In this document: positions 1 to 64,000 of the stretch, in pieces | Layout: every line of letters starts with the position of its first letter | Numbering within the stretch: the first letter of the stretch is position 1 | Source of the DNA: a virus | Lineage: Duplodnaviria; Heunggongvirae; Uroviricota; Caudoviricetes | Virus record (IMG/VR): IMGVR_UViG_3300032046_000009 | Strand: one strand, 5' to 3' | DNA: 64,000 nucleotides | The notes under the pieces: generated by a model | What the model was told of the DNA's origin: nothing | Databases searched by the model: none | What the model saw: the letters and a program-made list of their open reading frames with translations, nothing else | Translations under genes and position numbers: made by a program

Positions 1-26
1 TAGAACAGGAACTATGAAGTCAAATA

Positions 27-100
27 GGTAGTATATAAGGGTTTCGGTATAGGGTAGTATATAAACGTTTCGGTATGGCGACCTATATAAAGGTTGTGGT
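27..100 (-). promoter_or_regulatory. three tandem BRE/TATA-like promoter repeats (GTAGTATATAAGGGTTTCGGTAT-like), minus-oriented, driving transcription leftwards out of the window
   Basis: three consecutive approx 23-bp units each containing TATATAA plus GTTTCGG. Confidence 0.35.
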
Positions 101-351
101 CAACCGAAAGTTGAACTTCTGGGGGTAACTGTCTGGGGTGTAACGCACATAGGTATATATTAAGTTAAAATTTGTTTTTCCGCTAAGTTTGCAAGTCAAA
201 AAAAGAGGGAGTTTTATCGGTTCTGTTCGAGCAGTTCAAAAAATCGCTTATTAAACAGTTTGCCGAGATTTCCTTTTAATTTCGGTTGTGTCCGAATTCG
301 TCTTTTTTGTTCCATGATTATCACCAAAAAAACAAAAAGGGGGTAGGGGGG

Positions 352-618
352 TTAATAGCCGTATTTGTTGTTTAATTCGGTTCTGAATTGCTCTTTTTCT
401 GTTTCGGTCAAAGCGTCCGTCTTTTCTAGCAGTTTATGTATGACGGTTTCGAAGTCAAATTTCTCCCATGTTCTGTTTACGTAGCATACTTTAGCCTTTT
501 CGTATTCATTGCCATTTTTGAACAGCCTTGCATCATGTCTAAAACCGCTTCTTGTGCTCACAAATTCACAGAGTATTTCTGTGGTTTCATTCACTTTAAA
601 GATTCTTGCCATTTTCAC
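352..618 (-). CDS. hypothetical small protein (88 aa), probable ATG start at 612
   Basis: track ORF; promoter box TTTATAAGG about 30 nt upstream on minus strand (636-660). Confidence 0.5.
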   Translation of the reverse strand: MKMARIFKVNETTEILCEFVSTRSGFRHDARLFKNGNEYEKAKVCYVNRTWEKFDFETVIHKLLEKTDALTETEKEQFRTELNNKYGY

Positions 619-658
619 ACGTCCTTAATACCTATATGTCAGCGTCCCTTATAAACCT

Positions 659-949
659 TTAGGTGTTCGTTAATCCATAGCGATATTTGGCGTTAATGGT
701 TTGAATCACCTTAATAGCTGAGGCTTCAGGTTGAATAACCTGAACTTTACGGTATGCTAAAGCTATAAAGGTCTGACATTCACAGCATAAAACTTCGCAT
801 ACTTCTAAGTTGCTGTCAGGAACCGCTTCCCATGTGGTTTTTAGTTGTGCCTTTTTGTGCTCGCATGGGTTCTTATCTATGTCACGGTATCCGTCCATAA
901 CTTTTAGATAAGCGAAATATTCTTGTTGTTCTAGTTCGTCCACGTTCAC
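659..949 (-). CDS. hypothetical Cys-rich small protein (96 aa)
   Basis: track ORF; CEVLCCEC motif; AAGGACGTG leader; TATA at 980-1000. Confidence 0.5.
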   Translation of the reverse strand: MNVDELEQQEYFAYLKVMDGYRDIDKNPCEHKKAQLKTTWEAVPDSNLEVCEVLCCECQTFIALAYRKVQVIQPEASAIKVIQTINAKYRYGLTNT

Positions 950-1033
950 ACGTCCTTAACTATAGTAATAGCATCGCCTCTTATAAAGGTTTGCCTAAAA
1001 TCGGAAAGTTTATATACTAGAAAAAAGGGTTGT

Positions 1034-1321
1034 TTAGAGTTGCTGTTCTTCAATGGCTTTTTCTCTGAGTCTAGCGATGAGTCTAAGATGTAGCTGTTCG
1101 ATTTGTTCAGGGTAGAGGTAAACAAAAGACTCTTCAATATCGGATTCGCTGAAAGCTATTGCCCCGTTGTCGTATTCGATAAGTTCAACTATGCTTGTGT
1201 TTGCCCCACAGCATCGATGACGCTTATTTACTAACTTAGTTCGACATTTTACATTATCTTTCACTTTTCCACGTCCTTGTAATATAGTATAGCACCGACC
1301 TATATAAACGTTGCTACTCAA
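1034..1321 (-). CDS. hypothetical protein; true start probably GTG near 1265 (about 77 aa)
   Basis: track ORF; AAGGACGTG leader and TATA at 1298-1312 lie inside the annotated 5 prime end; oligo-A (minus oligo-T) terminator at 1021-1030. Confidence 0.4.
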   Translation of the reverse strand: MSSNVYIGRCYTILQGRGKVKDNVKCRTKLVNKRHRCCGANTSIVELIEYDNGAIAFSESDIEESFVYLYPEQIEQLHLRLIARLREKAIEEQQL

Positions 1322-1497
1322 AATTGAGTTCTGATGTCGGCGAATCTCGGTTGTCTCAGCCTAAACGCTCTTGTGAATGTAAAACCCTGTCTCGTGAGTT
1401 CAGCCCTCATATTTTCAACATTATGACCGCACAGTAAAAGCGTAGCTGTCCCGTGTGCCTCTGTTCGTGTTCCCGTAACGTAAAATAGCTGTGCCAT
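1318..1497 (-). CDS. hypothetical small protein (about 59 aa, MAQLFYVTGTRTEAHG...)
   Basis: hand-translated minus ORF with promoter box at 1532-1560. Confidence 0.3.
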   Translation of the reverse strand: MAQLFYVTGTRTEAHGTATLLLCGHNVENMRAELTRQGFTFTRAFRLRQPRFADIRTQF

Positions 1498-1678
1498 ATT
1501 TTCACCAATAGCATATAGGCATCGTAGCTTATAAACCTTTACCTAAAAACCGAAGGTTTATAAAGGACGACCACAACAAGCGCAAAACGGTTTTGTGTGA
1601 ATCAAAGTTTTACCGTAACCTATTGATTCTTCAACATATCGCCATATAACCTTATTTTTCTCCATTTTGTCACCGTCC

Positions 1679-1694
1679 TTAATCAGTTGATTAA
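1679..1694. promoter_or_regulatory. palindromic site TTAATCAGTTGATTAA
   Basis: TTAATCA-NN-TGATTAA family. Confidence 0.6.
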
Positions 1695-1699
1695 TTGGT

Positions 1700-2250
1700 G
1701 AGGCTTACGGATTCGCACCGTCAAACCCGAACCTACGCGAAGTTTGCACCTTCGCACGATTTGAGGCTTCGGTTTATAAGTCCTCGCCTCGCCTCTTCGG
1801 TTGTGCACCGAGTTCGCTACCGAGTAGAGCAAGTCCTCAATAGTATAATAGTACCGTCCTTTATAAAGGTTTCTGTACTAAAGTGTACGCAAAGGTTTAT
1901 ATACCCGTGTGCTATAGTAGTATTAGGGACGGTGGCGACACGAATCGGATATTACATGGACACGAATGCCATGAGTTCGGTTGCACCACGAGTTGAACTT
2001 TTGGTGTTCCGAAAAAATAATAGAAAAAAGGTGTCGGGAGTCCCGTTTAGTGTTTTGCACTTTTTTGGGTTATCCGTCTTTACGCTCTACCGTTCATCGA
2101 CTTACACTCCTATCGAACGTTTCGAACCGTTCTACCGTTCATCGGTAAGCACTCCTATCGAGCGTGTGTCAGAAGGCTAATTGTCCCTTTGTTAAGGGCT
2201 AATTGTCCCTCGTCCTTGTGAGGCTTCACGAGTTCGCCGTCTTGGGTCGC
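1700..2250 (-). ncRNA. candidate structured non-coding RNA or regulatory repeat region (GC-rich, ORF-less, promoter at 2278-2300)
   Basis: GC-rich island in an AT-rich context; minus-oriented TATA box upstream; tandem 48-bp repeat x2 and 14-bp repeat x2 inside; only a spurious plus ORF. Confidence 0.25.
2085..2211. repeat. tandem direct repeats: CTACCGTTCATCG..CTCCTATCGA(A/G)CGT x2 (about 48 bp period) and GGCTAATTGTCCCT x2
   Basis: read directly in the sequence. Confidence 0.7.
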
Positions 2251-2352
2251 CCGCGCCTCAATAATATACTATGTCAGCGTGGTATATAAACCTTTCTCAA
2301 TTTGTGATTATAGAAAGTTGAACTATTGTCCCTTGCTTATAAAGGTTTCGAC

Positions 2353-2368
2353 TTAATCAGTTGATTAA
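2353..2368. promoter_or_regulatory. palindromic site TTAATCAGTTGATTAA between TATA and ATG
   Basis: TTAATCA-NN-TGATTAA family. Confidence 0.6.
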
Positions 2369-2624
2369 AAAATGCCAAATTCGCCGTTCCGCTTCGCCGT
2401 ACCGTTCCATCAATACCTACGATGTTTCCGAATTTCGTGATGAAAAGTGGGCAACTGTGATTGAAAAGCATGGGAAAAGACCATACCTACACGTCTGTTC
2501 ACGATTCATCACAATGGGAGCTATGGGAAAAAAGCATGGTATTGTGGTGAATAGTGAGCAACTGTGTATTGTGTGGCTAAACGAAAAATTCTCTAAGTTT
2601 TCAGTTAATAGAAAGTTGTACTAA

Positions 2625-2640
2625 AAAAAGAAGGGAAAGT
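2625..2640 (-). terminator. oligo-T terminator (TCCCTTCTTTTTTT on minus strand)
   Basis: A7 run on plus strand immediately 3 prime of the minus gene end; same AAAAAAAGAGGGA-like element recurs at 195-210, 1021-1030, 3540-3555, 6975-6985. Confidence 0.45.
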
Positions 2641-2663
2641 TGCACCGTCTATATCACGGTGGT

Positions 2664-2897
2664 TTAACTCCACAGGCGCACCACAAGTCTGTTTACCGTT
2701 GCAAACTCTGGGTTGACCACGTTAGTTATCCCTGCAAGTTTAACTATTTCGCCGATTATGGTTATTCTTGCAGTTGTTCCGCAGTTGATACATTCGCTTG
2801 TACGCTGTGGTAGTCTCGCAGTTGCACTTTTTATAGCCTTCACGGATTTAACTATCGTGTGGTGTCTGCATTTGGGACAATTTCCGAAATATTCCAT
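2664..2897 (-). CDS. zinc-ribbon small protein (77 aa; CPKC...CINC)
   Basis: track ORF; two CxxC pairs; followed by minus-strand oligo-T at 2625-2640. Confidence 0.55.
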   Translation of the reverse strand: MEYFGNCPKCRHHTIVKSVKAIKSATARLPQRTSECINCGTTARITIIGEIVKLAGITNVVNPEFATVNRLVVRLWS

Positions 2898-3490
2898 TAT
2901 TCATTCACCTCTTTATTAGTTGTATAGTAGTCTAGTGAGTTAGGGCTGACGGTTGCACTTTTGATTATCTTTATTATTCGTTTCGCTCTTATATAATCTA
3001 TGTGTCCGTGTTTGCCCTTATATACTACAGGAACCGTTAGACTTCGAATCCCGACCCGTTTTAAGAGCCTTCTACGCAATGCGTCACGTCTTACGACTAA
3101 AAGGTAATTCTTGTGCCAATTTGGGCTTATTTCTATGTCAATTTGGGTCTTAGGGTCAAAGAAGTCTAATTTGAAAATGTGCCAGCGGTTGCACCTATCC
3201 TTAACTTTTATGCGTACCTCATGGTTCAACTCTAGGTTAAAGTCGTCCACTAATCTCTTGAATTGTGCCTCTAAATGGGTAAATACGTTAGGATTACGCT
3301 TAGAATTCAATTTCCAGCAATTTCCAAAGCCCTTTCCTTTAGCCTTGCCTTTTTCACAGTCCTTATAGTGTTTAAAGAATTCTAAGAACTGCACTTGTGA
3401 TTCTAGGCTTAAATCGAAGAGTCCGATAACGTCCGTGTCCTCTAGTTGTGTTAAGTGTTCGCATATTACGCTAAGTTGTAAGTGTTCCAC
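2897..3490 (-). CDS. hypothetical protein (197 aa), GTG start, lysine-rich
   Basis: track ORF; overlaps downstream gene at 2897; promoter box 3515-3545. Confidence 0.55.
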   Translation of the reverse strand: MEHLQLSVICEHLTQLEDTDVIGLFDLSLESQVQFLEFFKHYKDCEKGKAKGKGFGNCWKLNSKRNPNVFTHLEAQFKRLVDDFNLELNHEVRIKVKDRCNRWHIFKLDFFDPKTQIDIEISPNWHKNYLLVVRRDALRRRLLKRVGIRSLTVPVVYKGKHGHIDYIRAKRIIKIIKSATVSPNSLDYYTTNKEVNE

Positions 3491-3564
3491 GTTCGCACGT
3501 CCTTCAATACTATAATGTCAGCGTCCTATATAAACCTTCGCATTAAAAAAAGAAGGGAATTGTT

Positions 3565-3858
3565 TCAAACGAAATACGGATGTCCGTTTATGCTTATCAG
3601 TTGACTCTTCTGTGAGCATATCCGCTTTAAATCTTCGCCGTATTTAAGTATTTGTTCAGGAGAAACCACGGTTGAACTTTCGATTATCCAAATTTGCACG
3701 TTGTCCAGATACAATTTTCCGTTGTCCAGCCATAGACCCTCACAGTTGTTAATGATAGTTAAACCGCCGAATGCACCGCACAGTTGAACTTTCACAGCAT
3801 CCAATTTCGTTTTATCTGGGTTCTCAGTTGTGACCACGTAGATTTTTATTTCTACCAT
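3565..3858 (-). CDS. hypothetical protein (97 aa)
   Basis: track ORF; TATA at 3888-3900. Confidence 0.5.
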   Translation of the reverse strand: MVEIKIYVVTTENPDKTKLDAVKVQLCGAFGGLTIINNCEGLWLDNGKLYLDNVQIWIIESSTVVSPEQILKYGEDLKRICSQKSQLISINGHPYFV

Positions 3859-3894
3859 CTTTCCACGTCCTTAATAGTGTAATAGCACCGTGAC

Positions 3895-4416
3895 TTATAA
3901 ACCTTCGCTTTTTTTGGTAAACTTAGCGAATTTTGAGATAACGCTCTGCTGTAGCTCTAGCTGTGCATCTATTGTACATGTCCCGATAAACTCACAATAG
4001 ACCCACTCGTTTATCGTTTCTTGTATCAATTCCAACACTAGAGGGTCTGGATTATTATCAAGCAATTCATTTATTGCTGTTTTCCAAGCATAAACCTCTT
4101 GTTTCAGCAAAAATTCTCTATCGTATGACAGGCAAAATTCGGCAATATCCATATTAGGGTAAAGCGTTTGATATACGATAATATGTCCTATTTCGTGATT
4201 CAGAATTAACGCTTTTACCTTATCAGGTATTGAACCATAACCATTAATATAATTAGTTGAATAGTTCTTAGTTCCAATAATGATTTTTCGCTCAGGGTAA
4301 AATGAAGCCTTCGAATGATTCCAGCTTAGGATATAACTGTACTCGATACGGAAACCTAGTTTTTGCGCTAAGTTTTCAAGTCGTGTCAATTCATCCTTAT
4401 CGTTCAAATGTTCCAC
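3895..4416 (-). CDS. putative small zinc metallopeptidase-like protein (HEIGH = HExxH motif)
   Basis: track ORF 173 aa; LNHEIGHIIVY zincin-type motif; promoter elements 4440-4495. Confidence 0.45.
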   Translation of the reverse strand: MEHLNDKDELTRLENLAQKLGFRIEYSYILSWNHSKASFYPERKIIIGTKNYSTNYINGYGSIPDKVKALILNHEIGHIIVYQTLYPNMDIAEFCLSYDREFLLKQEVYAWKTAINELLDNNPDPLVLELIQETINEWVYCEFIGTCTIDAQLELQQSVISKFAKFTKKSEGL

Positions 4417-4499
4417 GTCCTTAAAGATGATATAACACCGTCCTTAATAAAGAGTTCTATGGTTTTTCTTGTAATAGGTATATAAACCTTTCGCTCTGT

Positions 4500-4760
4500 T
4501 CGAACCTGTCCGTGCCAGCGATACCCAAAAGGACTGTATATCAAACCCGTTTGTCAAAAACAAGCCCTGAGCATGTCGTTCGGACGAATACGCTCAATTC
4601 CCTTTATATTTGCTCAACGATATTGAGCGAGCAAGCCCCGTTTAGTCGAATAAGGCTAAATCGTGGAGTTCGGGTCTATGTTAGGCATGGTCAATTCAAC
4701 ATCAGTCCTATGGTAACTATGGTTCGATGACGTTCGTTTAGCTAAATCAGCCTTAGAGCT
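4500..4760 (-). ncRNA. candidate small structured RNA region (GC-rich, ORF-less)
   Basis: GC-rich; flanked by several TATA-like elements (4478-4495, 4858-4885); only a weak plus ORF. Confidence 0.2.
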
Positions 4761-5439
4761 AGTCATCGCGGCGAGTTCGAATCTATAAGATGCCTCTATT
4801 AACTGATTCCGCCTCAAATCGGGGTCCGATGATGTGTAGCTAAAGTGTATCTGTGTTCTACAACTAAAAGCAAACGTTTATATAGGACGCTGAGAACGTA
4901 GTATTTGGCGGCGGCGGTTCGCGTTAAGCGTATATTACATAGTTACGCATCTTATGAATTCAGTTGCACTAAAAGTTCAACTTTGGGTTGCCTCTCTCCC
5001 GTGTCTTGCGTCAAGCTACTAGCAGATACGCACAGCCCTATATAAACCTTCCTATTAAAGTGTAGAACAGAGATACAATAGGAACCTTTATATACCTCGC
5101 TATCCTCTTCTCAGCGCGCCTCAAATCGTGCTTCGTTTGGCTAATCCGCCTCGATTCAGCCCTAATTGAACATGGTTGTTCTAGGCAAACATTTATAAGC
5201 AACCATGCCTTTTATATGGTATGTATCGAAAGACGTGATTAAACCCAGAGTTGTACTTTATGGTTCGAATTTTGCTAAGTTTGCACATATATAAGCAACC
5301 GATAGGTTTAAATAGCTACTATATAAGGCTATCGGCGATACGCTTAAATAGGGGGTATATAAACGTTTTGGTCTAGCACAACTTCTAGTGTAACAAAAAG
5401 TGCAACTTTTGGGGTAACGCCTCGGCTAACAGGAAATTG

Positions 5440-5680
5440 TCCGTAGAATGCAACTGAGAATGTCACATAAGCGCACATAGGCGTTTTTTTGATTCCAATT
5501 ATTTTCTGGTCAGAGCTTCCACGCCGTCCGTTTTACCTGTCGGTTTGCCCTGCTTAATCACCTGATTAAAAGTTCTCCACAGTTCCGCGAGCCTTTCGGA
5601 TAATAAAGTCACCGTTTGCCAAAACGTCTTTTTTTCAGGGCTATTTTGGCATTCAGGGGAGCTAGAGGGGGGGGACTTGT
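5440..5680. repeat. composite intergenic module copy 1 (GTCACATAAGCGCACATAGGCGTTTTTTT ... palindrome ... AACGTCTTTTTTTCAGGG..GCTAGAGGGGGGGGACT)
   Basis: shares about 45-nt 5 prime block, internal TTAATCA palindrome and 3 prime G-rich block with copies at 19745-20035 and 40840-41070. Confidence 0.6.
5554..5569. promoter_or_regulatory. palindromic site TTAATCACCTGATTAA
   Basis: 16-bp perfect palindrome family TTAATCA-NN-TGATTAA. Confidence 0.6.
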
Positions 5681-5699
5681 TTATAATGGGGTATTAATC

Positions 5700-6260
5700 A
5701 GTTGTTTAAAATAGAGCTATAGCACTATGTCAGTCAGCACGTTGTCGTATGCCAACTATTCACTCCATAGACCCTTTACGTATGACAACCCTTTTCTTTA
5801 CGTATGTAAAGGTCATCAGTATCTTTTATCGAGCATTTCTTTTATCCATGTACTCCACTTTTTAGCTATTCTGGGGGTCTAGTACCACTTTTAGGGGTCT
5901 TTTGAGGGGTATAGGGAGTCATCTAGGGGGTTAGTGATTAGAGGTCGTTAGGGGTTCGTGGTTAAGGGGGTCGGACGGGGGTTCTCTGGGGTTCGGGAAT
6001 TTACTTAACAATTTCTGTTAATGGTTAGGGGGGTCGGGGTAAAGGGTGCATGTGGCATGAGAGAGCCTGTTACGAGCTACGATTCGTTAATCAGTTGATT
6101 AAAAGTTCGGGTTTGCCTGTGTCGCCTTGCTACGGGCTTGGCAGAACTTGGGTCAGTCTGGGTTGACTAGGTGAAATCAAAAAGTGTTAAGGATTCTTAA
6201 CAAAAATTGTCTAAGTTTGCAGAGGGTAAAAGAGGGGGTTTCGAGAGAGGTTAGAAGGAA
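5700..6260. repeat. G-tract-rich non-coding block (irregularly spaced TAGGGG(G)T / GGGGTC units, more than 15 G4-5 runs)
   Basis: read directly; no ORF; contains palindrome at 6087-6102. Confidence 0.6.
6087..6102. promoter_or_regulatory. palindromic site TTAATCAGTTGATTAA
   Basis: TTAATCA-NN-TGATTAA family. Confidence 0.6.
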
Positions 6261-6389
6261 TGAGTAGAACGGGCGAAGGGAAAGCGCGAGAAAGGACGGT
6301 GAAAAAATGGAACAATATCCCTTCGCCCTTGATAGAGTAGTATGTCAAACGGGTATATAAAGGTTGTGGTAGAAAGACCATGCTCGAAT

Positions 6390-6617
6390 CTAGTGTTCGA
6401 CTTTATAGATTCCATAGAGCAGTACCAATATTCCAACAGGGACACCCAAAAATAGAAGCGGTGAAAATAGCGCACCAAAAGTAGCAGAAAAAGCGAAAAT
6501 GAAAATTCCACCCAGAATTGCCCCTATACTTTGGGTTAGAGGGTCACGTATGACTTCGATGGTTCTTGTGTAGAGCCACTTAAAGAATCCTATTTTTTGC
6601 TTGACCATCTTGTTCAC
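6390..6617 (-). CDS. small membrane protein (75 aa, 2 predicted TM helices)
   Basis: track ORF; hydrophobic stretches; promoter box 6641-6675. Confidence 0.5.
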   Translation of the reverse strand: MNKMVKQKIGFFKWLYTRTIEVIRDPLTQSIGAILGGIFIFAFSATFGALFSPLLFLGVPVGILVLLYGIYKVEH

Positions 6618-6671
6618 TTGATAATAACAACAACACCGAGCTATATAAAGGTTTCCTAAGAACGTCCATGC

Positions 6672-6809
6672 TCAAAATTCAATGTGAACTTTGAGTATTC
6701 CAGAAAGTATTAGAGCTATTACAACTACGAAAAAGGCTATCGGGGCAAATGCCATGATTATGCCAGCGTTCTCTTTTACTTTCTTAATCACGGTTTTTAG
6801 TGTTATCAT
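6672..6809 (-). CDS. small membrane protein (about 45 aa, 1 TM) with approx 105-nt structured 5 prime leader
   Basis: hand-translated; leader 6810-6915 has hairpins GGAAAC-AA-GGTTTCC and CGTCC...GGACG; promoter box 6941-6980. Confidence 0.3.
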   Translation of the reverse strand: MITLKTVIKKVKENAGIIMAFAPIAFFVVVIALILSGILKVHIEF

Positions 6810-7165
6810 TTTAGACCACTTAGATTAGCGCGGAACACGGACGATTCTCCAATAAGCGTCCATCACTCGTCAGCTAAGGACGTAGTTTGGAAACCTTGTT
6901 TCCGTGCTCATACGAGTAATACAATAATCAAACAACTATATAAAGATTGTGGTAGAAACATCATACTCAAAAAAAGAGAGTTTTAGAGAAATTGTTTATT
7001 CTCTGTCCGTATCTGAATGTCAATGTCCGTAACGAGTATTTCAATGCTGTCTATGTTTTGTTGTTTCTTGCGTCTTTTAGTCTTTACGGCATCTTTTAAG
7101 AGCTTTATGACGTATCGAGCTTGTTTCGGGGTTATTTTGACCTTAAACTCTTTGTCTATCATGGC

Positions 7166-7513
7166 TTAAGCGTCCTTCAAGTAAAGCGTATATCCGACTG
7201 AGAACCATCCCGTTTGGCAGAAGCCAATAATAACGGTTTCTCCGCGCGTTTCGCACTCTTTTATCTTGTCTTTCAGCAATTCGGTCATTGCTTTCGGGTC
7301 TGTTCCAGATTCACCCATAGTTGCTATCCATCCAGAATGAAGGTGTTCATTTTGAAGCCCTGTGCCTGAACGGGTCGTAATTTTGTCGTCATTTCCTAGT
7401 TCAATAGCGTGGTAGCCCCGTTTCTTTGCCAGCGCGTCTAATCTGTCATAGTCTTGGAAAACATTGCAATGGACGGGTGGGAATTTGTCTTTTGATGTTA
7501 GGAAGTTCTTCAT
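7166..7513 (-). CDS. hypothetical protein (115 aa)
   Basis: track ORF, operon with 7525..7914. Confidence 0.5.
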   Translation of the reverse strand: MKNFLTSKDKFPPVHCNVFQDYDRLDALAKKRGYHAIELGNDDKITTRSGTGLQNEHLHSGWIATMGESGTDPKAMTELLKDKIKECETRGETVIIGFCQTGWFSVGYTLYLKDA

Positions 7514-7524
7514 TGCTCAGTCAC

Positions 7525-7914
7525 CTATTGATGTCCGTCTTGAATATTCTGGAAAACTTCAATGAATCCGTGCATGTGAACGGCACACGCGAATAACTCA
7601 TAGATTCCATAGTATGACGCAAAGTTGTCATAACCAACACCCGAATCTACGAAGATTCTGGGTCGCTTTTGGACATTGCCCTTCTCTGTGAGTCCCGCTA
7701 GAACAACGACACGTTTTTCTGGGTTCTTTAGAAGATATTTTTCTAATTGTTCTCTTGCCTCTTTGCCGAAGTTGTCCTCAATGTTCGCTAGGTTCAAGTA
7801 TGTCAGCTTAGAGTATCGTTCAGATGGTTGTGCTGGATATTGGTTTTCGAGCCATGACTCTGAGGGTTTAACGTTCTTCGATGTCAGCTTTTCCTTTAAC
7901 TCTTGTAACTTCAT
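7525..7914 (-). CDS. hypothetical protein (129 aa)
   Basis: track ORF; promoter box 7948-7984. Confidence 0.5.
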   Translation of the reverse strand: MKLQELKEKLTSKNVKPSESWLENQYPAQPSERYSKLTYLNLANIEDNFGKEAREQLEKYLLKNPEKRVVVLAGLTEKGNVQKRPRIFVDSGVGYDNFASYYGIYELFACAVHMHGFIEVFQNIQDGHQ

Positions 7915-8149
7915 AGTTTCAACCTTTGAAGAGTAGTGTTCGCCGTCCTATATAAAGGTTCGCTAAGAACGAACGTGCTCAAAATTTTAGGGGGGTCTTG
8001 GCTAGTGCGTTTCGCCGTGACCCTAGTTTTATTTAATGTAGAGGTTGAAATTTGCCCTATGTCGTATCGCACCGCATAAGGATTTTTCAACGTGCGGAAT
8101 AGACATATACACACCGAAGTATATAAACTTTCGCTAAGAACAACCATAC

Positions 8150-8533
8150 TCAGAGAGGAATAACACCTAGCCATTTATAAACTTCGGTGTTAATTTCAGC
8201 CATACCCGAACCCGTCCATACGTTGTGAGGAATAGAAGTATGAAGAGACTCTGGAATGAAAATAACGTGTGATTTATCGATGTGGTGTCCTTCTGAACCG
8301 TTAAAAGGTGCGTTTAGAATAATAGAGCCTAATTCTCGGCGTTTAGCTTGAATCCTAGCTTGCGTTTTCTTGTGATAAATTCGATGTTCTCTCTCATATT
8401 TTCTCTCATAGTTTGGGTTTTCTAATCTCCATTTCCTCTTATATAACTTTACCTCTTTCTTATGTTTCAAACGCCAATTCTTGTAATATGTAATACGTTT
8501 TTCTCTTGAATCTGTGAGCGTCATTTGATTCAC
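8150..8533 (-). CDS. HNH-like nuclease-motif protein (127 aa), paralog of 9378..9704
   Basis: basic N-terminus; shared C-terminal block GxxxHHID...IPxxLHxSIxHxVWTGxGMAEIN with the paralog; promoter box 8119-8152. Confidence 0.4.
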   Translation of the reverse strand: MNQMTLTDSREKRITYYKNWRLKHKKEVKLYKRKWRLENPNYERKYEREHRIYHKKTQARIQAKRRELGSIILNAPFNGSEGHHIDKSHVIFIPESLHTSIPHNVWTGSGMAEINTEVYKWLGVIPL

Positions 8534-8579
8534 ATTAAACTAAATGTTAAACGTGCTTATAAAGGTTTCGGTAAAAGTT

Positions 8580-8830
8580 AGTTGGAACACGGGGGAGAGT
8601 GTGCCCCCGTGTTCTCGGACGTGGTTTGTGGTTTTTTGTCAGTTGAAGCACAAGTTGGTGGAATGCCCCGTGTACGGGACAAACCTTCGGTCTTGTGCGG
8701 TTCCGTTCTTTGTCGCTTATTTCGAACGTAACCCTAGCGACTATGAAGGGTCGGCAAGTTTGTGAGCGTATAGCTCTTTGGTCTTGCGCGCCCTTTGTTT
8801 AGACGCAAGCGCGTCATGTATTATTGAGAT
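8580..8830 (-). ncRNA. candidate structured RNA (GC-rich, ORF-less, minus promoter at 8840-8870)
   Basis: perfect hairpin GAACACGGGGG-N8-CCCCCGTGTTC at 8588-8618; palindromic GACGCAAGCGCGTC; no credible ORF. Confidence 0.25.
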
Positions 8831-8870
8831 GTCAAACGACTATATAAACTTTTCGGGAGAAAGACCATGT

Positions 8871-9266
8871 TTATTGTCTGGGTTTGTTTGCCCTTTCTCT
8901 AAAATCGTCTGTTTCTTGTTGTGTGAAAACTTTATCAATAGCTGGAAGTCTATCGCTCTTTACATAACCATGTAAAAGGTTTCTCTCTTCTACATATTCA
9001 TTATCGCTTTCAGCGTTCAAGTTGTGAGAAATAGCTGATAAACTTTCGTATGGAAGAATTCGGTTTAATACTTCATAAATTGCAACTTCATTGAATTCGT
9101 GAACGAACAACTCAGCACCAATATCATCAGCGATTATACTGTCAATGGAATAGATAACTTTGGTAATTTTAGTATCATATCTTGAAATAGTCCCAGAAGC
9201 CAAAGCTGTTCCATCGAGTTCAGCGTTATCGAAGTAAATTTTCTCCGTGTTCATCGCGTTCACCAA
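8871..9266 (-). CDS. hypothetical acidic protein (about 127 aa from ATG 9254)
   Basis: track ORF; promoter box 9291-9331 flanked by two palindromic sites. Confidence 0.5.
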   Translation of the reverse strand: MVNAMNTEKIYFDNAELDGTALASGTISRYDTKITKVIYSIDSIIADDIGAELFVHEFNEVAIYEVLNRILPYESLSAISHNLNAESDNEYVEERNLLHGYVKSDRLPAIDKVFTQQETDDFRERANKPRQ

Positions 9267-9286
9267 TTAATCAACTGATTAATCAG
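9267..9286. promoter_or_regulatory. palindromic site TTAATCAACTGATTAA(TCAG), between TATA and start of 8871..9266
   Basis: operator-like position downstream of TATA. Confidence 0.6.
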
Positions 9287-9331
9287 TACAGCGCGCTATA
9301 TAAAGTTTCGCCTAGAACGTCCATGTTCGAG

Positions 9332-9347
9332 TTAATCAACTGATTAA
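9332..9347. promoter_or_regulatory. palindromic site TTAATCAACTGATTAA, upstream of the promoter box
   Basis: TTAATCA-NN-TGATTAA family. Confidence 0.6.
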
Positions 9348-9377
9348 AAATTCGCTAAAAACCACTTGTCGCCACGT

Positions 9378-9704
9378 TTATGTGGTAAGCCATTCGAAAA
9401 CTTTATCATTTATTTCTGCCATACCCTGACCTGTCCAAACGCAATGATGAATAGAAATATGAAGTTCTCTGGGAATATAGATAACACATTCAAAATCTAT
9501 ATGATGAGCAACAGAGCCAATAAATCTCCCATTAAAAGGGTCAAACCCTAATTCTCGCCGTTTTGCATTCTTCATTTTAGTTCGCTCTGGGTGTTTTTTT
9601 CCCCACATTTTTATTTGTTCTCGTTGTCTCTTTTTTTGTGATTCAGTTTTCTCTTTTATTTCAACGTCAAAATTTCCAATAGACTTTAATCGCATCTGAA
9701 TCAT
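9378..9704 (-). CDS. HNH-like nuclease-motif protein (108 aa), paralog of 8150..8533
   Basis: HHID...H...WTGQGMAEIN block; TATA at 9725-9740. Confidence 0.4.
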   Translation of the reverse strand: MIQMRLKSIGNFDVEIKEKTESQKKRQREQIKMWGKKHPERTKMKNAKRRELGFDPFNGRFIGSVAHHIDFECVIYIPRELHISIHHCVWTGQGMAEINDKVFEWLTT

Positions 9705-9745
9705 CTAAAGATAAAATAGTAGAAGTTGCTTATAAAGGTTATGGT

Positions 9746-9961
9746 TTATGTAAATTGAACCTGTTCTATGTCTTTCTTTTTGATGATTTTTTCGAAACAG
9801 TCAGGGCAGAGCCACGTTAAAGTTATGCCAATTTTTCCTCTTTCTTGTACTTTTCCTTTCAAACGATAAACTTTTAGGCTGTTTTTCCAACAATTAGTGC
9901 AACTATAATAGCTTATTGATGAAATACAAATATTATAATCGGTTTTTGTTAGTTGAATCAT
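9746..9961 (-). CDS. VxFT-tail family, Cys-rich; terminal member of array 1 (tail EQVQFT, TAA stop)
   Basis: track ORF; CxxC pairs; no downstream overlap and a TAA stop. Confidence 0.6.
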   Translation of the reverse strand: MIQLTKTDYNICISSISYYSCTNCWKNSLKVYRLKGKVQERGKIGITLTWLCPDCFEKIIKKKDIEQVQFT

Positions 9962-10200
9962 GTAAACTCTACCTTCTCTTTGCTGTTGAGAAAATCCTTA
10001 AACCACTTTTCCTTTTCCCATTCTTCAATGGGCGTATGAAAACCTAAAAGCGTCCCATGTTCTTTGTCAAACCTTTTTGAAAAATATCTCTTCCATTCTT
10101 CGTTACAACTTTCGCAGAGAACAGCCAATAATAGTTTAATTGGAAATTGACCGCTAACTATTCTTTTGCATTTTCTACAACGTCCTTTAAATTTTGTCAT
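9958..10200 (-). CDS. VxFT-tail family, Cys-rich (KEKVEFT)
   Basis: track ORF; ATGA junction at both ends. Confidence 0.6.
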   Translation of the reverse strand: MTKFKGRCRKCKRIVSGQFPIKLLLAVLCESCNEEWKRYFSKRFDKEHGTLLGFHTPIEEWEKEKWFKDFLNSKEKVEFT

Positions 10201-10426
10201 GTAAATTCAACCGTTTCCCGTTCACTCTTCCAATACTCACATGAACAACCTAAACGATAAGAATGTCTAGGACTACCTAACGGAGTTTTCACGTCCCTTA
10301 AAAATCCTGTAGCTTTCCCGTTCGGTTCAGTTAAGTTAGGTTGTGAGCGCATCTCTGTGCATTTATAATAAATCTTGTCGAGATTCCTCTTGTTCGAACA
10401 GTTAAAGCAACCTTTCTCTTTCAAGT
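10197..10426 (-). CDS. VxFT-tail family (RETVEFT); TTG start overlapping upstream ACTTGA (track start 10493 is an over-extension)
   Basis: CFNC...YKC...GCSC motifs; TTGA junction. Confidence 0.55.
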
Positions 10427-10660
10427 GAAATTGACCTTCTCTTTTGTTGTTACTTTGCGTTTTAATAGCCACTTTTTGAAAAAAGACTCCCAAGTATTAT
10501 CTCTTCTATCGTGAAAGAAGTCATGTCGTTCTTGTGATTTTTCCCACAAAATACCATGTGAGTCGCAAAGATAAAGTTTTTCCTCAGTCTGTATATCGTG
10601 ATAATTTGCATAACCTTTTTTACCGCAAATACAACACTTTTTACGGTTTGAATTTATCAT
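10421..10660 (-). CDS. VxFT-tail family, Cys-rich (KEKVNFT)
   Basis: track ORF. Confidence 0.6.
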   Translation of the reverse strand: MINSNRKKCCICGKKGYANYHDIQTEEKLYLCDSHGILWEKSQERHDFFHDRRDNTWESFFKKWLLKRKVTTKEKVNFT

Positions 10661-10836
10661 GTGAACTCGACCTGTTCTTTTTCGTTAGCCTTTTTATAAC
10701 AAACATTTAGGGTATTGCCTTTGAATCCTCTTTCTATTGAACATGGTTTGCAATAACACACGTTCGCGCTCAATTTATGCAAACTATCACATATATTATT
10801 GCAAGTGAATCTCTTTCCACAAACTTTACAAATCAT
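10657..10836 (-). CDS. VxFT-tail family (58 aa, EQVEFT), CxxCGKxFxC...CYCxxC subfamily
   Basis: hand-translated; below the 60-aa track cutoff; ATGA junctions. Confidence 0.45.
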   Translation of the reverse strand: MICKVCGKRFTCNNICDSLHKLSANVCYCKPCSIERGFKGNTLNVCYKKANEKEQVEFT

Positions 10837-11051
10837 GTGAACGTCACCGTTTCCCGTCCCTTTAGACGGTTAATAATCTCTCGCGCCTTCATTTTGTCTA
10901 AGAGTTCCATTATCTCTGGGTTATCGGAAAGTAACTTGTCTATGCGTTCGCCTTGCTCTCTGAGCCTGTCTAGCTCGTACATCATACAATTAAAGCATAA
11001 TTTCTCGTTAATTCGTTGTTTGAACTCGTTTCCACATTTAGAACAAATCAT
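10833..11051 (-). CDS. VxFT-tail family (RETVTFT); likely start ATG 11051
   Basis: track ORF 10833..11087, start revised to the ATGA junction. Confidence 0.55.
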   Translation of the reverse strand: MICSKCGNEFKQRINEKLCFNCMMYELDRLREQGERIDKLLSDNPEIMELLDKMKAREIINRLKGRETVTFT

Positions 11052-11194
11052 GTGAAACAGACCTTTTCTCTTCCTTTGTTGTTGCATTGCTTACACATTC
11101 TTGAACCTATCTTCTTTGCATCCGCATAGTTTTTAACGGGAATATTGAGAGGTCTGCCACATTTTGAACACGGTATAACGAGAACGCCCGTCAT
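11047..11194 (-). CDS. VxFT-tail family (48 aa, REKVCFT)
   Basis: hand-translated MTGVLVIPCSKCGRPLN... Confidence 0.45.
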
Positions 11195-11406
11195 GTGAAT
11201 AACACCTTCTCTTTTGGCTCTGGGGTTTTATATAGTTTGGTTCCTCGCGCTTTCATTTGAGAATTAAGTTCTTGACAACATTTATCAATTTCATCATAAT
11301 CAATACTGTTTTCGTGACATTTATCGTGCATCTTGCATTCCGTACACAAATCCTCATAATCGTACTCGATATAACCGTTATCGTCTATTGTTGTCATGTG
11401 AAACAT
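11191..11406 (-). CDS. VxFT-tail family (KEKVLFT), Cys/His-rich
   Basis: track ORF. Confidence 0.6.
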   Translation of the reverse strand: MFHMTTIDDNGYIEYDYEDLCTECKMHDKCHENSIDYDEIDKCCQELNSQMKARGTKLYKTPEPKEKVLFT

Positions 11407-11588
11407 ACCTTCTCCTTTTGTTGTAATTCGATTAAATCTGTATCAGATACAACATACCTTTCGGTTTTATATCTTATATCAATGGTTCTGTTTGACATAA
11501 TTCTTGTAATTTTAACAAATGAACCTTTGGGGCAATGCCTAAAGCCAGCGTATTTTAGCTTTGCCTTATCGCCAACTTGAAACGTCAC
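11394..11588 (-). CDS. VxFT-tail family (KEKVCFT), GTG start in a GTGA junction
   Basis: track ORF. Confidence 0.55.
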   Translation of the reverse strand: MTFQVGDKAKLKYAGFRHCPKGSFVKITRIMSNRTIDIRYKTERYVVSDTDLIELQQKEKVCFT

Positions 11589-11704
11589 GAGAAAATCACC
11601 CGTTCTTTTCTTCTGTCTAGCCAGCGATTAAACTCTGCCGTATGAATGAAACATCTAAGTTTTCCTGTATCTTTGTCGAACACTATTATAGCACAGTCAG
11701 TCAT
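11585..11704 (-). CDS. VxFT-tail family variant (38 aa, tail ERVIFS with S=TCG)
   Basis: hand-translated; TCGTGA junction giving a GTG start downstream. Confidence 0.4.
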   Translation of the reverse strand: MTDCAIIVFDKDTGKLRCFIHTAEFNRWLDRRKERVIFS

Positions 11705-11994
11705 GTAAACGTCACCTTTTCCCTTTTGTCGTATTCTGTTTTTAAACTGTCCTTTAAAAGCCATCCATTCGGATTTTCTCTCATAAATTGTTCAGCATGA
11801 CTTTTTGCCTCTTCATAAGTGTTAAAGATTCCCTCAGTATCGTATTTTCCTGTTTTATCATCTCTGAGCCAAATCTCTGTGCACTCACATTCATTGGGAG
11901 TATGAGTTTCACAATCTTCATAAACGTCTAAACTAAGAAATTCGGTTCCTATTCTCCACGAATTAGTTCCATCCCAGACCCATTTACCCGTCAT
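11701..11994 (-). CDS. VxFT-tail family (REKVTFT); start ATG 11994
   Basis: track ORF 11701..12042 trimmed to the ATGA junction. Confidence 0.55.
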   Translation of the reverse strand: MTGKWVWDGTNSWRIGTEFLSLDVYEDCETHTPNECECTEIWLRDDKTGKYDTEGIFNTYEEAKSHAEQFMRENPNGWLLKDSLKTEYDKREKVTFT

Positions 11995-12188
11995 GTAAAG
12001 TTCACCTTTTCCTTTGCGTCTGGGTATCTTTGCGCTTTGCATTCTTTATGTTTATAGTTAAGAAAAGGCAATAAGCATAGAGGTTTATAGGGGTTCTTTC
12101 TGTGAACCTTATGAGGACATTCTGCCTCATCAATGCAAATAGGGACATCGTGATTTTTCAGAAGAGCCTTTAAGTTTAAATCCGTCAC
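11991..12188 (-). CDS. VxFT-tail family (KEKVNFT), first gene after a approx 150-nt leader
   Basis: track ORF; leader 12190-12345 contains the palindrome near the TSS. Confidence 0.55.
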   Translation of the reverse strand: MTDLNLKALLKNHDVPICIDEAECPHKVHRKNPYKPLCLLPFLNYKHKECKAQRYPDAKEKVNFT

Positions 12189-12352
12189 GCTTTCAACCCC
12201 TCTCTAAACTTGCCATGTGCGAACGGTTGACCGTGATGTGAGCCTGTCGGCAGACTTGAATAGAAACGTCTAAGTTTTCGGACGTTCAACGGCAGACCCC
12301 CGTGACTTTGCGTTTTGCGAGTTTGCGCTTTATCCTATGAAGTTTTCCCGTA

Positions 12353-12368
12353 TTAATCACCTGATTAA
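12353..12368. promoter_or_regulatory. palindromic site TTAATCACCTGATTAA at the predicted TSS of the 11991..12188 transcript
   Basis: lies about 25 nt downstream of the TATA of promoter box 12372-12415. Confidence 0.55.
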
Positions 12369-12386
12369 CTAGAACAACACCGTGAC

Positions 12387-12635
12387 TTATAAAGGTTGTT
12401 CCAGAAAGACCATTCTCGAAATACTGTTCCGTATCTTACAACTTTCGAGTTTAAGCCCATATTCAGCCTCTAATTGCTTCGCCCTCTTCGCCAGCCCGTC
12501 CTTATAGGATTTAACGCCCAGAATGAGCAGACAATCTTTCATCCATCCCTCATAAACGATTAGTTTGTCCCCCTCAATTCGAACTCCAAATCCAATATGC
12601 CCAAGTTTTCGAGCTACGTTCTTCAAATCAGTCAT
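12387..12635 (-). CDS. hypothetical protein (82 aa), no VxFT tail; 3 prime end overlaps the next promoter box
   Basis: track ORF. Confidence 0.5.
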   Translation of the reverse strand: MTDLKNVARKLGHIGFGVRIEGDKLIVYEGWMKDCLLILGVKSYKDGLAKRAKQLEAEYGLKLESCKIRNSISRMVFLEQPL

Positions 12636-12853
12636 GTAAATTCAACCCTCTCAGGAACCATGAATTTCACCTTTCGAATTATGTCACCGTGAACGAAATA
12701 CTTTGACCATTTTCGTTTTACCACACACACGGTAAAAACAAGTGGGGTTTTTTTTGTAATTGATTCAACTTCTAGTATCGTGCCTACGGGAACGTAAGGA
12801 TTATTTGATTTAAGCAACCGTACAAAATCGCCAGCTTTTATTATTTGATTCAT
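12632..12853 (-). CDS. VxFT-tail family, non-Cys member (PERVEFT)
   Basis: track ORF. Confidence 0.55.
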   Translation of the reverse strand: MNQIIKAGDFVRLLKSNNPYVPVGTILEVESITKKTPLVFTVCVVKRKWSKYFVHGDIIRKVKFMVPERVEFT

Positions 12854-13005
12854 GTAAATGCAACCTTTTCCTTCGTCCGTTTGACCTCTACGACTGTGAG
12901 AATGCCCCCTTCGTCCATTCCGTTTGATAACAGACAGTCTTTCATGTCGAGCAATGTCGGGGGGTCGTCCCCTTCGTATGTAACTAAGAATTTCTTTTTA
13001 GACAT
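12850..13005 (-). CDS. VxFT-tail family (51 aa, KEKVAFT), first member of array 1
   Basis: hand-translated MSKKKFLVTYEGDDPP...; ATGA junction. Confidence 0.45.
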   Translation of the reverse strand: MSKKKFLVTYEGDDPPTLLDMKDCLLSNGMDEGGILTVVEVKRTKEKVAFT

Positions 13006-13282
13006 TATTTCACGCTCTTGTTCTCTAGTTTGTAAAGGTCTGAATTAAGAAACGCTTCGGAAAATTCACAACCGTTCAGCCAATTTTCTACTAATCCCCG
13101 TCTAACTTCGTTGCGTGTCAAAATTCGGTTATCCGTCCACGAAGGTTGTTTTGTCAAAGTTTTCACGTCCGTTCCTTAAAGATTTTTTTCGCTAACGGGT
13201 GTTCTGAAAACTTTTTGCCACCCTCAGTTTCACTAAAGATTTTACGAAATATTTCGTAGCCCGTTAGTTCTTTACTCATTTT

Positions 13283-13561
13283 TTAATCTTCCTTAATGTG
13301 TGGATTTAATGCAATTCCGTAGGCAACTAAGACTTCTTTAATTTTGCCTATGTCTTTTGTCGAAACATAAAAAGTGGACTCGGTACTAACCTCATATTCA
13401 AATTGAGAAAGAAGGTTGCATATAAGGTCAATATCTTCCTGTTCTTCTATGTCGAAACCGTCTTTTCTAATGAGCAACAGAGAACATGGTACTTTAAGGT
13501 TTGAGAACAGTTTAGCGTCCTCTTCTATTTCTTTGGTTGAAATTATATTGAATTGAAACAT
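13283..13561 (-). CDS. hypothetical acidic protein (92 aa)
   Basis: track ORF. Confidence 0.45.
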   Translation of the reverse strand: MFQFNIISTKEIEEDAKLFSNLKVPCSLLLIRKDGFDIEEQEDIDLICNLLSQFEYEVSTESTFYVSTKDIGKIKEVLVAYGIALNPHIKED

Positions 13562-13593
13562 TTTCTTTCACGCTCGAATTTTTGTCTAAGTTT

Positions 13594-14292
13594 TCAGTCC
13601 TCTTCTTTCTTGTTCTTCTTTGCCTTTTCTGCCTTTTGGTCACAGAGAAAACTTTCGCATTGCCCGTTCAATTCGTCCAGCATATTCACGGTGTCTAACA
13701 TTTCGTTATATCGCTCGTGTCCCTTCATGCTTTCGATGTGTGAATTGCAAATCTCAACTGCTTTTCGACATCTCCAAAGTGTGCTCTGAGCCATGCGTTT
13801 GTCTTTTAACCCGTCCTCTGCCATCTTGACGTGTTCCATTATGAAGTTAAGAATGAACTCTGCTTTCTTGTCTTTGTAGTTTTCGAATCCTTCTGGGGTC
13901 GTGAAAATCGGAATGATTTTTATGCGTCTGTCGATGTCCTCAAATCCTTTGCTCTTTGCCTTTGCCTTTATCTCTTCAATTTCTGCAACAGCTAAGTCCA
14001 GCTTATCGCCGTCCAGAAGCCAACTGCTTTCGAGATGTTTCACAGCGTCCAGCTTGAATTTCAGAGCGAACACAATTGCGTTTCTGAAAATTCGCGCAAG
14101 TTTGTTGAATCGCGTGTTTGCGTCCCGTTGTTCTTTTGTCAACTTTTTCTTTTCCGCGTCCGTCAGATATTTCTCGCTGTAAAGGTCATACTCTATTGTA
14201 TAAATCGTTTCGCCGTGTAGTCCTAACGATTCAAGAGCCTTTTCGTCTATGATGAGTTTGTTTGTCGTTTTTTGGTCAGCCATTTTAATCAC
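13594..14292 (-). CDS. hypothetical protein (232 aa), coiled-coil-like, Lys/Glu-rich
   Basis: track ORF; palindromic site immediately upstream (14285-14300). Confidence 0.55.
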   Translation of the reverse strand: MIKMADQKTTNKLIIDEKALESLGLHGETIYTIEYDLYSEKYLTDAEKKKLTKEQRDANTRFNKLARIFRNAIVFALKFKLDAVKHLESSWLLDGDKLDLAVAEIEEIKAKAKSKGFEDIDRRIKIIPIFTTPEGFENYKDKKAEFILNFIMEHVKMAEDGLKDKRMAQSTLWRCRKAVEICNSHIESMKGHERYNEMLDTVNMLDELNGQCESFLCDQKAEKAKKNKKEED

Positions 14293-14300
14293 TTGATTAA
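14285..14300. promoter_or_regulatory. palindromic site TTAATCACTTGATTAA
   Basis: TTAATCA-NN-TGATTAA family. Confidence 0.6.
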
Positions 14301-14352
14301 CTATAAATACAGCGTCCTATATAAACGTTTGCTAGGAATCTCCATTCTCATT

Positions 14353-14715
14353 TTACTTAATCAGGTGATTAAACGATTTATGACTAATAATTCTGTGACA
14401 ATTCGCGCAGACTAATCGAACGTCCTCTGGAATTTTCTCTGCCCTTCTCCAACGAACCAATTCTTTTACTCTTCGATTCGCATTTTTTTGTTGTTCATTG
14501 CAACGAAGCCATGTATCGTTTCCTTCATGGTGAAAATCATAAACACAAGAATCAAAATGTTTATCGCAATGAAAACACTTATCGCCTAACTTTTGAATCG
14601 CCCAGAGTTTTAATTCTTCTAGCCATTTTTGGTGATATATCTTTTGGCATTCAGGACATCTTTGAGATTTTGTATTTGTTTCTTTTTCACAGTCTTGACA
14701 TTTCATTTGAAACAC
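14353..14715 (-). CDS. HNH endonuclease family protein (120 aa)
   Basis: CxxC...DFHHEGND...N...CANCHRII motif arrangement typical of HNH nucleases. Confidence 0.55.
   Translation of the reverse strand: MFQMKCQDCEKETNTKSQRCPECQKIYHQKWLEELKLWAIQKLGDKCFHCDKHFDSCVYDFHHEGNDTWLRCNEQQKNANRRVKELVRWRRAEKIPEDVRLVCANCHRIISHKSFNHLIK
14357..14372. promoter_or_regulatory. palindromic site TTAATCAGGTGATTAA
   Basis: TTAATCA-NN-TGATTAA family. Confidence 0.6.
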
Positions 14716-14772
14716 TAATTAATAGATGGTTAATTAAGTATTTAAGTCTTATGGTTGATTAATTAGGTGAAT
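14716..14772. promoter_or_regulatory. cluster of degenerate TTAAT/ATTAA palindromic sites (TTAATTAATAGATGGTTAATTAAG ... GTTGATTAATTAGG)
   Basis: read directly. Confidence 0.4.
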
Positions 14773-15050
14773 TGAACACATTCTCTCTCAGGAGCTAAGA
14801 GGTTCCATCTGCCCTTATCATAAATGAATTGTTTTCCTTTGAAAAATAAAAAGTCAAAAGGCAAATCATTTTTACGACAAACTTCGCAAAAATAATGCAA
14901 AAAGTGAGTTTCCCTTATTTTTTGTCTATCGTGTTGTGAAAAACTATCTGTGAAAAAAAGTGTTCCACTTTGTTCTTCCAGAATAGAACCACAAGACGGA
15001 CATTTTCGAGTCAAGCGAATTGAACCGCAAGACGGACAATTTTGAATCAA
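14763..15050 (-). CDS. VxFT-tail family (ECVQFT), four CxxC pairs
   Basis: track ORF. Confidence 0.6.
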   Translation of the reverse strand: MIQNCPSCGSIRLTRKCPSCGSILEEQSGTLFFTDSFSQHDRQKIRETHFLHYFCEVCRKNDLPFDFLFFKGKQFIYDKGRWNLLAPERECVQFT

Positions 15051-15292
15051 GTAAATTGCACCTGTTCTCTAGCTTCGGATTCTGCTAGATAAGTTGTGCA
15101 ACAACAACCATAACGATAATCTTCCGCACCGTCCTTCAAAATCTCCATAAAATTAATTCCATTTCTTCTTTGTCCCTCAATAAGATGACATTTTTTGAAT
15201 CGAGCGCAATTAAAACAACCACGCTCTATCGTTAATTCTTCGTCTTGCCCGATATATGTCATTTTTTCACCAATGGAAAATTTCCCGTTCAA
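15047..15292 (-). CDS. VxFT-tail family (REQVQFT), CFNC...GCCC subfamily; probable start ATG about 15260
   Basis: track ORF; paralog of 38390..38578. Confidence 0.55.
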   Translation of the reverse strand: MNGKFSIGEKMTYIGQDEELTIERGCFNCARFKKCHLIEGQRRNGINFMEILKDGAEDYRYGCCCTTYLAESEAREQVQFT

Positions 15293-15419
15293 CTTTCTTT
15301 TTCGGTTTCGATTTTCGTTTGTGAGTTTGAGCGTATTTTTTCTGATAGTCTTTTCTTCTCTCGATTAGAAATTCTTGCATTTCTCTTCGCGCTAACGCCT
15401 CTTCAATATAATCAGTCAT
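15267..15419 (-). CDS. small basic protein (about 50 aa, MTDYIEEALARREMQEF...)
   Basis: hand-translated. Confidence 0.3.
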   Translation of the reverse strand: MTDYIEEALARREMQEFLIERRKDYQKKYAQTHKRKSKPKKKVEREIFHW

Positions 15420-15452
15420 TTTGGTTTTCCTCAAAAAAGTGGAATTTTGGGT

Positions 15453-15779
15453 TTACCATTTATCGTGTAGCCATAGCCAAATTGCACGTTGTTCAATTGG
15501 TAACTCTTCGAATTCTTTACAGTAGAAATGACGTATGAATTCGAGAAGTTTTCCATCTGCAATTTTGTGGCATTTTTTGTGAATATAGTGAATCCGTCCG
15601 TGTGCTTCGCAATGTGCAGTTTTGTGTTTCGGGTCTAGGCAAATTTCACAGATACCTTTCGGGGGGTTTTTGGGGTCAAACGGTTTCTGCAAAGTTTTTC
15701 GTGTCGGTTGTGGTGTTGGGGGTTCTTCGCCAGCAGGGTTCGCTACTATAATTTTTCTATTGCAAAAGAATCTATTCAT
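15453..15779 (-). CDS. Cys/His-rich small protein (108 aa) co-transcribed downstream of the MoxR ATPase
   Basis: track ORF; overlaps the AAA gene by 1 nt. Confidence 0.55.
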   Translation of the reverse strand: MNRFFCNRKIIVANPAGEEPPTPQPTRKTLQKPFDPKNPPKGICEICLDPKHKTAHCEAHGRIHYIHKKCHKIADGKLLEFIRHFYCKEFEELPIEQRAIWLWLHDKW

Positions 15780-16667
15780 TTAGGTATCCTCTTCTTTCTT
15801 TTTCAACTTTTCTACGTCTATCTCAGAGCTATCTTCGAAGAACGACCTAAATAAATTGCGCTCTTCTCTTGCGGTGTAAAGCGAACTTGCTATATCGATT
15901 ATGTCCTCTTCGGACATCTTCGCTTTGTAGAGTTTGCCGTAGTTTATTAGGTTGCCTGTCGTGAGGGGCGTTCTAAGTTTTCCGTTCTCGTATTCGGTTC
16001 GCGTCTTTTTGGCAATTTCTACGAACTTCGCAGAAAAGTCATAGTTTCCAGAGAACTTCTTTACCAATTCGCGTTCTTTCTGGGGGCTAAGGTATTCGAT
16101 TATCAGACCTTCAAATCGTCTAATGGTTGCAATGTTCTCGATGAATGTCCCAGAGTAACCCGATTTTTCTGAGGGGTTATAGCTGATAACGAGATAGTGC
16201 TGTGCTGTCCGTGTGAATTGCTTCTTGTATTCTGGAATATACACGTTTCCCCTAAAGTCTGCCAATGATTCCAGAAGTGAAATTATCGATGGTTCTGCAT
16301 AGTTGAACCCGTCTATGTAAAGCAGACCTTTCTCGCTGTTCAACCATTGAATTATGATTCCATCTCTTGTTTCTGTGCTTCCAGCTTTCAGAGTATCACA
16401 TGCCAGCAAATCCCACTTTGTCACGTCCCGTGTTAAGACAATTTCAAAAAGCGGAACCTCTAACAATTCAGCCAACTTGTGAACAAGAGTTGTTTTGCCC
16501 GTCCCCGTTTCGCCGACTAATCTAAGGTTGCCGACAATTTCAAGAATCGCTCTTGACTTTTCAATGTAGCCATGTTCGTCCACGAACTCGATGCCTTTGA
16601 CGTAGATGCCAGCACCTTCAAGTGCTGATTCGACCTTTGCATGAATCTTTTCAAATTCTGAGTTCAT
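15780..16667 (-). CDS. MoxR-family AAA+ ATPase
   Basis: Walker A GETGTGKT; MoxR-like block LYIDGFNYAEPSIISLLESL; 295 aa. Confidence 0.7.
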   Translation of the reverse strand: MNSEFEKIHAKVESALEGAGIYVKGIEFVDEHGYIEKSRAILEIVGNLRLVGETGTGKTTLVHKLAELLEVPLFEIVLTRDVTKWDLLACDTLKAGSTETRDGIIIQWLNSEKGLLYIDGFNYAEPSIISLLESLADFRGNVYIPEYKKQFTRTAQHYLVISYNPSEKSGYSGTFIENIATIRRFEGLIIEYLSPQKERELVKKFSGNYDFSAKFVEIAKKTRTEYENGKLRTPLTTGNLINYGKLYKAKMSEEDIIDIASSLYTAREERNLFRSFFEDSSEIDVEKLKKKEEDT

Positions 16668-16698
16668 CTTTATTACCTTACGAGTATAGATGCCAGCG

Positions 16699-16756
16699 TC
16701 CTATTTAAATGTTTGCTTAGAAAGACCATGTTCATTTTAGTTAATCAACTGATTAA
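16699..16756 (-). promoter_or_regulatory. promoter box (TATTTAAAT TATA, GACCATGTTCA upstream element) plus upstream palindromic site TTAATCAACTGATTAA (16741-16756)
   Basis: near-identical architecture repeated at 18963-19023 for the VWA gene. Confidence 0.6.
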
Positions 16757-16805
16757 AATTTCTCAAAACCCCTCTCCCGCCCGAACCAAAGGTTGCACCA
16801 AAAGT

Positions 16806-17033
16806 TTAAGTAAATTGCACTTCTTCTCTGCCCGATTCTTGGCAATGAAATTGAACAACGTTAAAAGATTCATAAGTAGAGTCTGCCCCAGACAACTTTG
16901 AAAACTCTTCCGAAACTTTTTTTACACACTCAAGACAATAACAGTCATTCGGATTTTTAAGTCTATCACTTTTGCATTTTCCGTTGCAGAAAAAATTGTT
17001 CTTACAATGTGTGCAATGTCTTTTATATTTCAC
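16806..17033 (-). CDS. VxFT-tail family (EEVQFT, TAA stop), CxxCxxxFxC subfamily; singleton inside the MoxR/VWA operon
   Basis: track ORF. Confidence 0.6.
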   Translation of the reverse strand: MKYKRHCTHCKNNFFCNGKCKSDRLKNPNDCYCLECVKKVSEEFSKLSGADSTYESFNVVQFHCQESGREEVQFT

Positions 17034-17210
17034 AAGTTATCACATTCGAGTTTTGTTAAGTTTACTTCGTTTCAATTCGCAATAAAGCATAGTCCACAAG
17101 AATTTTTTGGTTAGCTTTATCTTGTGTTTATTGTATTCGAAGAGGTCTTTAGAAATTTCGTCTGCCAATTTTCTACATTCTTTATCGTCAATTATGCAAA
17201 CCATTTTTAC

Positions 17211-18938
17211 TCACTTCTGGGTTTCTACGTTTAGATACACGTTTAGGAATCTCTGAGGTAATTCGGATATTTGGTTTATCCGTGTTCGTGAGCACTTCAA
17301 GTTTTTCACTTTGCTTGCGAAGGTTTCTACATTCTCACAGTCACAGAAACCTATGAAGATACATTCAATTCCAGCTTTCGCATATTGGTCGATTAATTCC
17401 TCTGCTTTCGTTTCTTCATCACCACAGAAGCAGAAATCGGACGCAATGACCAGAATCTTTCGGCGTTCGCCTTTAATCGTATTGAACATTCTCAGGCTTG
17501 CCTCTAATCCAACGGAAACCTCAGTACCGCCAGCATTCACCGAAATAGCTCCAATTCTTGCCCGTGTGTTTTCGAAGGTTTCAAAGAAAGTCTTTACTTT
17601 CTGGGTATCTGCCCCAAAGCACCCAATACTGAACCCGTAATCGTCAACGTAATGTCCAAAGACCTCATTCAGTATAGTGGTTATCTTTTCAGCCTCTATT
17701 CGACTAACTGACCCTGAGAAATCGAACCAAAATTGAATTGCGACTTGTTCCTTCTCAAATTTTGTTGTTGTACGCAGATACACATTGCGAACGGTTCCCC
17801 TAAAGCTGTTTGTGTAGATGCGTGGAACAATTGGACTCATCATTTTTCCGCGTTTCTGGAAAATGTCCCGTTGAACTCTCGGTTTCATTTTCTTCTTTAG
17901 TTGATTCAATAGCTCGGAAATTTCAGGCTTGCATTCGTCCAGAAGTTTCGAATACGCCTCAAAATCTGGGTCTGGGGCTGGAATCTCTTCGCCTGTGCCT
18001 TCGCCAGCACCCGAACCTTTCTGCAAATCTTCTAGGTGTTTCTTCTTGTCCTCTTCTGCCTTTTCTTGCTCTTCCTCTTTTTCTAGTAATTGCCTAAGTC
18101 TGTCCGATATTTTGCCCTTTACGTTGCCCCCTCTTCTAGAAACGACATATTCCTTTGTCGTATAGTCAGCGTTCAAGTGTTTAGCTACCAATTCATAAAT
18201 CGTTTGGCAAGACCTTATTATGTCGAGTTTGACACGTTGATATTTCGTCCCCTCTAGCACTTTAAGGGCTGTTTCACAGTCCTTTCTAGCATCTGGGCTT
18301 AGTTTGTTCCATAACTCTGTGCATTTAGCCTCATATAGACCTTCATTGCACAAAATTGCAACCATGTAAACCCCGTCTTGTTGTCCAGCTTGAATTGTCA
18401 TGTTTGGAATTTCGTTTTCGCCTAAGTTTTCGCCCTTCGGTAAGATGGTTGACATGGCTATTTGTGGCTTTTCAATTGTGTTGTCTATCATGTCTTTTAG
18501 TATCAAATTCGCCAAAAGTAGCCTCTTGCCGACATCAAACCTGTATCTGAGAATTATGAAATGATTCACGCGCTTATCTTCAACTATGTTGCAAACTTCG
18601 TGAGCCAGCTTGTAAAATCCTCTCTGTCGTTTGATTTTTGTTGTCCAATTGTTGAAAAATTCCCAATTCGGTTTTGTTAGAATCAGATGACCGCACTCGT
18701 GAACCATGTCACCGTCTAGGATTTTTCGGAATAGACGGGGCGATGTTTTCACGAAATCGGGATAACTCTGTAAACTCAAAGAAATCTCAAAGTTTTCCAT
18801 ATTGAAAGCAGAAGTTGGTTGTTCTGGAATATACTTGATACGAATCCGTTTGTCCTTCGTAATTGCTATGGCAAGATTCCTCATCTCGTCAAGTATCTTA
18901 GAGAAGTTGTTCGTCTTTGCTTGTTTCTGCTTTGTCAT
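17211..18938 (-). CDS. von Willebrand factor A domain protein with N-terminal HExxH (HECGH) zincin-like motif and acidic linker
   Basis: MIDAS motif DFSGSVS plus downstream GGTE and D; 575 aa; adjacent to the MoxR ATPase. Confidence 0.6.
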   Translation of the reverse strand: MTKQKQAKTNNFSKILDEMRNLAIAITKDKRIRIKYIPEQPTSAFNMENFEISLSLQSYPDFVKTSPRLFRKILDGDMVHECGHLILTKPNWEFFNNWTTKIKRQRGFYKLAHEVCNIVEDKRVNHFIILRYRFDVGKRLLLANLILKDMIDNTIEKPQIAMSTILPKGENLGENEIPNMTIQAGQQDGVYMVAILCNEGLYEAKCTELWNKLSPDARKDCETALKVLEGTKYQRVKLDIIRSCQTIYELVAKHLNADYTTKEYVVSRRGGNVKGKISDRLRQLLEKEEEQEKAEEDKKKHLEDLQKGSGAGEGTGEEIPAPDPDFEAYSKLLDECKPEISELLNQLKKKMKPRVQRDIFQKRGKMMSPIVPRIYTNSFRGTVRNVYLRTTTKFEKEQVAIQFWFDFSGSVSRIEAEKITTILNEVFGHYVDDYGFSIGCFGADTQKVKTFFETFENTRARIGAISVNAGGTEVSVGLEASLRMFNTIKGERRKILVIASDFCFCGDEETKAEELIDQYAKAGIECIFIGFCDCENVETFASKVKNLKCSRTRINQISELPQRFLNVYLNVETQK

Positions 18939-18962
18939 TTTTCCACACCTTTATAGATGCCA

Positions 18963-19023
18963 GCGTAGCTTATAAAGGTTTCCCCAGAACGACCATGCTC
19001 GTTTTAGTTAATCAACTGTTTAA
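18963..19023 (-). promoter_or_regulatory. promoter box plus upstream near-palindrome TTAATCAACTGTTTAA
   Basis: duplicate of the 16699-16756 architecture. Confidence 0.55.
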
Positions 19024-19099
19024 AAAAGTGAAAGGTTGCACTCTGAGTGACTTAAATGTTGATGGTCAAAGGCATGGTCGAAACTTTTATTACACCTAG

Positions 19100-19200
19100 A
19101 GTTTAACTGTGCCCCGAAGTAGTGTCCCCCAAAGGACTGTGGATAATGCCCGACTCTCAATTTCATCCCCTGAGCGTTCTCTTCGGGGCAAATCGTTCAA
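19100..19200 (-). ncRNA. candidate small structured RNA (terminal 10-bp stem GCCCCGAAG...CTTCGGGGC), minus promoter at 19205-19228
   Basis: inverted repeat at 19111-19120 / 19181-19190; TATATAAAC immediately upstream in minus orientation. Confidence 0.25.
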
Positions 19201-19406
19201 TAATTTCGAACATATATAAACGATATTGAACGAGTGTCCTTCTTTTGTTCGAAGAGGCTCAAATAATGCTTTTCGACCAATGGAAACGATGTTAAAAAGA
19301 CCATCAGTCCTATGGAATCTGGGTTTCGTTCGGGTTCGTTTTGGAAAATCAGTCTTGGAAAACGGCAACGCGCAGACTTCGAATGTAAAGGCTTCGAGTT
19401 TTGAAA

Positions 19407-19422
19407 TTAATCATTTGATTAA
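19407..19422. promoter_or_regulatory. palindromic site TTAATCATTTGATTAA
   Basis: TTAATCA-NN-TGATTAA family. Confidence 0.55.
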
Positions 19423-19472
19423 ATAAGCTCAACAGTTCGCATCGTGCCTCGGCGTGAAGGGGCGTGAAGCAG

Positions 19473-19488
19473 TTAATCACCTGATTAA
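19473..19488. promoter_or_regulatory. palindromic site TTAATCACCTGATTAA
   Basis: TTAATCA-NN-TGATTAA family. Confidence 0.6.
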
Positions 19489-19744
19489 TTAAATGCGCCT
19501 CGCACCGCGTCCCGTTTGGCAAAAGCGACCATTGTGAAAGCTGTGCTGGAAATTGAGCATGGCGTTTTTAGGGAAAGATTTATAAGCTACCGTGTTGTAG
19601 TATTCACAAAGAGGCACAAATATGTTTCCGTTTGATACTCTGGGTTTCATAATAGGTTTAATTGTTCTTGCAAAAGTAGTTAAAACTTTCAGGCGACCCG
19701 TTGGTTGTCCCGACCCGTCAGAACTTGAGGAAGCACTAGAGGAC

Positions 19745-20035
19745 GAAGGCTAGGTCACACTTTCGGTGTAACTTTCCGTCCCCTCGAAAATTAAATTTTT
19801 AGTAGAATCCTGAGTGTCACATAACGCACATAGGCGTTTTTTCTTCCCAATTAGATTTCGGTTTATGGTGAAGCCCTCTGCCAGCCCCCAACGTATTCCC
19901 CAGACTTTTAATCAACTGATTAAAAAAGCACCGACTTCAGGCTTCAGTTCCCATTGGCTTCGCCCTAGCATCCAGAACGTCTTTTTCCCTAGTCTATTTA
20001 CCTGTCAAATGTAGCTAGGGGTAGGGGACTAATCG
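19745..20035. repeat. composite intergenic module copy 2
   Basis: GTCACATAACGCACATAGGCGTTTTTT ... TTAATCAACTGATTAA (19908-19923) ... AACGTCTTTTTCCC..GCTAGGGGTAGGGGACTA. Confidence 0.6.
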
Positions 20036-20154
20036 AACCGAACTTTCTCTTTTTGTTTATACAATAGTTTTAGACATTCGGGACAAAAAAGTGCACGACT
20101 TCCAGCGAAGGGTTTGCAGAACCAAAGTTTTCCACATCTAAAACATTCTATCAT
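20029..20154 (-). CDS. VxFT-tail family (about 41 aa, KEKVRFD, TAG stop), terminal member of array 4
   Basis: hand-translated MIECFRCGKLWFCKPF... Confidence 0.4.
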   Translation of the reverse strand: MIECFRCGKLWFCKPFAGSRALFCPECLKLLYKQKEKVRFD

Positions 20155-20165
20155 TTTCTCTTCTG

Positions 20166-20396
20166 TCAATCGAAACTCACCTTTTCTGGAATCCGAAACA
20201 TAAGTTCAGAAATTCTAATATCGACTTTTCTCTTCTTTATCAGACAAACCATTTGCATTGGAAAATTTCTCTCTTTTTTATGTAGTTCCGCAGACCTAGT
20301 TAATCGGTTGCTCAATGCTTGTAAAGTATGAATTTCACTTTTCAATTCGACAAGTGGTTTCTTTTTCCATTGTGCAAGCGGAGATTTATGGGTCAT
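20166..20396 (-). CDS. VxFT-tail family variant (PEKVSFD)
   Basis: track ORF. Confidence 0.5.
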   Translation of the reverse strand: MTHKSPLAQWKKKPLVELKSEIHTLQALSNRLTRSAELHKKERNFPMQMVCLIKKRKVDIRISELMFRIPEKVSFD

Positions 20397-20608
20397 GTGA
20401 ATGACACCGTTTCTTTAGCTTTACAGAATCGTGAACAAACTTCTTTCAAATCTTTTGGGTATTCCCCAACTTCGGATTTCTCAAACTTTCGCGCACAATC
20501 GGAGCAATAACAACCCCCGTATTGCACTTTGCCATGACTAAGACCTAATCTAGCGCACCCATTATTGCACACGAAATGTTTTCCGCATTTTCCACAAATT
20601 TTGTTCAT
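20393..20608 (-). CDS. VxFT-tail family (KETVSFT), CxxCGKxFxC subfamily
   Basis: track ORF. Confidence 0.6.
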   Translation of the reverse strand: MNKICGKCGKHFVCNNGCARLGLSHGKVQYGGCYCSDCARKFEKSEVGEYPKDLKEVCSRFCKAKETVSFT

Positions 20609-20883
20609 GTGAATCGAACAACCTCTCTCATATTAAACCAGAGATTCCAGCAATATTCCCATCTTCCAAAATGTTTCCCATGAAAGATGCCCCATTCGTC
20701 ATAACATCCTCTACAAATCCAGATGTTATGTTTAAATCCGCTATTTACTAAAAAGATTAAAACCGCATCTATCGTTTTGGTATCTTCGTCTTTATGTTCA
20801 AAATTATTAGAATTGCTTACGTGGAACCATTTCTTTTTTGGAAGAGTTACAGTTATTGGTTTTCCACATTTCGAACATTTCAA
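20605..20883 (-). CDS. VxFT-tail family (REVVRFT)
   Basis: track ORF. Confidence 0.6.
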   Translation of the reverse strand: MKCSKCGKPITVTLPKKKWFHVSNSNNFEHKDEDTKTIDAVLIFLVNSGFKHNIWICRGCYDEWGIFHGKHFGRWEYCWNLWFNMREVVRFT

Positions 20884-21089
20884 GTGAACTCTACCTTCTC
20901 TTTGAGTTTGGCTAAATATTCTGGAATATGGTCTGAAATTATTATGTCATTCGGATATTTTTCATGACTCCACTTGACAAAAACCATCCAACATTTTATA
21001 CAAAGAAACGCCCATTTTCCGTTATTCTTTTCTCCGCACACGGGACAAAAATCTGGAAGTTCTTCTTTATCAACGAGTTTGTTTGTCAA
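20880..21089 (-). CDS. VxFT-tail family (KEKVEFT); TTG start at the TTGA junction
   Basis: track ORF 20880..21131 trimmed. Confidence 0.55.
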   Translation of the reverse strand: MTNKLVDKEELPDFCPVCGEKNNGKWAFLCIKCWMVFVKWSHEKYPNDIIISDHIPEYLAKLKEKVEFT

Positions 21090-21283
21090 GTGAATAACAC
21101 CTTCTCTTTTTCGGGTATTCCCCCATAGCACAATTCAAGTGACCCTATATCTTCAGTAAATTTTGTTCCCCATTTTTTGATTGAACATTCTTTACAATAG
21201 CATAATGTAGCGTCTGGGGAACATTCTTCGTCACAATTACAGAAGAACTTTTTTCCGCAAACTTGGCACGTCATTTCTTTCAA
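21086..21283 (-). CDS. VxFT-tail family (KEKVLFT), CxxCGKxFxC subfamily
   Basis: track ORF. Confidence 0.6.
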   Translation of the reverse strand: MKEMTCQVCGKKFFCNCDEECSPDATLCYCKECSIKKWGTKFTEDIGSLELCYGGIPEKEKVLFT

Positions 21284-21423
21284 GTGAATTGAACCTCTTC
21301 TTTTTGTTTTCTCACTTCACAAATCGAACGTTGTCTGCAACTCTTTTGACAAAAATCGTCATAATGATTTATCTCCCCGACATCGCAGTAAATTATTTTT
21401 CCAGCGCAGTATATTTCCGTCAT
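21280..21423 (-). CDS. VxFT-tail family (46 aa, EEVQFT)
   Basis: hand-translated MTEIYCAGKIIYCDVGE... Confidence 0.45.
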   Translation of the reverse strand: MTEIYCAGKIIYCDVGEINHYDDFCQKSCRQRSICEVRKQKEEVQFT

Positions 21424-21629
21424 GTGAATTGCACCACTTCTTTTAAGTCAACCTCTTCGCAACCTTCTGGACGACCCGACCCATGATTGCATTTTTCACA
21501 CCAACAAACGCTATATTCGTGAGGACATTTTCCCGTTATTGAAGATTTAGTCCATCCTCTCCCTTTACAAGTGAAAGTTCTACCACAATTACCGCACTTC
21601 TTTGTTAGAGCTAATGGATATTTCTTCAT
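21420..21629 (-). CDS. VxFT-tail family (KEVVQFT)
   Basis: track ORF. Confidence 0.6.
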   Translation of the reverse strand: MKKYPLALTKKCGNCGRTFTCKGRGWTKSSITGKCPHEYSVCWCEKCNHGSGRPEGCEEVDLKEVVQFT

Positions 21630-21841
21630 GTAAATTGCACTACCTCTTTATCTACCCTTTTAATAAACTTGTCCCAGAGAAAGGTTGCTTTTGCTTCGGA
21701 TTCTGGAATGTCGGCATCGTTTTTGTGAAGTTCGTAAAAATTATACCATTTTTCTCTGCATTTTTGACAAAGAATATCGTTATTCGTTTGAAAAGATTCA
21801 CCGCATTTTTCACAAATACGATTATAGGATTTTTGTGTCAT
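21626..21841 (-). CDS. VxFT-tail family (KEVVQFT)
   Basis: track ORF. Confidence 0.6.
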   Translation of the reverse strand: MTQKSYNRICEKCGESFQTNNDILCQKCREKWYNFYELHKNDADIPESEAKATFLWDKFIKRVDKEVVQFT

Positions 21842-21939
21842 GTGAATTGCACTCTCACGGGTTCTTTCTCAATTTCAAAACGGTCATACCATTTTTTGAG
21901 ACTTCTATATTTTGTAAAAATATGTTGTAGATGGTTCAT
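21838..21939 (-). CDS. VxFT-tail family mini member (33 aa, PVRVQFT)
   Basis: track ORF 21838..22041 trimmed to the ATGA junction. Confidence 0.45.
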   Translation of the reverse strand: MNHLQHIFTKYRSLKKWYDRFEIEKEPVRVQFT

Positions 21940-22151
21940 GTAAATTGTACAACCTCTTGATAACGATATTTGTTTCGCTCCATTCGTTCTTCGCAAGAAC
22001 GACCATTTTCCCTTACTGTTTTTGCGTGGCATAATCCACATTCACAACCATTACTATGTTTGCTCTTTTCAAGTTTTCCACAATCATTATCACAGTAAAA
22101 AATTCGTCCACACGTTCTACAAGTTCTTTTGAAAAGTTCGGGGACTATCAT
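21936..22151 (-). CDS. VxFT-tail family (QEVVQFT)
   Basis: track ORF. Confidence 0.6.
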   Translation of the reverse strand: MIVPELFKRTCRTCGRIFYCDNDCGKLEKSKHSNGCECGLCHAKTVRENGRSCEERMERNKYRYQEVVQFT

Positions 22152-22528
22152 GTAAACTCAACCTTTTCTTTTGAATGTAAACGTACAAGTTCGCTATATC
22201 CCTCATTTATTTCTAGTGTCATATCTAAAATTTCTGAATATGCCAAGTCGGTTGTGACAGTCCCGTAACAAGTTCCACTAGCAATTACCTTATCGCCCTT
22301 CCAAATCTCATAGTCAAATTGGTAGCTATCATTTTCTTTATCTATCTCTTTGAAAGCTCCAATAGGAAAAATCAGTTCAAACCCCTTATCCCATAATTTC
22401 TCCCGTTTCAAAATGATAAGGATATTTTTCTCTATCGTGTCATCTGAATATTCTTCCATAATATCTGTTAGTTCGGTTTCAAACTCAGGTTCTTTGCGTA
22501 AAGTCCAATTCGAAAAAGTGCCACTCAA
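22148..22528 (-). CDS. VxFT-tail family, larger non-Cys member (126 aa, KEKVEFT), TTG start
   Basis: track ORF. Confidence 0.55.
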   Translation of the reverse strand: MSGTFSNWTLRKEPEFETELTDIMEEYSDDTIEKNILIILKREKLWDKGFELIFPIGAFKEIDKENDSYQFDYEIWKGDKVIASGTCYGTVTTDLAYSEILDMTLEINEGYSELVRLHSKEKVEFT

Positions 22529-22670
22529 GTAAACTCAACTCGCTCTCTGTTATCTGGAATAAAGCAAGTCCAACTTGTGCAATACCACAATCCTCTTTTT
22601 GAATCCCATACTCTTCCCTCACAATCCAACTCACACTTTTTGCAATAATCAGGTTGTTCGTTTCGATTCA
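22525..22670 (-). CDS. VxFT-tail family (RERVEFT); start at the ATGA junction
   Basis: track ORF 22525..22731 trimmed. Confidence 0.5.
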
Positions 22671-22895
22671 TGTAAATTCTACCTGTTCTTTGTCTATAAT
22701 TCCTATGAACTTGTGATACTCTTCTTTCCAAACTTTATTTTGAAGTTGGAAACCTTCTAATATCTGAATCTTTTTCTCATAAATTTTTATCCAAACTGTT
22801 CTGCACCCCATACAAATAATTCTCATAGTTTCTTTAGATTCTCCTATCTTAACTTCTCGTCCCTGAATTTCTTTGTGACATTTAGCGCACTTCAA
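22668..22895 (-). CDS. VxFT-tail family (KEQVEFT); TTG start
   Basis: track ORF 22668..22934 trimmed. Confidence 0.55.
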   Translation of the reverse strand: MKCAKCHKEIQGREVKIGESKETMRIICMGCRTVWIKIYEKKIQILEGFQLQNKVWKEEYHKFIGIIDKEQVEFT

Positions 22896-23050
22896 GTGAA
22901 CAATACCTTCTCTCTGATTTTGATTTCTCTGCACAAAATTTTGTAAGGATAATTTTCTCTGTCAGCACCACATGAATGACTTTTACAAGTTTTATAGCAG
23001 AAGTTAGCACAACCGTTGCAATGACACTTTTCACAATCGGGGTTATTCAT
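22892..23050 (-). CDS. VxFT-tail family (48 aa, REKVLFT)
   Basis: hand-translated MNNPDCEKCHCNGCANFC... Confidence 0.45.
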   Translation of the reverse strand: MNNPDCEKCHCNGCANFCYKTCKSHSCGADRENYPYKILCREIKIREKVLFT

Positions 23051-23313
23051 GTAAATTGCACTCGTTCTTTTTTAGGTTTGTCTATACTCTTATCCCAGAA
23101 GTTAGGAAGTTCGCCTAGAAAAACAGCCCAACTTGCGTGATGTCCATTTATGCCCTGAGTATATTTTCTTTCAATATCCCTTCCATATTTGTGATGAAAT
23201 TTGTGCCACATCGCAAGACAATCTTTGCACAAAGAAACGTCTATCATATCATCGTCCCGATTATATTCAGGAACCCATGCACCACATTTTAGACAATCCG
23301 TTTTCAACATCAT
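23047..23313 (-). CDS. VxFT-tail family (KERVQFT)
   Basis: track ORF. Confidence 0.6.
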   Translation of the reverse strand: MMLKTDCLKCGAWVPEYNRDDDMIDVSLCKDCLAMWHKFHHKYGRDIERKYTQGINGHHASWAVFLGELPNFWDKSIDKPKKERVQFT

Positions 23314-23585
23314 GTGAAGTCCACTTTCTCAGGTTTCATTGTTACCTGTAATTCAAAATCATCGTATGCAAGAAGGTCTTTGCCAACACGAACAAGATAT
23401 TGAACGTGTGTAGAATTTACGTCTTTAATGTCTGTTATAGAGCCTATTTTGTCAATGAACCCTATCTTGCCTTTGTTTTCCCCCCTCAATATTTTTACGT
23501 CATCGTCTAGTTTAAGTTTTGTTCGTTGCTTAACAAGTTTGTCTATCTGAGCGCGAAACGCTTTACTTCCTTCCATTGCAGACAC
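23310..23585 (-). CDS. VxFT-tail family, non-Cys first member of array 4 (PEKVDFT)
   Basis: track ORF; promoter box 23608-23645. Confidence 0.55.
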   Translation of the reverse strand: MSAMEGSKAFRAQIDKLVKQRTKLKLDDDVKILRGENKGKIGFIDKIGSITDIKDVNSTHVQYLVRVGKDLLAYDDFELQVTMKPEKVDFT

Positions 23586-23639
23586 TCAGTTATGTCTATG
23601 TGTTCGTCCTATATAAATGTATGCCTAGAACGAACGTAC

Positions 23640-23876
23640 TCAGCAAACGTAACCTCTAAGTCTTTCCTTCCTTTTTTCGGGGTTCTCAACCATTTCTTCC
23701 GAAAACGCCAACTCGGAAACGGCTTGTTTCTCCGCATTAAATTGTCGTGTGAATATCGGGGTCGGATTATCGCAGATGAAAAGAATCGCCGTTCCCTTCA
23801 TTCGTCTAAGTTCTGCATTCGGGTCTTTCTTTTTCTTTTGGGCTTCAATGTAAATCGAAGATTCAAGCGTTGGCAT
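23640..23876 (-). CDS. hypothetical protein (78 aa), last gene of a five-gene operon of small proteins
   Basis: track ORF. Confidence 0.45.
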   Translation of the reverse strand: MPTLESSIYIEAQKKKKDPNAELRRMKGTAILFICDNPTPIFTRQFNAEKQAVSELAFSEEMVENPEKRKERLRGYVC

Positions 23877-24033
23877 CGTCTATTTTCTCCATTGCTTTTC
23901 TTAATTCGATAACTATTTCTGTTGCATCTTCTTTTGAATAGCCTAGAACTCTGAGTCTTTCGTAAACTCTTGACCGAAAGTCTATCTTTCGAACTAGGTC
24001 TTTTACTTGTTCATCTGTTGCTTGTTTTGGCAT
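23863..24033 (-). CDS. hypothetical small protein (56 aa, MPKQATDEQVKDL...)
   Basis: hand-translated; overlapping junction. Confidence 0.35.
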   Translation of the reverse strand: MPKQATDEQVKDLVRKIDFRSRVYERLRVLGYSKEDATEIVIELRKAMEKIDDANA

Positions 24034-24034
24034 T

Positions 24035-24169
24035 TTACTTTTCTCCTAGAAACTTCTCAACTTTTTTTACAATCTCCGAAGCAACTATTTCTGAATCGAC
24101 ATCTTCTCCGTAGTATTTCAATTGTTTGTCCAATTCCTTTAAGACAACATCATAAAGGGTTTTTGGCAT
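24035..24169 (-). CDS. hypothetical small protein (44 aa, MPKTLYDVVLKEL...)
   Basis: hand-translated. Confidence 0.35.
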   Translation of the reverse strand: MPKTLYDVVLKELDKQLKYYGEDVDSEIVASEIVKKVEKFLGEK

Positions 24170-24170
24170 T

Positions 24171-24335
24171 TCATTCACCGCTAAGTTTTGCTTCCTGATT
24201 CCATGCTAAGTTGAAGAGAATCTTTTCGTCCCTGTCCAACTTTTTCTCTGCCTGTATGTAGGCTGTTTGCTTGTCCTTCGCTTTCTCAACCCAATTGCGT
24301 TTACTCGTAACTATTTTGAATTTCGGTTCAGGCAT
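24171..24335 (-). CDS. hypothetical small protein (54 aa, MPEPKFKIVTSKRN...)
   Basis: hand-translated. Confidence 0.35.
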   Translation of the reverse strand: MPEPKFKIVTSKRNWVEKAKDKQTAYIQAEKKLDRDEKILFNLAWNQEAKLSGE

Positions 24336-24556
24336 TAACCTTCGTCCTCTTCGAATGTTCGAGTTATATTTCCCTGTTTATCTAGGTAGCCAGCTTCGAT
24401 TAATTGGTGAGCCATGCGTCCGTAGGTTCCCTGTAAACTCCAAGCGTGTCCGTTTTTCACTAGCATCGAGAAAAGTTCCAGAGTTTTCTGTTCGTCTAGT
24501 TCGCCTGATTCGTAGGCGATAATCAAATCAACTTCGGAGTCCATTTTTATCAACAA
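24335..24556 (-). CDS. hypothetical acidic protein (73 aa)
   Basis: track ORF; promoter box 24570-24603. Confidence 0.45.
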   Translation of the reverse strand: MLIKMDSEVDLIIAYESGELDEQKTLELFSMLVKNGHAWSLQGTYGRMAHQLIEAGYLDKQGNITRTFEEDEG

Positions 24557-24605
24557 GAGTATATTAGCATCGTCCTATATAAACCTTAGCCCAGAACTAC
24601 CATAC

Positions 24606-24893
24606 TCAAGTGAACTGAACTACTTCTTTTATAGCGTTCCTTATATCGCCTAGTGAAGTAATTTTAATATCCAAAATCATCTCATCTGCCATCTGTTGAA
24701 AGTGTTCTATCTCGCTTTCGTGTATCTCTTCAAATGAACATTTAGATATATGTTCTCCGTCATCGTAGTCATCTTCAAAAAACATAGAGCAAAGAGCACA
24801 TTCCTCTGAACCCCCACTTATACCCCCTCTAAATTTTACTGCAAGAGGGTCATTAGAATACGCAAGCCATCTTAAACTAACTTTACGTGTCAT
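24606..24893 (-). CDS. VxFT-tail family (KEVVQFT); stop embedded in the next promoter box
   Basis: track ORF. Confidence 0.6.
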   Translation of the reverse strand: MTRKVSLRWLAYSNDPLAVKFRGGISGGSEECALCSMFFEDDYDDGEHISKCSFEEIHESEIEHFQQMADEMILDIKITSLGDIRNAIKEVVQFT

Positions 24894-25105
24894 GTGAACT
24901 CAACCCTCTCTTTTCTTTTTTCTTTCAAAATTAGCTTTTTGAAACATTCGGGACAAAGCCACCAAAACTTGTGAGCAAATTTTACTCTTCCCCCATTGCC
25001 TATTTCTCTAATACTACTTGCGAACTTCTCACAATTATAACAAGTAAGTTTCTCTCTATAATCTGGGGGGTCATAATCTTCTTCTAGCGGAATTTTTTCG
25101 GTCAA
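24890..25105 (-). CDS. VxFT-tail family (KERVEFT); probable TTG start at the junction
   Basis: track ORF 24890..25114. Confidence 0.55.
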   Translation of the reverse strand: MTEKIPLEEDYDPPDYREKLTCYNCEKFASSIREIGNGGRVKFAHKFWWLCPECFKKLILKEKRKERVEFT

Positions 25106-25266
25106 GTGAAACACACAACTTCCTTTTTAGGCTTTTTGCCACTAACATCGCACACAGAATACATGTCACACTTTTGGCATCTGTCTTGTAAATAGTTTGT
25201 GCATATCAAAACTTTCAGAGTAGTTACGCCCGTTTTTATGTTAGCTTGCAGTTGCATTCTTCTCAA
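25102..25266 (-). CDS. VxFT-tail family (about 53 aa, KEVVCFT)
   Basis: hand-translated. Confidence 0.4.
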   Translation of the reverse strand: MRRMQLQANIKTGVTTLKVLICTNYLQDRCQKCDMYSVCDVSGKKPKKEVVCFT

Positions 25267-25391
25267 GTGAAGGACACCTTTTCTTTATTCTCCAAGATGT
25301 AAATTAATGCCTGAGCAATTATTTGCTGATTCTGTTGGACATTTCCTGTTGGAACAGATTTTAGATTTTTGATTATCTGTTCTCGATTCAA
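25263..25391 (-). CDS. VxFT-tail family, non-Cys helical member (42 aa, KEKVSFT)
   Basis: hand-translated. Confidence 0.4.
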   Translation of the reverse strand: MNREQIIKNLKSVPTGNVQQNQQIIAQALIYILENKEKVSFT

Positions 25392-25537
25392 GTGAATTGC
25401 ACTTCCTCTTGTTCTTCTAAATATGGAATCCCATGAACTATTTTTTGAACCAGATAACGATAACCGTTTTTGTGAAAGACATCTCCAACTTTCAACTCTT
25501 CTCTGTTGGCTTGTCCTCTGGGTATTATTTTGTTCAA
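25388..25537 (-). CDS. VxFT-tail family, non-Cys member (50 aa, EEVQFT)
   Basis: hand-translated. Confidence 0.4.
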   Translation of the reverse strand: MNKIIPRGQANREELKVGDVFHKNGYRYLVQKIVHGIPYLEEQEEVQFT

Positions 25538-25707
25538 GTGAACATCACTATTTCCCTTTCATTTGGTTGCTTGACTTTAAGACATTCTACAAGTCTTTCT
25601 TTCTTTTTCACCCAACAATCAGGACATAAACATTGGTTCATCTTTCTATTTTTCGCATCACATGATTGCTTGCAATTAAACTCTTTTTTACAATTTTTAC
25701 ACTTCAA
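25534..25707 (-). CDS. VxFT-tail family (56 aa, EIVMFT), CxxCxxxFxC subfamily
   Basis: hand-translated MKCKNCKKEFNCKQSCD... Confidence 0.45.
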   Translation of the reverse strand: MKCKNCKKEFNCKQSCDAKNRKMNQCLCPDCWVKKKERLVECLKVKQPNEREIVMFT

Positions 25708-25931
25708 GTAAACTTCACCCTTTCCTTTACTTTCTCTTTATCCCATTTTGCGAAAAGGTCTATTCCTTGTTTCCAAGTTATACAACTGCTTCCTGTCGTC
25801 TTAATGGATTTTTCGCTGTGTTTTCCTATATTCTCATATCTCGTTCCATATTGTTCTCCTTTCGTATCACAATATCCTTTTTTTCGGTTGTTAAACAAAC
25901 AGTTGAAACAGCCCTGTGTTGGTAAACTCAA
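25704..25931 (-). CDS. VxFT-tail family (ERVKFT)
   Basis: track ORF. Confidence 0.6.
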   Translation of the reverse strand: MSLPTQGCFNCLFNNRKKGYCDTKGEQYGTRYENIGKHSEKSIKTTGSSCITWKQGIDLFAKWDKEKVKERVKFT

Positions 25932-26251
25932 CTGAATTGCACCTTAACCTTTGGTTCTTTACCGTCTTTAGTGAATGGTTTATTAGGGTCAATTATGTTT
26001 ATCGTAAATTGTTCTGAACTATTGTGGTATTCCCAATAAAAACAACCGTCAGCTAAATCTTTGAGAATATAGTCTATACAATCATCGTTACAAACTACGT
26101 CCTCAAAATCTGTGCCATTATATTCTTTCTTAACTTTCTCTTTCACTTGTTCAAGAGTCAAATCTAGCAAACCGCGTTTTCTCAGTTGTTCGACTAACTC
26201 TTCCGCGTCCCCAACTTGAAAATCATCTAAGATTTTTAATCCGACAATCAT
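25928..26251 (-). CDS. VxFT-tail family variant (KVKVQFS; S=AGT with a TTGA junction)
   Basis: track ORF. Confidence 0.55.
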   Translation of the reverse strand: MIVGLKILDDFQVGDAEELVEQLRKRGLLDLTLEQVKEKVKKEYNGTDFEDVVCNDDCIDYILKDLADGCFYWEYHNSSEQFTINIIDPNKPFTKDGKEPKVKVQFS

Positions 26252-26469
26252 GTGAATTTCACCATTTCTGGTTCTACGTCCTCAACTTTTCTGTAACCGC
26301 ATTTTTTAATTCCTTTCGCGGTATCTAAGCGTTGTTTTCTCGTACATTCTTCACAATAACATTCATGTATCTTTTTGTGAAATTGTGAAACTCGAATGCC
26401 GACAGAACACATATCATTACCATTACAGTAAAATTCTTTTTTGCAATTCGCACATCTGACCTTAATCAT
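26248..26469 (-). CDS. VxFT-tail family (EMVKFT), CxxCxxxFxC subfamily, first member of array 5
   Basis: track ORF. Confidence 0.6.
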   Translation of the reverse strand: MIKVRCANCKKEFYCNGNDMCSVGIRVSQFHKKIHECYCEECTRKQRLDTAKGIKKCGYRKVEDVEPEMVKFT

Positions 26470-26611
26470 TCTGTTGTTCTCCCTTTCAATGCTAAAACTA
26501 TTAATGGGTCATTGAGAAGGAAAAAAAGGAAAAGAAGAAATTCAGAATGGGTGTAATAGGCAATAATATTGCCCGTAACCAAAACCCATTTCTGATAAAC
26601 TTTCCAGAAAT

Positions 26612-27478
26612 TCATAGGAAAACTCTCTCGGCATGAATCCTTGTGTTAATGGTTTTGTCGTTAAATTCATAAGGTTTACCGTTCTGTTCGAACTTTGGAA
26701 ACGAAATTTTCATAGAGTTTTCGCCCTCTCTGTCAACCCAGAGAAATTCGCCTTTTCGCAAACTCATAACTACATTTGCTATTCTCTGTCCCTTCTCTGA
26801 ACCAAATGCCCTTTTCAATTTCGAGATGTCGTTATCGCCAGCGAGAGAACCTATCAGTAGATATTTTGTGCGCTCAACTATCTGAGTAGAAATGTCACTC
26901 AGACGTTGACCTATTCCTATGAAGAATTGACTATAATTTCTTGATTCGCTCCAAATCTTCAACCAGAAGTCAGATTTCTTGTAAGAACCAAACAAGTTCT
27001 GAATCTCTTCCAGAACGTAGATTCTCTGGATTTCTGCCGTCCCGTTGTTCTTGTTCATTGATTCTCTCTGAATGTAATAGTCTTGTCCGACTAAGTTTTC
27101 GACTAGGCTAACATTTTTTGCAGTTGATAAGAATCCCAAATCAAGCAAAACTGTTTTCTCGTCCTCTGGAATGCTCGGTTTCTTTGTTATGTCAACGTAG
27201 GGTATTTCATCAAATGTGAGTTTCCATGTATTAGCACTATCGCCTATTCGAATTACTATTTTTCCCTCTTTATATCTTTGTGAGTTTCGAATGTATCTTA
27301 CTATGTGCTTCACGGCGTTTGTCTTGCCCGTTCCCCCTAGCCCAATAACAAGCAATCTTCCGTTATCGACTAGGTTCTTCACTATCATTTCAAGTATTGC
27401 ATCGCTCATTTCTTGAACCTTATCGGGTTCAGATATTTCAACCGCGATTTTATTTTCTGTTTCGGTCATTCCATTCAC
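26612..27478 (-). CDS. P-loop NTPase (288 aa)
   Basis: Walker A GLGGTGKT; hydrophobic-D Walker B candidates. Confidence 0.55.
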   Translation of the reverse strand: MNGMTETENKIAVEISEPDKVQEMSDAILEMIVKNLVDNGRLLVIGLGGTGKTNAVKHIVRYIRNSQRYKEGKIVIRIGDSANTWKLTFDEIPYVDITKKPSIPEDEKTVLLDLGFLSTAKNVSLVENLVGQDYYIQRESMNKNNGTAEIQRIYVLEEIQNLFGSYKKSDFWLKIWSESRNYSQFFIGIGQRLSDISTQIVERTKYLLIGSLAGDNDISKLKRAFGSEKGQRIANVVMSLRKGEFLWVDREGENSMKISFPKFEQNGKPYEFNDKTINTRIHAERVFL

Positions 27479-27736
27479 CTAAAGTGGTGTTGCCATACTG
27501 CTTAATAGTACATTCATAAACTCTATGAATGCCAAAGCTAACAACAAACCCCCGAAAATCCAAAAACACGCAAGTTTCTTCGAACGGAACATTGAAAACT
27601 CTTCCATACGTTTATCTCGAACAAGCATTGCTCTACGTTGTCTTTCTTTTAGCTTTTGAACTGCCGTTTCAATATCCATTTCGTTTTCTGGATTAACACT
27701 CAAATCACGCATTAATGTTTCTTTTTTCTTTGTCAT
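27479..27736 (-). CDS. small membrane-anchored protein (85 aa)
   Basis: track ORF; C-terminal TM segment. Confidence 0.45.
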   Translation of the reverse strand: MTKKKETLMRDLSVNPENEMDIETAVQKLKERQRRAMLVRDKRMEEFSMFRSKKLACFWIFGGLLLALAFIEFMNVLLSSMATPL

Positions 27737-27799
27737 CTAATCTACCCTGAATTATTAATAGCATCGACCCTTATAAACCTTTGCCCTAAAACCCCATAC

Positions 27800-28090
27800 T
27801 CAAGTGAAGGACACCTTTTCTGCCCCATTCTTTGCCTTTTCCTCTTCTTGGCGTTTGTCATCTAAATCTCCTAGATAACAGTCAATAGTATCCCAAGTTA
27901 CACCTATTGTTGCGTCATGTCTATGTTCCATTATGTCAATAATTTCCTCTGCTTCATTTTTGGTAATTTTCATACCCCTGTCTTTTGCCCGTCCCAGAAC
28001 GTCCTCAACATTCCAAATTATTAGACAGATATGTTCGTTTGGCTTGTTATAATTCTGAATGTGCTTTATTGCATCTTCTCTTGTTGTCAT
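27800..28090 (-). CDS. VxFT-tail family singleton (AEKVSFT), non-Cys
   Basis: track ORF; promoter box 28110-28150. Confidence 0.55.
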   Translation of the reverse strand: MTTREDAIKHIQNYNKPNEHICLIIWNVEDVLGRAKDRGMKITKNEAEEIIDIMEHRHDATIGVTWDTIDCYLGDLDDKRQEEEKAKNGAEKVSFT

Positions 28091-28248
28091 ATTAGGATAT
28101 ATTATCAGCGTCCCTTATAAACTTTTGCCTAGAACATCCATGCCAATATAACCGTCTGTCCAAGCCCTTGTGCCATCAAAAGCCACTTTTTTAAACAGTT
28201 GATTAACTCGACTTTGGAAAAAATTCCACGGTCTTTCCAATAAATTAA

Positions 28249-28264
28249 TTAATCAACTGATTAA
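28249..28264. promoter_or_regulatory. palindromic site TTAATCAACTGATTAA (plus degenerate copy at 28191-28206)
   Basis: TTAATCA-NN-TGATTAA family. Confidence 0.6.
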
Positions 28265-28417
28265 AATTTCTCAAATTTGCCGTTCCGCCCACAGTAGTAG
28301 TGTTTAAGAAGGGTTCATATATAAAACCAGAAGAGTTTGTTATGTTTTAAAGTTACAGAAAATTAAAGCAGTATGCCCTAAAATGGATAACTAGATTAAA
28401 AAAGAGAAATATAGAGA

Positions 28418-28432
28418 GCAATTAAAAAAATG
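28418..28432 (-). terminator. oligo-T terminator (A7 on plus strand) after 28435..29115
   Basis: T7 run on the minus strand directly 3 prime of the stop. Confidence 0.45.
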
Positions 28433-28434
28433 CT

Positions 28435-29115
28435 CTATTGTTTGGTATTTTTGTTTTTGGTTTCTTTGACGCAAACACACTTTCGATTGTTGAGCAATGC
28501 CCCAATTATCAGTCCTAGTATGAAAGTCAGTATGATTATCAAGAGCCAACATGGGTTACAGTCTTTCTTGTTGTCGGTGATATAGACGTAGAATGGCTTG
28601 TCAACGTAAACAACTCTGTTCACGTAAAGGACTTTCTCGATGTACTTGATGACTTCTTTTGGCACTTCGATATAGACCGTGTTGTTGCAGTATTTGATTA
28701 TTTCGACTTCCTTGATGACTTCGACAGGCACTTCCTTAATGACTTCTTTGATGACCTCTATTGGCACTTCAACGTAAACGACTGTTTCAACAACTTTGTC
28801 AACATAGACAATCTTTTCAACTATTCTGTCAATGTAAACAGTCTTTTCCACTATTCTGTCTTTGTAAACGATTTTCTCAACAACTCTGTCAACGTACACT
28901 ATTCTGTCCACGTAAACAGGAACTTCAACCGTTTGGTTGACGTAAACAATTCTGTCCACGTAGATTATTTTGGTCTTGTTGTTACAAGAGTTGCCATCGT
29001 CACCGTCATTGCAATTTGGCTTATCATTGTCGTCAGAAGCAAATGCTGGAACTATCACTATTGGTATCACTAACGCAATCAAAAGCGCGATTATTATCAA
29101 ATTTCTTTTTTTCAT
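28435..29115 (-). CDS. secreted/surface repetitive protein: signal peptide, approx 11-aa (33-bp) VYVDRIVEK-type tandem repeats, C-terminal TM anchor
   Basis: track ORF; N-terminal hydrophobic leader; DNA tandem repeats 28790-28960; C-terminal hydrophobic helix plus basic tail. Confidence 0.55.
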   Translation of the reverse strand: MKKRNLIIIALLIALVIPIVIVPAFASDDNDKPNCNDGDDGNSCNNKTKIIYVDRIVYVNQTVEVPVYVDRIVYVDRVVEKIVYKDRIVEKTVYIDRIVEKIVYVDKVVETVVYVEVPIEVIKEVIKEVPVEVIKEVEIIKYCNNTVYIEVPKEVIKYIEKVLYVNRVVYVDKPFYVYITDNKKDCNPCWLLIIILTFILGLIIGALLNNRKCVCVKETKNKNTKQ

Positions 29116-29202
29116 TTTTCTCGACCTTACTAGAATACTATAACAATCCTCTATATAAATGTTTACTAAGAAAACCCATATACAAAAAAAGAAAGGAAGA
29201 TT

Positions 29203-30099
29203 TTATGGAGTTGTCGAATTGGTTGGCAGTTGGAAGAACGGAATTATACCGCTTCCGTAATAGGTCGGCAGTTTGCCGTCCCATTGTTGCAGATAGAGAT
29301 ATTGAAGATATTCTGGGCTAACATTTAGTTTCTGTGCGATTAATTGCAATGCTTCCGCGTCTGCATTGGCTTTTGCCAAAGTTGCGTATGCGTATGCGTC
29401 TGCTTCAATTCTTGTCATGTTTGCTTGTGCTTGTTGCTTGAGAATTTCCTGTTCCTGTTGATAGCGAACTATTTCTAAGTTGTTCTTTTCTGTGATTGCT
29501 TGCTGTTCGGCTGTTACTTTGTTCTCAATGGCTTCGTTGAACTTTGTTGAGAATGCGAAGTTCTCTAGCTGAACGTCAACGACTGTTATGTGATAATCCT
29601 TTATTCGTGAGCGAAGTGTGTCTAAAAAGAGAACTTTTACTGCATCTCGTTTTTGGAGAAGTTCTTCTGCTTTGAAAGTAGAGATTGAACCTTTTAGACT
29701 TTCTTGCATGTTGTTGATTATAACCCGTGATTCCCAATCTGTGCGGAGTGTTCTGTAAATATCCTCTGCAAATCCAGACTCAATTCGATAGTTTATTGCA
29801 ACTGTGGTTGTGACTTCTTGCATGTCGTTAGTTCCACAAGACATGTTTGCTAGTTCTGCTTTATGAATCTGCAAGTCAATGTTCACTATGTCTTGTCCAA
29901 ACCAAATGTTGACCCAATGAATGCCTTCACCCGTTGTGCCTGTAATTTGCCCGAATTGAGTAGAAACGCCTATGTAACCGCTTGGAACAGTCCTGATTCC
30001 TAGAACGCCTGTCAACACTAGAAATGCGGAAATGATGACAACAATAGCAATTCGAATAATGCTCCATTCGCCGTTTTTATTCTTTAGTATATTTCTCAT
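29203..30099 (-). CDS. SPFH/band-7 (prohibitin/stomatin-like) membrane protein
   Basis: N-terminal TM then GYIGVSTQFGQI...GIHW block characteristic of SPFH; C-terminal coiled coil; 298 aa. Confidence 0.65.
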   Translation of the reverse strand: MRNILKNKNGEWSIIRIAIVVIISAFLVLTGVLGIRTVPSGYIGVSTQFGQITGTTGEGIHWVNIWFGQDIVNIDLQIHKAELANMSCGTNDMQEVTTTVAINYRIESGFAEDIYRTLRTDWESRVIINNMQESLKGSISTFKAEELLQKRDAVKVLFLDTLRSRIKDYHITVVDVQLENFAFSTKFNEAIENKVTAEQQAITEKNNLEIVRYQQEQEILKQQAQANMTRIEADAYAYATLAKANADAEALQLIAQKLNVSPEYLQYLYLQQWDGKLPTYYGSGIIPFFQLPTNSTTP

Positions 30100-30167
30100 T
30101 TATTCTCGACCTTACTGAAAGTAAGTTATCAGCGTCACTTATAAACCTTCGCTAAGAAAGTCCATGT

Positions 30168-30437
30168 TCAAGTAAATTGAACACGTTCGGGTTCGTTCCA
30201 GATTTCAACTCGTCTTTGCCAAGCTAAACGGCGAACCCCTAAATTAAGTGAAATAGAAGGATAATAAGATTCTCCGCTATGAAGTAGTGCCACGTTGTTG
30301 TGAACAATCGCACCATTATATAGTGCAAGAGAATGTATAAACGCATCTCTGTGAAGTTTCTCGTGTTCCTCTCTAGCAAGAAGAATAAATTTTGTTTTGC
30401 ATCCACATTGCAGATATTGTTTTACTTTTTCACTCAC
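30168..30437 (-). CDS. VxFT-tail family singleton (PERVQFT)
   Basis: track ORF; stop embedded in a promoter box. Confidence 0.55.
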   Translation of the reverse strand: MSEKVKQYLQCGCKTKFILLAREEHEKLHRDAFIHSLALYNGAIVHNNVALLHSGESYYPSISLNLGVRRLAWQRRVEIWNEPERVQFT

Positions 30438-30439
30438 GG

Positions 30440-30455
30440 TTAAACACCTGATTAA
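30440..30455. promoter_or_regulatory. degenerate palindromic site TTAAACACCTGATTAA
   Basis: one mismatch to the family consensus. Confidence 0.4.
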
Positions 30456-30592
30456 TTAGTCAGAGGGAAATTTAGGAACGACAAAAAGAATTTCTTCGCC
30501 TTTCTCGGCTAGTTTCCACGCCTCTCGCTCCGCGTCTGCTTTTCTTTTAGCCTTAACTTCAAATTTACGTTTGCTAGTTACAACTGTCCACT

Positions 30593-30817
30593 TCAAGTGA
30601 ACATCACCTTTTCGCTAATAAAGCCTTTCCAGCGTTTGTTTGATTCCTCTCTCATTTCTCTAAGTTTTTGTTCTACGTTATCTCTGGAATAATCTATGTT
30701 AGTTTTCAAAGGATGAGTTTTCATATACGTCTGCCATTCTTTATTGCATTCAAAACAAGTGTCCGAAGGATTAAAGATTCTCCGTCCGCATCGAATACAA
30801 TGTCTTTCTTTAGTCAT
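30593..30817 (-). CDS. VxFT-tail family singleton (SEKVMFT), Cys-rich
   Basis: track ORF. Confidence 0.55.
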   Translation of the reverse strand: MTKERHCIRCGRRIFNPSDTCFECNKEWQTYMKTHPLKTNIDYSRDNVEQKLREMREESNKRWKGFISEKVMFT

Positions 30818-30974
30818 TGATTCAACCTATTCCTTGCTAACCAAAGTTCTGATATTTGTAATTGCCCTTCACGTTCGCCTTTTACTCTGCTATCGCACCA
30901 CTTTCTAAATTCCATTTCGTCAACTAAGAAGCATCGTTCACGAAGAAGTTTCAATGCTCGGCGTTCGTCTTGAT

Positions 30975-31241
30975 TCATAGTTTTCGCTCTCTAGTGTTTC
31001 TCCATTTGTGGTATCCTCTCGTGTGCGCTAAACACAAACAAGAATCTGGTACTCTTGCTGTTTGACCGCATTTGACACACGACCCATATAGCGCACGTTT
31101 TCGAAATTCCTCTTCGGATATTCCCAGATAATCCCAAATGGCAAGATGTTTTCGTAATTGTCCCCTATTCATACATCTTACGTTCATGCTAAACGCCCCA
31201 GATGTTGAATGAATTGCTGTCCCTGTGGTGAAGTAACCCAA
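30975..31241 (-). CDS. Cys/His-rich small protein (88 aa), no VxFT tail
   Basis: track ORF. Confidence 0.45.
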   Translation of the reverse strand: MGYFTTGTAIHSTSGAFSMNVRCMNRGQLRKHLAIWDYLGISEEEFRKRALYGSCVKCGQTARVPDSCLCLAHTRGYHKWRNTRERKL

Positions 31242-31335
31242 CTAAGAAACCATATCCAAGTTCCAAAGCTAGACATACCAATCCACACCCAATTTCGCCA
31301 ATCTCGGATTTCTTTCTTCCAATTTATTTTGTTCA

Positions 31336-31599
31336 TTATTGGTTCCCTTCCATATTGTAAAGTTGTGCTAGTGGAGATTTCTCAGTTGGCAACATTATGT
31401 GAGATGTGTGTAACCAATGAACGTGAGGATGACACTTCATAGATTCAAGACAACTTTCATAATGAGCCTTATCGCCAACAATTTCTCTTTTCGACCAAGC
31501 CCTCAAATTTCCCATACCTTCACCGTAATATCTAGCTTGCATACTGCAAACTGAGCATCGCCCGTTAGAACCCCAATGATGTTCTCGACATTCGCTCAT
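31336..31599 (-). CDS. Cys/His-rich small protein (87 aa)
   Basis: track ORF. Confidence 0.45.
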   Translation of the reverse strand: MSECREHHWGSNGRCSVCSMQARYYGEGMGNLRAWSKREIVGDKAHYESCLESMKCHPHVHWLHTSHIMLPTEKSPLAQLYNMEGNQ

Positions 31600-31817
31600 C
31601 TGAAAACACCTTTGCTTTCTAGGTATAGGTCTGAATATTCTATTAGTTCACCTATATTCATTATCAGTATTCGAATGGTTTCTTGAGCAATCATTTTTTC
31701 TAAATCCCTTTCGATTCGTTTATCTTGTGTTCGAATTATTTTCAGTCTTTCTTTGAGCATTTTACGGGGAACTTCACGACAACCGTTGCACTCGTGACAG
31801 TTACAACCGCTATTCAT
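31596..31817 (-). CDS. small protein (73 aa, CNCHECNGC)
   Basis: track ORF. Confidence 0.45.
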   Translation of the reverse strand: MNSGCNCHECNGCREVPRKMLKERLKIIRTQDKRIERDLEKMIAQETIRILIMNIGELIEYSDLYLESKGVFR

Positions 31818-32067
31818 AGTTCCAATACCTCAGTTTGTAGTTGTCAAGCCAAACTCTAAGTTGCCAATACCGATATTGTAATTCTAGTTTGATTTTTGTT
31901 AATACCTGATGTCGTCTATGCCTTTCGCTTAGATAATTCTCATAATCAGAGCATCCCGTTGCATAAGCACATTTCGGACAAACCTTTTTTGGGTTAACCG
32001 TTTCCCCTATTTGACATTCTATTTCACTCTTTGGAGTTTCCCGATTTCTAAGTCTAACGTGTGCCAT
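31810..32067 (-). CDS. small Zn-finger-like protein (85 aa)
   Basis: track ORF. Confidence 0.45.
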   Translation of the reverse strand: MAHVRLRNRETPKSEIECQIGETVNPKKVCPKCAYATGCSDYENYLSERHRRHQVLTKIKLELQYRYWQLRVWLDNYKLRYWNYE

Positions 32068-32258
32068 TATCTTATTTCTCCTTTATAGCCACACTTTTTA
32101 CATGTTGCGTGAAAATCTGTCCGACCCTCTGACTTTACTATTCCCTCAATATGCCTGTACGCTTCTGCCTTTGCTTTCTTCGATAACTTTGAACGATTCA
32201 CATCGTATGCGATTTTTGAACTTCCGCAATTAGGACACTTCATTTTAATCGCTTCCAT
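32067..32258 (-). CDS. zinc-ribbon protein (63 aa, CPNC...CKKC)
   Basis: track ORF. Confidence 0.5.
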   Translation of the reverse strand: MEAIKMKCPNCGSSKIAYDVNRSKLSKKAKAEAYRHIEGIVKSEGRTDFHATCKKCGYKGEIR

Positions 32259-32514
32259 TGTAGAGTTTCCAAATGTCTTTGCCGAAGATTTCCATAACTA
32301 ACTCGAAAGCATAGTGGTCATTATCGTTATCTTCACACCAATCTTCGCCGAGTTTTTCGTCCATGATTTTTTTGGCGAATGCGTAAACTTTACGGAAATA
32401 TTCTATCTTTTCTTTGTCTGTAAAAGATTCAAAAGTTCTGAGTTGTTTTGATTCTTTTTCCATCTCTGCAATCTTCGTCAATTCGCTTTCGAGTTTTCGT
32501 TTTCTTGTTTCCAT
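32245..32514 (-). CDS. acidic small protein (89 aa)
   Basis: track ORF. Confidence 0.45.
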   Translation of the reverse strand: METRKRKLESELTKIAEMEKESKQLRTFESFTDKEKIEYFRKVYAFAKKIMDEKLGEDWCEDNDNDHYAFELVMEIFGKDIWKLYNGSD

Positions 32515-32807
32515 CTTCAGTCACTATCTATGTTTGTTTCTTCGACAACTATTTCTTTATCCTTCTCAACGATTTCGCAAACTTTTCCGAATTGAGTTGT
32601 GTAGCCCAATATCTTCTTTGTCATTTCAACCACTTTATACTTATGTTATAACAGCGTAACTAATAAAGGTTTCCCTAGAAAGACCATACTCAATCACGTT
32701 TGAACGGTTCTGGGGGTTTGTGCTTCTCATACTTCAAGTGAGCGAATATAACCACACCGAGAAAGTAGAGAGCCATCAAGCCGTAGAATTGAAGTTCGGT
32801 CAACATA

Positions 32808-32823
32808 TTAATCACTTGATTAA
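32808..32823. promoter_or_regulatory. palindromic site TTAATCACTTGATTAA lying inside an operon (between the ATPase stop and a small TM gene start)
   Basis: TTAATCA-NN-TGATTAA family. Confidence 0.55.
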
Positions 32824-33756
32824 TTGAAGTATCCCATCTTTACTTATTTGGAGTTTGTGGTATCGCATATCAGCCTTGCCTAGCCGACACTTGAGAACCC
32901 GTATGAAGTGTAGAAGTTCGCCTTGTTTTGCTTCGGTGTCGATTTTCATTTGAGCGTCCCAACTTGAGAGTTTCTTAAAGTTGATTTCAAACTCCACGTC
33001 TAGCAAATGGCTTAATGCAATGCCCCCTGCAAGTCCGTGTTGGTCAACTGATTCCTCATTTGCTTTCTGTGAGATAAAGATTCCTGTCACGCCTTTCTTC
33101 TGATTATAGCGGACAAATTCGCCTAAGTGGAATTTCAGTCCAGCACGATAATCATCTAGGAGAGTTAACGAATCGACAATTAGAAACTCAGCCTTTTCCT
33201 GTTCTACGAGTACGCGATAAGTTGAAACAAGTGTATTCCATTCTCTAAGTTCGCCGTGTGCAATAACGTCCAGCACAAAAAGATTCTGCTTTATGTTTTC
33301 CCAACTCAGTCCCAGAAAAGTTGCCATCTGTTTCATTCGACTCTGCAAATCAAATCTGTCGTTGTCAGCTTGGAAAATATCTTCGCTAGTTGTGAAAATA
33401 ACTTTGTTTCCGTCACTAGCTAATCTGAGCGCAACTTCCTGAGCGATTAAAGACTTGCCGACATCTGGGTTTCCGACCACACCTATCTGTGCAACTTTCG
33501 GAATGCCCCCCATAGGTTTATCGTCTTTGTCTAAGAAGAAATTGTCTAGGAAGGTTCTGCTTTTGAATAATGCTATTTGTGTCTTTATCTTTGCATCGTT
33601 CGGTCTAGTGGTCAGAAAGTCTTTAGTAAGTTGAATTGGTTTGTTAAAACTCTCTAGCGTTCCATCATTCTGAGCCTTAGCGATTATCTCTTCCATTCTC
33701 TCCATTACAGATTTAGCTCTTTCCTCTAGTTCTTTTTTACTTTGTTCTTCGCTCAT
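32812..33756 (-). CDS. RecA-superfamily ATPase (KaiC/DnaB/RadA-like)
   Basis: Walker A GNPDVGKS; Walker B FLIVDSLTLL; 314 aa. Confidence 0.6.
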   Translation of the reverse strand: MSEEQSKKELEERAKSVMERMEEIIAKAQNDGTLESFNKPIQLTKDFLTTRPNDAKIKTQIALFKSRTFLDNFFLDKDDKPMGGIPKVAQIGVVGNPDVGKSLIAQEVALRLASDGNKVIFTTSEDIFQADNDRFDLQSRMKQMATFLGLSWENIKQNLFVLDVIAHGELREWNTLVSTYRVLVEQEKAEFLIVDSLTLLDDYRAGLKFHLGEFVRYNQKKGVTGIFISQKANEESVDQHGLAGGIALSHLLDVEFEINFKKLSSWDAQMKIDTEAKQGELLHFIRVLKCRLGKADMRYHKLQISKDGILQLIK

Positions 33757-33758
33757 TT

Positions 33759-33977
33759 TTATTCCTCTGTCTTTACTATCGCTTGAAGGATAATTTCTCG
33801 AAGTTTTACAACAGCCAGCGCAGTTGCTTTCGGTCTTGAACGCTGTGCATCGCCAGCACTTATAGAAACGGTTACTCTATGTCCACAATCATATTCAATC
33901 GACAAGTAACCTAATTCTTTCAGCGCGTCTAGTATTCCCTGTGCTTGTGCTTTTTGTTTTTCAGACATTTCAATCAC
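33759..33977 (-). CDS. hypothetical small protein (about 70 aa from the second ATG)
   Basis: track ORF; AAGGTGATTGAAATG leader. Confidence 0.45.
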   Translation of the reverse strand: MIEMSEKQKAQAQGILDALKELGYLSIEYDCGHRVTVSISAGDAQRSRPKATALAVVKLREIILQAIVKTEE

Positions 33978-34174
33978 CTTAAATTAGTGAATTTAAAGAA
34001 TCTCCAATGAATCTTCTTGTCCTCAAAGTCTATCTGCAAATAGATAAAATGTTCTATCTTTGGGTTTGGAACTATGCCTATCTGGAAATAGAAAGCTAGA
34101 TTAGAAAGCATCGCGTAGAATCTTTCGCCTAAATGGAAAGTACCTACGAATTTTATTTCGGACATTTCAATCAA
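33974..34174 (-). CDS. hypothetical small protein (about 64 aa)
   Basis: track ORF; TTGATTGAAATG leader. Confidence 0.45.
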   Translation of the reverse strand: MIEMSEIKFVGTFHLGERFYAMLSNLAFYFQIGIVPNPKIEHFIYLQIDFEDKKIHWRFFKFTNLR

Positions 34175-34175
34175 C

Positions 34176-34409
34176 TCAAGTGAATTGAACCTTTTCTTTT
34201 CCCGTCAACTTCTTTAACTCTTTTCTTAAACCTTCGTTTTCCTCTTTCAAGTCTAAGTATCGTAATTCGAAATGGTGAAGATAATTCGTAAGTGTTTCCA
34301 TTCTGTCGCGGTAAGTACGAATCGTTTCGCTCTCTAATCTCATTGCGTCCTCTAAAATTTTCGCTGTTGGACAACTATCGCATTTATCTTTCTTTCCCCA
34401 TCCGAACAT
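34176..34409 (-). CDS. VxFT-tail family singleton (KEKVQFT), coiled-coil-like
   Basis: track ORF. Confidence 0.55.
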   Translation of the reverse strand: MFGWGKKDKCDSCPTAKILEDAMRLESETIRTYRDRMETLTNYLHHFELRYLDLKEENEGLRKELKKLTGKEKVQFT

Positions 34410-34410
34410 T

Positions 34411-34728
34411 TCAATCGTCCTCTATTTCTTTGATTTCGATTTTGCCTTTTTGTATTTTGTTCTTTACCGAGTAAACTGTGACTAGAACCCAATATGCAAC
34501 TGTTGGAAGAGCGAAGAAAAATGAAACCCAATAATTTCCCAAACCCTGTCCGATAAAGACAATATACGCTCCCTGAACGCAAGCCATCGCCGACAAAGTT
34601 AGCAATGCCCCTAGCCAATCGTAGCCTTTCAAGATGTTTCGGTTCTTCAATACTGCCCTAATCAGCGCAGATGTGCCAAGCAGAAAGAGAATGTTAGAAA
34701 TGTTGAAAAGCATTGAGGGGTCTATCAT
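34411..34728 (-). CDS. multi-pass membrane protein (105 aa)
   Basis: track ORF; three hydrophobic segments. Confidence 0.45.
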   Translation of the reverse strand: MIDPSMLFNISNILFLLGTSALIRAVLKNRNILKGYDWLGALLTLSAMACVQGAYIVFIGQGLGNYWVSFFFALPTVAYWVLVTVYSVKNKIQKGKIEIKEIEDD

Positions 34729-35054
34729 TCTCTTTTCCCCTTTGCCTTTCCGCTTAGATATTCTTCTTTTGAAAAAATAAGAGCCAAACTAACATCGTGA
34801 ACTAATTCAATCGTTTTCACTACTCTTCCGTTGTTTTCAAGATATTTTATCTTCTCGCGTATCGCTTTTCGCAACTCTTTAGGAGTTTTCCCTTCTGCAT
34901 AAGCAGTATAATGATACTCTGCTCCCCGTTGCTTCTCTTCTGGAACTATGAAACCTATTTTTGCATTCCATTTGTCGTGTTTTTCTACTTGCATTCTAAT
35001 CTTCTCTACGTTTTCGTTTGTTCTTTTTTCCACCCAAATTCGGGTTTGGAACAA
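34725..35054 (-). CDS. hypothetical protein (109 aa, TTG start), possibly the downstream half of a frameshifted gene
   Basis: track ORF; upstream ORF (about 35010-35160) ends just after an A6/T6 homopolymer at 35021-35035. Confidence 0.4.
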   Translation of the reverse strand: MFQTRIWVEKRTNENVEKIRMQVEKHDKWNAKIGFIVPEEKQRGAEYHYTAYAEGKTPKELRKAIREKIKYLENNGRVVKTIELVHDVSLALIFSKEEYLSGKAKGKRE

Positions 35055-35223
35055 GCATCGTGACTAACGTATCGTAGCCATGTCTTTGTTGAATTTGTGT
35101 TATCCAAATCTTCTCGGACTTGGTATCTATCTTTTTCGTATCTCTGTCAACCATTTCAATCACTTTACTTCTATACTATCTCAATGTGACTTATAAACTT
35201 TGCGTTAGAACGTCCATGCTCGA

Positions 35224-35421
35224 TTAATCGTGCATCACGGGGATTCCTTTTGCTCTAAGTTTTGCTTTACGTCTTGCAACCTCTTCAAAATCGTCCGCGC
35301 CAGCGTCATAACCCTCTGAAAATCCAGCTTCATGTGCTTCCCATTCTTTTTCTTCGGACGTTTGTTTTATTTTCTTTCCTTCTAAAAAAAGGTGAAGTTT
35401 TTTGGTTTTTATCGTGTTCAT
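35224..35421 (-). CDS. acidic small protein (65 aa)
   Basis: track ORF; promoter box 35188-35225. Confidence 0.45.
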   Translation of the reverse strand: MNTIKTKKLHLFLEGKKIKQTSEEKEWEAHEAGFSEGYDAGADDFEEVARRKAKLRAKGIPVMHD

Positions 35422-35834
35422 CGAGATAGCAATGCTCCTATCAAAGCTCCTATGAACACCGTGACTACGAGTGTTGAAACGGCAAAAAGAATTATTCCGA
35501 TAATCAGGCAGTAAATCAATGGGGCATAGATTAGCAAGTTTGTGAAGGTTGCTGTTTGTGCAGTTGTAAAGTTTCCCAGACTAATCAGTAATTGATTTAG
35601 TTGTATCGCCCAGACCCAATAGAGATATATGCCAACGTAGGGAATAAGCGAAGCCAGCATTATGAGTTCAGTCAGGAAAACCATAACGAAGCCGACTATG
35701 AATCCTTGTATGCTTGACGTAATTAGAAAGCCGACAGCACCGACTATGAGTGCGATAATCAGCGAAGTTATCCACGAAGTTCCATAGGTTTTTACTACGA
35801 CTTGAGTTGATTTCTTGTCGTTCATTTCAATCAC
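35418..35834 (-). CDS. multi-pass membrane protein (about 135 aa)
   Basis: track ORF; 4 hydrophobic helices; promoter box 35858-35895. Confidence 0.55.
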   Translation of the reverse strand: MIEMNDKKSTQVVVKTYGTSWITSLIIALIVGAVGFLITSSIQGFIVGFVMVFLTELIMLASLIPYVGIYLYWVWAIQLNQLLISLGNFTTAQTATFTNLLIYAPLIYCLIIGIILFAVSTLVVTVFIGALIGALLSR

Positions 35835-35879
35835 TACACACTAAGATAGCAATGTCCCTTATAAACTTTCCCTAAGAAT

Positions 35880-36640
35880 TGCCATGCTCAGTTTCGAAGT
35901 TAGTTCGAAAAAGTATATGAATTAAATTTAAGATTTAATGGGACTGTTATATAATTTTTCATGGTCTTTTCCCATAGGTTATAAACTATTCCATAAATCC
36001 TAAATATAATCCTTGATAGATTTCGGAGTTAGTTCGAAACATCAAAAAGTCCATACTTTTACCATAGACTATTCGAACAATTTTCGAAAAGAAAATATAA
36101 TTATTTAGGATTTTATGGATTAAAATAACTATCCGATTGCCCAGAGAAGCCATAAGAATGCCCCGTTTGACAAAAGGACATAGATATAAAAAATATTAAA
36201 ATTATATTTTAGAATTTTAATCAGGTGATTAACCGTGGTCGTATATTGCATGGACAATATAGGATAATTAATCAACTGATTAAAAATTCGAAAAATCGGG
36301 TGAGTCGCGCTCGCGCAAAATTTTGAGCATTCGAAAAAAAACTAACGTAGAAAAATTGAAAATGAAACATCCAAAACGGAACAGCCGTTAGGGGGTTTCG
36401 CTTCGTCCACTTGAACGGGACGGGCACGATTAGGCTAGAAGTACGTGTTTCTTTCTACACGCATTTTAATTCTATATACCAATTCATTAAATATATATAA
36501 TGGAAACAGTAATCGTTGTTTCAAGTCCTATTCTAGCATTCAGACGATTCGTTGTGGTGTAGTTTTCCATGCTATCACCCATAGCTGAGAAGTAGTATGT
36601 GCAAACTACTATATAAAGGTTGTGGTAGAAGAACCATGCT
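35880..36640. repeat. AT-rich repeat-rich intergenic region (TTCGAA-containing direct repeats, two palindromic sites at 36227-36242 and 36278-36293)
   Basis: direct repeat TTCG(A/G)AGTTAGTTCGAAA at 35893 and 36022; no ORFs; long AT tracts. Confidence 0.5.
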
Positions 36641-36786
36641 CAAGTAAAGGTTACTTTCTCCACGTCCATTTTGTGCATACAGTCATAACAAAGCCACTTT
36701 CTTCCTTTAAGAACTACCACAATCTGTTTTCTTCCGCATCCGTCACACGTTAATCCTGTATAAGCCATAGTGATTTTGGCATTCAT
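36640..36786 (-). CDS. VxFT-tail family (49 aa, EKVTFT), terminal member of array 6; stop lies inside a promoter box
   Basis: hand-translated MNAKITMAYTGLTCDGCGRK... Confidence 0.45.
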   Translation of the reverse strand: MNAKITMAYTGLTCDGCGRKQIVVVLKGRKWLCYDCMHKMDVEKVTFT

Positions 36787-37076
36787 GTAAATGCAACCTT
36801 CTCTTTTCTGGTTTCTATGTTTTTCAAAAACTCTTCAAAATATTTGTTCCAAATTTCGCTGAATTCTTTCCACGCTTTTTCACCCTCATCGTTATCATTT
36901 CCAAATTTTGCACTATTGTTATAATTTTTACGAGCATCATTTAATCTTTGTATTCTACTTCCTTTGTCAAGAAAGTGTGTCCATTTTGAAAAACAATCTT
37001 TACATATAGTATATGGGGCAATAGAATGGCATGTCTTTTCCTCATTACAAACAGAACAAATTTTCAGGTCTGTCAA
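36783..37076 (-). CDS. VxFT-tail family (KEKVAFT), TTG start
   Basis: track ORF. Confidence 0.6.
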   Translation of the reverse strand: MTDLKICSVCNEEKTCHSIAPYTICKDCFSKWTHFLDKGSRIQRLNDARKNYNNSAKFGNDNDEGEKAWKEFSEIWNKYFEEFLKNIETRKEKVAFT

Positions 37077-37213
37077 GTAAACTCAACTCTTTCTTTCTGT
37101 TGAATATAAAATCCGTCAGCTATACAGAAATATTGTTTCTTCTCATCGTCCCATTCTTTGCCCCAACAATCCATTTGACAACCTTTGCACTTATGTTCTG
37201 GAAGTTCGGTCAT
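37073..37213 (-). CDS. VxFT-tail family (44 aa, KERVEFT)
   Basis: hand-translated MTELPEHKCKGCQMDCW... Confidence 0.45.
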   Translation of the reverse strand: MTELPEHKCKGCQMDCWGKEWDDEKKQYFCIADGFYIQQKERVEFT

Positions 37214-37350
37214 GTAAACTGTACCTTCTCCTTTGTATCCTTTATTGGTTTTCCCATGACAATCATTTTATCTCCTCTAATAGCAACCAAGAACCCGTCT
37301 TTCTCCATTATTTCTATGGCTTTCTGAATGTCAGCGTAGTCTATACTCAT
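37210..37350 (-). CDS. VxFT-tail family, non-Cys (45 aa, KEKVQFT)
   Basis: hand-translated MSIDYADIQKAIEIMEKDG... Confidence 0.4.
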   Translation of the reverse strand: MSIDYADIQKAIEIMEKDGFLVAIRGDKMIVMGKPIKDTKEKVQFT

Positions 37351-37364
37351 AGTGATTCTTTTGC

Positions 37365-37688
37365 TCAAGTAAAACTCACAACCTCTGGAAGTGTATCAAA
37401 TGGTTCGCTAGTTCTGCCACAAATTTTTACCCACTCATTTTCGTTGTGCATGTGAAAATGTTCTCTAATTGGTTTGCCGTTTGTTGAGCCGAAATGATAC
37501 CATCCATCATTTTCAAGTTTCCACGAATTTAGTTGGTAAACTTGCCCGTCTGAATCTTCTTGAAAAATACTGCAACTACATTTGAAAGTGTCTCCAACTT
37601 TGGCTTTCAGTTTTTCGTCTTGAGTTACGCTTTGGTTGTTCGGTTGATGAAACATTTTTTGTTTGCAGAAGGGACAATAGTAAGTCAA
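37365..37688 (-). CDS. VxFT-tail family (PEVVSFT)
   Basis: track ORF. Confidence 0.6.
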   Translation of the reverse strand: MTYYCPFCKQKMFHQPNNQSVTQDEKLKAKVGDTFKCSCSIFQEDSDGQVYQLNSWKLENDGWYHFGSTNGKPIREHFHMHNENEWVKICGRTSEPFDTLPEVVSFT

Positions 37689-37921
37689 GTGAACTCGACC
37701 TTTTCCTTATCAACATACTCTATTCTGAAAACTTTACCACATTTCTTGCAAGTTACTTTAAGAGGATAAGGGTCGTGTCCTTCAACAACTTTATATCCCA
37801 TTAAGAATTTATGTCCGTTCGGAACCCATTTTATGTCTTTTTGCTCAAAAGCAAATCCCCATTCATTCCATCCGTTTCCACATTTAGGACATTTTACGTT
37901 TTGTCTATTTTTCGGTTTCAA
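37685..37921 (-). CDS. VxFT-tail family (KEKVEFT)
   Basis: track ORF. Confidence 0.6.
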   Translation of the reverse strand: MKPKNRQNVKCPKCGNGWNEWGFAFEQKDIKWVPNGHKFLMGYKVVEGHDPYPLKVTCKKCGKVFRIEYVDKEKVEFT

Positions 37922-38121
37922 GTAAATTGCACCCTTATTCTATCATCCACTTTAGGTTTCAAGTCGAAAATCTCTCGCTGTATATTCTTATATCTGAGCC
38001 ATTTATTTTCTTGTTTAAAATGTTCTTCACAAAGAAAAATTATTTCTACTCTGTTCACCTTTTTGTAAACGTGAACTTCTTTTACAGCTTCTTTATTGCA
38101 CATCGGAATTTGGCATTTCAA
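37918..38121 (-). CDS. VxFT-tail family (RIRVQFT)
   Basis: track ORF. Confidence 0.6.
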   Translation of the reverse strand: MKCQIPMCNKEAVKEVHVYKKVNRVEIIFLCEEHFKQENKWLRYKNIQREIFDLKPKVDDRIRVQFT

Positions 38122-38393
38122 GTGAATTGCACCTTCACAAAATCGTCCGCGAACTCTTTGGCTAATTCGTTTGCTTCACCTATTCCCTTTGAAAATATTA
38201 TAGACGCGCCCCATCTTTTCTTTTCAATTTTGATATTTGGGTCTTTCTCTTTAAGAAATTTCAACCACTTCCAAAAACAACCACAATCAGCACCAATATA
38301 AAATACAGGATTTAGTTTAAGAATGTTGGTTGTCCCCGTTTCCCTAAACATCGTGGCTTTTCCGTTTTCCTTTCCGCATTTAGCACAAATCAT
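38118..38393 (-). CDS. VxFT-tail family (DFVKVQFT); ATG start at the junction
   Basis: track ORF 38118..38438 trimmed. Confidence 0.55.
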   Translation of the reverse strand: MICAKCGKENGKATMFRETGTTNILKLNPVFYIGADCGCFWKWLKFLKEKDPNIKIEKKRWGASIIFSKGIGEANELAKEFADDFVKVQFT

Positions 38394-38578
38394 GTGAACA
38401 GCACCTTTTCTTTGACAAACTCGTAATTTTGGCAACAACAGCCAGCACGATAAGGTATATTATTTCTACCTTTCTGAATTTCTTTTGGGTCTATTCCTTT
38501 TTCACTATCTATGGAACCACGACAATTTTTGTATTTCTTACAGTTGAAGCAACCACGATTAATTGATAAACCACTCAA
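38390..38578 (-). CDS. VxFT-tail family (KEKVLFT), CFNC...GCCC subfamily; TTG start
   Basis: track ORF 38390..38611 trimmed; paralog of 15047..15292. Confidence 0.55.
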   Translation of the reverse strand: MSGLSINRGCFNCKKYKNCRGSIDSEKGIDPKEIQKGRNNIPYRAGCCCQNYEFVKEKVLFT

Positions 38579-38763
38579 GTAAAGTTCACCTTTTCCTTTA
38601 CCTCTATGCAAGTATGTCTAGGTTGTGGTTCTCCACTATTACTAACTGCTGTCCAGAGGCAATGTTCACAGCAGAAGTTTTGTTCACCAATATCGTGAGC
38701 GTCCCCGTATTGTTCATAAGACCGTCCGCAAACGTCACACTTAACAATTTGCCAAGTCGTCAA
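38575..38763 (-). CDS. VxFT-tail family (KEKVNFT)
   Basis: track ORF. Confidence 0.6.
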   Translation of the reverse strand: MTTWQIVKCDVCGRSYEQYGDAHDIGEQNFCCEHCLWTAVSNSGEPQPRHTCIEVKEKVNFT

Positions 38764-38996
38764 GTGAACACAACCTTCTCTCTAGTATAGTCTGCAATTT
38801 TCCCCTTAAATACTTCCCAAGTTGGGTTTATTTTCTTAGGATATTTAGCAACAAAAAATGTATTATGGTCAGCAAAAAACTCTAGCCATTTTCTTAGACA
38901 AGAACCACAAAGAATAGCGTCTATAGAATGAGGATATTTTAGTTTATCTTCTGTCACCGTGAAAACTCGTCCACATTTCTCACAGTTTCTTTTAGT
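38760..38996 (-). CDS. VxFT-tail family (REKVVFT); TTG start overlapping the upstream TTTGACTAA
   Basis: track ORF 38760..39047 trimmed. Confidence 0.5.
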   Translation of the reverse strand, partial: TKRNCEKCGRVFTVTEDKLKYPHSIDAILCGSCLRKWLEFFADHNTFFVAKYPKKINPTWEVFKGKIADYTREKVVFT

Positions 38997-39225
38997 CAAA
39001 GCTAACAACTTCTGGACGTTCCTCTTCTGCAAGAACTTCCTTTGCACTTCCTTCCATGTTTCCTAAAATATAAGTGAATCCTTTTTCTTTACCTTCCGTA
39101 CAAAGTTCATACCATCTTGCAAGTCGTCTGAGATGTTCTTCACTTTTAAAATGAGTATCAACGCCTCTCTTTGTTGCAAAGTTTTTCTTGCACAAACCAC
39201 AACGCGCGTAGAATTTCTTAGGCAT
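38992..39225 (-). CDS. VxFT-tail family variant (PEVVSFD, TAA stop) with C2H2-like zinc finger (CGLC-x12-H-x5-H)
   Basis: track ORF. Confidence 0.55.
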   Translation of the reverse strand: MPKKFYARCGLCKKNFATKRGVDTHFKSEEHLRRLARWYELCTEGKEKGFTYILGNMEGSAKEVLAEEERPEVVSFD

Positions 39226-39315
39226 TAATCAAGTTCTCCTAAGTCGAATGGATTCCCGTGAGGCATCGGTCTAGTCGGGCGTTCATCGTCCTCAATGAAA
39301 GGACGCGGAATGAAT

Positions 39316-39972
39316 CTATGCTTCACCATTTATTATCTCCTTCAATTCCTTTATTCTTCTTCTATCGTAATATGTGTTTCGTTCATAATAGTTGACGTTT
39401 ACTTTTACGAATTGTCCCTTATCTTTTTTTGCTTTCCTGACTTGTTCCAAATCATCGGCTAGTTCTTTCTTCCAATATTCCAATTCCCGTTCAGCCCAGA
39501 ACTTTGTCAAATCCCATCTTTTACTTTTCGGATAATAGACATACAACATACTTCGCATGGGATTTTCTTCATGCTGTTTCTTGTCATAAGTTGAATAACC
39601 AGAGTGCATATAGAAAGATTCGAGTTTTTCTCTTTCCATGAATTGATGAATTGTATTTAGGTAATGTTCGACAGTTTCCATGTATTCGGGTGTTTGAGCG
39701 TCAATCTCCCCTCTGAGAGAAAGAAGGCATGACCAATATTGGTGTGACCAAATCCATCTACCTGTCGGATACCACGGATAAGGTATGTCCGAGTTCTCGA
39801 AAGACTTCTTTACTAACGCTAGAAAAACTTCACCGAGTTCATCAAGAACGTCATAATATTCATCTGTTGTACCTTTTCTACTCACACGAAACGGGTGTCG
39901 AATAGCTAAATGGTGAAGGTCTTGCAACCGTTCCATTGTAACTATAATTTTCTTTCTCTTTTCCTCAATCAT
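39316..39972 (-). CDS. hypothetical protein (218 aa)
   Basis: track ORF. Confidence 0.55.
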   Translation of the reverse strand: MIEEKRKKIIVTMERLQDLHHLAIRHPFRVSRKGTTDEYYDVLDELGEVFLALVKKSFENSDIPYPWYPTGRWIWSHQYWSCLLSLRGEIDAQTPEYMETVEHYLNTIHQFMEREKLESFYMHSGYSTYDKKQHEENPMRSMLYVYYPKSKRWDLTKFWAERELEYWKKELADDLEQVRKAKKDKGQFVKVNVNYYERNTYYDRRRIKELKEIINGEA

Positions 39973-40193
39973 TATTCATCCTTCCCTGTATCAAGAAAGT
40001 GCATTGCTTCCATGACGCTAACGTATTGGTTTGTTCTCGTTAGAATCTTGAAAAATTCGGAGTCAAGATATTCAGTTAAGACTTTTGGGTGTTTCTTTGC
40101 AACCCATTGAATGAGACATTGAGCATTATCGAGATTGGTTTTCGGTCTGTTCCTGATTCCTATCTGCTTCATTGTATCTCTAACTTTTCCCAT
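39972..40193 (-). CDS. hypothetical protein (73 aa)
   Basis: track ORF; promoter box 40228-40262. Confidence 0.5.
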   Translation of the reverse strand: MGKVRDTMKQIGIRNRPKTNLDNAQCLIQWVAKKHPKVLTEYLDSEFFKILTRTNQYVSVMEAMHFLDTGKDE

Positions 40194-40325
40194 TAATCGG
40201 TCACTACCTAGAGATATAGCTTTCCCCTATATAAAGGTTTAGTAAGAACTCCCATGCTCAAAACCCTATGAGTATCGCTGGTTTGCATGGACTTCTCCAT
40301 GCCGAAGGTCATAAAAGGAACTATT

Positions 40326-40341
40326 TTAATCAGTTGATTAA
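40326..40341. promoter_or_regulatory. palindromic site TTAATCAGTTGATTAA
   Basis: TTAATCA-NN-TGATTAA family. Confidence 0.6.
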
Positions 40342-40469
40342 ACATTCGGTTTCCATGACCAGCAGGGTTGGGAGCTTTTTTGGCACTTCGAAAAATTTCG
40401 AAAGCCATTCTCTCCATACAAACATCCCCAACCAGCAAAAAAGTGATGGTCATTTGCGAGACCTGTAAA

Positions 40470-40640
40470 AATTATCTGCCTCGAAATTTGCTCGTTTTCG
40501 GAAATTCGACTCAGTTCGAAACTCACCCTATGGGAAATTTTCTCGGTGGGAAAGGGCGGGAGCCAAATCGCCCCGAAATTTGCTCGTATTGCCGAGTTCG
40601 ATTCAGTTCGGGGGTCAGATGGCTTTTTTCCACCCCCTCG
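40470..40640. repeat. two imperfect approx 90-bp tandem repeats (CGAAATTTGCTCGT(T/A)TT..GTTCGA..)
   Basis: read directly. Confidence 0.5.
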
Positions 40641-40658
40641 GCTCCATGCCCCAAACTT

Positions 40659-40674
40659 TTAATCAGTTGATTAA
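40659..40674. promoter_or_regulatory. palindromic site TTAATCAGTTGATTAA
   Basis: TTAATCA-NN-TGATTAA family. Confidence 0.6.
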
Positions 40675-40839
40675 TAACTACCGAAAGGTTTATATGGTGC
40701 AACTCGTATTATATAAGGAAGAGTTGAACTTTCAATGACACAGAAAGTTACACTAACCGTAACCTCGAAAGTGACCCAGACGGAAACACGGAAAAGGGTA
40801 ACGCAGAAAAACCTTTAGGAAAAAACCATCGGTCACACT

Positions 40840-41070
40840 TTTTGAAACCACATACCCACACATAGGCGGCGCGCAGGCGAAAATTTGATTTTGGTCGGCG
40901 AACTTTGTGATTTCTGTTATGATTGTTATTTTGGTATTATTTTTATTTCCTATTTCCTGAGCATTTCGATTTAGATTTACTAAGGATTCGAGAAAAGAAA
41001 ATAACTGAAAACGTCTTTTTTTCAGGGAGTTTTGAACGTCTAGGGGAGCTAGGGGTAGGGGACTATCCCA
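40840..41070. repeat. composite intergenic module copy 3 (partial 5 prime block CACATAGGCG; full 3 prime block AACGTCTTTTTTTCAGGG..GCTAGGGGTAGGGGACTA)
   Basis: read directly. Confidence 0.55.
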
Positions 41071-41088
41071 GAGAAAGTTGGTATATGC

Positions 41089-41277
41089 TCAGAAGGAAGC
41101 GGGTGGCGGGGAAGCTGTTGTAATAAAGTCTGGGCACTTGCCATTCTCCTTTATTGCCTGAACGATAAGGTCGTTTACTGGAATACGCTTGCAGTATTCT
41201 TCCCTTAAACATTCCTTACATTTTGCACGTTCCTTTATCTCTTCAAATGGTATCTTATTCACCACCCTTATTGCCAT
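41089..41277 (-). CDS. small Cys-rich protein (62 aa)
   Basis: track ORF. Confidence 0.45.
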   Translation of the reverse strand: MAIRVVNKIPFEEIKERAKCKECLREEYCKRIPVNDLIVQAIKENGKCPDFITTASPPPASF

Positions 41278-41552
41278 ATTTCCCTTAATATTTCGTGGTA
41301 GTACAATCCAAGACTCTCTAAGTATTTGTCATATTGTTTAGGTCTTGTTTTTGTCATATTTGTAATTATCCAATGAAGAAACTCGTGATTAAGAACGCAA
41401 CACATATCTTCTACATTAAGCCACTTTTCTTGGTCAGTAATCTCCACTTTAGCCGAACCTTTTTTAACCCAAATTTTTGCTCGTCTATGATTTTTAGGCG
41501 TACTTTTTCGCACCTTAATAATGAGGTTTTCAAGATTTATTTCTTCGGTCAA
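41268..41552 (-). CDS. minimal HExxH (HEFLH) zincin-like protein, TTG start translationally coupled to the last array-7 member
   Basis: track ORF 41268..41576 trimmed; VLNHEFLHWI motif. Confidence 0.5.
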   Translation of the reverse strand: MTEEINLENLIIKVRKSTPKNHRRAKIWVKKGSAKVEITDQEKWLNVEDMCCVLNHEFLHWIITNMTKTRPKQYDKYLESLGLYYHEILREIWQ

Positions 41553-41788
41553 GTGAATTGTACCTTCTCTATCCATTCAGCCAAAAACTTGGCGTAAATT
41601 TTTTCCCATAATTCAGACCATTTAGGAGTTCTCGCTACATCATGAAGTTTGGAAAGAAATGGTTGTATAAAATTACCCCATTCTGTACTACATTCTCTGC
41701 AAAGAAAATGTTCAAATTTGCCTAAAACCAATTCAGATTCTTTTCCACAACGGTCACATTTTCTACCTTTAAGCCAATTAGCTCTCAT
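41549..41788 (-). CDS. VxFT-tail family (IEKVQFT)
   Basis: track ORF. Confidence 0.6.
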   Translation of the reverse strand: MRANWLKGRKCDRCGKESELVLGKFEHFLCRECSTEWGNFIQPFLSKLHDVARTPKWSELWEKIYAKFLAEWIEKVQFT

Positions 41789-41964
41789 GTGAATTGCACT
41801 ACCTCTCTCGGTATTATCACTTTTAAATCCCCACGTTTTATTTCCCTTTCAATTGGAATTTTGATACTTTTACCACCATGAGTGCAAAAAATTTCTCCAT
41901 GTTTGTTAGTCCGTAATATGCATCCTTTGGTAAGTGTGCAACAAGTACATTTATATTCAGTCAA
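41785..41964 (-). CDS. VxFT-tail family (56 aa, REVVQFT)
   Basis: hand-translated (L)TEYKCTCCTLTKGC... Confidence 0.45.
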   Translation of the reverse strand: MTEYKCTCCTLTKGCILRTNKHGEIFCTHGGKSIKIPIEREIKRGDLKVIIPREVVQFT

Positions 41965-42251
41965 GTAAACTGCACCTTTATTCTCTTTAATTCTTTCGGC
42001 ACATCTTTAGGCGTTCCCCACATATCCCTTTCATCATAAAATCTCCATTTGTCATTAAGAAGATGTTCCCATTTATTATCATAGAAAATCTTTGGAGTCC
42101 CATCTTCATTTTTGAATGCCTCGCTAATAATATTGTGCCCGCACTCACAAGCATAGAAACTCGCGCCTAAATCTCCAAACCAACCTATGCCATTTCGTTT
42201 TCCAGTAAATATCAGTTCACTTTTACAGAACGGACAAATCCAAACAGTCAT
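41961..42251 (-). CDS. VxFT-tail family (RIKVQFT)
   Basis: track ORF. Confidence 0.6.
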   Translation of the reverse strand: MTVWICPFCKSELIFTGKRNGIGWFGDLGASFYACECGHNIISEAFKNEDGTPKIFYDNKWEHLLNDKWRFYDERDMWGTPKDVPKELKRIKVQFT

Positions 42252-42451
42252 GTGAACTGCACTACCTCTGGGTCCTCTGGTACTATAAAAACTTTGTTGC
42301 TATGCTCAAAATATGTCCCATCTGTTTTTCTATTCCAAATACACGTCAATGATTCTTTGTCGAAAAGATGTACTCTTCGAACAAACTGAGCATGACAATC
42401 TTTACATTCCATACATACTTCTTTCTTTTCTATATTTCGTGAATGGCACAT
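42248..42451 (-). CDS. VxFT-tail family (PEVVQFT); paralog of 44551..44823 but apparently N-terminally truncated
   Basis: track ORF; in-frame conserved KCPMC codons lie upstream of the ATG with no start codon. Confidence 0.5.
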   Translation of the reverse strand: MCHSRNIEKKEVCMECKDCHAQFVRRVHLFDKESLTCIWNRKTDGTYFEHSNKVFIVPEDPEVVQFT

Positions 42452-42495
42452 AGGGCATTTAGTGAAGTTGAATTTTAAACCAAAAGTATTGAGAG

Positions 42496-42726
42496 CTATG
42501 TGAATTCCACCTTCTCCTTTGCATCAATTCCAAAATCCATTCTACTTCTACAACGCTCTTTTCCAGAGACAATTTCTCTGCCACCCTTCTCTCTCTCAAA
42601 TTCTTGAATGCAAGCCCCACAATAGCAAGCAGTTTCTTGTTTAGCTTTAAGTTCTATTCCACATTCTCCGTGACACATAAAACTGCAATGGCAATAACAA
42701 CACTTTTTATGATACCATCGTTTCAT
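42496..42726 (-). CDS. VxFT-tail family (KEKVEFT, TAG stop)
   Basis: track ORF. Confidence 0.6.
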   Translation of the reverse strand: MKRWYHKKCCYCHCSFMCHGECGIELKAKQETACYCGACIQEFEREKGGREIVSGKERCRSRMDFGIDAKEKVEFT

Positions 42727-42971
42727 GTAAACTGCACCTTTACTGGTCTATTTATTCTCTTTGTTCTTACTTTTAGTCCTAAGTAATTTGAAAAATACAT
42801 ACCGAACTCATAAGCATGTTCTTCACAAAATTCATCGTGGCATATATGTGTTATTTTTGTAGCAAATTCACGAGTGCTCCCTTCGCTTCGCACCATTTTG
42901 TATGACAAAATAATCTCTGATTCTTTTCTACAATCAACCGCGAGACAACAGGTTAAAACACGACCATTCAA
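42723..42971 (-). CDS. VxFT-tail family (PVKVQFT); TTG start; paralog of 44306..44554
   Basis: track ORF 42723..43034 trimmed; shared AYEFxMYFSNYLGLKV block. Confidence 0.55.
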   Translation of the reverse strand: MNGRVLTCCLAVDCRKESEIILSYKMVRSEGSTREFATKITHICHDEFCEEHAYEFGMYFSNYLGLKVRTKRINRPVKVQFT

Positions 42972-43096
42972 GTAAACTGCACCTTTTCCCTTCTGTGTTT
43001 GTTCTGTCTCCAAATTGCAACAACAAGCATCCAATCTATTACTCTAGCTTTGTATTGAATTTCTGTATCCCAATTATCAAATAACTTTGACTTCAC
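42968..43096 (-). CDS. VxFT-tail family, non-Cys (about 42 aa, REKVQFT) with GTG start in an ACGTGA junction
   Basis: hand-translated. Confidence 0.4.
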   Translation of the reverse strand: MKSKLFDNWDTEIQYKARVIDWMLVVAIWRQNKHRREKVQFT

Positions 43097-43446
43097 GTAA
43101 ATTGCACCTTTTCTCTAGTGATTCCTTCTCTGGAAGCCCAACGTATATTAGATGCGATTCCATTTACACGACATTGAGTTTGTGATAAAAATTCAATCTC
43201 AGTTATTAGTATTTCCCCTGTAGTAGTTTCAATCATTGGTTTTGAATCCTTCATTGATGTACTTTCTATATGAAGCCTGAACATTTTGTTATTATCACAA
43301 TCTTTACATAATTTCTGTGCGTTATCTATTTTAAGTTCGATTTCCCAAATGTCGCCACCATTCACTTTTACTGTCATATCGACTGATGAAATCCCCTCAT
43401 ATTTCTTGTTACCCTGAACTAGATATGCCCGTAAAAATTTGCTCAT
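43093..43446 (-). CDS. VxFT-tail family (REKVQFT; T codon ACG)
   Basis: track ORF 43093..43488 trimmed to the ATGA junction. Confidence 0.55.
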   Translation of the reverse strand: MSKFLRAYLVQGNKKYEGISSVDMTVKVNGGDIWEIELKIDNAQKLCKDCDNNKMFRLHIESTSMKDSKPMIETTTGEILITEIEFLSQTQCRVNGIASNIRWASREGITREKVQFT

Positions 43447-43658
43447 GTAAACTTCACCTTTACAGGTCTCTTTAATTCTTCTCTCCATTCAGTAGCAATT
43501 CTTTTCCATTTTGAAAGACGTAAAGTTTTATTACGGTCTTTGATATATATTCTTACTCTTTTTATCATTTTGCGTTTTTGTCTTTTTGCCTCTAATACCA
43601 TTGCAATAATTAGACCACAAATTGTACTTATCATTCCAATAATTAGTAGTTCAGTCAT
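43443..43658 (-). CDS. VxFT-tail family member with TM helix (PVKVKFT)
   Basis: track ORF. Confidence 0.55.
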   Translation of the reverse strand: MTELLIIGMISTICGLIIAMVLEAKRQKRKMIKRVRIYIKDRNKTLRLSKWKRIATEWREELKRPVKVKFT

Positions 43659-43882
43659 GTAAATTGCACTACCTCTCGTTCTAATTCTGGATGACTTTCT
43701 GGTTTAGCTATTATCTGTCCGCAATTGTGACATTGAACAACTTTGTTATAAGAATTCCATTTTATTGCTCCATTATATCCACAACCGAAACAAATATTAG
43801 AATGTATAGACCTATGTTCTCGCGTAGTCAAACGAACCAAACCACAATCTTTATCATAATGCAAAACTTTGAGTTGTTTCAT
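43655..43882 (-). CDS. VxFT-tail family (REVVQFT)
   Basis: track ORF. Confidence 0.6.
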   Translation of the reverse strand: MKQLKVLHYDKDCGLVRLTTREHRSIHSNICFGCGYNGAIKWNSYNKVVQCHNCGQIIAKPESHPELEREVVQFT

Positions 43883-44061
43883 GTGAATTGAACCTTCTCC
43901 CGTTCATTCATAATTGACACATAAACCGTACAATGTTCTCTTATTCTGCAAGATTTTATGCAATATTCTTTGTTAAGCGAATTATGTACTGTGCATCCCG
44001 AAATACTCCATTTAACGTTCAGTTTAGAAGGATGCGTTAAAAGAACTGGTTCAGCACTCAT
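43879..44061 (-). CDS. VxFT-tail family (REKVQFT)
   Basis: track ORF. Confidence 0.6.
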   Translation of the reverse strand: MSAEPVLLTHPSKLNVKWSISGCTVHNSLNKEYCIKSCRIREHCTVYVSIMNEREKVQFT

Positions 44062-44309
44062 GTAAACTGCACCACTTCTCGTTCTTCATATTTCCCACTC
44101 ATAAAGTTTTCCCAAGAATTAGTCCACGCACTTTGGAATTTAATAGAATCAACATTCTTTACTTCCTTATCATAAACTTTTCCCCACGCCGCACGACAAT
44201 TTGGGCAAAGATAAACAGTTTCCAAATTTTGTCCATTTTTATCAATTGGATGTACTCTTACTAACGCATCAGACATATTATTGCACTTGTCACATGGTCT
44301 CTTCATCAT
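44058..44309 (-). CDS. VxFT-tail family (REVVQFT)
   Basis: track ORF. Confidence 0.6.
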   Translation of the reverse strand: MMKRPCDKCNNMSDALVRVHPIDKNGQNLETVYLCPNCRAAWGKVYDKEVKNVDSIKFQSAWTNSWENFMSGKYEEREVVQFT

Positions 44310-44554
44310 GTAAATTGTACCCTCTCTTTAAGTCTCATCTCTTCGATTATTACTTTTAGCCCTAGATAATTCGAGAAATACATTGAGAATTCATATGCGT
44401 CATCTTCGCAAAACGGTTCAACATTAACTCTTCCTTGTATTTTATAGTAAAGTAAGAATTCTGCCTCTTTTGGGCATTGGTCACTCCGACCATGCATTGC
44501 TACACATCTAGTGTGTCCGTCTTTTCTTATATTAGCAATAGTTGACCCAATCAT
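44306..44554 (-). CDS. VxFT-tail family (KERVQFT)
   Basis: track ORF. Confidence 0.6.
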   Translation of the reverse strand: MIGSTIANIRKDGHTRCVAMHGRSDQCPKEAEFLLYYKIQGRVNVEPFCEDDAYEFSMYFSNYLGLKVIIEEMRLKERVQFT

Positions 44555-44823
44555 GTAAAATGCACAACCTCTGGGTCTTCTGGCGTTACAAAGACGCTAG
44601 TGCTTTCAGGCTCAATTTTAGTGCCATTTCCTCTACGATTCCAAATAACAATAGATTCTGTTGGGGAATTACTTGAACAACTTCTAACAAACATTGCCGT
44701 ACAATCTTCGCAACGAACCCACGGTACTTCCTTTTCAGTATGTTGGCTATGAAGATGAGGGGCTAAATTTCGTGAGCCGCACATAGGACATTTCTTGAAG
44801 TTCTTTTTAAGTATGATTGTCAT
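44551..44823 (-). CDS. VxFT-tail family (PEVVHFT); ATG start at 44823
   Basis: track ORF 44551..44952 trimmed; the 5 prime extension is the overlapping frame of the upstream member. Confidence 0.55.
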   Translation of the reverse strand: MTIILKKNFKKCPMCGSRNLAPHLHSQHTEKEVPWVRCEDCTAMFVRSCSSNSPTESIVIWNRRGNGTKIEPESTSVFVTPEDPEVVHFT

Positions 44824-44987
44824 GTGAACTGTACCTTCTTCTCTCCTTCTATATATTTTTTCCGTGCTATTTTTGCACAAGCAACAGAACAAAAGCCCTT
44901 TTGACTTGAAAGAGTGCCGTTGTATATGTATTCTTTGTGGCATATTGAGCAAGTTCTAGGACCATTACCATGTCTATGTCGTTTCAA
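44820..44987 (-). CDS. VxFT-tail family (55 aa, KKVQFT), TTG start
   Basis: hand-translated (L)KRHRHGNGPRTCSICHKEY... Confidence 0.45.
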   Translation of the reverse strand: MKRHRHGNGPRTCSICHKEYIYNGTLSSQKGFCSVACAKIARKKYIEGEKKVQFT

Positions 44988-45085
44988 GTGAATTGCACCT
45001 TCTCTTTCTGATATTCTTTAGCAAGTCGTTTAAACCAGCGAAGTCGTCTAAAGATGAGAGGATAGTCTATATCTTTTCTGTTCAT
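44984..45085 (-). CDS. VxFT-tail family mini member (33 aa, KEKVQFT), no Cys
   Basis: hand-translated. Confidence 0.4.
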   Translation of the reverse strand: MNRKDIDYPLIFRRLRWFKRLAKEYQKEKVQFT

Positions 45086-45318
45086 GTGAAATGCACTACT
45101 TCTCCTATTGTGATAATATTTTTTACTTCTTTACTAGACAAAGTTATTTCCTTCCATTCTGGATGTTCAATCACTCTAATGAAAAGAATTGGCTCATCAG
45201 TATTCACAAATGGTCTAACAACATAACGATAACCTTTAGCTGACACTCTGCCATGAAGCATTTTTCCTTCTCGCTCGAACATTACAATGTCGCCAGCCCT
45301 TATTTTGTCAAAGTTCAA
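45082..45318 (-). CDS. VxFT-tail family, non-Cys (GEVVHFT)
   Basis: track ORF. Confidence 0.55.
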   Translation of the reverse strand: MNFDKIRAGDIVMFEREGKMLHGRVSAKGYRYVVRPFVNTDEPILFIRVIEHPEWKEITLSSKEVKNIITIGEVVHFT

Positions 45319-45533
45319 GTAAATGTCACCTTTATAACTGGGTCTGTAAGTTCATAGATTTCTATAGGTTTCTGTTTTGTCTCAGGAAAATCATGCTGTA
45401 ATTTTTTGAAGTGTGTTCCACAAAGAAAGTTATGGTCCGCAAAAGGTTCAATGATTATTGGTCTAGGCTCGTTTTTCCAATTGATAACATATTCCGATTT
45501 CTTAGAACACCCTCTCCATTCACAATGAATCAT
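45315..45533 (-). CDS. VxFT-tail family (VIKVTFT)
   Basis: track ORF. Confidence 0.6.
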   Translation of the reverse strand: MIHCEWRGCSKKSEYVINWKNEPRPIIIEPFADHNFLCGTHFKKLQHDFPETKQKPIEIYELTDPVIKVTFT

Positions 45534-45667
45534 TCTCTCAGAAACCCCGCTCCTTTACATCTTCTACACATAACTCTAATCCATCTATCTCCTTTTGGGT
45601 CTGGATTTCTTTCTATCACGTAACCAATTCCTCTACAAACAAAACATTCTTTCGGTGGCTTCATCAT
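45530..45667 (-). CDS. small Cys-rich protein (about 45 aa) inside array 7 without the tail (ends FLRE)
   Basis: hand-translated MMKPPKECFVCRGIGY... Confidence 0.35.
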   Translation of the reverse strand: MMKPPKECFVCRGIGYVIERNPDPKGDRWIRVMCRRCKGAGFLRE

Positions 45668-45906
45668 GTGAACGTCACTTTCTCTTTGGCTTTAAACTTC
45701 TCTTCGGCTTCCCTTATGCCCTCTGCTTTTCCTTCCTGATAACCCTCATCATGTGCTGTACCGCATCCTTCGTCATAGCCAGCTTGCCATGCATCTGCTA
45801 ATGCCTCACCAATCTCGTCTTCCAACTTCTTTGTATCAATATCACCAGCAATTTGCTCTGCTCGTCTGTTGAGTTTTCCGAATGGGGTTTTACGATTGTC
45901 GCTCAT
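45664..45906 (-). CDS. VxFT-tail family, acidic non-Cys first member of array 7 (KEKVTFT)
   Basis: track ORF; promoter box 45940-45975. Confidence 0.55.
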   Translation of the reverse strand: MSDNRKTPFGKLNRRAEQIAGDIDTKKLEDEIGEALADAWQAGYDEGCGTAHDEGYQEGKAEGIREAEEKFKAKEKVTFT

Positions 45907-46024
45907 TTTCCATCTGGGAATAATAATGTCTTTCGTCCCTTATAAACCTTGCGCTAGAAACTCCATACTCAATTTTTCCGCAACCGAAAGACTTAAATAC
46001 TTATAATCACATATTGTATTATAA

Positions 46025-46453
46025 GTGAAAAATATGTCAGAAAGAAAAGAAAAAAACCACAAATATTTTTTAACCCATAAACCATACTTTAGAGATTATA
46101 TGAGAAATTGGTCGAGAAAAAACAAAAACAAAGTAAGTGACTATCACTTTCATAAAAAGTTAATAGCACTTGCCCATTATGGTGGAGAGCCACCAAAATG
46201 TGTTTGTTGCGGTGAAACAGAACCAAGATTTCTTACTATAGACCACATTAATGGTGATGGAGATAAACACAGAAGAGCTATTTCTAATAATCGCAGTTTT
46301 TCTGGTGGACCATTTTACGGTTGGTTAATCAAAAATAATTTCCCAGAAGGATACCAAGTAATGTGTTCTAATTGTAATATGGCTAAAGGGAAAACGAAAG
46401 TTAAGTTTTGTCCAGTTCATCATCCAGAACTATACCAACCGCAACATTTATAA
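46025..46453 (+). CDS. HNH endonuclease
   Basis: CVCCGE...TIDHINGDGDKHR...N...CSNCN arrangement; 142 aa; rare plus-strand gene. Confidence 0.65.
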   Translation: MKNMSERKEKNHKYFLTHKPYFRDYMRNWSRKNKNKVSDYHFHKKLIALAHYGGEPPKCVCCGETEPRFLTIDHINGDGDKHRRAISNNRSFSGGPFYGWLIKNNFPEGYQVMCSNCNMAKGKTKVKFCPVHHPELYQPQHL

Positions 46454-46548
46454 GTCGGTTTTGACTTATGGTGCGGAGCAGAGCCACGGAGTCAAGATTT
46501 CTATAACGCCTCTTCATCCTCGCCGCGATTCTAAAATTTTAAACAGTT

Positions 46549-46564
46549 GATTAAAAGAATTCAC
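46549..46564. promoter_or_regulatory. degenerate palindromic site TTAAACAGTTGATTAA
   Basis: one mismatch to the family consensus. Confidence 0.4.
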
Positions 46565-46602
46565 GTATAATGCCTATTTACGCCTTTCGCAATACTTATA
46601 TA

Positions 46603-47040
46603 CTAGAAGATTTCTATAGTTGTACTATTCTTCTTTTTCGTAACAAATTCGACTGTAAATCGCCATTTTTTTGTGTTAGTATCATAGCAATAAAGTGATT
46701 TGTGAATATTGTCGAGAGACATCTTAGCCTCATGTCCCACAACTTGGTCTAACACTTGATGAAGAACTTCATGCCCAATAATTTCTTCAGCGCATTTCTC
46801 ATAATCGCTACATTCTGGTCGAGCAAAAATTTTTATCTGAATCCACCCAGTATATCCACCCGCAATACAATTATCAAAATACATATTGACTTCGGATTTG
46901 TTGCAGATTCCTACATAAACTCCTATAGGATTCTCTTTTGTTACAGCGGCTTTGATTTTAAGATAATAGTCATAAAAGGCGGGCAAAGACACTCGTATCA
47001 AATCAAATGGAAACCGTGCTTTTTTCTTTAAGCCAGCCAT
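46603..47040 (-). CDS. hypothetical protein (145 aa)
   Basis: track ORF; TATA TTTAAAGG at 47075-47090. Confidence 0.5.
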   Translation of the reverse strand: MAGLKKKARFPFDLIRVSLPAFYDYYLKIKAAVTKENPIGVYVGICNKSEVNMYFDNCIAGGYTGWIQIKIFARPECSDYEKCAEEIIGHEVLHQVLDQVVGHEAKMSLDNIHKSLYCYDTNTKKWRFTVEFVTKKKNSTTIEIF

Positions 47041-47089
47041 ATTTACCTATAGAAAGAGAAGAAAAACGGGTATTTAAAGGTTATGGAAA

Positions 47090-47400
47090 TAGAATGTGGG
47101 GACGGGTAAAGTACACCCGACCCCATAGCTATCACGGCGAGCCGTTGCCAATCCGTATATCATAGTGTACGTTTCGCTCCCACCGTGGGTCTTCGGTCAT
47201 GACACGGTTTTGTCAGGGTTTCGCCACCCCCAATGCATTGCTGGCGGGTTCACCCAACTCCTATAGGTCTTGTTCGTTGTCCGACCAATCATGTTGTCGC
47301 CAATCGTGTACCCGAAAGGTCCTAACATGGGGCATGTCCATCTATGTAAGTTGTGAACAATTACCCGTGTCTAAGAGATACTGTATTAAAAGAAGTATAT
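47090..47400 (-). ncRNA. candidate structured RNA (GC-rich, about 55% GC, ORF-less; minus promoter TATATAAACTT at 47396-47410)
   Basis: strong GC enrichment versus the surrounding AT-rich DNA; several short helices such as CCCACCGTGGG; only a weak plus ORF. Confidence 0.3.
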
Positions 47401-47572
47401 AAACTTTACGGTTAGTCGAATTGTACCTTTACTGGTCGGTTCCAAAAATCTGAAAGATAATTCTCAGCGTAAATATCAGACCATATTCGTCCACAATGGG
47501 GGCACTTATTTATACACATTATTGGGTCATGAATAGGAACAGAACCACAATATGGACATCTATTACAATCAC

Positions 47573-48328
47573 TCATGGTTCACGCCGTTTTTCCTTGCCT
47601 CGCTCTTTATATTTTCCACCCTTGCGAATTGACTTGCGCTTTGACATTCGAATAGCATCCTCTTTTGCTTCCAGTTCTTCCTCTTCTTCCCAGCATTCAT
47701 CACTTCGAGAACGTATTACAGGAACAAATGGTTTAGCCTCTTCTGTCTTTAATGCGTCTAATCCCTTTTTTATTTCCTTTTTTTCTCTAGGAGAAACACC
47801 TTCTCGCGGAGAACTTAGATAGTCAGCTAATTCTTGGTTATATGTTACTGGAAATGTTGGTTTCTTGAATCTTTCGGGATTTATCGGACACTTCTCTTCG
47901 CCACACCATTTGAGATGATTTGGGTTGCCCATCTGGTGATTCTTATAGCAAACTGGGTTACATTCTTTGCAAGCCAACTCGCTACCAAACCACGCAAGAT
48001 GACAATGAATAGATTTGGTTTCAAGTTTTTCATAAGTTTTAGCCAAGTTTTCCACACTAGCTCCTTCCCATATTTTTATTTCATGATACAACGATATTGC
48101 TTTTTCCCACGGAATATCTCTTGCTTCAAATTCTCTAATCATTTTGAGTTCCTTTAAGGTAACTACAGAAACGTGACCGTAACACATTTCAAGTGTAGCA
48201 TTTCGTTGTTGAGCATGACATATTGGACAGTCCAATACTCCGCCTAAACCTATAGGCATCCAATTATCTGGATATTCTTCACTTACCCAACCGCAAATAC
48301 ATATCATATATTTTGCCATATTAGTCAT
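47573..48328 (-). CDS. Cys-rich protein (251 aa) with basic C-terminal tail
   Basis: track ORF; multiple CxxC and CxxxH motifs. Confidence 0.55.
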   Translation of the reverse strand: MTNMAKYMICICGWVSEEYPDNWMPIGLGGVLDCPICHAQQRNATLEMCYGHVSVVTLKELKMIREFEARDIPWEKAISLYHEIKIWEGASVENLAKTYEKLETKSIHCHLAWFGSELACKECNPVCYKNHQMGNPNHLKWCGEEKCPINPERFKKPTFPVTYNQELADYLSSPREGVSPREKKEIKKGLDALKTEEAKPFVPVIRSRSDECWEEEEELEAKEDAIRMSKRKSIRKGGKYKERGKEKRREP

Positions 48329-48341
48329 CTATAGAATGTAT

Positions 48342-48548
48342 CTATCGGTCACTAATAAACCTTGCGGTTTCTCTCATCTTTTTGAGGTCTTCTCGTTTAG
48401 CGTATCGGGCATAATACATGATAAAAAACGCCCATACCAATCCCAGAAACCCAAAGTAATTGAAAAGAATCACAGCCGTTAGAAGCCACCACATTAGAGA
48501 AAGCTGTAGAGTAATGAAAAGATTCCAGAGTTTCTTGAGGGGATTCAT
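48342..48548 (-). CDS. small membrane protein (68 aa, 2 TM)
   Basis: track ORF. Confidence 0.45.
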   Translation of the reverse strand: MNPLKKLWNLFITLQLSLMWWLLTAVILFNYFGFLGLVWAFFIMYYARYAKREDLKKMRETARFISDR

Positions 48549-48621
48549 GAAGGATTAAACACCCAATTGTCAGTAAGATATGCTTGCCAGAATAATGAAC
48601 CGTCTTCTAATTCTTCCTCGC

Positions 48622-48782
48622 TCAAAATTCTTCCTCTCCTATCATTCCATTCATTATGAAATACCAGATACATTTTTTGCATCCAGTTTCGTAGTCGTAA
48701 CGGCATGAAGTACAAACCCGTTGTGCTATCCTAGTGGCTCTAGCCTGTTGTTCCTCTTTTGTCAAAGGAATAAATGGCTTTG
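48622..48782 (-). CDS. small Cys-rich protein (about 53 aa from MAKPFIPLT)
   Basis: track ORF 48622..48870 trimmed. Confidence 0.35.
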
Positions 48783-48789
48783 CCATGCT

Positions 48790-48835
48790 TATCACTACAC
48801 AATCTGTATATAGAAGGAGAAAGGTATATATAAGT
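48790..48835. promoter_or_regulatory. divergent promoter region (CTGTATATAGAAGGAGAAAGGTATATATAAGTC) at the switch from minus to plus coding polarity
   Basis: two TATA elements; GAAAGG + TATATATAAG in plus orientation precedes the plus-strand array. Confidence 0.45.
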
Positions 48836-48837
48836 CT

Positions 48838-48976
48838 TATGGTTATTGTTCTATTGATTACCATGTGCAACTATCGTTGGGATGACTATTACAACATTGT
48901 TCTACTTCCAGCCGACAAAATGAAACCTAAATTTCCGAAAAAAGAAGATGAGAGGGTAAAGGTGCAGTTCGATTGA
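48838..48976 (+). CDS. VxFT-tail family variant (ERVKVQFD), start uncertain; first plus-strand array member
   Basis: track ORF 48734..48976 3 prime part; GATTGA junction. Confidence 0.4.
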
Positions 48977-49155
48977 TAAAAATGAAATGTGTTGATTGTG
49001 GAAAAGAATTTTTCTGTAAAGGTGATATAGTGTGTGAGGAAAGTGTGTCAAAAGGACTTTCTGTTTGTCTTTGTAAAAAATGCACTTGTAAAAGTAAAGG
49101 TCAAATTAAAGAATGTGGTTATAGAGAACTTGGAGAGAAGGTCGAGTTCACTTGA
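48973..49155 (+). CDS. VxFT-tail family (GEKVEFT), CxxCGKxFxC subfamily
   Basis: track ORF; TTGATAAAAATG leader. Confidence 0.6.
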   Translation: MIKMKCVDCGKEFFCKGDIVCEESVSKGLSVCLCKKCTCKSKGQIKECGYRELGEKVEFT

Positions 49156-49271
49156 TTTGCGATGGGTGTGGCAAAGATGTTCAAGTATTATACAAGAAGC
49201 CAAAGACGACACGATGGCTCTGTGAGAATTGTAAACATATAAAAGAAAAAACTAAGGTGCAGTTCACTTGA
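49152..49271 (+). CDS. VxFT-tail family (36 aa, KTKVQFT), TTG start
   Basis: hand-translated (L)ICDGCGKDVQVLYKKPKTTRWLCENCKH... Confidence 0.45.
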   Translation: MICDGCGKDVQVLYKKPKTTRWLCENCKHIKEKTKVQFT

Positions 49272-49537
49272 AAATCCCTATAATTATGGTTCCCATAGAC
49301 AAAATAATTCCAAGAGGAAATCCCAAAGTTGAGAAGGTATTACTTGAAGATATTCGAGTTAATGGATTAAAAGAGCCTTTGCGAGTAATGTTTCGTGAAG
49401 ATGGAAAAGCCATAATTCTGAATGGTCATCATCGGTACTTTTGTTGTAAAGAATTGAACTATAAAGAAATACCATGTTTTGATGGGAAAATTTATTACCC
49501 ACCTAATTCCTATCTTGATTATCCCAAATCAATTTGA
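49268..49537 (+). CDS. ParB/Srx-like nuclease-domain protein, TTG start translationally coupled to the plus-strand VxFT array
   Basis: ILNGHHRYFC = ParB-like GxHR motif; 89 aa. Confidence 0.5.
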   Translation: MKIPIIMVPIDKIIPRGNPKVEKVLLEDIRVNGLKEPLRVMFREDGKAIILNGHHRYFCCKELNYKEIPCFDGKIYYPPNSYLDYPKSI

Positions 49538-50175
49538 TTGGGGTCTGGACCATCTTCTAAATTCCAATGTGTAGTTTCATATTCGTGAAGCCAATGTTTG
49601 TATTCTTCCTCTCGTTTACGCATCTTCTTTATGTCGGCTATTTTTTGATGGTCAAATACAATATTGATTATTGGAGCATGTACTATATCTAATTCACCAT
49701 CTTTATCAAATATTCTCCTATGGTCTGTTGACCAATGTATTGTTTCTGTCTTTTTAACAAGTCCATATCTTAGAAGTGCCGTATGAGGTTTATAAAATTT
49801 CCAATAAATACGATATACTTTCTCATTTGATATTTCAAGCGTTTTACGAACATTATCGCCCCACATGATTATTATCTCATCTGAGTCGAGAAAAATTGCC
49901 CAATCTCCATCACCACAAAATTTTAATGATTCTGTCCTAGCTTCCCATTGATGCATAGGTCGTAATCTTGTGTAACAAACACGAGATTTTGAATGTTCAG
50001 AAAAATTCAAAATTATTTCCTGTGTTTCATCAGTTGAATGGTCTAAACCACTCGTACCAATCCATCGCCCGTCAAGACAAAATATCTCATCAACTTTGCC
50101 GTCTATAGATTTTAAGGCTTCTAGAACTACATCAGCCGAGTTGTAAACTGGCATTAAGCAAATAAGTTTGTTCAT
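49519..50175 (-). CDS. family-2-like glycosyltransferase (218 aa), paralog of 63122..63691
   Basis: N-terminal ICLMPVYN...LEALKSI block and DxD (FLDSDEII). Confidence 0.5.
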   Translation of the reverse strand: MNKLICLMPVYNSADVVLEALKSIDGKVDEIFCLDGRWIGTSGLDHSTDETQEIILNFSEHSKSRVCYTRLRPMHQWEARTESLKFCGDGDWAIFLDSDEIIIMWGDNVRKTLEISNEKVYRIYWKFYKPHTALLRYGLVKKTETIHWSTDHRRIFDKDGELDIVHAPIINIVFDHQKIADIKKMRKREEEYKHWLHEYETTHWNLEDGPDPNQIDLG

Positions 50176-50450
50176 ATTCTATTTCTACTCACATATCTGT
50201 TCAAGTCTTCTATTCCGAACATATGATTAACCTCTCTTTCCTCAAGTTCAAACCATAATTCATCTTTAGTAAACTTCCATTGTTTCTCTCTTTCAAATAT
50301 GGCTTTATAGATAACGCCTTTCTCTTCCGTATCAGCGATAACTCTAAGACTCTGTAACTGAACTTTAGCAGTTTCTATAGTTACTATTTGAAATTCCCAG
50401 ACTAACCATACTTTCTTTTTAGGTATCATAGAATAACCGTTTCTCTTCAA
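50172..50450 (-). CDS. hypothetical protein (92 aa)
   Basis: track ORF. Confidence 0.45.
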   Translation of the reverse strand: MKRNGYSMIPKKKVWLVWEFQIVTIETAKVQLQSLRVIADTEEKGVIYKAIFEREKQWKFTKDELWFELEEREVNHMFGIEDLNRYVSRNRI

Positions 50451-50814
50451 CGCCTAATTCTTCTAAGGCTTTCTTTACTTCATCAAAGAATCCCATATTT
50501 ATAAGTGCCCGTGGACATGCTTTTCGAACTTTTGCCCAATGATAAGCGAAATCTCTGCCGTCAATATTAAGCATAAATACCATTACGGCACATGCGATAG
50601 TATTTGACCGAGATATTCCGCCGCAACATCTAACTACAACTTTTTGCCCGACAGAAAGAAGGTTAGCTATGATTTGTATTTTGGTTTTTATAGCTTCAAT
50701 ATCGTTGCCAGTTCCATCCTTTATATCTCTAACATCTACGATTATCCATCCTTCGGGAGTCATAGATTCTAAGATGTTACAAGTTGCCAAATGGTCTTTC
50801 CAGATTTCAAACAT
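50419..50814 (-). CDS. dual-specificity (Cys-based) protein phosphatase
   Basis: catalytic loop VVVRCCGGISRSNT (C-x5-R-S/T); 131 aa; promoter box 50855-50890. Confidence 0.65.
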   Translation of the reverse strand: MFEIWKDHLATCNILESMTPEGWIIVDVRDIKDGTGNDIEAIKTKIQIIANLLSVGQKVVVRCCGGISRSNTIACAVMVFMLNIDGRDFAYHWAKVRKACPRALINMGFFDEVKKALEELGVEEKRLFYDT

Positions 50815-50904
50815 TACTGTTTCACCTATCTACACACTAATACGCATTCATTCCTTATAAACTTTGTGGTAGAACGCCCATGCTCAAAATTTCGAACATA
50901 TCAA

Positions 50905-51070
50905 TCGTCCTCATGCAATTTTGGCATTAGATAATACTTCTTTGAAAGACAGTTAATACAATAGTATGCACAGGTATGCAAATTCTCACAATATGCCGCT
51001 TCGATTTCTGTTAATTCTCTTTTACAACTTTTACATTTTTTACCAGACGACTTAACCCATTGTTTCATTG
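50905..51070 (-). CDS. small zinc-ribbon protein (about 55 aa), approximate coordinates
   Basis: hand-translated MKQWVKSSGKKCKSCKREL... Confidence 0.25.
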
Positions 51071-51195
51071 TTTCATTCAATTTTTACTACCACATTTATT
51101 CCAACACACTTCACATATCCATGACATTGAAGTGCCGTTCCAGTAAAGATGAACTTCTTGAACGAGAACATCGTTTCCACAATGGTCACAAGATT
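51065..51195 (-). CDS. small zinc-ribbon protein (about 43 aa), approximate coordinates
   Basis: hand-translated MVAIKSCDHCGNDVLV... Confidence 0.25.
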
Positions 51196-51207
51196 TAATA
51201 GCAACCA

Positions 51208-51468
51208 TTATTTCACCTGATTGTCAATATCTTTTTGTGTATAACCATAATAGACAGGAAACTCTAAACCTTTTCTACAATCTTGGTTAATACACATCCA
51301 TTTGCAATCGACACGCTGACGTTCCTTCTCTTCATTAACCCGAATAAGCAATTCACCACATTTGGGGCATTTAAGAAGTTTAACTTCCTCGGTCATAAAT
51401 CGAGAATCCCCAATTTGACGAATGTTCCTATAATCCAGTACCAAAGAGTTATCGGGGTTGTAAGCCAT
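51208..51468 (-). CDS. zinc-ribbon protein (86 aa)
   Basis: track ORF; CPKC...CINQDC. Confidence 0.5.
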   Translation of the reverse strand: MAYNPDNSLVLDYRNIRQIGDSRFMTEEVKLLKCPKCGELLIRVNEEKERQRVDCKWMCINQDCRKGLEFPVYYGYTQKDIDNQVK

Positions 51469-51556
51469 AGACTAATTTCAAGAGCCATTGGAATATTTTT
51501 TCTATCTAGGAAAAACATTATGTCCACTTGAATTTTCCATCTGGCTTCGTTAAAGT

Positions 51557-52234
51557 TCATGGTTCTTCCTTCTTTTCTTCCTTGAATTCTAAAGATTTCT
51601 GTAGTTCCTTTTTGTATCCCTCTAAGCCCAACTTCTTTATTTTGTCTTCTATGAATGCGGTAACTTCATTCTTTGCTTCGACTACAGTTTCATCCATCTG
51701 TTCTGAGAATTGTCTTTTTATAAAAGGAACATTATTTTCTATCTGCATCTTTAACTGGTCGAGTTGCTTTTGAATTTCTTCCCTATCATGTTTTCCTATG
51801 CTCGGCTTCGCTAGTATCCCAGCAATCTTGGTGTAAAATTGGTTAGTAGTCGATGCGACTTCCTTCATCTTATCTTCGAATTCGGTATCGAACTGCACAC
51901 GTTTACTTTCAAATTGTGCCTCTTTTACTTCATGTCCATCCATGTAACGTATTGTGCATGGGGTTCCTTCACCCTGATTCAAAGATGTTATAGCATCTGC
52001 AAACTGTGACGGCGAAAGATAAACGGATACTATCGGTACGCCGTGGTCCGACATAATCCAATCTTTGTAAAGGTCCCTCATAAGAATAGCTTTGCTAATA
52101 TCTACTCTGATGAATGTTCTCTGCTGGATACTGCTTCCAAACAAATTCATTTTCTCTGAGCAAACGCCCCTAGAGATATTTATTACACCAAAACTTGGGT
52201 GTCTTATTTCTTTTCTTTTCTCTTCATCAGGCAT
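51557..52234 (-). CDS. hypothetical protein (225 aa), C-terminal coiled coil
   Basis: track ORF. Confidence 0.55.
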   Translation of the reverse strand: MPDEEKRKEIRHPSFGVINISRGVCSEKMNLFGSSIQQRTFIRVDISKAILMRDLYKDWIMSDHGVPIVSVYLSPSQFADAITSLNQGEGTPCTIRYMDGHEVKEAQFESKRVQFDTEFEDKMKEVASTTNQFYTKIAGILAKPSIGKHDREEIQKQLDQLKMQIENNVPFIKRQFSEQMDETVVEAKNEVTAFIEDKIKKLGLEGYKKELQKSLEFKEEKKEEP

Positions 52235-52652
52235 ATTTTTTTGGCTTCCTTTTATGTAGTTTCTCTCGTAAATCTTTTAAATCAAATTGTGACGGTTTGG
52301 AAACACAGAGAGAACCAATATCGCTTACTTCTTCTGAAAAACCAAATCGCCGCATTATTCGATAAATTAATGCATGTTCCAACTCGTGGCTAATTACATC
52401 ATCAACGGTTTTCAATTGGAACAAACGTTTCAAATACATTTTGTTCAACCTAATAAGGTTGTAATAAGGTGAATATTCCCCACTAATACGACTATCGAGA
52501 TTAGAAGCCCTCAAAAATACATCGTTAAAATCCACGGCATATTCTTCTCTATATTTCTTGAAGCAACATACGCACAATTCACATTTATCTATCTGTGTAT
52601 CGGGGTTATATTTTTCTTTAAGACTCTTTTTAGCTTTTTTAAGCCAGTTCAT
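52227..52652 (-). CDS. minimal HExxH (HELEH) zincin-like protein (SprT/WLM-like size)
   Basis: ISHELEHALIYRIM; 141 aa. Confidence 0.45.
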   Translation of the reverse strand: MNWLKKAKKSLKEKYNPDTQIDKCELCVCCFKKYREEYAVDFNDVFLRASNLDSRISGEYSPYYNLIRLNKMYLKRLFQLKTVDDVISHELEHALIYRIMRRFGFSEEVSDIGSLCVSKPSQFDLKDLREKLHKRKPKKYA

Positions 52653-52870
52653 TTTCTTCCCTCATTTATGTGCCAAGTTGAACAGTCTATTAGAGTATGC
52701 CCATTTTCACTATATACTTCAACGTCTGCCGCAAAGTGACTGTGCCATCTCTTCTTTTTATCCTGATGCCAACCACGATGACAAACATTACAAGTATAAA
52801 GGTCGGCATCTAGTTGAACGTTATGTCTGGGATTTACTAATTCTCCTTTTCTGCAATGTGGACATATCAT
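52649..52870 (-). CDS. zinc-ribbon protein (73 aa)
   Basis: track ORF; CPHC...CNVCH. Confidence 0.5.
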   Translation of the reverse strand: MICPHCRKGELVNPRHNVQLDADLYTCNVCHRGWHQDKKKRWHSHFAADVEVYSENGHTLIDCSTWHINEGRK

Positions 52871-53012
52871 TTTCTCATTACCTTTACAACTTTAAGATAC
52901 CTATAGACTCTGTTATATTCTCGCCTTGCTTCCAAATATTCTTTAAGACTTTCTGAAATTATTCGTAATTCTTCATCGGTCATTTCTTTCTACTCTCCAT
53001 ATATCACTATCA

Positions 53013-53336
53013 TCATCTTTTTAAATAAGAAATTTTATTATCTTCGAGAAGTTTTTGGAGATAATGTTCGTAATGTAATCCACATTTGGCACATTCTGTA
53101 ACCCAATCATAATCACTTTGCCATTTATGTTCTGGGCAATGTTCTTCACAATAGTATTTGTCTTCGTAAAGATGACAAAGATTCATAACAAGCCGTGCAT
53201 TACAAATAGTACAATTTCGAAAGGATTCTATCTCTTTCTTTTTCTGTTCCCATTCCTCATTAGAAAGATTTAATATTCCTTCAAATGTAGCTTTCATTTT
53301 TTCTTCTCCGTCCATTCTCTGCAACTTCCCCACCAT
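53013..53336 (-). CDS. Cys/His-rich protein (107 aa)
   Basis: track ORF. Confidence 0.5.
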   Translation of the reverse strand: MVGKLQRMDGEEKMKATFEGILNLSNEEWEQKKKEIESFRNCTICNARLVMNLCHLYEDKYYCEEHCPEHKWQSDYDWVTECAKCGLHYEHYLQKLLEDNKISYLKR

Positions 53337-53406
53337 CTATGGGTGCATTCTTCATTTCCACAGGTTGCACAACAATTATACGGTCTAAAGTTAACGGGAT
53401 ACCTTC

Positions 53407-54525
53407 TCATTTCTTTCTTCGCTCCATGTAATCTTCATAGAATGTGAACAAGTTTCCACGACTTGAGTAGAGATGTTTTCGGCATTCTTCTGAAACGGCT
53501 TTAGCAATAAGTGGCATATCATGTTTTGGTGTACCATCTAATCCAAAGTCCGCTTCGACATGGCTTATTGCACCCATGATTTCGCTCTCTGGAATTTGTG
53601 GTAACTTTGGCGGTCCCTCTCGTATCCGTTCGACTATTGGCTTTGGAATATCTAGTTTCACTTTTGCTTGAATATACTCTCCTTCTTTATCGAATGTTTT
53701 CAGTACCATACCTTCATCTTTGCCGTAATCCTTTTCGGTGTTACAGTATTCCAGAACGTGATTAGAAAACTTTATCAAATCCTTTATTGTTCTGTGTCTT
53801 GTTGATGCGTAAAGCTGGACAACTGGAATTTTAGAGTGATAACAATATTGATATACCTGTGTATAAGGAAGGAAATTCTTGAGTGCGGTATCGTAGATGT
53901 CAACAACGAACAGGATAGGCTTTTCATACCTTCTTATCCCTGTGACGCTTGCACCTTTGGCACATTCTTCTACAATTACTCTGAATGTTGGATTAGCTTC
54001 GATTAGTGCTACGATTTTCTCATAATCCTCTACACAATCTTTTCTTACTCTGGCTTGAATATCCTTAGCGGCTATCTCTTGATTATGACTTGATATGACA
54101 AACTCGAACTGTTTCCGCGTATGTGGTTTCTTTCTCTTCCATATGGTAACATTTTCACCATCTTCTTTTATTGTCCATTGAAGTCTAAGTCCGAGCAATG
54201 ACCTTCTAAGTCTGGCATTAGTTGTCAAAATAGGAATATGAGGGTAGTGTTCCCACGGAAGTTCTTTTTGGCGTTTCTTTGTTCCAGTAAAGAATGGAGA
54301 TATACATATGGCTGGTTTATCGAAATCAACCTTAACAGATTCCTTAACCAACTTTCTCAGTTTTGCATTATTACATCTAGTATCAATCAATTCTTTAGCT
54401 TTAGGGTCCCATTCGAATCCTTCTGGAATCTTTCGTGGTTTTCTCATCTTCTTTCCTAATTTCTCCAACCTTTTGAATACTTTGGAAGGTTTCCAGATTT
54501 CGTCTGGATTATCTGCGCCTGTCAT
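53407..54525 (-). CDS. putative covalent nucleotidyltransferase (ATP-dependent RNA/DNA ligase-like)
   Basis: candidate motif I KEDG (TIKEDGENV), motif IV DEGMVLK, motif V AKVKLD in the expected order; 372 aa. Confidence 0.4.
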   Translation of the reverse strand: MTGADNPDEIWKPSKVFKRLEKLGKKMRKPRKIPEGFEWDPKAKELIDTRCNNAKLRKLVKESVKVDFDKPAICISPFFTGTKKRQKELPWEHYPHIPILTTNARLRRSLLGLRLQWTIKEDGENVTIWKRKKPHTRKQFEFVISSHNQEIAAKDIQARVRKDCVEDYEKIVALIEANPTFRVIVEECAKGASVTGIRRYEKPILFVVDIYDTALKNFLPYTQVYQYCYHSKIPVVQLYASTRHRTIKDLIKFSNHVLEYCNTEKDYGKDEGMVLKTFDKEGEYIQAKVKLDIPKPIVERIREGPPKLPQIPESEIMGAISHVEADFGLDGTPKHDMPLIAKAVSEECRKHLYSSRGNLFTFYEDYMERRKK

Positions 54526-55238
54526 TACTTCTCAGCCTTTTGTGCTTTCTCAAGTTTCTTTTTCAGTTCGGCTATGTGAGCGTCTTTCTTCTTTACTTCT
54601 TCTATGATTTTTGCAGTTTCGGGGTCAATCAATGGTATCATTTCTTCTTTTGTGGGTATCATAGTTTCTGGTTTCTTAAATTGTTCGGCTAGTTTTGCTT
54701 GGCGTTCAGCTTCCATTGCGGCACGTTCTTTCTTCTGTAGTTCATATGCTTCCGCTTTTCTAGTTTCCTGATAGTCTGTCTGGGTTTTTCTGAAAATTTC
54801 ATATTTGTAAATATCAGCGTTACTTATCGAATCTGGAACCACCTTTATGTCATCAGGCACACCCATTGCAATTTTTCGTTCACGATTCTTGGTAGCTTGT
54901 TCGCTTCTAATTTGCCAATTACGACATTTCTGGCACATTGATTTCTCTGGAATCATAACATTGTCAACCTCTGTGTTCGGTTCCTTTATTAGTCTTTTTC
55001 CTTTTTCTTCGAGACTTCGAGTTGAACCCTCAATTTTTGTGCCCATACTATTCCATTCGGTTGGAACAGTTTTACGAAATACCTTCTTACATTTAGGGCA
55101 ACCAAAAATATTCCCATCAATAGACTTCGCCAATTCTGTTTTGTCGTCAGGGCAAGTATGTTTCTTGAAGACGTAAACCTTCAACATTGTTACGAAATAA
55201 TCTTGTCCACATGATGAACATTTCTGTTTTTGTTTCAT
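54525..55238 (-). CDS. zinc-ribbon plus Lys/Glu-rich coiled-coil protein (237 aa)
   Basis: track ORF; CSSC...CPKCKK; C-terminal KAE repeats; promoter box 55275-55310. Confidence 0.55.
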   Translation of the reverse strand: MKQKQKCSSCGQDYFVTMLKVYVFKKHTCPDDKTELAKSIDGNIFGCPKCKKVFRKTVPTEWNSMGTKIEGSTRSLEEKGKRLIKEPNTEVDNVMIPEKSMCQKCRNWQIRSEQATKNRERKIAMGVPDDIKVVPDSISNADIYKYEIFRKTQTDYQETRKAEAYELQKKERAAMEAERQAKLAEQFKKPETMIPTKEEMIPLIDPETAKIIEEVKKKDAHIAELKKKLEKAQKAEK

Positions 55239-55487
55239 ATTTCAATCACTATAAAGGTATTACGCACTCGTCCTATTTAAACTTTGCGTCAGAAACTCCA
55301 TGCTCAACTTCTAATCAATGAGAGGGTCAACCATTCATTGACGAGAACCATAATGTCATCTGGGTATTTTGGAAACTCTGGAATATCTAAAAATAGAAAC
55401 AACTCGATAAAGAAGTAAGGCTTTCGGTCTGTCCAATAAATTCTTTGAACCATCGAAGGACGTATTCTAAGTTCTTTTATCAATCGA

Positions 55488-55659
55488 ACTTCACCTTTTC
55501 AGACTCTACACGAACTTTATAACAGTCATCAAATGCATGGGGATTCTCAATATACGAACGAGTTTTCTTCCAACATTTTCTACAGAAACATTCTTTGGTT
55601 CTACAGTCTTTAAACTTGGCATCACATTCGAATTCGATACCGCAATTAAGGCATTTCAA
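55488..55659 (-). CDS. VxFT-tail family (about 55 aa, SEKVKFD)
   Basis: hand-translated (L)KCLNCGIEFECDAKFKDC... Confidence 0.4.
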
Positions 55660-55805
55660 TCGAATTGGACCTTCTCTATTTTATGAAAATAGTTGTAATA
55701 TTCGTGAGCAAGTCGTACAAACCATCTCATACATGCTCTATGATTACTACCACATTGAGTGGTCGGTGGTGGTATTATACATCCCCATGTATTTTTTGGT
55801 TTCAT
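55656..55805 (-). CDS. VxFT-tail family (47 aa, IEKVQFD)
   Basis: hand-translated MKPKNTWGCIIPPPTTQCG... Confidence 0.4.
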   Translation of the reverse strand: MKPKNTWGCIIPPPTTQCGSNHRACMRWFVRLAHEYYNYFHKIEKVQFD

Positions 55806-55849
55806 GTGAACGTAACCTTTTCTTCTTCTACAAATTTAATTGCCATCAT
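55802..55849 (-). CDS. mini-ORF (MMAIKFVEEEKVTFT, 15 aa) consisting almost only of the conserved tail, first cistron after a TATA at 55895-55910
   Basis: hand-translated; ATGA junction to the next member. Confidence 0.3.
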   Translation of the reverse strand: MMAIKFVEEEKVTFT

Positions 55850-55925
55850 AATAAAACGAGTGTACCATCCTAAAGCCGCTCTGCATTTGTTATTTCCAAG
55901 TCGAAATTTGTGATTATGGATTTGC

Positions 55926-56618
55926 CTATATAATTTTGTTTGAGCCATCCCGCCATTCCCTCAGTCCGTAACTTTTGTTTGCCTTAATGAACACGAGTGG
56001 ACCGTGGGTATAACTCATTTCCTTAACTTCTCTTTGCAATCTTGGAATCAGATTAAGTTTATCTTGAACGGTCCATTCTGATTTTTGAGCGGCTTGAATA
56101 TCTTTCTTAATAAGGGCATCAGCCATAATGTTGACACAGCATATCTCACCACATTGTATAAGTCTGTCAGTCACGACATGAGTTAATTCGTTAAGTTCTT
56201 CTCCTGTAAAATCATTCACCGTAAAGTGTGAATTAACATTAATCATATGTGGTTGGTCTTTGAAAATAATTTTCGTCCTATATTGCCATTTCTTCCACCA
56301 CGACTGAACCCAAAAATGAACAAATTCCTCTGTGTCTTTTATATCTTGCAAATTTTTGGTTACGCCAAAATTTTCTACAATTAATGATATAATCTCTTCC
56401 ATGATTACTTGTTGCGAAGGTAGAAACTCTTGAGATATTTGTTTATCAACACTCATATGGTTTCTGTCAAGATATTCAGTATAATTCTTAAAGTCTTCAA
56501 TGCAGATTTCATAAACCTTTCGGTCTTCGCCAGTAAGACTTAGCAATGGACAAATTTCAGCTAGATTATTGAAAATTAACGTGTTAATCCAAAATCTCAT
56601 ATCTATATTAAGAGCCAT
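55926..56618 (-). CDS. hypothetical protein (230 aa)
   Basis: track ORF; promoter box 56655-56695 plus palindromic site 56711-56726. Confidence 0.55.
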   Translation of the reverse strand: MALNIDMRFWINTLIFNNLAEICPLLSLTGEDRKVYEICIEDFKNYTEYLDRNHMSVDKQISQEFLPSQQVIMEEIISLIVENFGVTKNLQDIKDTEEFVHFWVQSWWKKWQYRTKIIFKDQPHMINVNSHFTVNDFTGEELNELTHVVTDRLIQCGEICCVNIMADALIKKDIQAAQKSEWTVQDKLNLIPRLQREVKEMSYTHGPLVFIKANKSYGLREWRDGSNKII

Positions 56619-56710
56619 TATACATCAATACTCCAACTACTATAATCTCTCCGTCCCTTATAAACCTTACGCTAGAATAACCATGCTCAATTTAAAGGTT
56701 ATGATGCCAG

Positions 56711-56726
56711 TTAATCAACTGATTAA
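56711..56726. promoter_or_regulatory. palindromic site TTAATCAACTGATTAA upstream of the promoter box
   Basis: TTAATCA-NN-TGATTAA family. Confidence 0.6.
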
Positions 56727-56792
56727 AATATTGGTTTTGATAACCTTCTCCGCCGTTTTCCCATGCTTTCAACATGCTTTATAATATAGTTA

Positions 56793-57068
56793 TCAAACTT
56801 TAGTTCTGATTTTTTTCTGCTTGGCGTGAAACTTTTTGTGACATTTTGTGTGAGCCAATACTAGATATTCAGGAGAATAAGAAACATGGTGAATATCAAC
56901 TTTGTCCCTTCCATCAATCGGAAAATCGGATGCATCAAAAGGCAAACCACAAAAGTAGCATATTGTTGGATTAGACCTTTGCATTATAGAAATTATGTTT
57001 ATCATGCGTTCTTTAAAAAGAAATGTGCGATAGGACTTAGAAATCTTCTTCGTCTTTTTGCTCTTCAA
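56793..57068 (-). CDS. small HNH-like nuclease-motif protein (91 aa)
   Basis: CYFCG...DIHHV...HTKCH. Confidence 0.4.
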   Translation of the reverse strand: MKSKKTKKISKSYRTFLFKERMINIISIMQRSNPTICYFCGLPFDASDFPIDGRDKVDIHHVSYSPEYLVLAHTKCHKKFHAKQKKIRTKV

Positions 57069-57315
57069 GTTTCTTACCTCTAAGTTTGTATTCGGTTTCT
57101 ACTGGATTTTCTCCGAACCTAGCTTTATCGGAAAGTATTTCTTCCATAGTTGATTTGGGACTATCACCAGTTTCCCAATCCTTATCTGCAATACGCTCCC
57201 AGCATTTGGCACATACACCTATTTGACCCTTCTTTTTCCAAGTTATATAAACAATGGCTGGGTCTTCGAGAGTCTTGCACCGAACGTGAAGTTTCATTTC
57301 ATTTACTTGGCACAT
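57037..57315 (-). CDS. small Cys-containing protein (92 aa)
   Basis: track ORF. Confidence 0.45.
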   Translation of the reverse strand: MCQVNEMKLHVRCKTLEDPAIVYITWKKKGQIGVCAKCWERIADKDWETGDSPKSTMEEILSDKARFGENPVETEYKLRGKKLEEQKDEEDF

Positions 57316-57464
57316 TGAGTTCTTTTTCTCCTAAAGTCCATTCTAACAAATCTATGTAACTTTTCAAAATATGGAACATCGCCCACTCGTGGTCAACTTT
57401 AGCTTTTTCTCTCAACTTCTTGAAAGAATCAATCATCATATGAATTTCTTCAACAGTTTTTCTC

Positions 57465-57863
57465 TTATACGCCATAATGAAGTTGCTCCTGTAGTTTGAC
57501 TAAGAAACTAATCCAATTCTCATGATTCTTCATTGAACGAGTTGCACAATGAGAAAGTTCCTCAACCAAGACAGCACTCATGAATTGACTTATTCCGACC
57601 ATATCCTCTGGACAGTCATGCATCTTCTTAGCCATATAAAGATTCATCGTCACCAAGTTAATAGGCTTTGCATAGAATGTATTTCCAGATTGAAGTCTTT
57701 TGTTCCAGACCCAGATAATATAGGGGTCTTCATCTATATCAGGTTCTTTGAATATATACTTGTCTTTTATTCGTATTGTCTTTATCTGTGGTGCATTAGG
57801 AAAATTCAATTCAAGAGGCATTTTTTTCTTCCTTCTCTTTTGGTACTTCTTGCATAGGACCAC
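57465..57863 (-). CDS. hypothetical protein (132 aa)
   Basis: track ORF. Confidence 0.5.
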   Translation of the reverse strand: MVLCKKYQKRRKKKMPLELNFPNAPQIKTIRIKDKYIFKEPDIDEDPYIIWVWNKRLQSGNTFYAKPINLVTMNLYMAKKMHDCPEDMVGISQFMSAVLVEELSHCATRSMKNHENWISFLVKLQEQLHYGV

Positions 57864-58206
57864 CTTGCCATTCTACTTTATCCTTCTTTGGTCGCCCACG
57901 CTTTCGTTTCTCAAGAGTTTCCCCAATTTCCATCTGAATGTCTTTGTCTGCTTTCCACTCAGTTTTTGGATAAATTTTAGCAAAACATTCTCTATTAAAA
58001 GTAGCCAAGCAAACTCTGAATGTGCATTTACATTTAGGACATTCAAGTAAACCTTCTGGACCTTTATTCTCTTCTTTGAGTTGAAGTTCTGCGTTACAAT
58101 GTGGACAATGAATGGTTACTGGCATTATTGTATCAATCCTTCCTTTGCTAATTTCTTTGCTTCTCTCCAATTCGTTTTGAGCAATTTTCGTTTGCATTCC
58201 GCACAA
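57811..58206 (-). CDS. zinc-ribbon protein with AT-hook-like KRKRGRPKK tail (131 aa)
   Basis: CPHCNAE...CPKCKC; GRP motif. Confidence 0.5.
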   Translation of the reverse strand: MCGMQTKIAQNELERSKEISKGRIDTIMPVTIHCPHCNAELQLKEENKGPEGLLECPKCKCTFRVCLATFNRECFAKIYPKTEWKADKDIQMEIGETLEKRKRGRPKKDKVEWQGGPMQEVPKEKEEKNAS

Positions 58207-58514
58207 TTATCTACGCTGTCGTCATTTCCTAACTCATAAGTGTTTCCTAGATATAGCCAACGTCCGCAAAGCGCACGATGTTCCTTGACATAATGTGCCT
58301 TTTTGCTATTAAGAAACCAAACCCATCCTTCCTTAAGTGGTGCTGGTTGTCTCCAATCGTCACCAACCCGATAACCACATTTACGACATTCCATCTTTGT
58401 ATAAGTTTCTGAAACATATGTAAGTTTGACTTCTATTGAGCCGCACTTCGGACATTTCTCTTGATTGATAGGAAGAACTGGCTTGATTGTTGGTACTTTC
58501 GGTATTTCTGGCAT
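58125..58514 (-). CDS. zinc-ribbon protein (129 aa)
   Basis: CPKCGS...CRKCGY...CAECKRK. Confidence 0.5.
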   Translation of the reverse strand: MPEIPKVPTIKPVLPINQEKCPKCGSIEVKLTYVSETYTKMECRKCGYRVGDDWRQPAPLKEGWVWFLNSKKAHYVKEHRALCGRWLYLGNTYELGNDDSVDNCAECKRKLLKTNWREAKKLAKEGLIQ

Positions 58515-58744
58515 TATTCATTAACCTCTACTGATTTGGCTCCCATAACGATATAGGCTTTGAATGCTTCATTTATTTCCCTAAGAGCTTGTTCCATTAT
58601 CCAAAGATTATAGGATTCGCCTATTTTTCTTTGTGCCCATCTTCTCAAGCTCTCGTAATCCCTTATAGTTATTTTACCCATTTTTAGGTCACTATCCTAT
58701 TATATCAGTCGTCCTATATAAATCTTGCGTAAAAAACACCATGC

Positions 58745-59680
58745 TCAATATTTGAAATCTTTCACATAGGTAGCCCACGGACGGTTTTTTGCCGTTTCAT
58801 TAGACATAGCACCCAAATGAGCGAACTTTATTCTGAAATCAAGATGAACTGAATATCCCAAACTACCAGCTAAAAGACAAAATCCAAAGTCTTCGCTTGC
58901 CCCCTCTTCTTGTTTAGCCAAATCATGGCGTATAGGAACAAAATTCAATCTTTTATCATTAAGAATTTTTCTGCTTAACGCCAAAGCACCAGCACTTGTG
59001 CAAGTCGCTTTGTATATCTTTCCCTCGTCATAATCTTGATATTTAAAGCCGAGAACATTAAGATTAAGTTGTCTGGCTTTTCTTATCTCTTTTGCAATTC
59101 CTCGTTTTATAATCGGAACAGTCCCTTTCGGCATGTCCTTAATAGGAGCATCAATAGACCATACGGTTGCTACCATAGTTTCTTGTGGAAAATCCCTAGT
59201 ATATGACCCGCCACAAATATCGAGATTATTGTCGTAATAAATATTATCCAAAAACCTTTGAATAAAATCTTTATCCTGTGGGATACAGTCATCATCGAGA
59301 AATATCGCTATGTTTGCACCAAATGTTCTTGCCCGTGTTAAAAGCAGTTGACGAACATTAGCTATTGGCTCATAAGGTTGTCCCTTAGCGGCATCTTCTT
59401 TGAACCAAATACGAATAACTTCGTGTGGCAACTGAAACTTTTCAATCAGTTCAAGAGTATTATCTACGCTATTGTTTTCGCAGAAGATGACTTTTTCAGG
59501 CTGTGGGTCTAAGCGATAAAGTGCTCGTTCGAAAACTTTCCAGCAACGTCTTGTAGTATTGTAAATAGGCACAAGAAGAACTACATCTTTAGCTACTTTC
59601 CCTAAAAATGGGGTATCATCTCTAACCCAAAGAAGAGTGAAAGAAACTTTGAAGCCCTCAATTTCTATTAGTGGCAACAT
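58745..59680 (-). CDS. family-2 glycosyltransferase (GT-A fold)
   Basis: CENNSVDNTLELIEKF and LDDDCIPQ (DxD) motifs; 311 aa; promoter box 58715-58750. Confidence 0.6.
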   Translation of the reverse strand: MLPLIEIEGFKVSFTLLWVRDDTPFLGKVAKDVVLLVPIYNTTRRCWKVFERALYRLDPQPEKVIFCENNSVDNTLELIEKFQLPHEVIRIWFKEDAAKGQPYEPIANVRQLLLTRARTFGANIAIFLDDDCIPQDKDFIQRFLDNIYYDNNLDICGGSYTRDFPQETMVATVWSIDAPIKDMPKGTVPIIKRGIAKEIRKARQLNLNVLGFKYQDYDEGKIYKATCTSAGALALSRKILNDKRLNFVPIRHDLAKQEEGASEDFGFCLLAGSLGYSVHLDFRIKFAHLGAMSNETAKNRPWATYVKDFKY

Positions 59681-59966
59681 TGATTATTTTTCTTCCCCAT
59701 TGTATTCTATTCCATCCACGTTCATTGAAATAGGTAATAGCATAACAAAGTCCTTCTATCCCAATTGCTACGCCTAAAGATTCCGCTGGACGTTGGAAGA
59801 TAAGGTCGAGAACTATGAAGTCAAATACTACTTCCAACATCTTTGCGGTTACACCTTTAAGGACTGTACGCAAACGACTTTCGCAGACCTTATGCTCGTG
59901 GTCGCATTTGGACATTAGATTGCCTCTGTTTCTTCTTCGCTTGGAATGGTTTCTTTGCGCCAGCAT
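59658..59966 (-). CDS. hypothetical protein (102 aa)
   Basis: track ORF. Confidence 0.45.
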   Translation of the reverse strand: MLAQRNHSKRRRNRGNLMSKCDHEHKVCESRLRTVLKGVTAKMLEVVFDFIVLDLIFQRPAESLGVAIGIEGLCYAITYFNERGWNRIQWGRKIINVATNRN

Positions 59967-60276
59967 CTCTAACTAATTCTTCTGCCGTCTTTGGTTTAGT
60001 CTTGTATGAGATGACTTCTGCACCAACTTTGAATTTCTGCCACGGATGGTCTTGGCATATGAAATATTTGGTGAGTCCTTCTCGGCATTTAGGCATGAAA
60101 TCTTTGCGGCATTTCAAGCATTTACGCATACCTTTCTTTTTCTCGGTCAAGATGAATGGCTTAGATTGACTTCTTTTACAGTTAGGGCATTCGGATAATC
60201 CCAAGTTAGTTATGAGTTTTCTGGTTCGCAGTAATCTAATACATTTTGGTTCTGGACATCTAGGGTTCAAACTCAT
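59890..60276 (-). CDS. basic zinc-ribbon protein (128 aa)
   Basis: CPNCKRS...CLKCRKD. Confidence 0.5.
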   Translation of the reverse strand: MSLNPRCPEPKCIRLLRTRKLITNLGLSECPNCKRSQSKPFILTEKKKGMRKCLKCRKDFMPKCREGLTKYFICQDHPWQKFKVGAEVISYKTKPKTAEELVRDAGAKKPFQAKKKQRQSNVQMRPRA

Positions 60277-60285
60277 TCACCACCT

Positions 60286-60516
60286 TTATTCTTCGCTCCA
60301 TTGATTGAAATGCGGTATTACCAATTGTATTGGTTTCTGCGATAATTCAATGGCTTTTTTATTATCCACTAGCCAGCTAAGAACTTTTAGATAGATAGTC
60401 TCATATGGGGTTCTCGGCATCTTCTTCTCTTGTAACTTACAAAGCAAATAGTATGCTTCTCGGTCAACAAGATAAGTTTTTTCTCCGATGTAAACCATTG
60501 ACATATAATCTGGCAT
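60286..60516 (-). CDS. hypothetical protein (76 aa)
   Basis: track ORF. Confidence 0.45.
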   Translation of the reverse strand: MPDYMSMVYIGEKTYLVDREAYYLLCKLQEKKMPRTPYETIYLKVLSWLVDNKKAIELSQKPIQLVIPHFNQWSEE

Positions 60517-60524
60517 AAAACCAT

Positions 60525-60824
60525 CTACTTCGTTTGTCTATTGGCGTATGTGAGAATCCCATGTAATTTGCCATTCCCGTTGTTGATTGTGCAGTAGAGA
60601 CATTCCTCAATAACGAATAGCTTTCCGTCAATATGTTGTGTGTACTTCATACGTTTATGTCGTCCACAAGTAAGACACGGTTCTTCAACATTAACTACAA
60701 CGATTCGCCCATCCATTTCCTTGATTTTTCGTTTCTCGTCTTCGCTTATGTTTTCTAAAGGAATCCGCATACAACTTCGGATTTGTTTTATCATTTTTTT
60801 CTTACCTTGAATATATACACGCAT
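60525..60824 (-). CDS. zinc-ribbon protein (99 aa)
   Basis: CLTCGRH...CLYC; promoter box 60820-60860. Confidence 0.5.
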   Translation of the reverse strand: MRVYIQGKKKMIKQIRSCMRIPLENISEDEKRKIKEMDGRIVVVNVEEPCLTCGRHKRMKYTQHIDGKLFVIEECLYCTINNGNGKLHGILTYANRQTK

Positions 60825-61020
60825 TCGTCCTATATAAACCTTGCCCTAGAAAGACCATGCTCAACTTTCGAGTCTCTGTTCTTTTCCAAGATGTCTCAGA
60901 ATAATAAATTGATGATGAAATCCCTCAACTGGTGGAATAAGATTTTCGCCCTTCATTTTCCATTCTATACTATATCTATCGGTTGCATGAATCCAAAGTC
61001 CATCATATTCGAAACTCATA

Positions 61021-61422
61021 TTACCATCTTGGTCTATTTCTCTTTGTTACAGGTTCTAGGCAAGTGCCATTTACTCCATACAAAGAAATGAAGTGAGCTA
61101 TGAAAGTTCCTCTATATCCTTTAATGTTAAAGTCTGCATTCCAATCTTTGCGATACTTTATTAGGATTTTGATAATCTCAACTTCTGTGAATTCATGAAT
61201 ATATGTTCCTAAATCCTGAGAATATCTGGGAGCAATTTCTACTGTTTCTGTTGCAAAACAAACCCCAGTTTCGGAAAGATAAACTGGGCGAACATGGTCA
61301 TTGCATAAATGTCGAGAACGACAATGTTTACATATATCATGTTTCCATTCACTACATTCATGAACACATGTAAATTTGAAACCTAATAGGTCATGCTTTG
61401 TATATACCTTTCGTTCACTCAA
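61021..61422 (-). CDS. Cys/His-rich protein (133 aa)
   Basis: track ORF. Confidence 0.5.
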   Translation of the reverse strand: MSERKVYTKHDLLGFKFTCVHECSEWKHDICKHCRSRHLCNDHVRPVYLSETGVCFATETVEIAPRYSQDLGTYIHEFTEVEIIKILIKYRKDWNADFNIKGYRGTFIAHFISLYGVNGTCLEPVTKRNRPRW

Positions 61423-61735
61423 TCAATATACCCTCGGACCTTAATTCTCTAATTACATCGTCACGAGAAATTGGTAGAAGTATTCTCTTATAATAGAGTG
61501 CCCAATCGAACATAACGTGCATCTTTGCTACTTCAATAAATCTTTCACGTTGTTTTATATCTGGGTAATCCTCTGGGTTGTATTTATCATAAATTGCAAT
61601 TGTATAGTGTGTATCTATCCAATGAGTACGTCCGTTAGTTCCATTATATGTTCCATCTATCCACTTATGAACTTCGGGATAAGATTCTCCAAAAATTTTC
61701 CAATCAATATCTTCATGAATTTTCGGGTTAGGCAT
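61415..61735 (-). CDS. hypothetical protein (106 aa)
   Basis: track ORF. Confidence 0.5.
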   Translation of the reverse strand: MPNPKIHEDIDWKIFGESYPEVHKWIDGTYNGTNGRTHWIDTHYTIAIYDKYNPEDYPDIKQRERFIEVAKMHVMFDWALYYKRILLPISRDDVIRELRSEGILIE

Positions 61736-61813
61736 ATTTTCTCACTAAGGGATAACATAGAGTAAAGGAAGTATTTAAATCTTGCGGAAAAAGAGGGAGA
61801 GTGAAGGTAGTTC

Positions 61814-62686
61814 TTATTCTTGATGAGAACTGCCTTTTGGTGCGGGGAAGGACATTTTTCGTTCTTCCTCTTCCATTTTCGCCTTACGAAGTTCTGCACA
61901 TTTCTTGCTGTCGGTTGTCTTGTCGTAAACAAACTGGAAAAAGTTTTCTTCTAGGAAACGGTAGATACTATCAATCGGTATGAAAAATCCCATCCAAGTG
62001 ATTATGTCCACACCGAAACCAAGTTGCACACTTGCTACTCTAGCGGTATTTCCTATATATTCATAGGTATCTTCCAGAAAAACTGGACCGCCTGAGTTGC
62101 CAAAGATGATGTTGGCAGAAGTCATCCAGTATTCTTTTGCTTCTATTTGGTCGCCTTTGCTTGTCAAACTTCCAAAAGTGAAAAACGGATTATGTGCCAT
62201 CGAACAACCACAGCTTATCATTGATGTGCCGAGTTTTATATCATCTCCTTTTTCTCTTGGAAAGAGTTTTGCAACATGTTCTACTTTATCAGAGCATTTT
62301 ACCTTGAGTAAAGCGACATCAAGTGGTTTATCATAAGCAACTATTTCGGCATCCAAAGTTGTGCCACCTATGCATCGACTCAACTTTTCGTATTTGAAAA
62401 GTTCCACACGCACAAGTTCGTTAGCTTCAACCGTGATGTCTTTCTTGGAAATGCTAGACCACTTTTTGACGAACTTGATTGCTTCTTCAACAACGTGGTG
62501 GCAAGTTACAACATATGATTCATACTCTTTGTCTTCGTCTGGTTTGTCGATAGTCTCTGGTGTTACAGCCGAGTAGATAACTACGCCAGTTCCAGCGGCA
62601 TGTTCCGTCAAAACTCTAACAATAGGATAAAGGATATTCCGATGAATTTCTTTTAGTTTTTCAGCAGATATTCCCATCATAGTCAC
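61814..62686 (-). CDS. trypsin-like (S1/HtrA-type) serine peptidase
   Basis: His motif VTCHHVV and Ser motif GNSGGPVF in the correct order; 290 aa. Confidence 0.6.
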   Translation of the reverse strand: MTMMGISAEKLKEIHRNILYPIVRVLTEHAAGTGVVIYSAVTPETIDKPDEDKEYESYVVTCHHVVEEAIKFVKKWSSISKKDITVEANELVRVELFKYEKLSRCIGGTTLDAEIVAYDKPLDVALLKVKCSDKVEHVAKLFPREKGDDIKLGTSMISCGCSMAHNPFFTFGSLTSKGDQIEAKEYWMTSANIIFGNSGGPVFLEDTYEYIGNTARVASVQLGFGVDIITWMGFFIPIDSIYRFLEENFFQFVYDKTTDSKKCAELRKAKMEEEERKMSFPAPKGSSHQE

Positions 62687-62734
62687 CTATAAAGTAATAG
62701 ACAACCCAAGTATATAAGTGTTATGGTTTATGGT

Positions 62735-63091
62735 TTAACCAAAACTTTGTCCTATATGGTCAATTACACCAGACCAACCACCATCGCCATCTTCATCCTC
62801 TTCTTCTTCTTCCTCATCTGGACCCATTAATTCATTCCAAATATTGTTTTCGCTTTTCTCTCCATCTTCGGGCGGTGGGGGCAAGACATCCTCTTCCATT
62901 CTTTCTAAAATATGAAAAGCGCAAAGATAAATTTGAACCATCTCATACATTCCTCTACGTTCACGTTTCACAAGAACAGGATACAAACTTTCAGTTGATT
63001 TACCACAAACATCACACTTCGGACCAATAGCTTTCTCTTTTGCTTCTTCTTCCTCTGGGCAATAATCGTCTTCTGACATAATCAACACCAA
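62735..63091 (-). CDS. acidic zinc-ribbon protein (118 aa)
   Basis: track ORF. Confidence 0.5.
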   Translation of the reverse strand: MVLIMSEDDYCPEEEEAKEKAIGPKCDVCGKSTESLYPVLVKRERRGMYEMVQIYLCAFHILERMEEDVLPPPPEDGEKSENNIWNELMGPDEEEEEEDEDGDGGWSGVIDHIGQSFG

Positions 63092-63121
63092 GAAAGATAA
63101 AGTAGAAGTAGTATTTAAAGG

Positions 63122-63691
63122 TTATGGATGTGGTCTCTGAGCAGTTTCCGAAGCGTGTTTCTCGCGTTTTCGTTTGTTGAAATCATGACGTACATTAATG
63201 TTAATCATGTAAAGGGCTTGCAATATCTTGCCTTTAGAATCACAAACTCTACAAGTGAAATATTTCATACATTTTTCCTTTCTAAAGAGGCGGCAAACTG
63301 GAAACATATGACTATCCATATACCAAAAGAATCCTTTCTCTATGGTGTTCTCAAGAATAGAACGAACATTATCATCCCATCGTATAACTACTTCGTCAGA
63401 ATCTATAGCAAAAACCCAATCTCCTTCTGCCACATTTTCTATAGAAGCATCTCTGCATTTTTGTTCACTCATTGGGGACGATAACATAATATAGTCTGCT
63501 TTCGTCTTAGAGGTTTTAGAGAAATTTTCTATTATTTGTTTCGTATCGTCAGAAGAATGCAAAGTTGACGGGTTAATCAGCCAACAAGTATCGTAACAAT
63601 GAATCTCATCAACTTTTCCATCCACACTTCTTAGCGTTTCGAGTAGCATATCTCCGCAATTGTAAACTGGTATCACACAAATTATTCGCAT
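63122..63691 (-). CDS. family-2-like glycosyltransferase (189 aa), paralog of 49519..50175
   Basis: ICVIPVYNCGDMLLETLRSVDGKVDEI and AIDSDEVV blocks shared with the paralog. Confidence 0.5.
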   Translation of the reverse strand: MRIICVIPVYNCGDMLLETLRSVDGKVDEIHCYDTCWLINPSTLHSSDDTKQIIENFSKTSKTKADYIMLSSPMSEQKCRDASIENVAEGDWVFAIDSDEVVIRWDDNVRSILENTIEKGFFWYMDSHMFPVCRLFRKEKCMKYFTCRVCDSKGKILQALYMININVRHDFNKRKREKHASETAQRPHP

Positions 63692-63963
63692 TTATATCTA
63701 TCTCTTGGAAATGGGGTTGCATGTGGTCCGTAGTTCCGAACTATGCATTCCACTTCCTTCCAGCCTAACATTTTGCAAGCTCTCAATCTGTGAACACCTT
63801 CTACAACTTCATAGTAATCTTTTACTCGATGAATTTCTATCGGATTTTTCAAACCATTTTTTGAGATGTCTTCAGCTAATTCTTCTACACGCCGTTTAGC
63901 CGCTTTGAATCTACTATAATACAAGTCAAAGTCATCACGAATTTCATCAATTTTGACTAACAT
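63682..63963 (-). CDS. ParB/Srx-like nuclease-domain protein (93 aa)
   Basis: VVEGVHRLRAC (GxHR) motif; directly upstream of the GT2 paralog. Confidence 0.45.
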   Translation of the reverse strand: MLVKIDEIRDDFDLYYSRFKAAKRRVEELAEDISKNGLKNPIEIHRVKDYYEVVEGVHRLRACKMLGWKEVECIVRNYGPHATPFPRDRYKCE

Positions 63964-64000
63964 TTTATCACTTCGACTTTGGTGGACGTGGACTAGCCTG

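What the first reader, a model, noticed from the sequence alone, without database searches (positions are those of the whole stretch)
20029..45906. Stop/start overlap junctions in which the last-codon wobble base co-varies with the downstream start codon (ACA-TGA, ACT-TGA, ACG-TGA)
Within arrays every gene overlaps the next by 4 nt. The final Thr/Ser/Asp codon is ACA, ACT/AGT/GAT or ACG/TCG, which creates an overlapping ATG, TTG or GTG start for the next cistron respectively. Array-terminal members instead end in TAA or TAG with no overlap (9746, 16806, 20029, 42496). An AAGGTG / GAGAAGG Shine-Dalgarno-like element sits 8-10 nt upstream of each overlapping start, inside the tail codons (E-K-V). 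So the tail region doubles as the translation initiation region of the next gene. This is an unusually regular termination-reinitiation architecture across more than 70 junctions.
Basis: seen in the sequence. Interest (0 to 1): 0.8.

Follow-up and report, generated by a model that had tools for sequence, protein, structure and literature searches.

The report
Standard stop-start linker joining gene cassettes
About 80 tiny, mostly unrelated genes of an uncultured (probably archaeal) virus-like element all end in the same seven-codon tail, which carries the ribosome-binding site and overlapping start codon of the next gene and is also the point where genes are swapped between related genomes.

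Summary
The sequence feature is real. 82 minus-strand ORFs (42-133 aa) end in [K/R/P]-E-[K/V/R]-V-x-F-[T/S/D]-stop, consensus GAGAAGGTGCAATTCAC(A/T)TGA. The core pattern occurs 71 times against 0.33 expected. 75 tails stop at TGA, and about 68 are followed by an ORF starting at the overlapping NTG.

Real selection shows elsewhere:
- C at that base is 3/283 before TGA but 7/27 before TAA/TAG.
- Tail codons are forced towards AAGGTG (GTG 57% vs 10% in gene bodies; AAG 93% vs 24%).
- The SD core is present in 88% of internal tails but 52% of terminal ones.
- TTG junctions carry stronger SDs than ATG junctions.
- Promoter-proximal genes use ATG, while coupled genes use ATG and TTG about equally.

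About 30 related metagenomic contigs share the tail but have shuffled cassette order, with breakpoints inside the tail.

V, F and T/S/D are near-invariant, and the SD does not explain this. A peptide-level role remains open.

Verdict: a stereotyped translational-coupling linker that also serves as a recombination joint. It is a new variant of a known kind.

The parts
41549..45906 (-). Largest cassette array. It holds 19 tail-bearing small genes with stops at 45664, 45315, 45082, 44984, 44820, 44551, 44306, 44058, 43879, 43655, 43443, 43093, 42968, 42723, 42496 (TAG), 42248, 41961, 41785 and 41549. It is headed by the promoter at 45932-45971.
36640..39225 (-). Cassette array with 12 tails (38992 TAA; 38760, 38575, 38390, 38118, 37918, 37685, 37365, 37210, 37073, 36783, 36640). 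The last TGA runs into the next promoter (TGAGCATGG at 36642).
24606..26469 (-). Cassette array with 9 tails (26248 to 24606), seven of them with consecutive TTG-overlap starts. The terminal ACT-TGA is fused to promoter element TGAGTATGG at 24608.
20029..23585 (-). Cassette array with 17 tails (23310 to 20029). The last member ends in TAG with no overlap.
9746..13005 (-).
43879..43899 (-). Canonical junction GAG AAG GTT CAA TTC ACA TGA (E-K-V-Q-F-T-stop). The SD core AAGGT is at -14..-10 and the ATG of the next gene overlaps the stop (ATGA).
27800..28090 (-). Single tail-bearing gene between two promoters. Together with 30168-30437, 30593-30817 and 34176-34409 it is one of the isolated tail-bearing genes.
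44820..44983 (-). One 164-nt cassette (55-aa gene) that is present here and absent from the roughly 99%-identical contig L044. L044 carries a chimeric tail whose left half matches the upstream tail and whose right half matches the downstream tail.
44554..44823 (-). Tail-bearing cassette encoding a Lar restriction-alleviation domain (PF14354, residues 8-64 of 90). The tail sits on a 26-residue extension beyond the complete domain.
45932..45971 (-). Example of the conserved operon promoter TGAGYATGG-N2-TTTCT-N5-6-AAGGTTTATAWRGGACG. About 17-22 copies lie on the minus strand. A short SD-containing leader and an ATG follow each one.
48973..49537 (+). Small inverted mini-array on the plus strand with the same junctions (GTCGAGTTCACTTGA ending at 49155; GTGCAGTTCACTTGA ending at 49271, whose TTG starts ORF 49268-49537).
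55480..55948 (-). Three further tail-bearing cassettes (stops at 55802, 55656, 55480). Others lie at 14763-15292 (2), 16806-17033 (1) and 47412-47576 (1).

Best explanation
The window belongs to a large (at least 86-152 kb) uncultured mobile element or virus, probably of an archaeon. Its accessory genes are organised as operons of small 'cassettes'. Each cassette ends in a standard seven-codon linker, [K/R/P]-E-[K/V/R]-V-x-F-[T/S/D]-TGA.

The 5' half of the linker (GAG AAG GTG) is a Shine-Dalgarno element held in place by codon choice. The last codon's third base plus the TG of the TGA stop forms the ATG or TTG start of the next cassette, 8 nt downstream of GGTG. A ribosome finishing one cassette therefore terminates on top of a ready-made initiation site and translates the next one, which is translational coupling by termination-reinitiation.

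Because every cassette carries the same linker, any two cassettes joined by a crossover inside the linker stay in frame and immediately have a working junction. The linker is thus also the joint at which cassettes are gained, lost and reshuffled between related genomes.

Shown: the motif, the overlap, nucleotide-level selection for the SD and for a start-competent base, and the position of the breakpoints. Inferred: actual reinitiation, polycistronic transcription, and the archaeal host. Unexplained by this model: why V, F and T/S/D are near-invariant.
For: The motif is far above chance (71 vs 0.33), and downstream ORFs start at the overlapping NTG.

Codon bias in tails versus bodies of the same 311 genes points to AAGGTG: Val GTG 57% vs 10%, Lys AAG 93% vs 24%, Glu GAG 54% vs 25%.

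The last Thr codon before TGA is ACA 118, ACT 126, ACG 10, ACC 1, against body usage of 36/34/19/11% (chi-square p about 1e-17). C at -1 is 3/283 before TGA and 7/27 before TAA/TAG (p=1.7e-6).

The SD core GGT is present in 229/259 internal tails but only 22/42 tails with no overlapping downstream gene (p=2.6e-7).

TTG junctions carry AGGTG in 49% of cases against 19% for ATG junctions (p=2e-6). The direction is the same in the window alone, 12/28 vs 6/37 (p=0.025).

Promoter-proximal genes use ATG in at least 37/47 cases, against 121/259 coupled genes (p=5e-5).

The tail is attached to unrelated proteins: 51 of 81 are BLAST singletons once the tail is removed, and Pfam hits go to different families, including a complete Lar domain followed by a 26-aa extension.

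About 30 related contigs share the tails. Junction pairs sharing only the upstream gene (91) or only the downstream gene (113) outnumber those sharing both (60), and the identity profiles cross inside the tail. 64-77% of homology-block ends near a junction fall within -25..+5 of the stop, against 12.7% at random. A single-cassette indel has a chimeric tail.

A second, distant lineage has a different tail (E-K-W-R-Q-x-I-TGA) that places GGAG at the same distance from an overlapping start.

NTGA overlaps with an SD inside the upstream gene, and their coupling by termination-reinitiation, are established in archaea and bacteria (PMC6728339, PMC12548453).
Against: No expression data exist, so coupling, TTG initiation and operon transcripts are all inferred.

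V (244/247), F (212/216) and the T/S/D end are near-invariant, and 101 of 104 orthologues keep them at 40-80% body identity. Leader TIRs and 49 tail-less NTGA junctions in the same elements lack TTYAC. A random-library study in E. coli found no strong sequence requirement around coupled stop/start codons (PMC12548453). The 3' half therefore needs another explanation.

Terminal tails keep V-x-F-T even when the SD has decayed.

G at -1 (GTG) is also depleted, and the family-wide ban on CACGTG explains this only partly.

The pooled junctions are phylogenetically non-independent, and the tail set was collected with a pattern that fixes V, F and T/D/S.
Confidence: 0.7

Rival explanations
1. The tail is primarily a protein feature: a shared C-terminal peptide (an amphipathic strand ...V-x-F-T/S/D-COOH) that tags the small accessory proteins for a common partner. 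That partner could be a protease, an unfoldase, a packaging machine or the proteasome. The SD and overlapping start were fitted into it secondarily.
For: F and V are invariant while their third codon positions vary freely (TTT/TTC 171/140; GTN all four). The last residue is restricted to T, S (both codon families) and D. D needs two substitutions from ACN yet is commoner than any one-step neighbour (T 182, D 18, S 9, I 3, N 2, K 1, V 1), which is an amino-acid-property pattern. Tails with no downstream gene keep the peptide while losing the SD. 101/104 orthologues keep it. It sits on a linker beyond a complete Lar domain. In a second lineage 31/99 small proteins share [D/E]-K-W-x-Q at a variable distance from the stop. 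The element encodes LonB-like, HtrA-like, MoxR and KaiC-like proteins that could act on such tags.
Against: The peptide differs completely between the two lineages, while the SD position is shared. There is strong nucleotide-level bias inside the tail. No partner or binding domain was identified, and no PDZ was detected in the HtrA-like protease. The AlphaFold model is uninformative (pLDDT 58). The tail set is conditioned on the motif, so decayed terminal tails would be missed.
Confidence: 0.3
2. The linker is a dedicated recombination site recognised by a site-specific recombinase. The arrays would then be an integron-like or PeSL-like cassette system, and translation would be incidental.
For: Breakpoints concentrate in the tail, cassettes move between arrays, and a single-cassette indel has a chimeric tail.
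Against: No integrase or recombinase was detected among the larger window proteins. There is no inverted-repeat or hairpin signature: no covariation between -10 and -4, and junction MFE equals gene-body MFE. Invariant positions follow codon positions 1-2 rather than a contiguous core. In-register crossovers in a conserved in-frame linker are simply the only ones that leave both genes intact, so survivorship explains the pattern. This model does not explain the SD codon bias or the loss of the SD in terminal tails.
Confidence: 0.1
3. The genes are tandem paralogues of one ancestral small gene, and the tail is merely its most slowly diverging remnant.
For: Several small paralogue clusters exist (9, 6 and 3 members). 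34 of 81 proteins have at least two CxxC motifs.
Against: 51/81 are singletons without the tail. The Pfam domains are different (Lar, Zn_ribbon_4, DUF7569) and some members have no cysteines. Homologues of one Zn-ribbon family occur without the tail in other elements. The codon bias and the internal/terminal contrast show ongoing selection.
Confidence: 0.03
4. The junctions are recoding sites, either TGA read as sense or a programmed frameshift, that fuse cassettes into polyproteins cleaved at V-x-F-T.
For: Every junction shifts the frame by the same amount, and a protease is encoded nearby.
Against: Identical tails are followed by TAA or TAG at array ends. There is no slippery heptamer in TTYACWTGA. 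C is excluded at -1, which matters only for a start codon. Domain-bearing genes also end at TGA.
Confidence: 0.02

Closest known systems
Translational coupling at NTGA (-4) overlaps by termination-reinitiation, with an SD inside the upstream gene (Huber et al. 2019, PMC6728339; review PMC12548453)
   Same: It has the 4-nt stop/start overlap, an SD in the last codons of the upstream gene at normal spacing, and co-directional operon genes. NTGA is the commonest spacing in archaea and bacteria.
   Different: In known cases each gene pair has its own sequence. Here one 21-nt in-frame linker is reused about 80 times per genome on unrelated genes. It imposes a common C-terminal peptide, uses TTG as often as ATG, and marks recombination breakpoints. 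Coupling itself is untested here.
Start-associated sequences (SAS) of Cluster K mycobacteriophages (Pope et al. 2011, PMC3203893)
   Same: Both are a repeated, one-orientation, asymmetric motif containing an SD core a few nucleotides upstream of many start codons. Both are restricted to non-structural genes, are associated with different gene families, and have conserved positions that rRNA pairing does not explain.
   Different: SAS is a 13-bp GGGATAGGAGCCC present in 11-19 copies, mostly intergenic, and strongly ATG-associated (80/93). It is not a coding tail, not tied to a stop/start overlap, and not reported as a recombination joint.
PeSL regulatory cassettes of T4-type phages (Arbiol et al. 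2010, PMC2839356; PMC4122927)
   Same: Both are short conserved expression signals that flank small accessory genes in hyperplastic regions and serve as sites of modular shuffling between related genomes.
   Different: PeSLs are intergenic promoter plus stem-loop terminator units that act on transcription. Here the repeat is coding, acts on translation, and has no stem-loop.
Integron gene cassettes (attC)
   Same: Both form arrays of small, unrelated, promoter-less cassettes behind a common promoter, and cassettes are gained and lost at a repeated boundary.
   Different: No integrase and no structured attC were found. The boundary here lies in frame within coding sequence, and the cassettes are translationally linked.
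Synthetic bicistronic designs (standardised leader cistron with internal SD and overlapping stop/start; own knowledge, Mutalik et al. 2013)
   Same: Both use a fixed upstream coding context containing the SD and a stop/start overlap, which makes initiation independent of the neighbouring gene.
   Different: That system is engineered, with one leader per gene. This one is natural and chained through whole operons.

Membership tests
Termination-reinitiation (TeRe) coupled gene pairs | [quoted passage not shown] | tested here: met
   About 68 of 75 TGA tails in the window, and 259 pooled junctions, have an ORF starting at the overlapping NTG.
Termination-reinitiation (TeRe) coupled gene pairs | SD motif in the 3' end of the upstream gene at functional spacing | tested here: met
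   GGT(G) is at -13..-10, 8 nt from the start, in 88% of internal tails. It is maintained by codon bias (GTG 57% vs 10%; AAG 93% vs 24%) and relaxed in terminal tails.
Termination-reinitiation (TeRe) coupled gene pairs | Translation of the downstream gene depends on translation and termination of the upstream gene | not testable with these tools
   This needs reporter fusions with premature stops, or ribosome profiling.
Start-associated sequences (Cluster K phages) | 13-bp GGGATAGGAGCCC motif, mostly intergenic, 3-7 bp upstream of the start | tested here: not met
   The sequence here is different and fully coding (GAGAAGGTGCAATTCACWTGA) (PMC3203893).
Start-associated sequences (Cluster K phages) | Strong preference for ATG starts | tested here: not met
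   Coupled starts are ATG 121, TTG 127, GTG 11.
PeSL shuffling cassettes (T4-type phages) | Promoter plus stem-loop terminator forming the repeat | tested here: not met
   There is no pairing covariation and no extra folding energy at junctions. The promoters are separate elements at array heads.
PeSL shuffling cassettes (T4-type phages) | Insertions, deletions and replacements between relatives are bounded by the repeat | tested here: met
Integron cassette arrays | Integrase gene with attI, and cassettes ending in imperfect-palindrome attC sites | tested here: not met
   No integrase was found among the window proteins scanned. The tail has no conserved palindrome or hairpin. The rest of the element was not examined.
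C-terminal peptide tags (degrons, PDZ or proteasome-docking ligands) | Conserved extreme C-terminal residues recognised by a partner protein | tested here: inconclusive
   The conservation pattern fits, but no partner was identified, no PDZ was detected and the structural model has low confidence.

The most novel reading that the evidence does not exclude
The linker is bifunctional. Besides being the initiation site of the next gene, the encoded C-terminus ...V-x-F-(T/S/D)-COOH is a common tag. Through it, dozens of unrelated small effector proteins of the element (anti-restriction and host-takeover candidates) would be recognised by one machine, for example for timed degradation by the element's LonB/HtrA-like proteases, for packaging or for export. 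If so, the element would use one 21-nt module to standardise translation, protein fate and recombinational exchange of its accessory genes. The sister lineage uses an analogous but different tag ([D/E]-K-W-x-Q).
Probability: 0.3. Interest if true: 0.85.

Novelty: new variant of a known kind. Interest (0 to 1): 0.65.

Why it matters
If the model is right, this is a natural 'standard part'. A single in-frame linker lets an element chain, express and reshuffle about 80 unrelated small genes without re-evolving an initiation site for each new neighbour.

It offers an unusually clean natural data set (hundreds of near-identical junctions differing at single bases) for three open questions about reinitiation: which start codons are tolerated (TTG roughly equals ATG, GTG is much rarer, CTG is almost absent), how SD strength compensates, and whether the last residues of the nascent chain matter.

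It also provides a simple sequence signature, GARAAGGTNSARTTYACWTGA, for finding a so far undescribed family of large elements. These are absent from the IMG/VR and GenBank phage collections. The same signature delimits their accessory gene pool, which probably holds anti-defence genes.

Tried and rejected
- **RNA hairpin or structured element at the junction.** There is no covariation between the potentially pairing positions -10 and -4 (p=0.66), and no long-range mutual information. The 50-nt MFE at junctions is -5.7 vs -5.3 kcal/mol in gene bodies (p=0.28). Rfam gave 0 hits and there are no tRNAs.
- **Recoding or polyprotein.** Rejected, because the same tails precede TAA/TAG and there is no slippery site.
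It is a tautology. I replaced it with comparisons of the -1 base against stop type and against body codon usage.
- **Common descent only.** Rejected.
- **AlphaFold2 of a 9-member Zn-ribbon paralogue alignment.** pLDDT 58, with the tail unresolved, so uninformative.
- **Searches for relatives.** IMG/VR gave none with the junction pattern or with the 575-aa protein. The two first hits, L005 and L006, were chance matches. In GenBank phages the 575-aa protein has no match, and the RNA ligase gives only a 27%-identity hit to a Methanofastidiosa virus.
- **GTDB genomes.** The only true hit is a 1.9-kb contig binned in a Pacearchaeota MAG, which is a weak host lead.
- **Word-indexed homologue search of one cassette protein.** It returned only the protein itself.
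- **PDZ domain in the HtrA-like protease.** Not detected.
- **My first greedy gene caller.** It lost many small genes to spurious plus-strand ORFs and was replaced by junction-centred analyses.
- **TAGTCCCCTACC after two arrays.** Not above chance.

Full report
**What is there**

Nearly all genes of the window are on the minus strand. Reading ORF ends on that strand shows that 82 ORFs of 42-133 aa (median 73) finish with the same seven codons, [K/R/P]-E-[K/V/R]-V-x-F-[T/S/D]-stop. The nucleotide consensus is GAG AAG GTG CAA TTC AC(A/T) TGA. The core GTNNNNTTYACWTGA occurs 71 times against 0.33 expected from dinucleotide shuffles. 69 of these are on the minus strand. The other two belong to a small inverted array at 48973-49537.

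75 tails stop at TGA and 7 at TAA/TAG. The rest are at 9746-13005, 14763-17033, 47412 and 55480-55948.

For about 68 of the 75 TGA tails, an ORF of at least 33 codons begins exactly at the NTG formed by the last sense base plus the TG of TGA. Usually there is no earlier in-frame start. In many TTG cases a CxxC zinc knuckle sits at residues 3-6, so translation has to begin at the junction.

The 'co-variation' between the wobble base of the last codon and the type of start codon is not an association. It is the same nucleotide counted twice, so the proposed Fisher test cannot fail. The meaningful questions are whether that base is constrained to make a start, and whether the SD-like bases are constrained as nucleotides. 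To gain power I collected relatives.

A scan of metagenome contigs with GARAAGGTDCARTTYACWTGA returned 48 loci. About 30 of them, from lake sediment and peat, carry 0.4-4.6 tails per kb on one strand. Some have no detectable nucleotide similarity to the window. Pooling gave 310 unique tails.

**Evidence that the tail is an initiation region**

1. *Start-competent base.* Before TGA the last base is T 144, A 124, G 12, C 3. Before TAA/TAG, where there is no overlap, it is T 12, A 8, C 7, G 0. C is therefore depleted specifically where a start is needed (3/283 vs 7/27, p=1.7e-6). For Thr codons alone the counts are ACA 118, ACT 126, ACG 10, ACC 1, against 36/34/19/11% in the bodies of the same genes (p about 1e-17).

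2. *SD held by codon choice.* In the tail, Val is GTG in 57% of cases (10% in bodies), Lys is AAG in 93% (24%) and Glu is GAG in 54% (25%). Residue -5 is chemically diverse (K, V, R, Q, T, E) but nearly always supplies a G before GT. GGTG at -13..-10 leaves 8 nt to the start.

3. *Relaxation when not needed.* GGT is present in 229/259 tails that have an overlapping downstream gene, but in 22/42 that do not (p=2.6e-7). Several of those 22 are in fact TAATG (-1) overlaps.

4. *Compensation.* TTG junctions carry AGGTG in 49% of cases, ATG junctions in 19% (p=2e-6). The direction is the same in the window alone (12/28 vs 6/37, p=0.025) and in the relatives alone. This is a genuine co-variation of start type with SD strength.

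5. *De novo versus coupled starts.* The first gene after each promoter uses ATG in at least 37/47 cases, and most exceptions are GTG/TTG triplets inside the leader SD. Coupled genes use ATG 121, TTG 127 and GTG 11 (p=5e-5).

These results fit established knowledge. NTGA overlaps with an SD inside the upstream gene are widespread, and they were shown experimentally to couple translation by termination-reinitiation in Haloferax and E. coli (PMC6728339; review PMC12548453). Coupling itself is not demonstrated here.

**Arrays are operons**

Each array is preceded by a highly conserved element, TGAGYATGG-N2-TTTCT-N5-6-AAGGTTTATAWRGGACG. About 33-38 nt further on come a GGTGA/AAGGT leader and an ATG. 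There are 17-22 copies on the minus strand and 2-3 on the plus strand. The TTTATAWA box with a purine-rich upstream flank looks like an archaeal BRE/TATA promoter (inference from general knowledge).

Four 'terminal' tails (24606, 27800, 30168, 36640) end ACT-TGA because the TGA is the first triplet of this element. A fifth terminal TGA tail (34176) is instead followed by a gene at +1 spacing.

**The tail is an add-on to unrelated proteins**

After removing the last eight residues, 51 of the 81 window proteins have no BLAST relative among the others. The rest form small clusters of 9, 6, 3 and 2 members. Pfam hits are sparse and go to different families. Gene 44554-44823 has a complete Lar restriction-alleviation domain (residues 8-64, profile 2-57 of 58, 31.8 bits against a cut-off of 28.6), followed by a 26-residue extension that ends in the tail.

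A profile of the largest Zn-ribbon paralogue family found 65 proteins among 1.84 billion cluster representatives. 42 have the canonical tail, a few have near variants (FQ, FN), and about 15 have none. The larger genes with recognisable functions (KaiC-like, Band-7, MoxR, RNA ligase, glycosyltransferases, HtrA-like protease) lack the tail.

**The tail is where cassettes are exchanged**

Against relatives of 70-99% identity, the window breaks into gene-sized homology blocks whose order differs, and cassettes from one array turn up in another. Window 37209-37373 lies inside the L054 counterpart of the 20-24 kb array. Window 21280-21402 lies inside the L014 counterpart of the 37-38 kb array.

Among 283 junctions, 60 pairs from different contigs share both flanking genes, 91 share only the upstream gene and 113 share only the downstream gene. 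Position-wise identity of the 'upstream-only' pairs falls to background between about -13 and -7. That of the 'downstream-only' pairs rises from there on.

Of homology-block ends lying within 150 nt of a junction, 64% (left ends) and 77% (right ends) fall within -25..+5 of the stop, against 12.7% expected. L044 is about 99% identical to the window but lacks exactly the 164-nt cassette 44820-44983. It has a chimeric tail (CAGAAAGAAAAGGTGCA | GTTCACATGACAATC) whose two halves match the two window tails.

An in-register crossover in the linker leaves both genes intact and regenerates a working junction. Survivorship alone can therefore explain the pattern, and no dedicated recombinase is needed or was seen.

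**What the initiation model does not explain**

Anchoring on the SD part alone, residue -2 is F in 212/216 tails and the last residue is T 182, D 18, S 9, I 3, N 2, V 1, K 1. Anchoring on TTYACWTGA, residue -4 is V in 244/247. Third positions vary freely (TTT 171/TTC 140; all four GTN) and the polymorphic sites are unlinked.

In an unbiased search, 101 of 104 orthologues with 40-80% body identity keep V-x-F-[T/D/S]. Leader initiation regions and 49 tail-less NTGA junctions of the same elements have purine-rich SDs but no TTYAC. Work in E. coli found no strong sequence requirement around coupled stop/start codons (PMC12548453).

The T/S/D set includes both serine codon families and a two-step Asp, which looks like selection on an amino-acid property. 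Tails with no downstream gene keep the peptide while losing the SD. One caveat applies here: fully decayed tails would escape my pattern.

A peptide-level function is therefore a serious, non-exclusive rival. Against it stands the comparison with a distant second lineage (contigs L070, L071 and L073; GC 27-35%; 136-kb contig Ga0115863_1000039). This lineage shares the RNA ligase and the same Zn-ribbon family but has a different recurrent C-terminus, [D/E]-K-W-x-Q.., in 31 of 99 genes. Its modal form, GAG AAA TGG AGR CAA nnn ATT TGA, again places an SD (GGAG) 9-10 nt before an overlapping ATG/TTG. Across the two lineages the SD position is conserved while the peptide is not. Within that lineage, however, the motif also occurs at variable distances from the stop, which keeps the peptide question open.

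**G at the last base**

GTG starts are rarer than ACG usage predicts. Part of the reason is that TTC-ACG-TGA would create CACGTG, a hexamer that never occurs in about 250 kb of family sequence (0 vs 20-59 expected). G at -1 is seen 11 times after TTT and once after TTC. With TTT it is still under-represented (11/169 vs 16%, p=3e-4).

**Nature of the element**

Identical copies occur in several metagenomes on contigs of 86 kb, and a cassette protein cluster is recorded on a contig of 152 kb. Upstream of the window lie a LonB-like protease, sugar-modifying enzymes and a ParB-N protein.

No tRNA, rRNA or Rfam family was found in the 64 kb. There are no relatives in IMG/VR or GenBank phages apart from a weak RNA-ligase match to a Methanofastidiosa virus. 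The only GTDB hit is a 1.9-kb contig binned with a Pacearchaeota MAG.

My inference is a large virus or plasmid-like element of an archaeon. The host and the life style remain unknown.

**Comparison with known systems and verdict**

Mechanistically the junctions look like ordinary NTGA termination-reinitiation pairs. The closest described repeated initiation motif is the SAS of Cluster K mycobacteriophages (PMC3203893). The closest described 'expression signal that doubles as shuffling joint' is the PeSL of T4-type phages (PMC2839356). None of these is a coding, in-frame, stop/start-overlapping linker reused on about 80 unrelated genes per genome. Seven literature searches in total turned up no description of one (the directly relevant ones are).

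I therefore classify it as a new variant of a known kind. The translational-linker reading has confidence of about 0.7. The open question is why the encoded V-x-F-T end is so strictly kept.

Noticed in passing
whole window and all related loci (about 250 kb): Palindromic restriction-type sites are avoided to an extreme degree. GATC, CCGG and GGCC are completely absent (0 vs about 1700, 600 and 600 expected on both strands). About 30 six-base palindromes are absent or nearly so, including CACGTG, CCATGG, CTGCAG, GATATC, GTATAC, AGATCT, TGATCA and GTCGAC; AAGCTT is 2 vs 168. The second lineage (L070, L071, L073) lacks CCGG, GGCC and CACGTG but keeps GATC.
   Followed up: partly
window minus strand at 60863, 58747, 56689, 55306, 50886, 45971, 40260, 36642, 35890, 32692, 30170, 27802, 24608, 16734, 8152, 6674; plus strand at 5167, 19554: There is a conserved extended promoter, TGAGYATGG-N2-TTTCT-N5-6-AAGGTTTATAWRGGACG, followed by a short SD leader and an ATG. 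It heads each operon. It is archaeal BRE/TATA-like with an extra upstream element that suggests a dedicated transcription factor.
   Followed up: partly
window, 25 sites, e.g. 1680, 2354, 6088, 9268, 9333, 12354, 14286, 14358, 16742, 19408, 19474, 19909, 28250, 36218, 36269, 40327, 40660, 56712: A 14-bp palindrome TAATCA-NN-TGATTA occurs 25 times against 0.4 expected. Most copies are in intergenic regions next to the promoters or operon ends. It looks like an operator for a dimeric DNA-binding protein.
   Followed up: no
window 44554-44823 (-): This cassette encodes a Lar restriction-alleviation domain (PF14354). Together with the site avoidance, it suggests the arrays hold anti-defence or host-takeover genes.
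   Followed up: partly
L070 (Ga0115863_1000039, 136 kb), L071, L073: A distantly related lineage of elements (RNA ligase, ThiF, RNase H, N6/N4 methyltransferase) has 31 of 99 small proteins sharing a different C-terminal motif, [D/E]-K-W-x-Q. It is often E-K-W-R-Q-x-I-TGA with an overlapping start.
   Followed up: partly
L022 position about 1185-1250: A promoter-proximal gene has the tail-derived sequence AAGGTGCAATTCAC directly upstream of its ATG, in the leader, without an upstream ORF. This suggests the linker can travel with the downstream gene as its initiation region.
   Followed up: no
window 61814-62686 (-) and L062 1-1210: The element encodes an HtrA-family serine protease domain without a detectable PDZ. 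Just outside the window it also encodes a 760-aa LonB-like protease. MoxR (15780-16667), KaiC-like (32812-33756) and SPFH/Band-7 (29203-30099) proteins are also present.
   Followed up: partly
window 48973-49537 (+): A small inverted array on the plus strand carries two canonical junctions. It lies within an otherwise minus-strand genome.
   Followed up: no

What the first reader, a model, noticed from the sequence alone, without database searches (positions are those of the whole stretch)
47090..47400. 300-bp GC-rich island between two genes with its own promoter (candidate ncRNA next to an HNH endonuclease)
The island has the highest GC in the window, no credible ORF and a minus-oriented TATATAAACTT at 47396-47410. 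The only plus-strand HNH endonuclease gene (46025..46453) lies just upstream. Structured RNAs such as RNase P RNA, SRP RNA and intron-containing RNAs are often flanked by homing-endonuclease-type genes.
Basis: partly seen in the sequence, partly recalled or inferred. Interest (0 to 1): 0.55.

Follow-up and report, generated by a model that had tools for sequence, protein, structure and literature searches.

The report
New structured RNA gene in archaeal-type virus
The GC-rich gap is a real, separately transcribed gene for a folded non-coding RNA of about 290 bases that matches no known RNA family; it sits in an uncharacterised virus-like element with archaeal-style promoters, and what it does is not known.

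Summary
Window 47041-47411 is a GC-rich, ORF-free gap between two minus-strand genes, with a TATA box on the minus strand.

It is a stand-alone ncRNA gene on the minus strand, about 47374 to 47085. It has a BRE/TATA-type promoter and ends in a GC hairpin followed by CUAUUU.

Homologues occur in seven sequence classes from related metagenomic contigs. Each has the same promoter spacing, and within groups the RNA is more conserved than the neighbouring protein gene.

A six-helix fold (P1, P2, P3/P3', P4, P6, plus P5 in one group) has covariation support. In a hand-curated alignment, 93.8% of cells pair, against 24-52% when the partners are slid. Changes on both sides occur in 20 of 37 pairs. G-U pairs outnumber A-C pairs, which fixes the RNA strand.

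Rfam 15 gives no match, so it is not RNase P RNA, SRP RNA, an intron or HEARO.

The nearby HNH gene is a mobile presence/absence polymorphism, not a partner. In one relative, however, an HNH gene sits inside the RNA gene.

The RNA gene is cleanly deleted in a 99%-identical genome, so it is an accessory gene.

One loop changes between palindromes (CUAUAG, CCAUGG, UGCGCA). In OLE and GOLLD RNAs this signature marks a symmetric kissing loop, so self-association is possible but unproven. Function is unknown.

The parts
47396..47411 (-). Promoter of the RNA gene: TATA box TTTATATA (47403-47396) preceded by the BRE-like CCGTAAAG (47411-47404)
   Evidence: Sequence read. The motif AACCG(T/C)AA-N2-TTTAWATA is kept in all seven homologue classes, with 23-27 nt between the TATA box and helix P1. 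It belongs to a family of 33 minus-strand TTTAWATA boxes in the window.
47085..47376 (-). Transcribed region of the ncRNA, about 290 nt. The 5' end is inferred at about 47374 +/- 3, some 30 nt from the start of the TATA box. The 3' end is inferred in the U-rich run after P7.
   Evidence: nhmmer and covariance-model homology to L010, L011, L252, L255, L259 and L263 spans this stretch. The transcript ends are inferred, not measured.
47365..47370 (-). P1 5' strand, ACACGG. It pairs with 47202-47207.
   Evidence: Covariation: ACACGG/CCGUGU becomes GCGCGA/UCGCGC in L263 (three pairs changed on both sides) and AUGCGG/CCGUGU in L252 (two G-U wobbles). L255 extends the helix as UUUACACGG/CCGUGUAAA.
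47335..47359 (-). P2 hairpin: UGUUCA, a 13-nt loop, UGGACA
   Evidence: Four of six pairs change on both sides across classes: UGUUCA/UGGACA, UCCCUA/UGGGGA, UGCCUA/UAGGCA, CAUCCA/UGGAUG, CACCC/GGGUG.
47282..47334 (-). P3 (UGCCC/GGUCG) and P3' (CAUGU/ACAUG), enclosing the P4 hairpin region whose loop carries GURCAC (GUACAC here)
   Evidence: P3': three of four counted pairs change on both sides, and the innermost pair is U-A, U-G, A-U or G-C. P3 varies only by wobble changes and has a C-U mismatch in group A. The P4 stem differs in each class while the GURCAC loop is kept.
47268..47281 (-). Conserved single-stranded junction, GACAACGAACAAGA (family consensus GGACGACCAACAAGA)
   Evidence: It is among the best-conserved unpaired stretches; three classes share GGACGACCAACAAGAC exactly. 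No complementary site elsewhere in the window at up to 3 mismatches. The HNH insertion in L266 has its breakpoint here.
47260..47267 (-). Palindromic element CCUAUAGG between invariant AAGA and AGUU. It is a possible DIS-like loop: stem GAC/GUU presenting the 6-nt palindrome CUAUAG.
   Evidence: It stays palindromic in three different versions: CCUAUAGG (window, L010), CCCAUGGG (L011) and CUGCGCAG (L252, L255, L259, L263). All three variable pairs change on both sides. The central pairs cannot form within one chain.
47212..47255 (-). P5 hairpin, present only in group A (window, L010, L011). The apical loop contains AUGCAU.
   Evidence: Absent from group B, where 6 nt stand in its place. Between the window and L011 the outer and inner stems covary: GGGU/ACCC becomes GAAC/GUUU, and CAA/UUG becomes GCGA/UCGC.
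47202..47207 (-). P1 3' strand, CCGUGU, preceded by invariant AAAA
   Evidence: See P1.
47133..47187 (-). P6 long hairpin: CACGGUGGGA-G-CG, a 30-nt loop, CG-GCUCGCCGUG
   Evidence: Seven of twelve pairs change on both sides between group A and group B (CACGGUGGG/CUCGCCGUG against ACAGGGCA/UGCCCUGU). Wobble changes occur within groups. The alignment of both strands is ungapped when anchored on GACC and CG.
47085..47124 (-). P7 terminal hairpin GGGGUCGGGU-GUACUUU-ACCCGUCCCC (47124-47098), then ACAUUCUAUUUCC. This is the presumed termination signal.
   Evidence: Every class has a GC-rich hairpin of different sequence, followed by a CUAUUU-like run (CUACUUU, CAAUUUU or CUUUCUU in three classes). 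The next gene's TATA box (TTTAAATA, 47078-47071) follows at once. The bacterial intrinsic-terminator scan finds nothing here.

Best explanation
The island is a stand-alone gene for a highly structured, trans-acting non-coding RNA of about 290 nt. It is encoded on the minus strand of an uncharacterised virus-like element that uses archaeal-type (BRE/TATA) promoters.

Shown here:
- The gene has its own conserved promoter, placed 23-27 nt before the first helix.
- It ends in a GC hairpin followed by a U-rich run, and the next gene has a separate promoter.
- The RNA folds into a 5' domain closed by the long-range helix P1. That domain contains hairpin P2, the compound helix P3/P3'/P4, an invariant single-stranded junction (GGACGACCAACAAGA), a small palindromic element and, in one group, hairpin P5. 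A long 3' hairpin (P6) follows.
- It belongs to no Rfam family.
- It is an accessory gene, cleanly absent from a 99%-identical genome.

Inferred:
- It acts as a folded RNA particle rather than as an antisense or cis-regulatory RNA. The invariant junction strand would be the partner-binding site.
- The element that switches between palindromes (CUAUAG, CCAUGG, UGCGCA) would be a symmetric kissing loop that makes the RNA self-associate. On this reading it works like the phage-borne 'ornate' RNAs (GOLLD, ROOL, OLE), whose cellular roles are also unknown.

My probabilities: real structured ncRNA gene, about 0.85. Self-association through the palindromic loop, about 0.3. Any specific cellular role cannot be assigned from sequence.
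For: Homology:
- Near-identical copies occur in 8 contigs. Within the RNA they differ only by a 2-nt insertion in loop L6; a further SNP lies in the spacer between the TATA box and the RNA start.
- nhmmer hits: L010 6e-68 and L011 7e-34; L252 2e-14 and L259 1e-6 with a profile built from group A only; L263 5e-28.
- A covariance model built from group B only finds L011 at 2e-9 and the window RNA at 5e-5, and nothing else in the window.

Conservation: RNA core against the adjacent HExxH gene, nucleotide identity 0.87 v 0.66 (window-L010), 0.69 v 0.54 (window-L011), 0.80 v 0.68 (L252-L255) and 0.73 v 0.60 (L252-L263).

Structure:
- RNAalifold finds 11 of 68 pairs (group A) and 10 of 67 pairs (group B) with compensatory changes.
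- On the curated helix alignment, 93.8% of cells pair, against 23.6-52.2% when partners are slid by 1-3 columns. Twenty of 37 pairs change on both sides. None of 500 shuffles reaches the observed value on four of the five measures.
- Single-sequence MFE folds of L011, L252 and L255 recover P1, P2 and P6, and a form of P3, on their own.

Strand: 16 G-U cells against 8 A-C cells, six of which lie at the frayed base of P6.

Independent transcription unit:
- Promoter family.
- The RNA gene keeps its promoter and hairpin when it lies 1.4-1.5 kb from the HExxH gene in L010 and L011.
- No sigma-70 or intrinsic-terminator match at the ends of the RNA.

Not a known family.

Palindrome switching. The precedent for reading it as an intermolecular kissing loop is PMC12286853, section 'Biological relevance of homo-multimers'.
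Against: - There are no expression data. The transcript ends are inferred from promoter geometry and a hairpin.
- Only seven sequence classes fall into two main clades, so many 'both-side' changes may trace to one A/B split. The helix alignment was curated by hand with the structure in mind, which favours it.
- Single-sequence folding energy of the window RNA is not unusual (z -0.87 minus strand, +0.09 plus strand).
- Palindromes of 8 nt or more are not enriched overall in five of the seven RNAs (P 0.03-0.68). The self-association idea rests on one covarying site plus two conserved self-complementary loops.
- The alternative hairpin AGACU/AGUUU predicted for group B competes with part of the palindrome.
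- The gene is missing from several relatives (L007-L009, L262), deleted in L257 and interrupted in L266. It is therefore dispensable at least in the short term.
- The archaeal host is inferred from promoter architecture only.
Confidence: 0.8

Rival explanations
1. A cis-regulatory leader (riboswitch-like 5' UTR or attenuator) of the downstream HExxH gene 46603-47040.
For: The RNA gene lies directly upstream of the HExxH gene, on the same strand, in the window, L252, L255, L259 and L263. The tail after P7 is a weak terminator by bacterial rules, so read-through is conceivable.
Against: A separate TATA box (TTTAAATA, 47078-47071) with normal spacing to the ATG lies between P7 and the gene. In L010 and L011 the RNA gene, with its promoter and hairpin, is 1.4-1.5 kb away with other genes in between. 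The HExxH gene exists without the RNA in L007-L009, L257 and L262.
Confidence: 0.05
2. A DNA-level element (replication origin, packaging or integration site). A variant is an RNA that primes replication, in the manner of ColE1 RNA II.
For: It is a GC-rich island in an AT-rich genome and carries several palindromes. It is ORF-free.
Against: Helices tolerate G-U but hardly A-C, which is strand-specific and points to RNA. The promoter and terminal hairpin travel with the element to other positions. There are no iterons or direct repeats, and cumulative GC skew shows no turn here. No tRNA fragment is present. A priming RNA is not excluded by sequence alone.
Confidence: 0.07
3. A selfish mobile RNA gene, or the remnant or target of an intron/homing-endonuclease element. 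On this view its high identity between viruses reflects recent transfer rather than function.
For: Distribution is patchy. There is a clean 308-nt presence/absence difference between genomes 99.4-99.9% identical on both flanks. The gene sits at different positions in L010 and L011. It is more similar between viruses than the flanking genes are. An HNH ORF homologous to the window's lies inside the RNA gene in L266, with the breakpoint in the most conserved segment. HNH genes come and go in these genomes.
Against: Compensatory changes in four helices show selection on the fold over long divergence. No group I, group II or other intron model matches. There are no flanking repeats or target duplication at the L255/L257 boundary beyond a 3-nt AAC. 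L257 retains the 3' half of the terminator hairpin, which points to deletion rather than insertion. Mobility and function are not mutually exclusive.
Confidence: 0.1
4. A catalytic RNA (self-cleaving or other ribozyme) rather than a binding or scaffold RNA.
For: A multi-helix junction with invariant unpaired nucleotides (GUAAU, GGACGACCAACAAGA, AAAA, GACC) is typical of ribozyme cores. The element also encodes an RNA ligase (Pfam PF09414).
Against: No match to any Rfam ribozyme family, even at E up to 10. No hammerhead-like core is conserved: the linker that resembles CUGA...GAA in L010 is not kept in group B. No cleavage-site logic is evident.
Confidence: 0.1
5. A degraded or frameshifted protein-coding gene.
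For: A 67-aa ORF on the plus strand (47199-47402) and a 43-aa ORF on the minus strand exist.
Against: Open frames differ in strand and frame among homologues. Indels are 1-2 nt. Substitutions are paired across helices rather than 3-periodic.
Confidence: 0.01

Closest known systems
GOLLD, ROOL and OLE 'ornate' large RNAs (Rfam families; cryo-EM structures in PMC12286853)
   Same: All are virus- or prophage-borne (GOLLD, ROOL), independently transcribed, multi-helix RNAs of unknown function. They are accessory rather than universal. A loop whose inner nucleotides switch between palindromes is the signature used for the symmetric kissing loops OLE B3 and GOLLD B8. The same pattern is seen here at 47260-47267.
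   Different: There is no sequence or structure match to their covariance models. This RNA is much smaller, about 290 nt, against 'many members exceeding 800 nucleotides' for GOLLD. Its host element has archaeal-type rather than bacterial promoters. It is not next to tRNA islands, and the window has no tRNA. Oligomerisation is untested.
HIV-1 dimerisation initiation site (DIS) hairpin (from my own knowledge)
   Same: A short stem presents a 6-nt self-complementary sequence flanked by unpaired purines. Here the stem would be GAC/GUU with loop C-UAUA-G-GA, C-CAUG-G-GA or U-GCGC-A-GA. The P4 loop of group B is GUGCAC, one of the two common DIS palindromes.
   Different: The biology is unrelated, so the resemblance is mechanistic only. 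The stem here is invariant, so its existence has no covariation support.
phi29 pRNA (packaging RNA)
   Same: A virus-encoded, separately transcribed structured RNA that works as an oligomer formed by loop-loop pairing.
   Different: pRNA uses two different complementary loops, not a palindrome. It is about 120-174 nt with a different fold. No Rfam match was found. No packaging genes were recognised next to the RNA here.
   Same: A structured RNA of about 200-300 nt found near an HNH-domain gene.
   Different: HEARO RNA lies directly upstream of a large IscB gene with RuvC and HNH domains. Here the HNH protein is 142 aa, on the opposite strand, separated by another gene, and absent from near-identical relatives. 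No Rfam match was found.
   Same: Similar size range, GC-rich in an AT-rich genome, and a multi-helix fold closed by a long-range helix.
   Different: No covariance-model match at E up to 10 in the window or in four homologous loci. The conserved cores I recall for RNase P RNA (GGAAAGUCC) and the SRP RNA are not in the sequence. The RNA is intergenic and interrupts no gene.

Membership tests
Any Rfam 15 family (including RNase P RNA, SRP RNA, group I and II introns, HEARO, GOLLD, ROOL, OLE, raiA, known ribozymes) | Score at or above the family's gathering threshold against its covariance model | tested here: not met
   No match at gathering thresholds over the whole window. At E up to 10, the only two weak matches in 46400-47700 lie outside the RNA. 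At E up to 10, none falls on the RNA in L263, L011, L010 or L266.
tRNA / tmRNA | Cloverleaf or tmRNA detected by ARAGORN | tested here: not met
   No genes found in the window.
Stand-alone structured ncRNA gene (generic class) | Own promoter and terminator, conserved with the element | tested here: met
   A BRE/TATA motif lies 23-27 nt before P1 in all seven classes. A GC hairpin plus a U-rich run sits at the 3' end. The next gene has its own TATA box. Transcription itself was not measured.
Stand-alone structured ncRNA gene (generic class) | Secondary structure supported by compensatory substitutions | tested here: met
   Twenty of 37 pairs change on both sides. 93.8% of cells pair, against 24-52% when slid. 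None of 500 shuffles reaches the observed value on four of the five measures. RNAalifold supports the fold within each group. Caveat: seven sequences and a hand-curated alignment.
Stand-alone structured ncRNA gene (generic class) | No conserved reading frame | tested here: met
   Open frames differ by strand and frame among the classes. Indels are 1-2 nt.
Homo-oligomeric 'ornate' RNAs (OLE, ROOL, GOLLD type) | Symmetric intermolecular kissing loop, shown by palindrome-to-palindrome covariation at adjacent nucleotides | tested here: inconclusive
   CCUAUAGG, CCCAUGGG and CUGCGCAG occupy one aligned site. Only three versions exist. Overall palindrome density is not enriched in most of the RNAs. 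The criterion comes from PMC12286853.
Homo-oligomeric 'ornate' RNAs (OLE, ROOL, GOLLD type) | Formation of a defined multimer in solution or by cryo-EM | not testable with these tools
   This needs an in-vitro transcript and biophysics.
HNH-associated guide RNA (HEARO / omega-RNA) | Constant adjacency to, and co-orientation with, a large IscB-type HNH/RuvC gene | tested here: not met
   The HNH ORF is 142 aa, on the opposite strand and 630 nt away. It is replaced by another gene in relatives that are 96-97% identical over the aligned DNA and keep the RNA.
Cis-regulatory leader of the HExxH gene | Constant position in the 5' UTR of the regulated gene, with no promoter in between | tested here: not met
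   The gene's own TATA box lies between P7 and the ATG. The RNA is 1.4-1.5 kb away in L010 and L011.

The most novel reading that the evidence does not exclude
This is the founding member of a new class of virus-encoded, self-assembling structured RNAs in archaeal-type viruses. On this reading it is a particle of about 290 nt that dimerises, or forms higher oligomers, through a DIS-like palindromic loop (47260-47267) and possibly a second self-complementary loop (GURCAC in P4). It would be analogous to, but unrelated in sequence to, the bacterial phage RNAs GOLLD and ROOL. I know of no published ornate RNA multimers from archaeal mobile elements.
Probability: 0.25. Interest if true: 0.8.

Novelty: new variant of a known kind. 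Interest (0 to 1): 0.62.

Why it matters
My two literature searches found no covariation-supported structured RNA described from an archaeal virus or plasmid, and large structured RNAs of unknown function are rare finds in general. This one has a compact fold of about 290 nt, a clear transcription unit and natural knock-outs: a clean deletion in L257 and an HNH interruption in L266. It also carries a candidate symmetric kissing loop, which makes it a tractable target for in-vitro folding, oligomerisation and cryo-EM work. It comes from a virus-like lineage absent from IMG/VR, from GenBank phage records and from the GTDB genomes as far as my scans could tell. If it self-assembles, RNA-only quaternary structures would extend beyond bacterial phages. 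If it does not, it is still a new RNA family for Rfam and a marker for an unexplored group of mobile elements.

Tried and rejected
- Known families: Rfam at gathering thresholds and at E up to 10, on the window and on four homologous loci, gave nothing at the RNA. ARAGORN found nothing.
- Single-sequence folding: z-scores for the island are not significant on either strand. The structural evidence had to come from comparison.
- Close relatives are too similar to be informative. L001-L006, L216 and L246 are 96-100% identical.
- IMG/VR: protein-based searches with both flanking genes and with an alignment of the HExxH family found nothing. Two specific RNA patterns also found nothing. A 14-mer gave only chance hits.
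- JGI metagenome scan with CCCACGGNGNGAGCGAAAC: 119 stretches, of which only two (L216, L246) carry the RNA. The rest are chance; L223, for example, is an unrelated GC-rich stretch with a chance match.
- GTDB genomes scan with the conserved junction pattern: two chance matches in bacterial contigs, so no cellular homologue was found.
- GenBank phages: no DNA match to the region and no protein match for the 314-aa ATPase or the 575-aa protein.
- Paralogues in the window: none by nhmmer or by the covariance model.
- Antisense target for the conserved junction in the window: none.
- General palindrome enrichment as a test of self-association: not significant for most homologues.
- The neighbouring HExxH protein has no Pfam family above its curated cut-off. 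The AlphaFold model has mean pLDDT 63, and the best Foldseek PDB hit has E 0.5, so it gave no functional lead for the RNA.
- I looked by eye for tertiary pairings among L2, L6, the junction and the P4 loop and found none that covaries.
- C/D box, H/ACA, K-turn, hammerhead and group II domain-V resemblances were considered. They were dropped because the motifs are not conserved across the two groups.
Full report
**1. The observation**

The stretch 47041-47411 lies between two minus-strand ORFs. These are 46603-47040 (145 aa, with an HExxH motif) and 47412-47576 (54 aa, zinc-ribbon-like).

It holds the highest 200-nt GC content in the window: 0.545, against a mean of 0.380 and sd of 0.039. It ties for the highest 100-nt value and is second for 300 nt.

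Its longest ORFs are 67 aa and 43 aa.

On the minus strand, 47403-47396 reads TTTATATA and is preceded by CCGTAAAG.

The HNH-like ORF 46025-46453 (+) is real but lies beyond the 145-aa gene. So the description is correct, apart from 'just upstream' and 'highest GC' at the 300-nt scale.

**2. What kind of genome this is**

The window is 100% identical over 6.4 kb to ENA contig ERZ27247683:k141_72449, which is 86 kb long.

It carries about 170 mostly tiny genes, nearly all on the minus strand. Few have Pfam matches. Those found include an RNA ligase, a KaiC-like ATPase, AAA and MoxR-type ATPases, SPFH, glycosyltransferases, a DSP phosphatase, SprT-like proteins and a trypsin-like protease.

Nothing similar is in GenBank phage records or in IMG/VR.

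Thirty-three TTTAWATA boxes lie on the minus strand, against seven on the plus strand. Most have a purine-rich BRE-like stretch upstream (GCGAAAG, GCAAACG, CCGTAAAG), often GGACG just downstream, and an ATG about 35-40 nt away.

Bacterial sigma-70 and intrinsic-terminator scans find nothing at the ends of the RNA.

I infer archaeal-type transcription, and therefore an archaeal virus or plasmid. This is an inference from promoter architecture, not a demonstrated host.

**3. Known families**

Rfam 15 gives no match at gathering scores over the window. At E up to 10 it gives none on the island and none at the RNA position in four homologous loci.

There is no tRNA or tmRNA.

Single-sequence folding energies are unremarkable: z -0.87 on the minus strand and +0.09 on the plus strand.

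**4. Homologues**

*Near-identical copies.* Look-ups of the flanking proteins returned eight near-identical contigs. Within the RNA they differ only by a 2-nt insertion; a single SNP lies in the spacer between the TATA box and the RNA start.

*Group A.* More distant homologues of the 145-aa protein led to contigs where nhmmer finds the island again. L010 shows 87% identity over the RNA (E 6e-68) although the protein is only 56-58% identical. L011/L012 show about 70% identity (E 7e-34).

*Group B.* A divergent, shorter group appears in L252/L253, L255/L256, L259 and L263/L264/L265. E values are 2e-14 and 1e-6 with a profile built from group A only, and 5e-28 with the combined profile.

*Cross-check.* A covariance model built from group B only finds L011 at 2e-9 and the window RNA at 5e-5. 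It finds no other place in the window.

*Conserved signals.* In every class the element keeps the promoter AACCG(T/C)AA-N2-TTTAWATA, 23-27 nt before the first helix. Every class ends in a GC-rich hairpin, followed by a CUAUUU-like run (CUACUUU, CAAUUUU or CUUUCUU in three classes).

*Position.* In L010 and L011 the element sits 1.4-1.5 kb from the HExxH gene, with other genes in between.

*Conservation.* Within groups the RNA is more conserved than the adjacent gene: 0.87 v 0.66, 0.69 v 0.54, 0.80 v 0.68 and 0.73 v 0.60 nucleotide identity.

**5. Structure**

RNAalifold on group A gives 68 pairs, 11 of them with compensatory changes. On group B it gives 67 pairs, 10 with compensatory changes.

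MFE folds of L011, L252 and L255 recover P1, P2 and P6, and a form of P3, independently.

I segmented the seven classes by hand. Each segmentation reproduces its sequence exactly (with the L263 P3b segment reassigned). I tabulated the pairs. I then passed a concatenation of the equal-length helix strands and short linkers through MAFFT, which gave an ungapped alignment (A7), and on to the pair-counting tool.

The result was as follows:

- 93.8% of 259 cells form standard pairs. With the 3' partners slid by 1-3 columns the figure is 23.6-52.2%.
- 20 of 37 pairs change on both sides.
- The covariation score is 0.584, against 0.272 +/- 0.028 in shuffles.
- None of 500 shuffles reaches the observed value on four of the five measures.

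Helix by helix:

- **P1** (47370-47365 with 47207-47202). ACACGG/CCGUGU becomes GCGCGA/UCGCGC in L263 and AUGCGG/CCGUGU in L252 (two wobbles). It is extended as UUUACACGG/CCGUGUAAA in L255.
- **P2** (47359-47335). There are five different complementary stem versions.
- **P3'** (47329-47325 with 47294-47290). CAUG becomes CGUA/UACG, and the innermost pair is U-A, U-G, A-U or G-C.
- **P3.** It shows only wobble changes, with a C-U mismatch in group A. This is the weakest helix.
- **P6** (47187-47133). Seven of twelve pairs change on both sides between the two groups. Both strands align without gaps between conserved anchors.

G-U cells (16) outnumber A-C cells (8, six of them at the frayed base of P6). 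This fixes the minus strand as the RNA strand.

Caveats: there are only seven sequences in two clades, and the alignment was curated with the structure in view.

Between the helices lie invariant unpaired stretches:

- GUAAU
- the junction GGACGACCAACAAGA (47281-47268 in the window)
- AGUU, AAAA and GACC

P4 is a hairpin whose stem differs in every class. Its loop keeps GURCAC.

P5 (47255-47212) exists only in group A.

**6. The palindromic element**

At 47267-47260 the window and L010 read CCUAUAGG, L011 reads CCCAUGGG, and group B reads CUGCGCAG. All three are perfect palindromes at one aligned site between invariant flanks. All three variable pairs change on both sides.

The central nucleotides cannot pair within one chain.

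This is the signature that Kretsch and colleagues used to support the symmetric intermolecular kissing loops of OLE and GOLLD. They describe an internal tetranucleotide switching between palindromes where intrachain pairing is stereochemically precluded (PMC12286853).

A stem GAC/GUU, invariant and so untestable, could present the 6-nt palindrome in an 8-nt loop, as in the HIV-1 DIS (my own knowledge).

Two further loops are self-complementary: GUGCAC or GUAC in P4, and AUGCAU in P5.

Against this reading:

- Palindromes of 8 nt or more are not enriched overall in most homologues.
- There are only three versions of the site.
- RNAalifold proposes a competing hairpin in group B.

I rate self-association at about 0.3.

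**7. Relation to the HNH gene and dispensability**

L005 and L006 are 96-97% identical to the window over the aligned DNA. They have a different 125-aa gene where the window has the HNH gene, while the RNA gene is unchanged. HNH genes also appear at other places in relatives, for example next to the RNA ligase in L259. The HNH gene is therefore a mobile passenger, not a partner of the RNA.

In L266, however, an HNH ORF sits inside the RNA gene. It is 34% identical to the window's over the HNH core (E 2e-11). Homology to L252 begins at ...ACAAGACUGCGCAG, inside the most conserved junction, and the HNH ORF reads into the 3' half of the RNA. The contig ends before one can see whether the 5' half lies upstream.

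L257 is 99.4-99.9% identical to L255 on both flanks but lacks 308 nt. The missing stretch runs from the RNA promoter into the terminator hairpin.

L007-L009 and L262 have no RNA gene near the HExxH gene.

The RNA is thus an accessory gene. It is strongly constrained where present and repeatedly lost.

**8. What it most likely is and does**

*Shown.* It is an independent transcription unit encoding a structured RNA of a family absent from Rfam.

*Inferred.* It acts in trans as a folded particle. The invariant junction is the likely contact surface. The palindromic loop may mediate self-association.

*Rivals.*

- Cis-regulatory leader: contradicted by the intervening promoter and by the displaced copies.
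- DNA-level element: contradicted by strand-specific G-U tolerance. An RNA primer role is not excluded.
- Selfish mobile element: compatible with the patchy distribution, but it does not explain the long-term compensatory change.
- Ribozyme: possible, with no positive evidence.
- Coding gene: excluded.

No antisense target for the junction exists in the window. The neighbouring HExxH protein gave no lead: the model has pLDDT 63 and no fold match.

**9. Novelty and verdict**

Its proposed identities and the HNH rationale are not.

The RNA is a new family of a known general kind: a virus-borne structured RNA of unknown function. It occurs in an unexplored, apparently archaeal, mobile-element lineage.

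Interest is moderate to high. It would be high if the self-assembly reading holds.

Noticed in passing
window, 41 sites, e.g. 43879-43896, 44984-45001, 41549-41566 (39 on the minus strand): An 18-nt gene-junction cassette, AAGGTNCAATTYACNTGA, occurs 41 times against 0.16 expected by chance. It combines an SD-like AAGGT, a fixed 9-nt spacer, and an ATG or TTG start overlapping a TGA stop. It makes dozens of unrelated small proteins end in ...KVQFT*. It looks like a conserved translational-coupling or recombination module between genes.
   Followed up: partly
window, 25 sites, e.g. 9267-9282, 9332-9347, 40326-40341, 40659-40674, 46539-46554: A 16-bp palindrome, TTAATCA-NN-TGATTAA, occurs 25 times against 1.1 expected, and several copies lie next to promoters or at gene ends. 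It is probably the operator of a dimeric DNA-binding protein. One copy gave the weak Rfam CRISPR-DR45 hit at 46534-46557.
   Followed up: partly
window 8560-8848, minus strand: A second candidate ncRNA gene. It has a TTTATATA promoter at 8848, about 265 nt of GC-rich sequence with no minus-strand ORF of 40 aa or more, and a terminal hairpin GAACACGGGGGCACACUCUCCCCCGUGUUC. Its folding energy is z = -6.4 against shuffles. No Rfam match. No relatives covering this region were available.
   Followed up: partly
window about 1-9000, 40200-41270, 12043-12386, 19380-19800: Several promoter-bearing stretches have no convincing ORFs. 5480-6250 carries many ACCCC(U)AA-like repeats. 5046 to 4490 (minus strand) starts with ...CAAGACACGGGAGAG, which resembles the 5' end of the RNA studied. 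These may be further non-coding transcripts or replication and terminal elements.
   Followed up: no
window 46025-46453 (+); L005:3407-3784; L259:3314-3889; L266:59-511: HNH endonuclease genes are presence/absence polymorphisms in this virus group. The window's copy is replaced by an unrelated 125-aa gene in relatives that are 96-97% identical over the aligned DNA. L259 has one beside a shortened RNA-ligase gene. L266 has one inside the RNA gene.
   Followed up: partly
L255:9603-9910 compared with L257:1315-1329: A clean 308-nt deletion of the RNA gene, from its promoter into the terminator hairpin, separates two contigs that are 99.4-99.9% identical on both flanks. They come from related sequencing runs (ERR12814450 and ERR12814458). 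This is a natural knock-out.
   Followed up: yes
window 46603-47040 (-) and 52227-52652 (-): There are two small HExxH proteins. The 145-aa one next to the RNA defines a family of at least 22 metagenomic proteins with an invariant HE(V/I)LHQV motif, no Pfam family and no fold match (pLDDT 63). The 141-aa one is weakly SprT-like.
   Followed up: partly
whole window: The element is absent from IMG/VR, from GenBank phage records and from one-genome-per-species GTDB contigs, by the searches tried. It recurs in several JGI, ENA and Logan assemblies on contigs up to 140 kb. It appears to be an undescribed lineage of large virus-like elements with archaeal-type promoters.
   Followed up: partly
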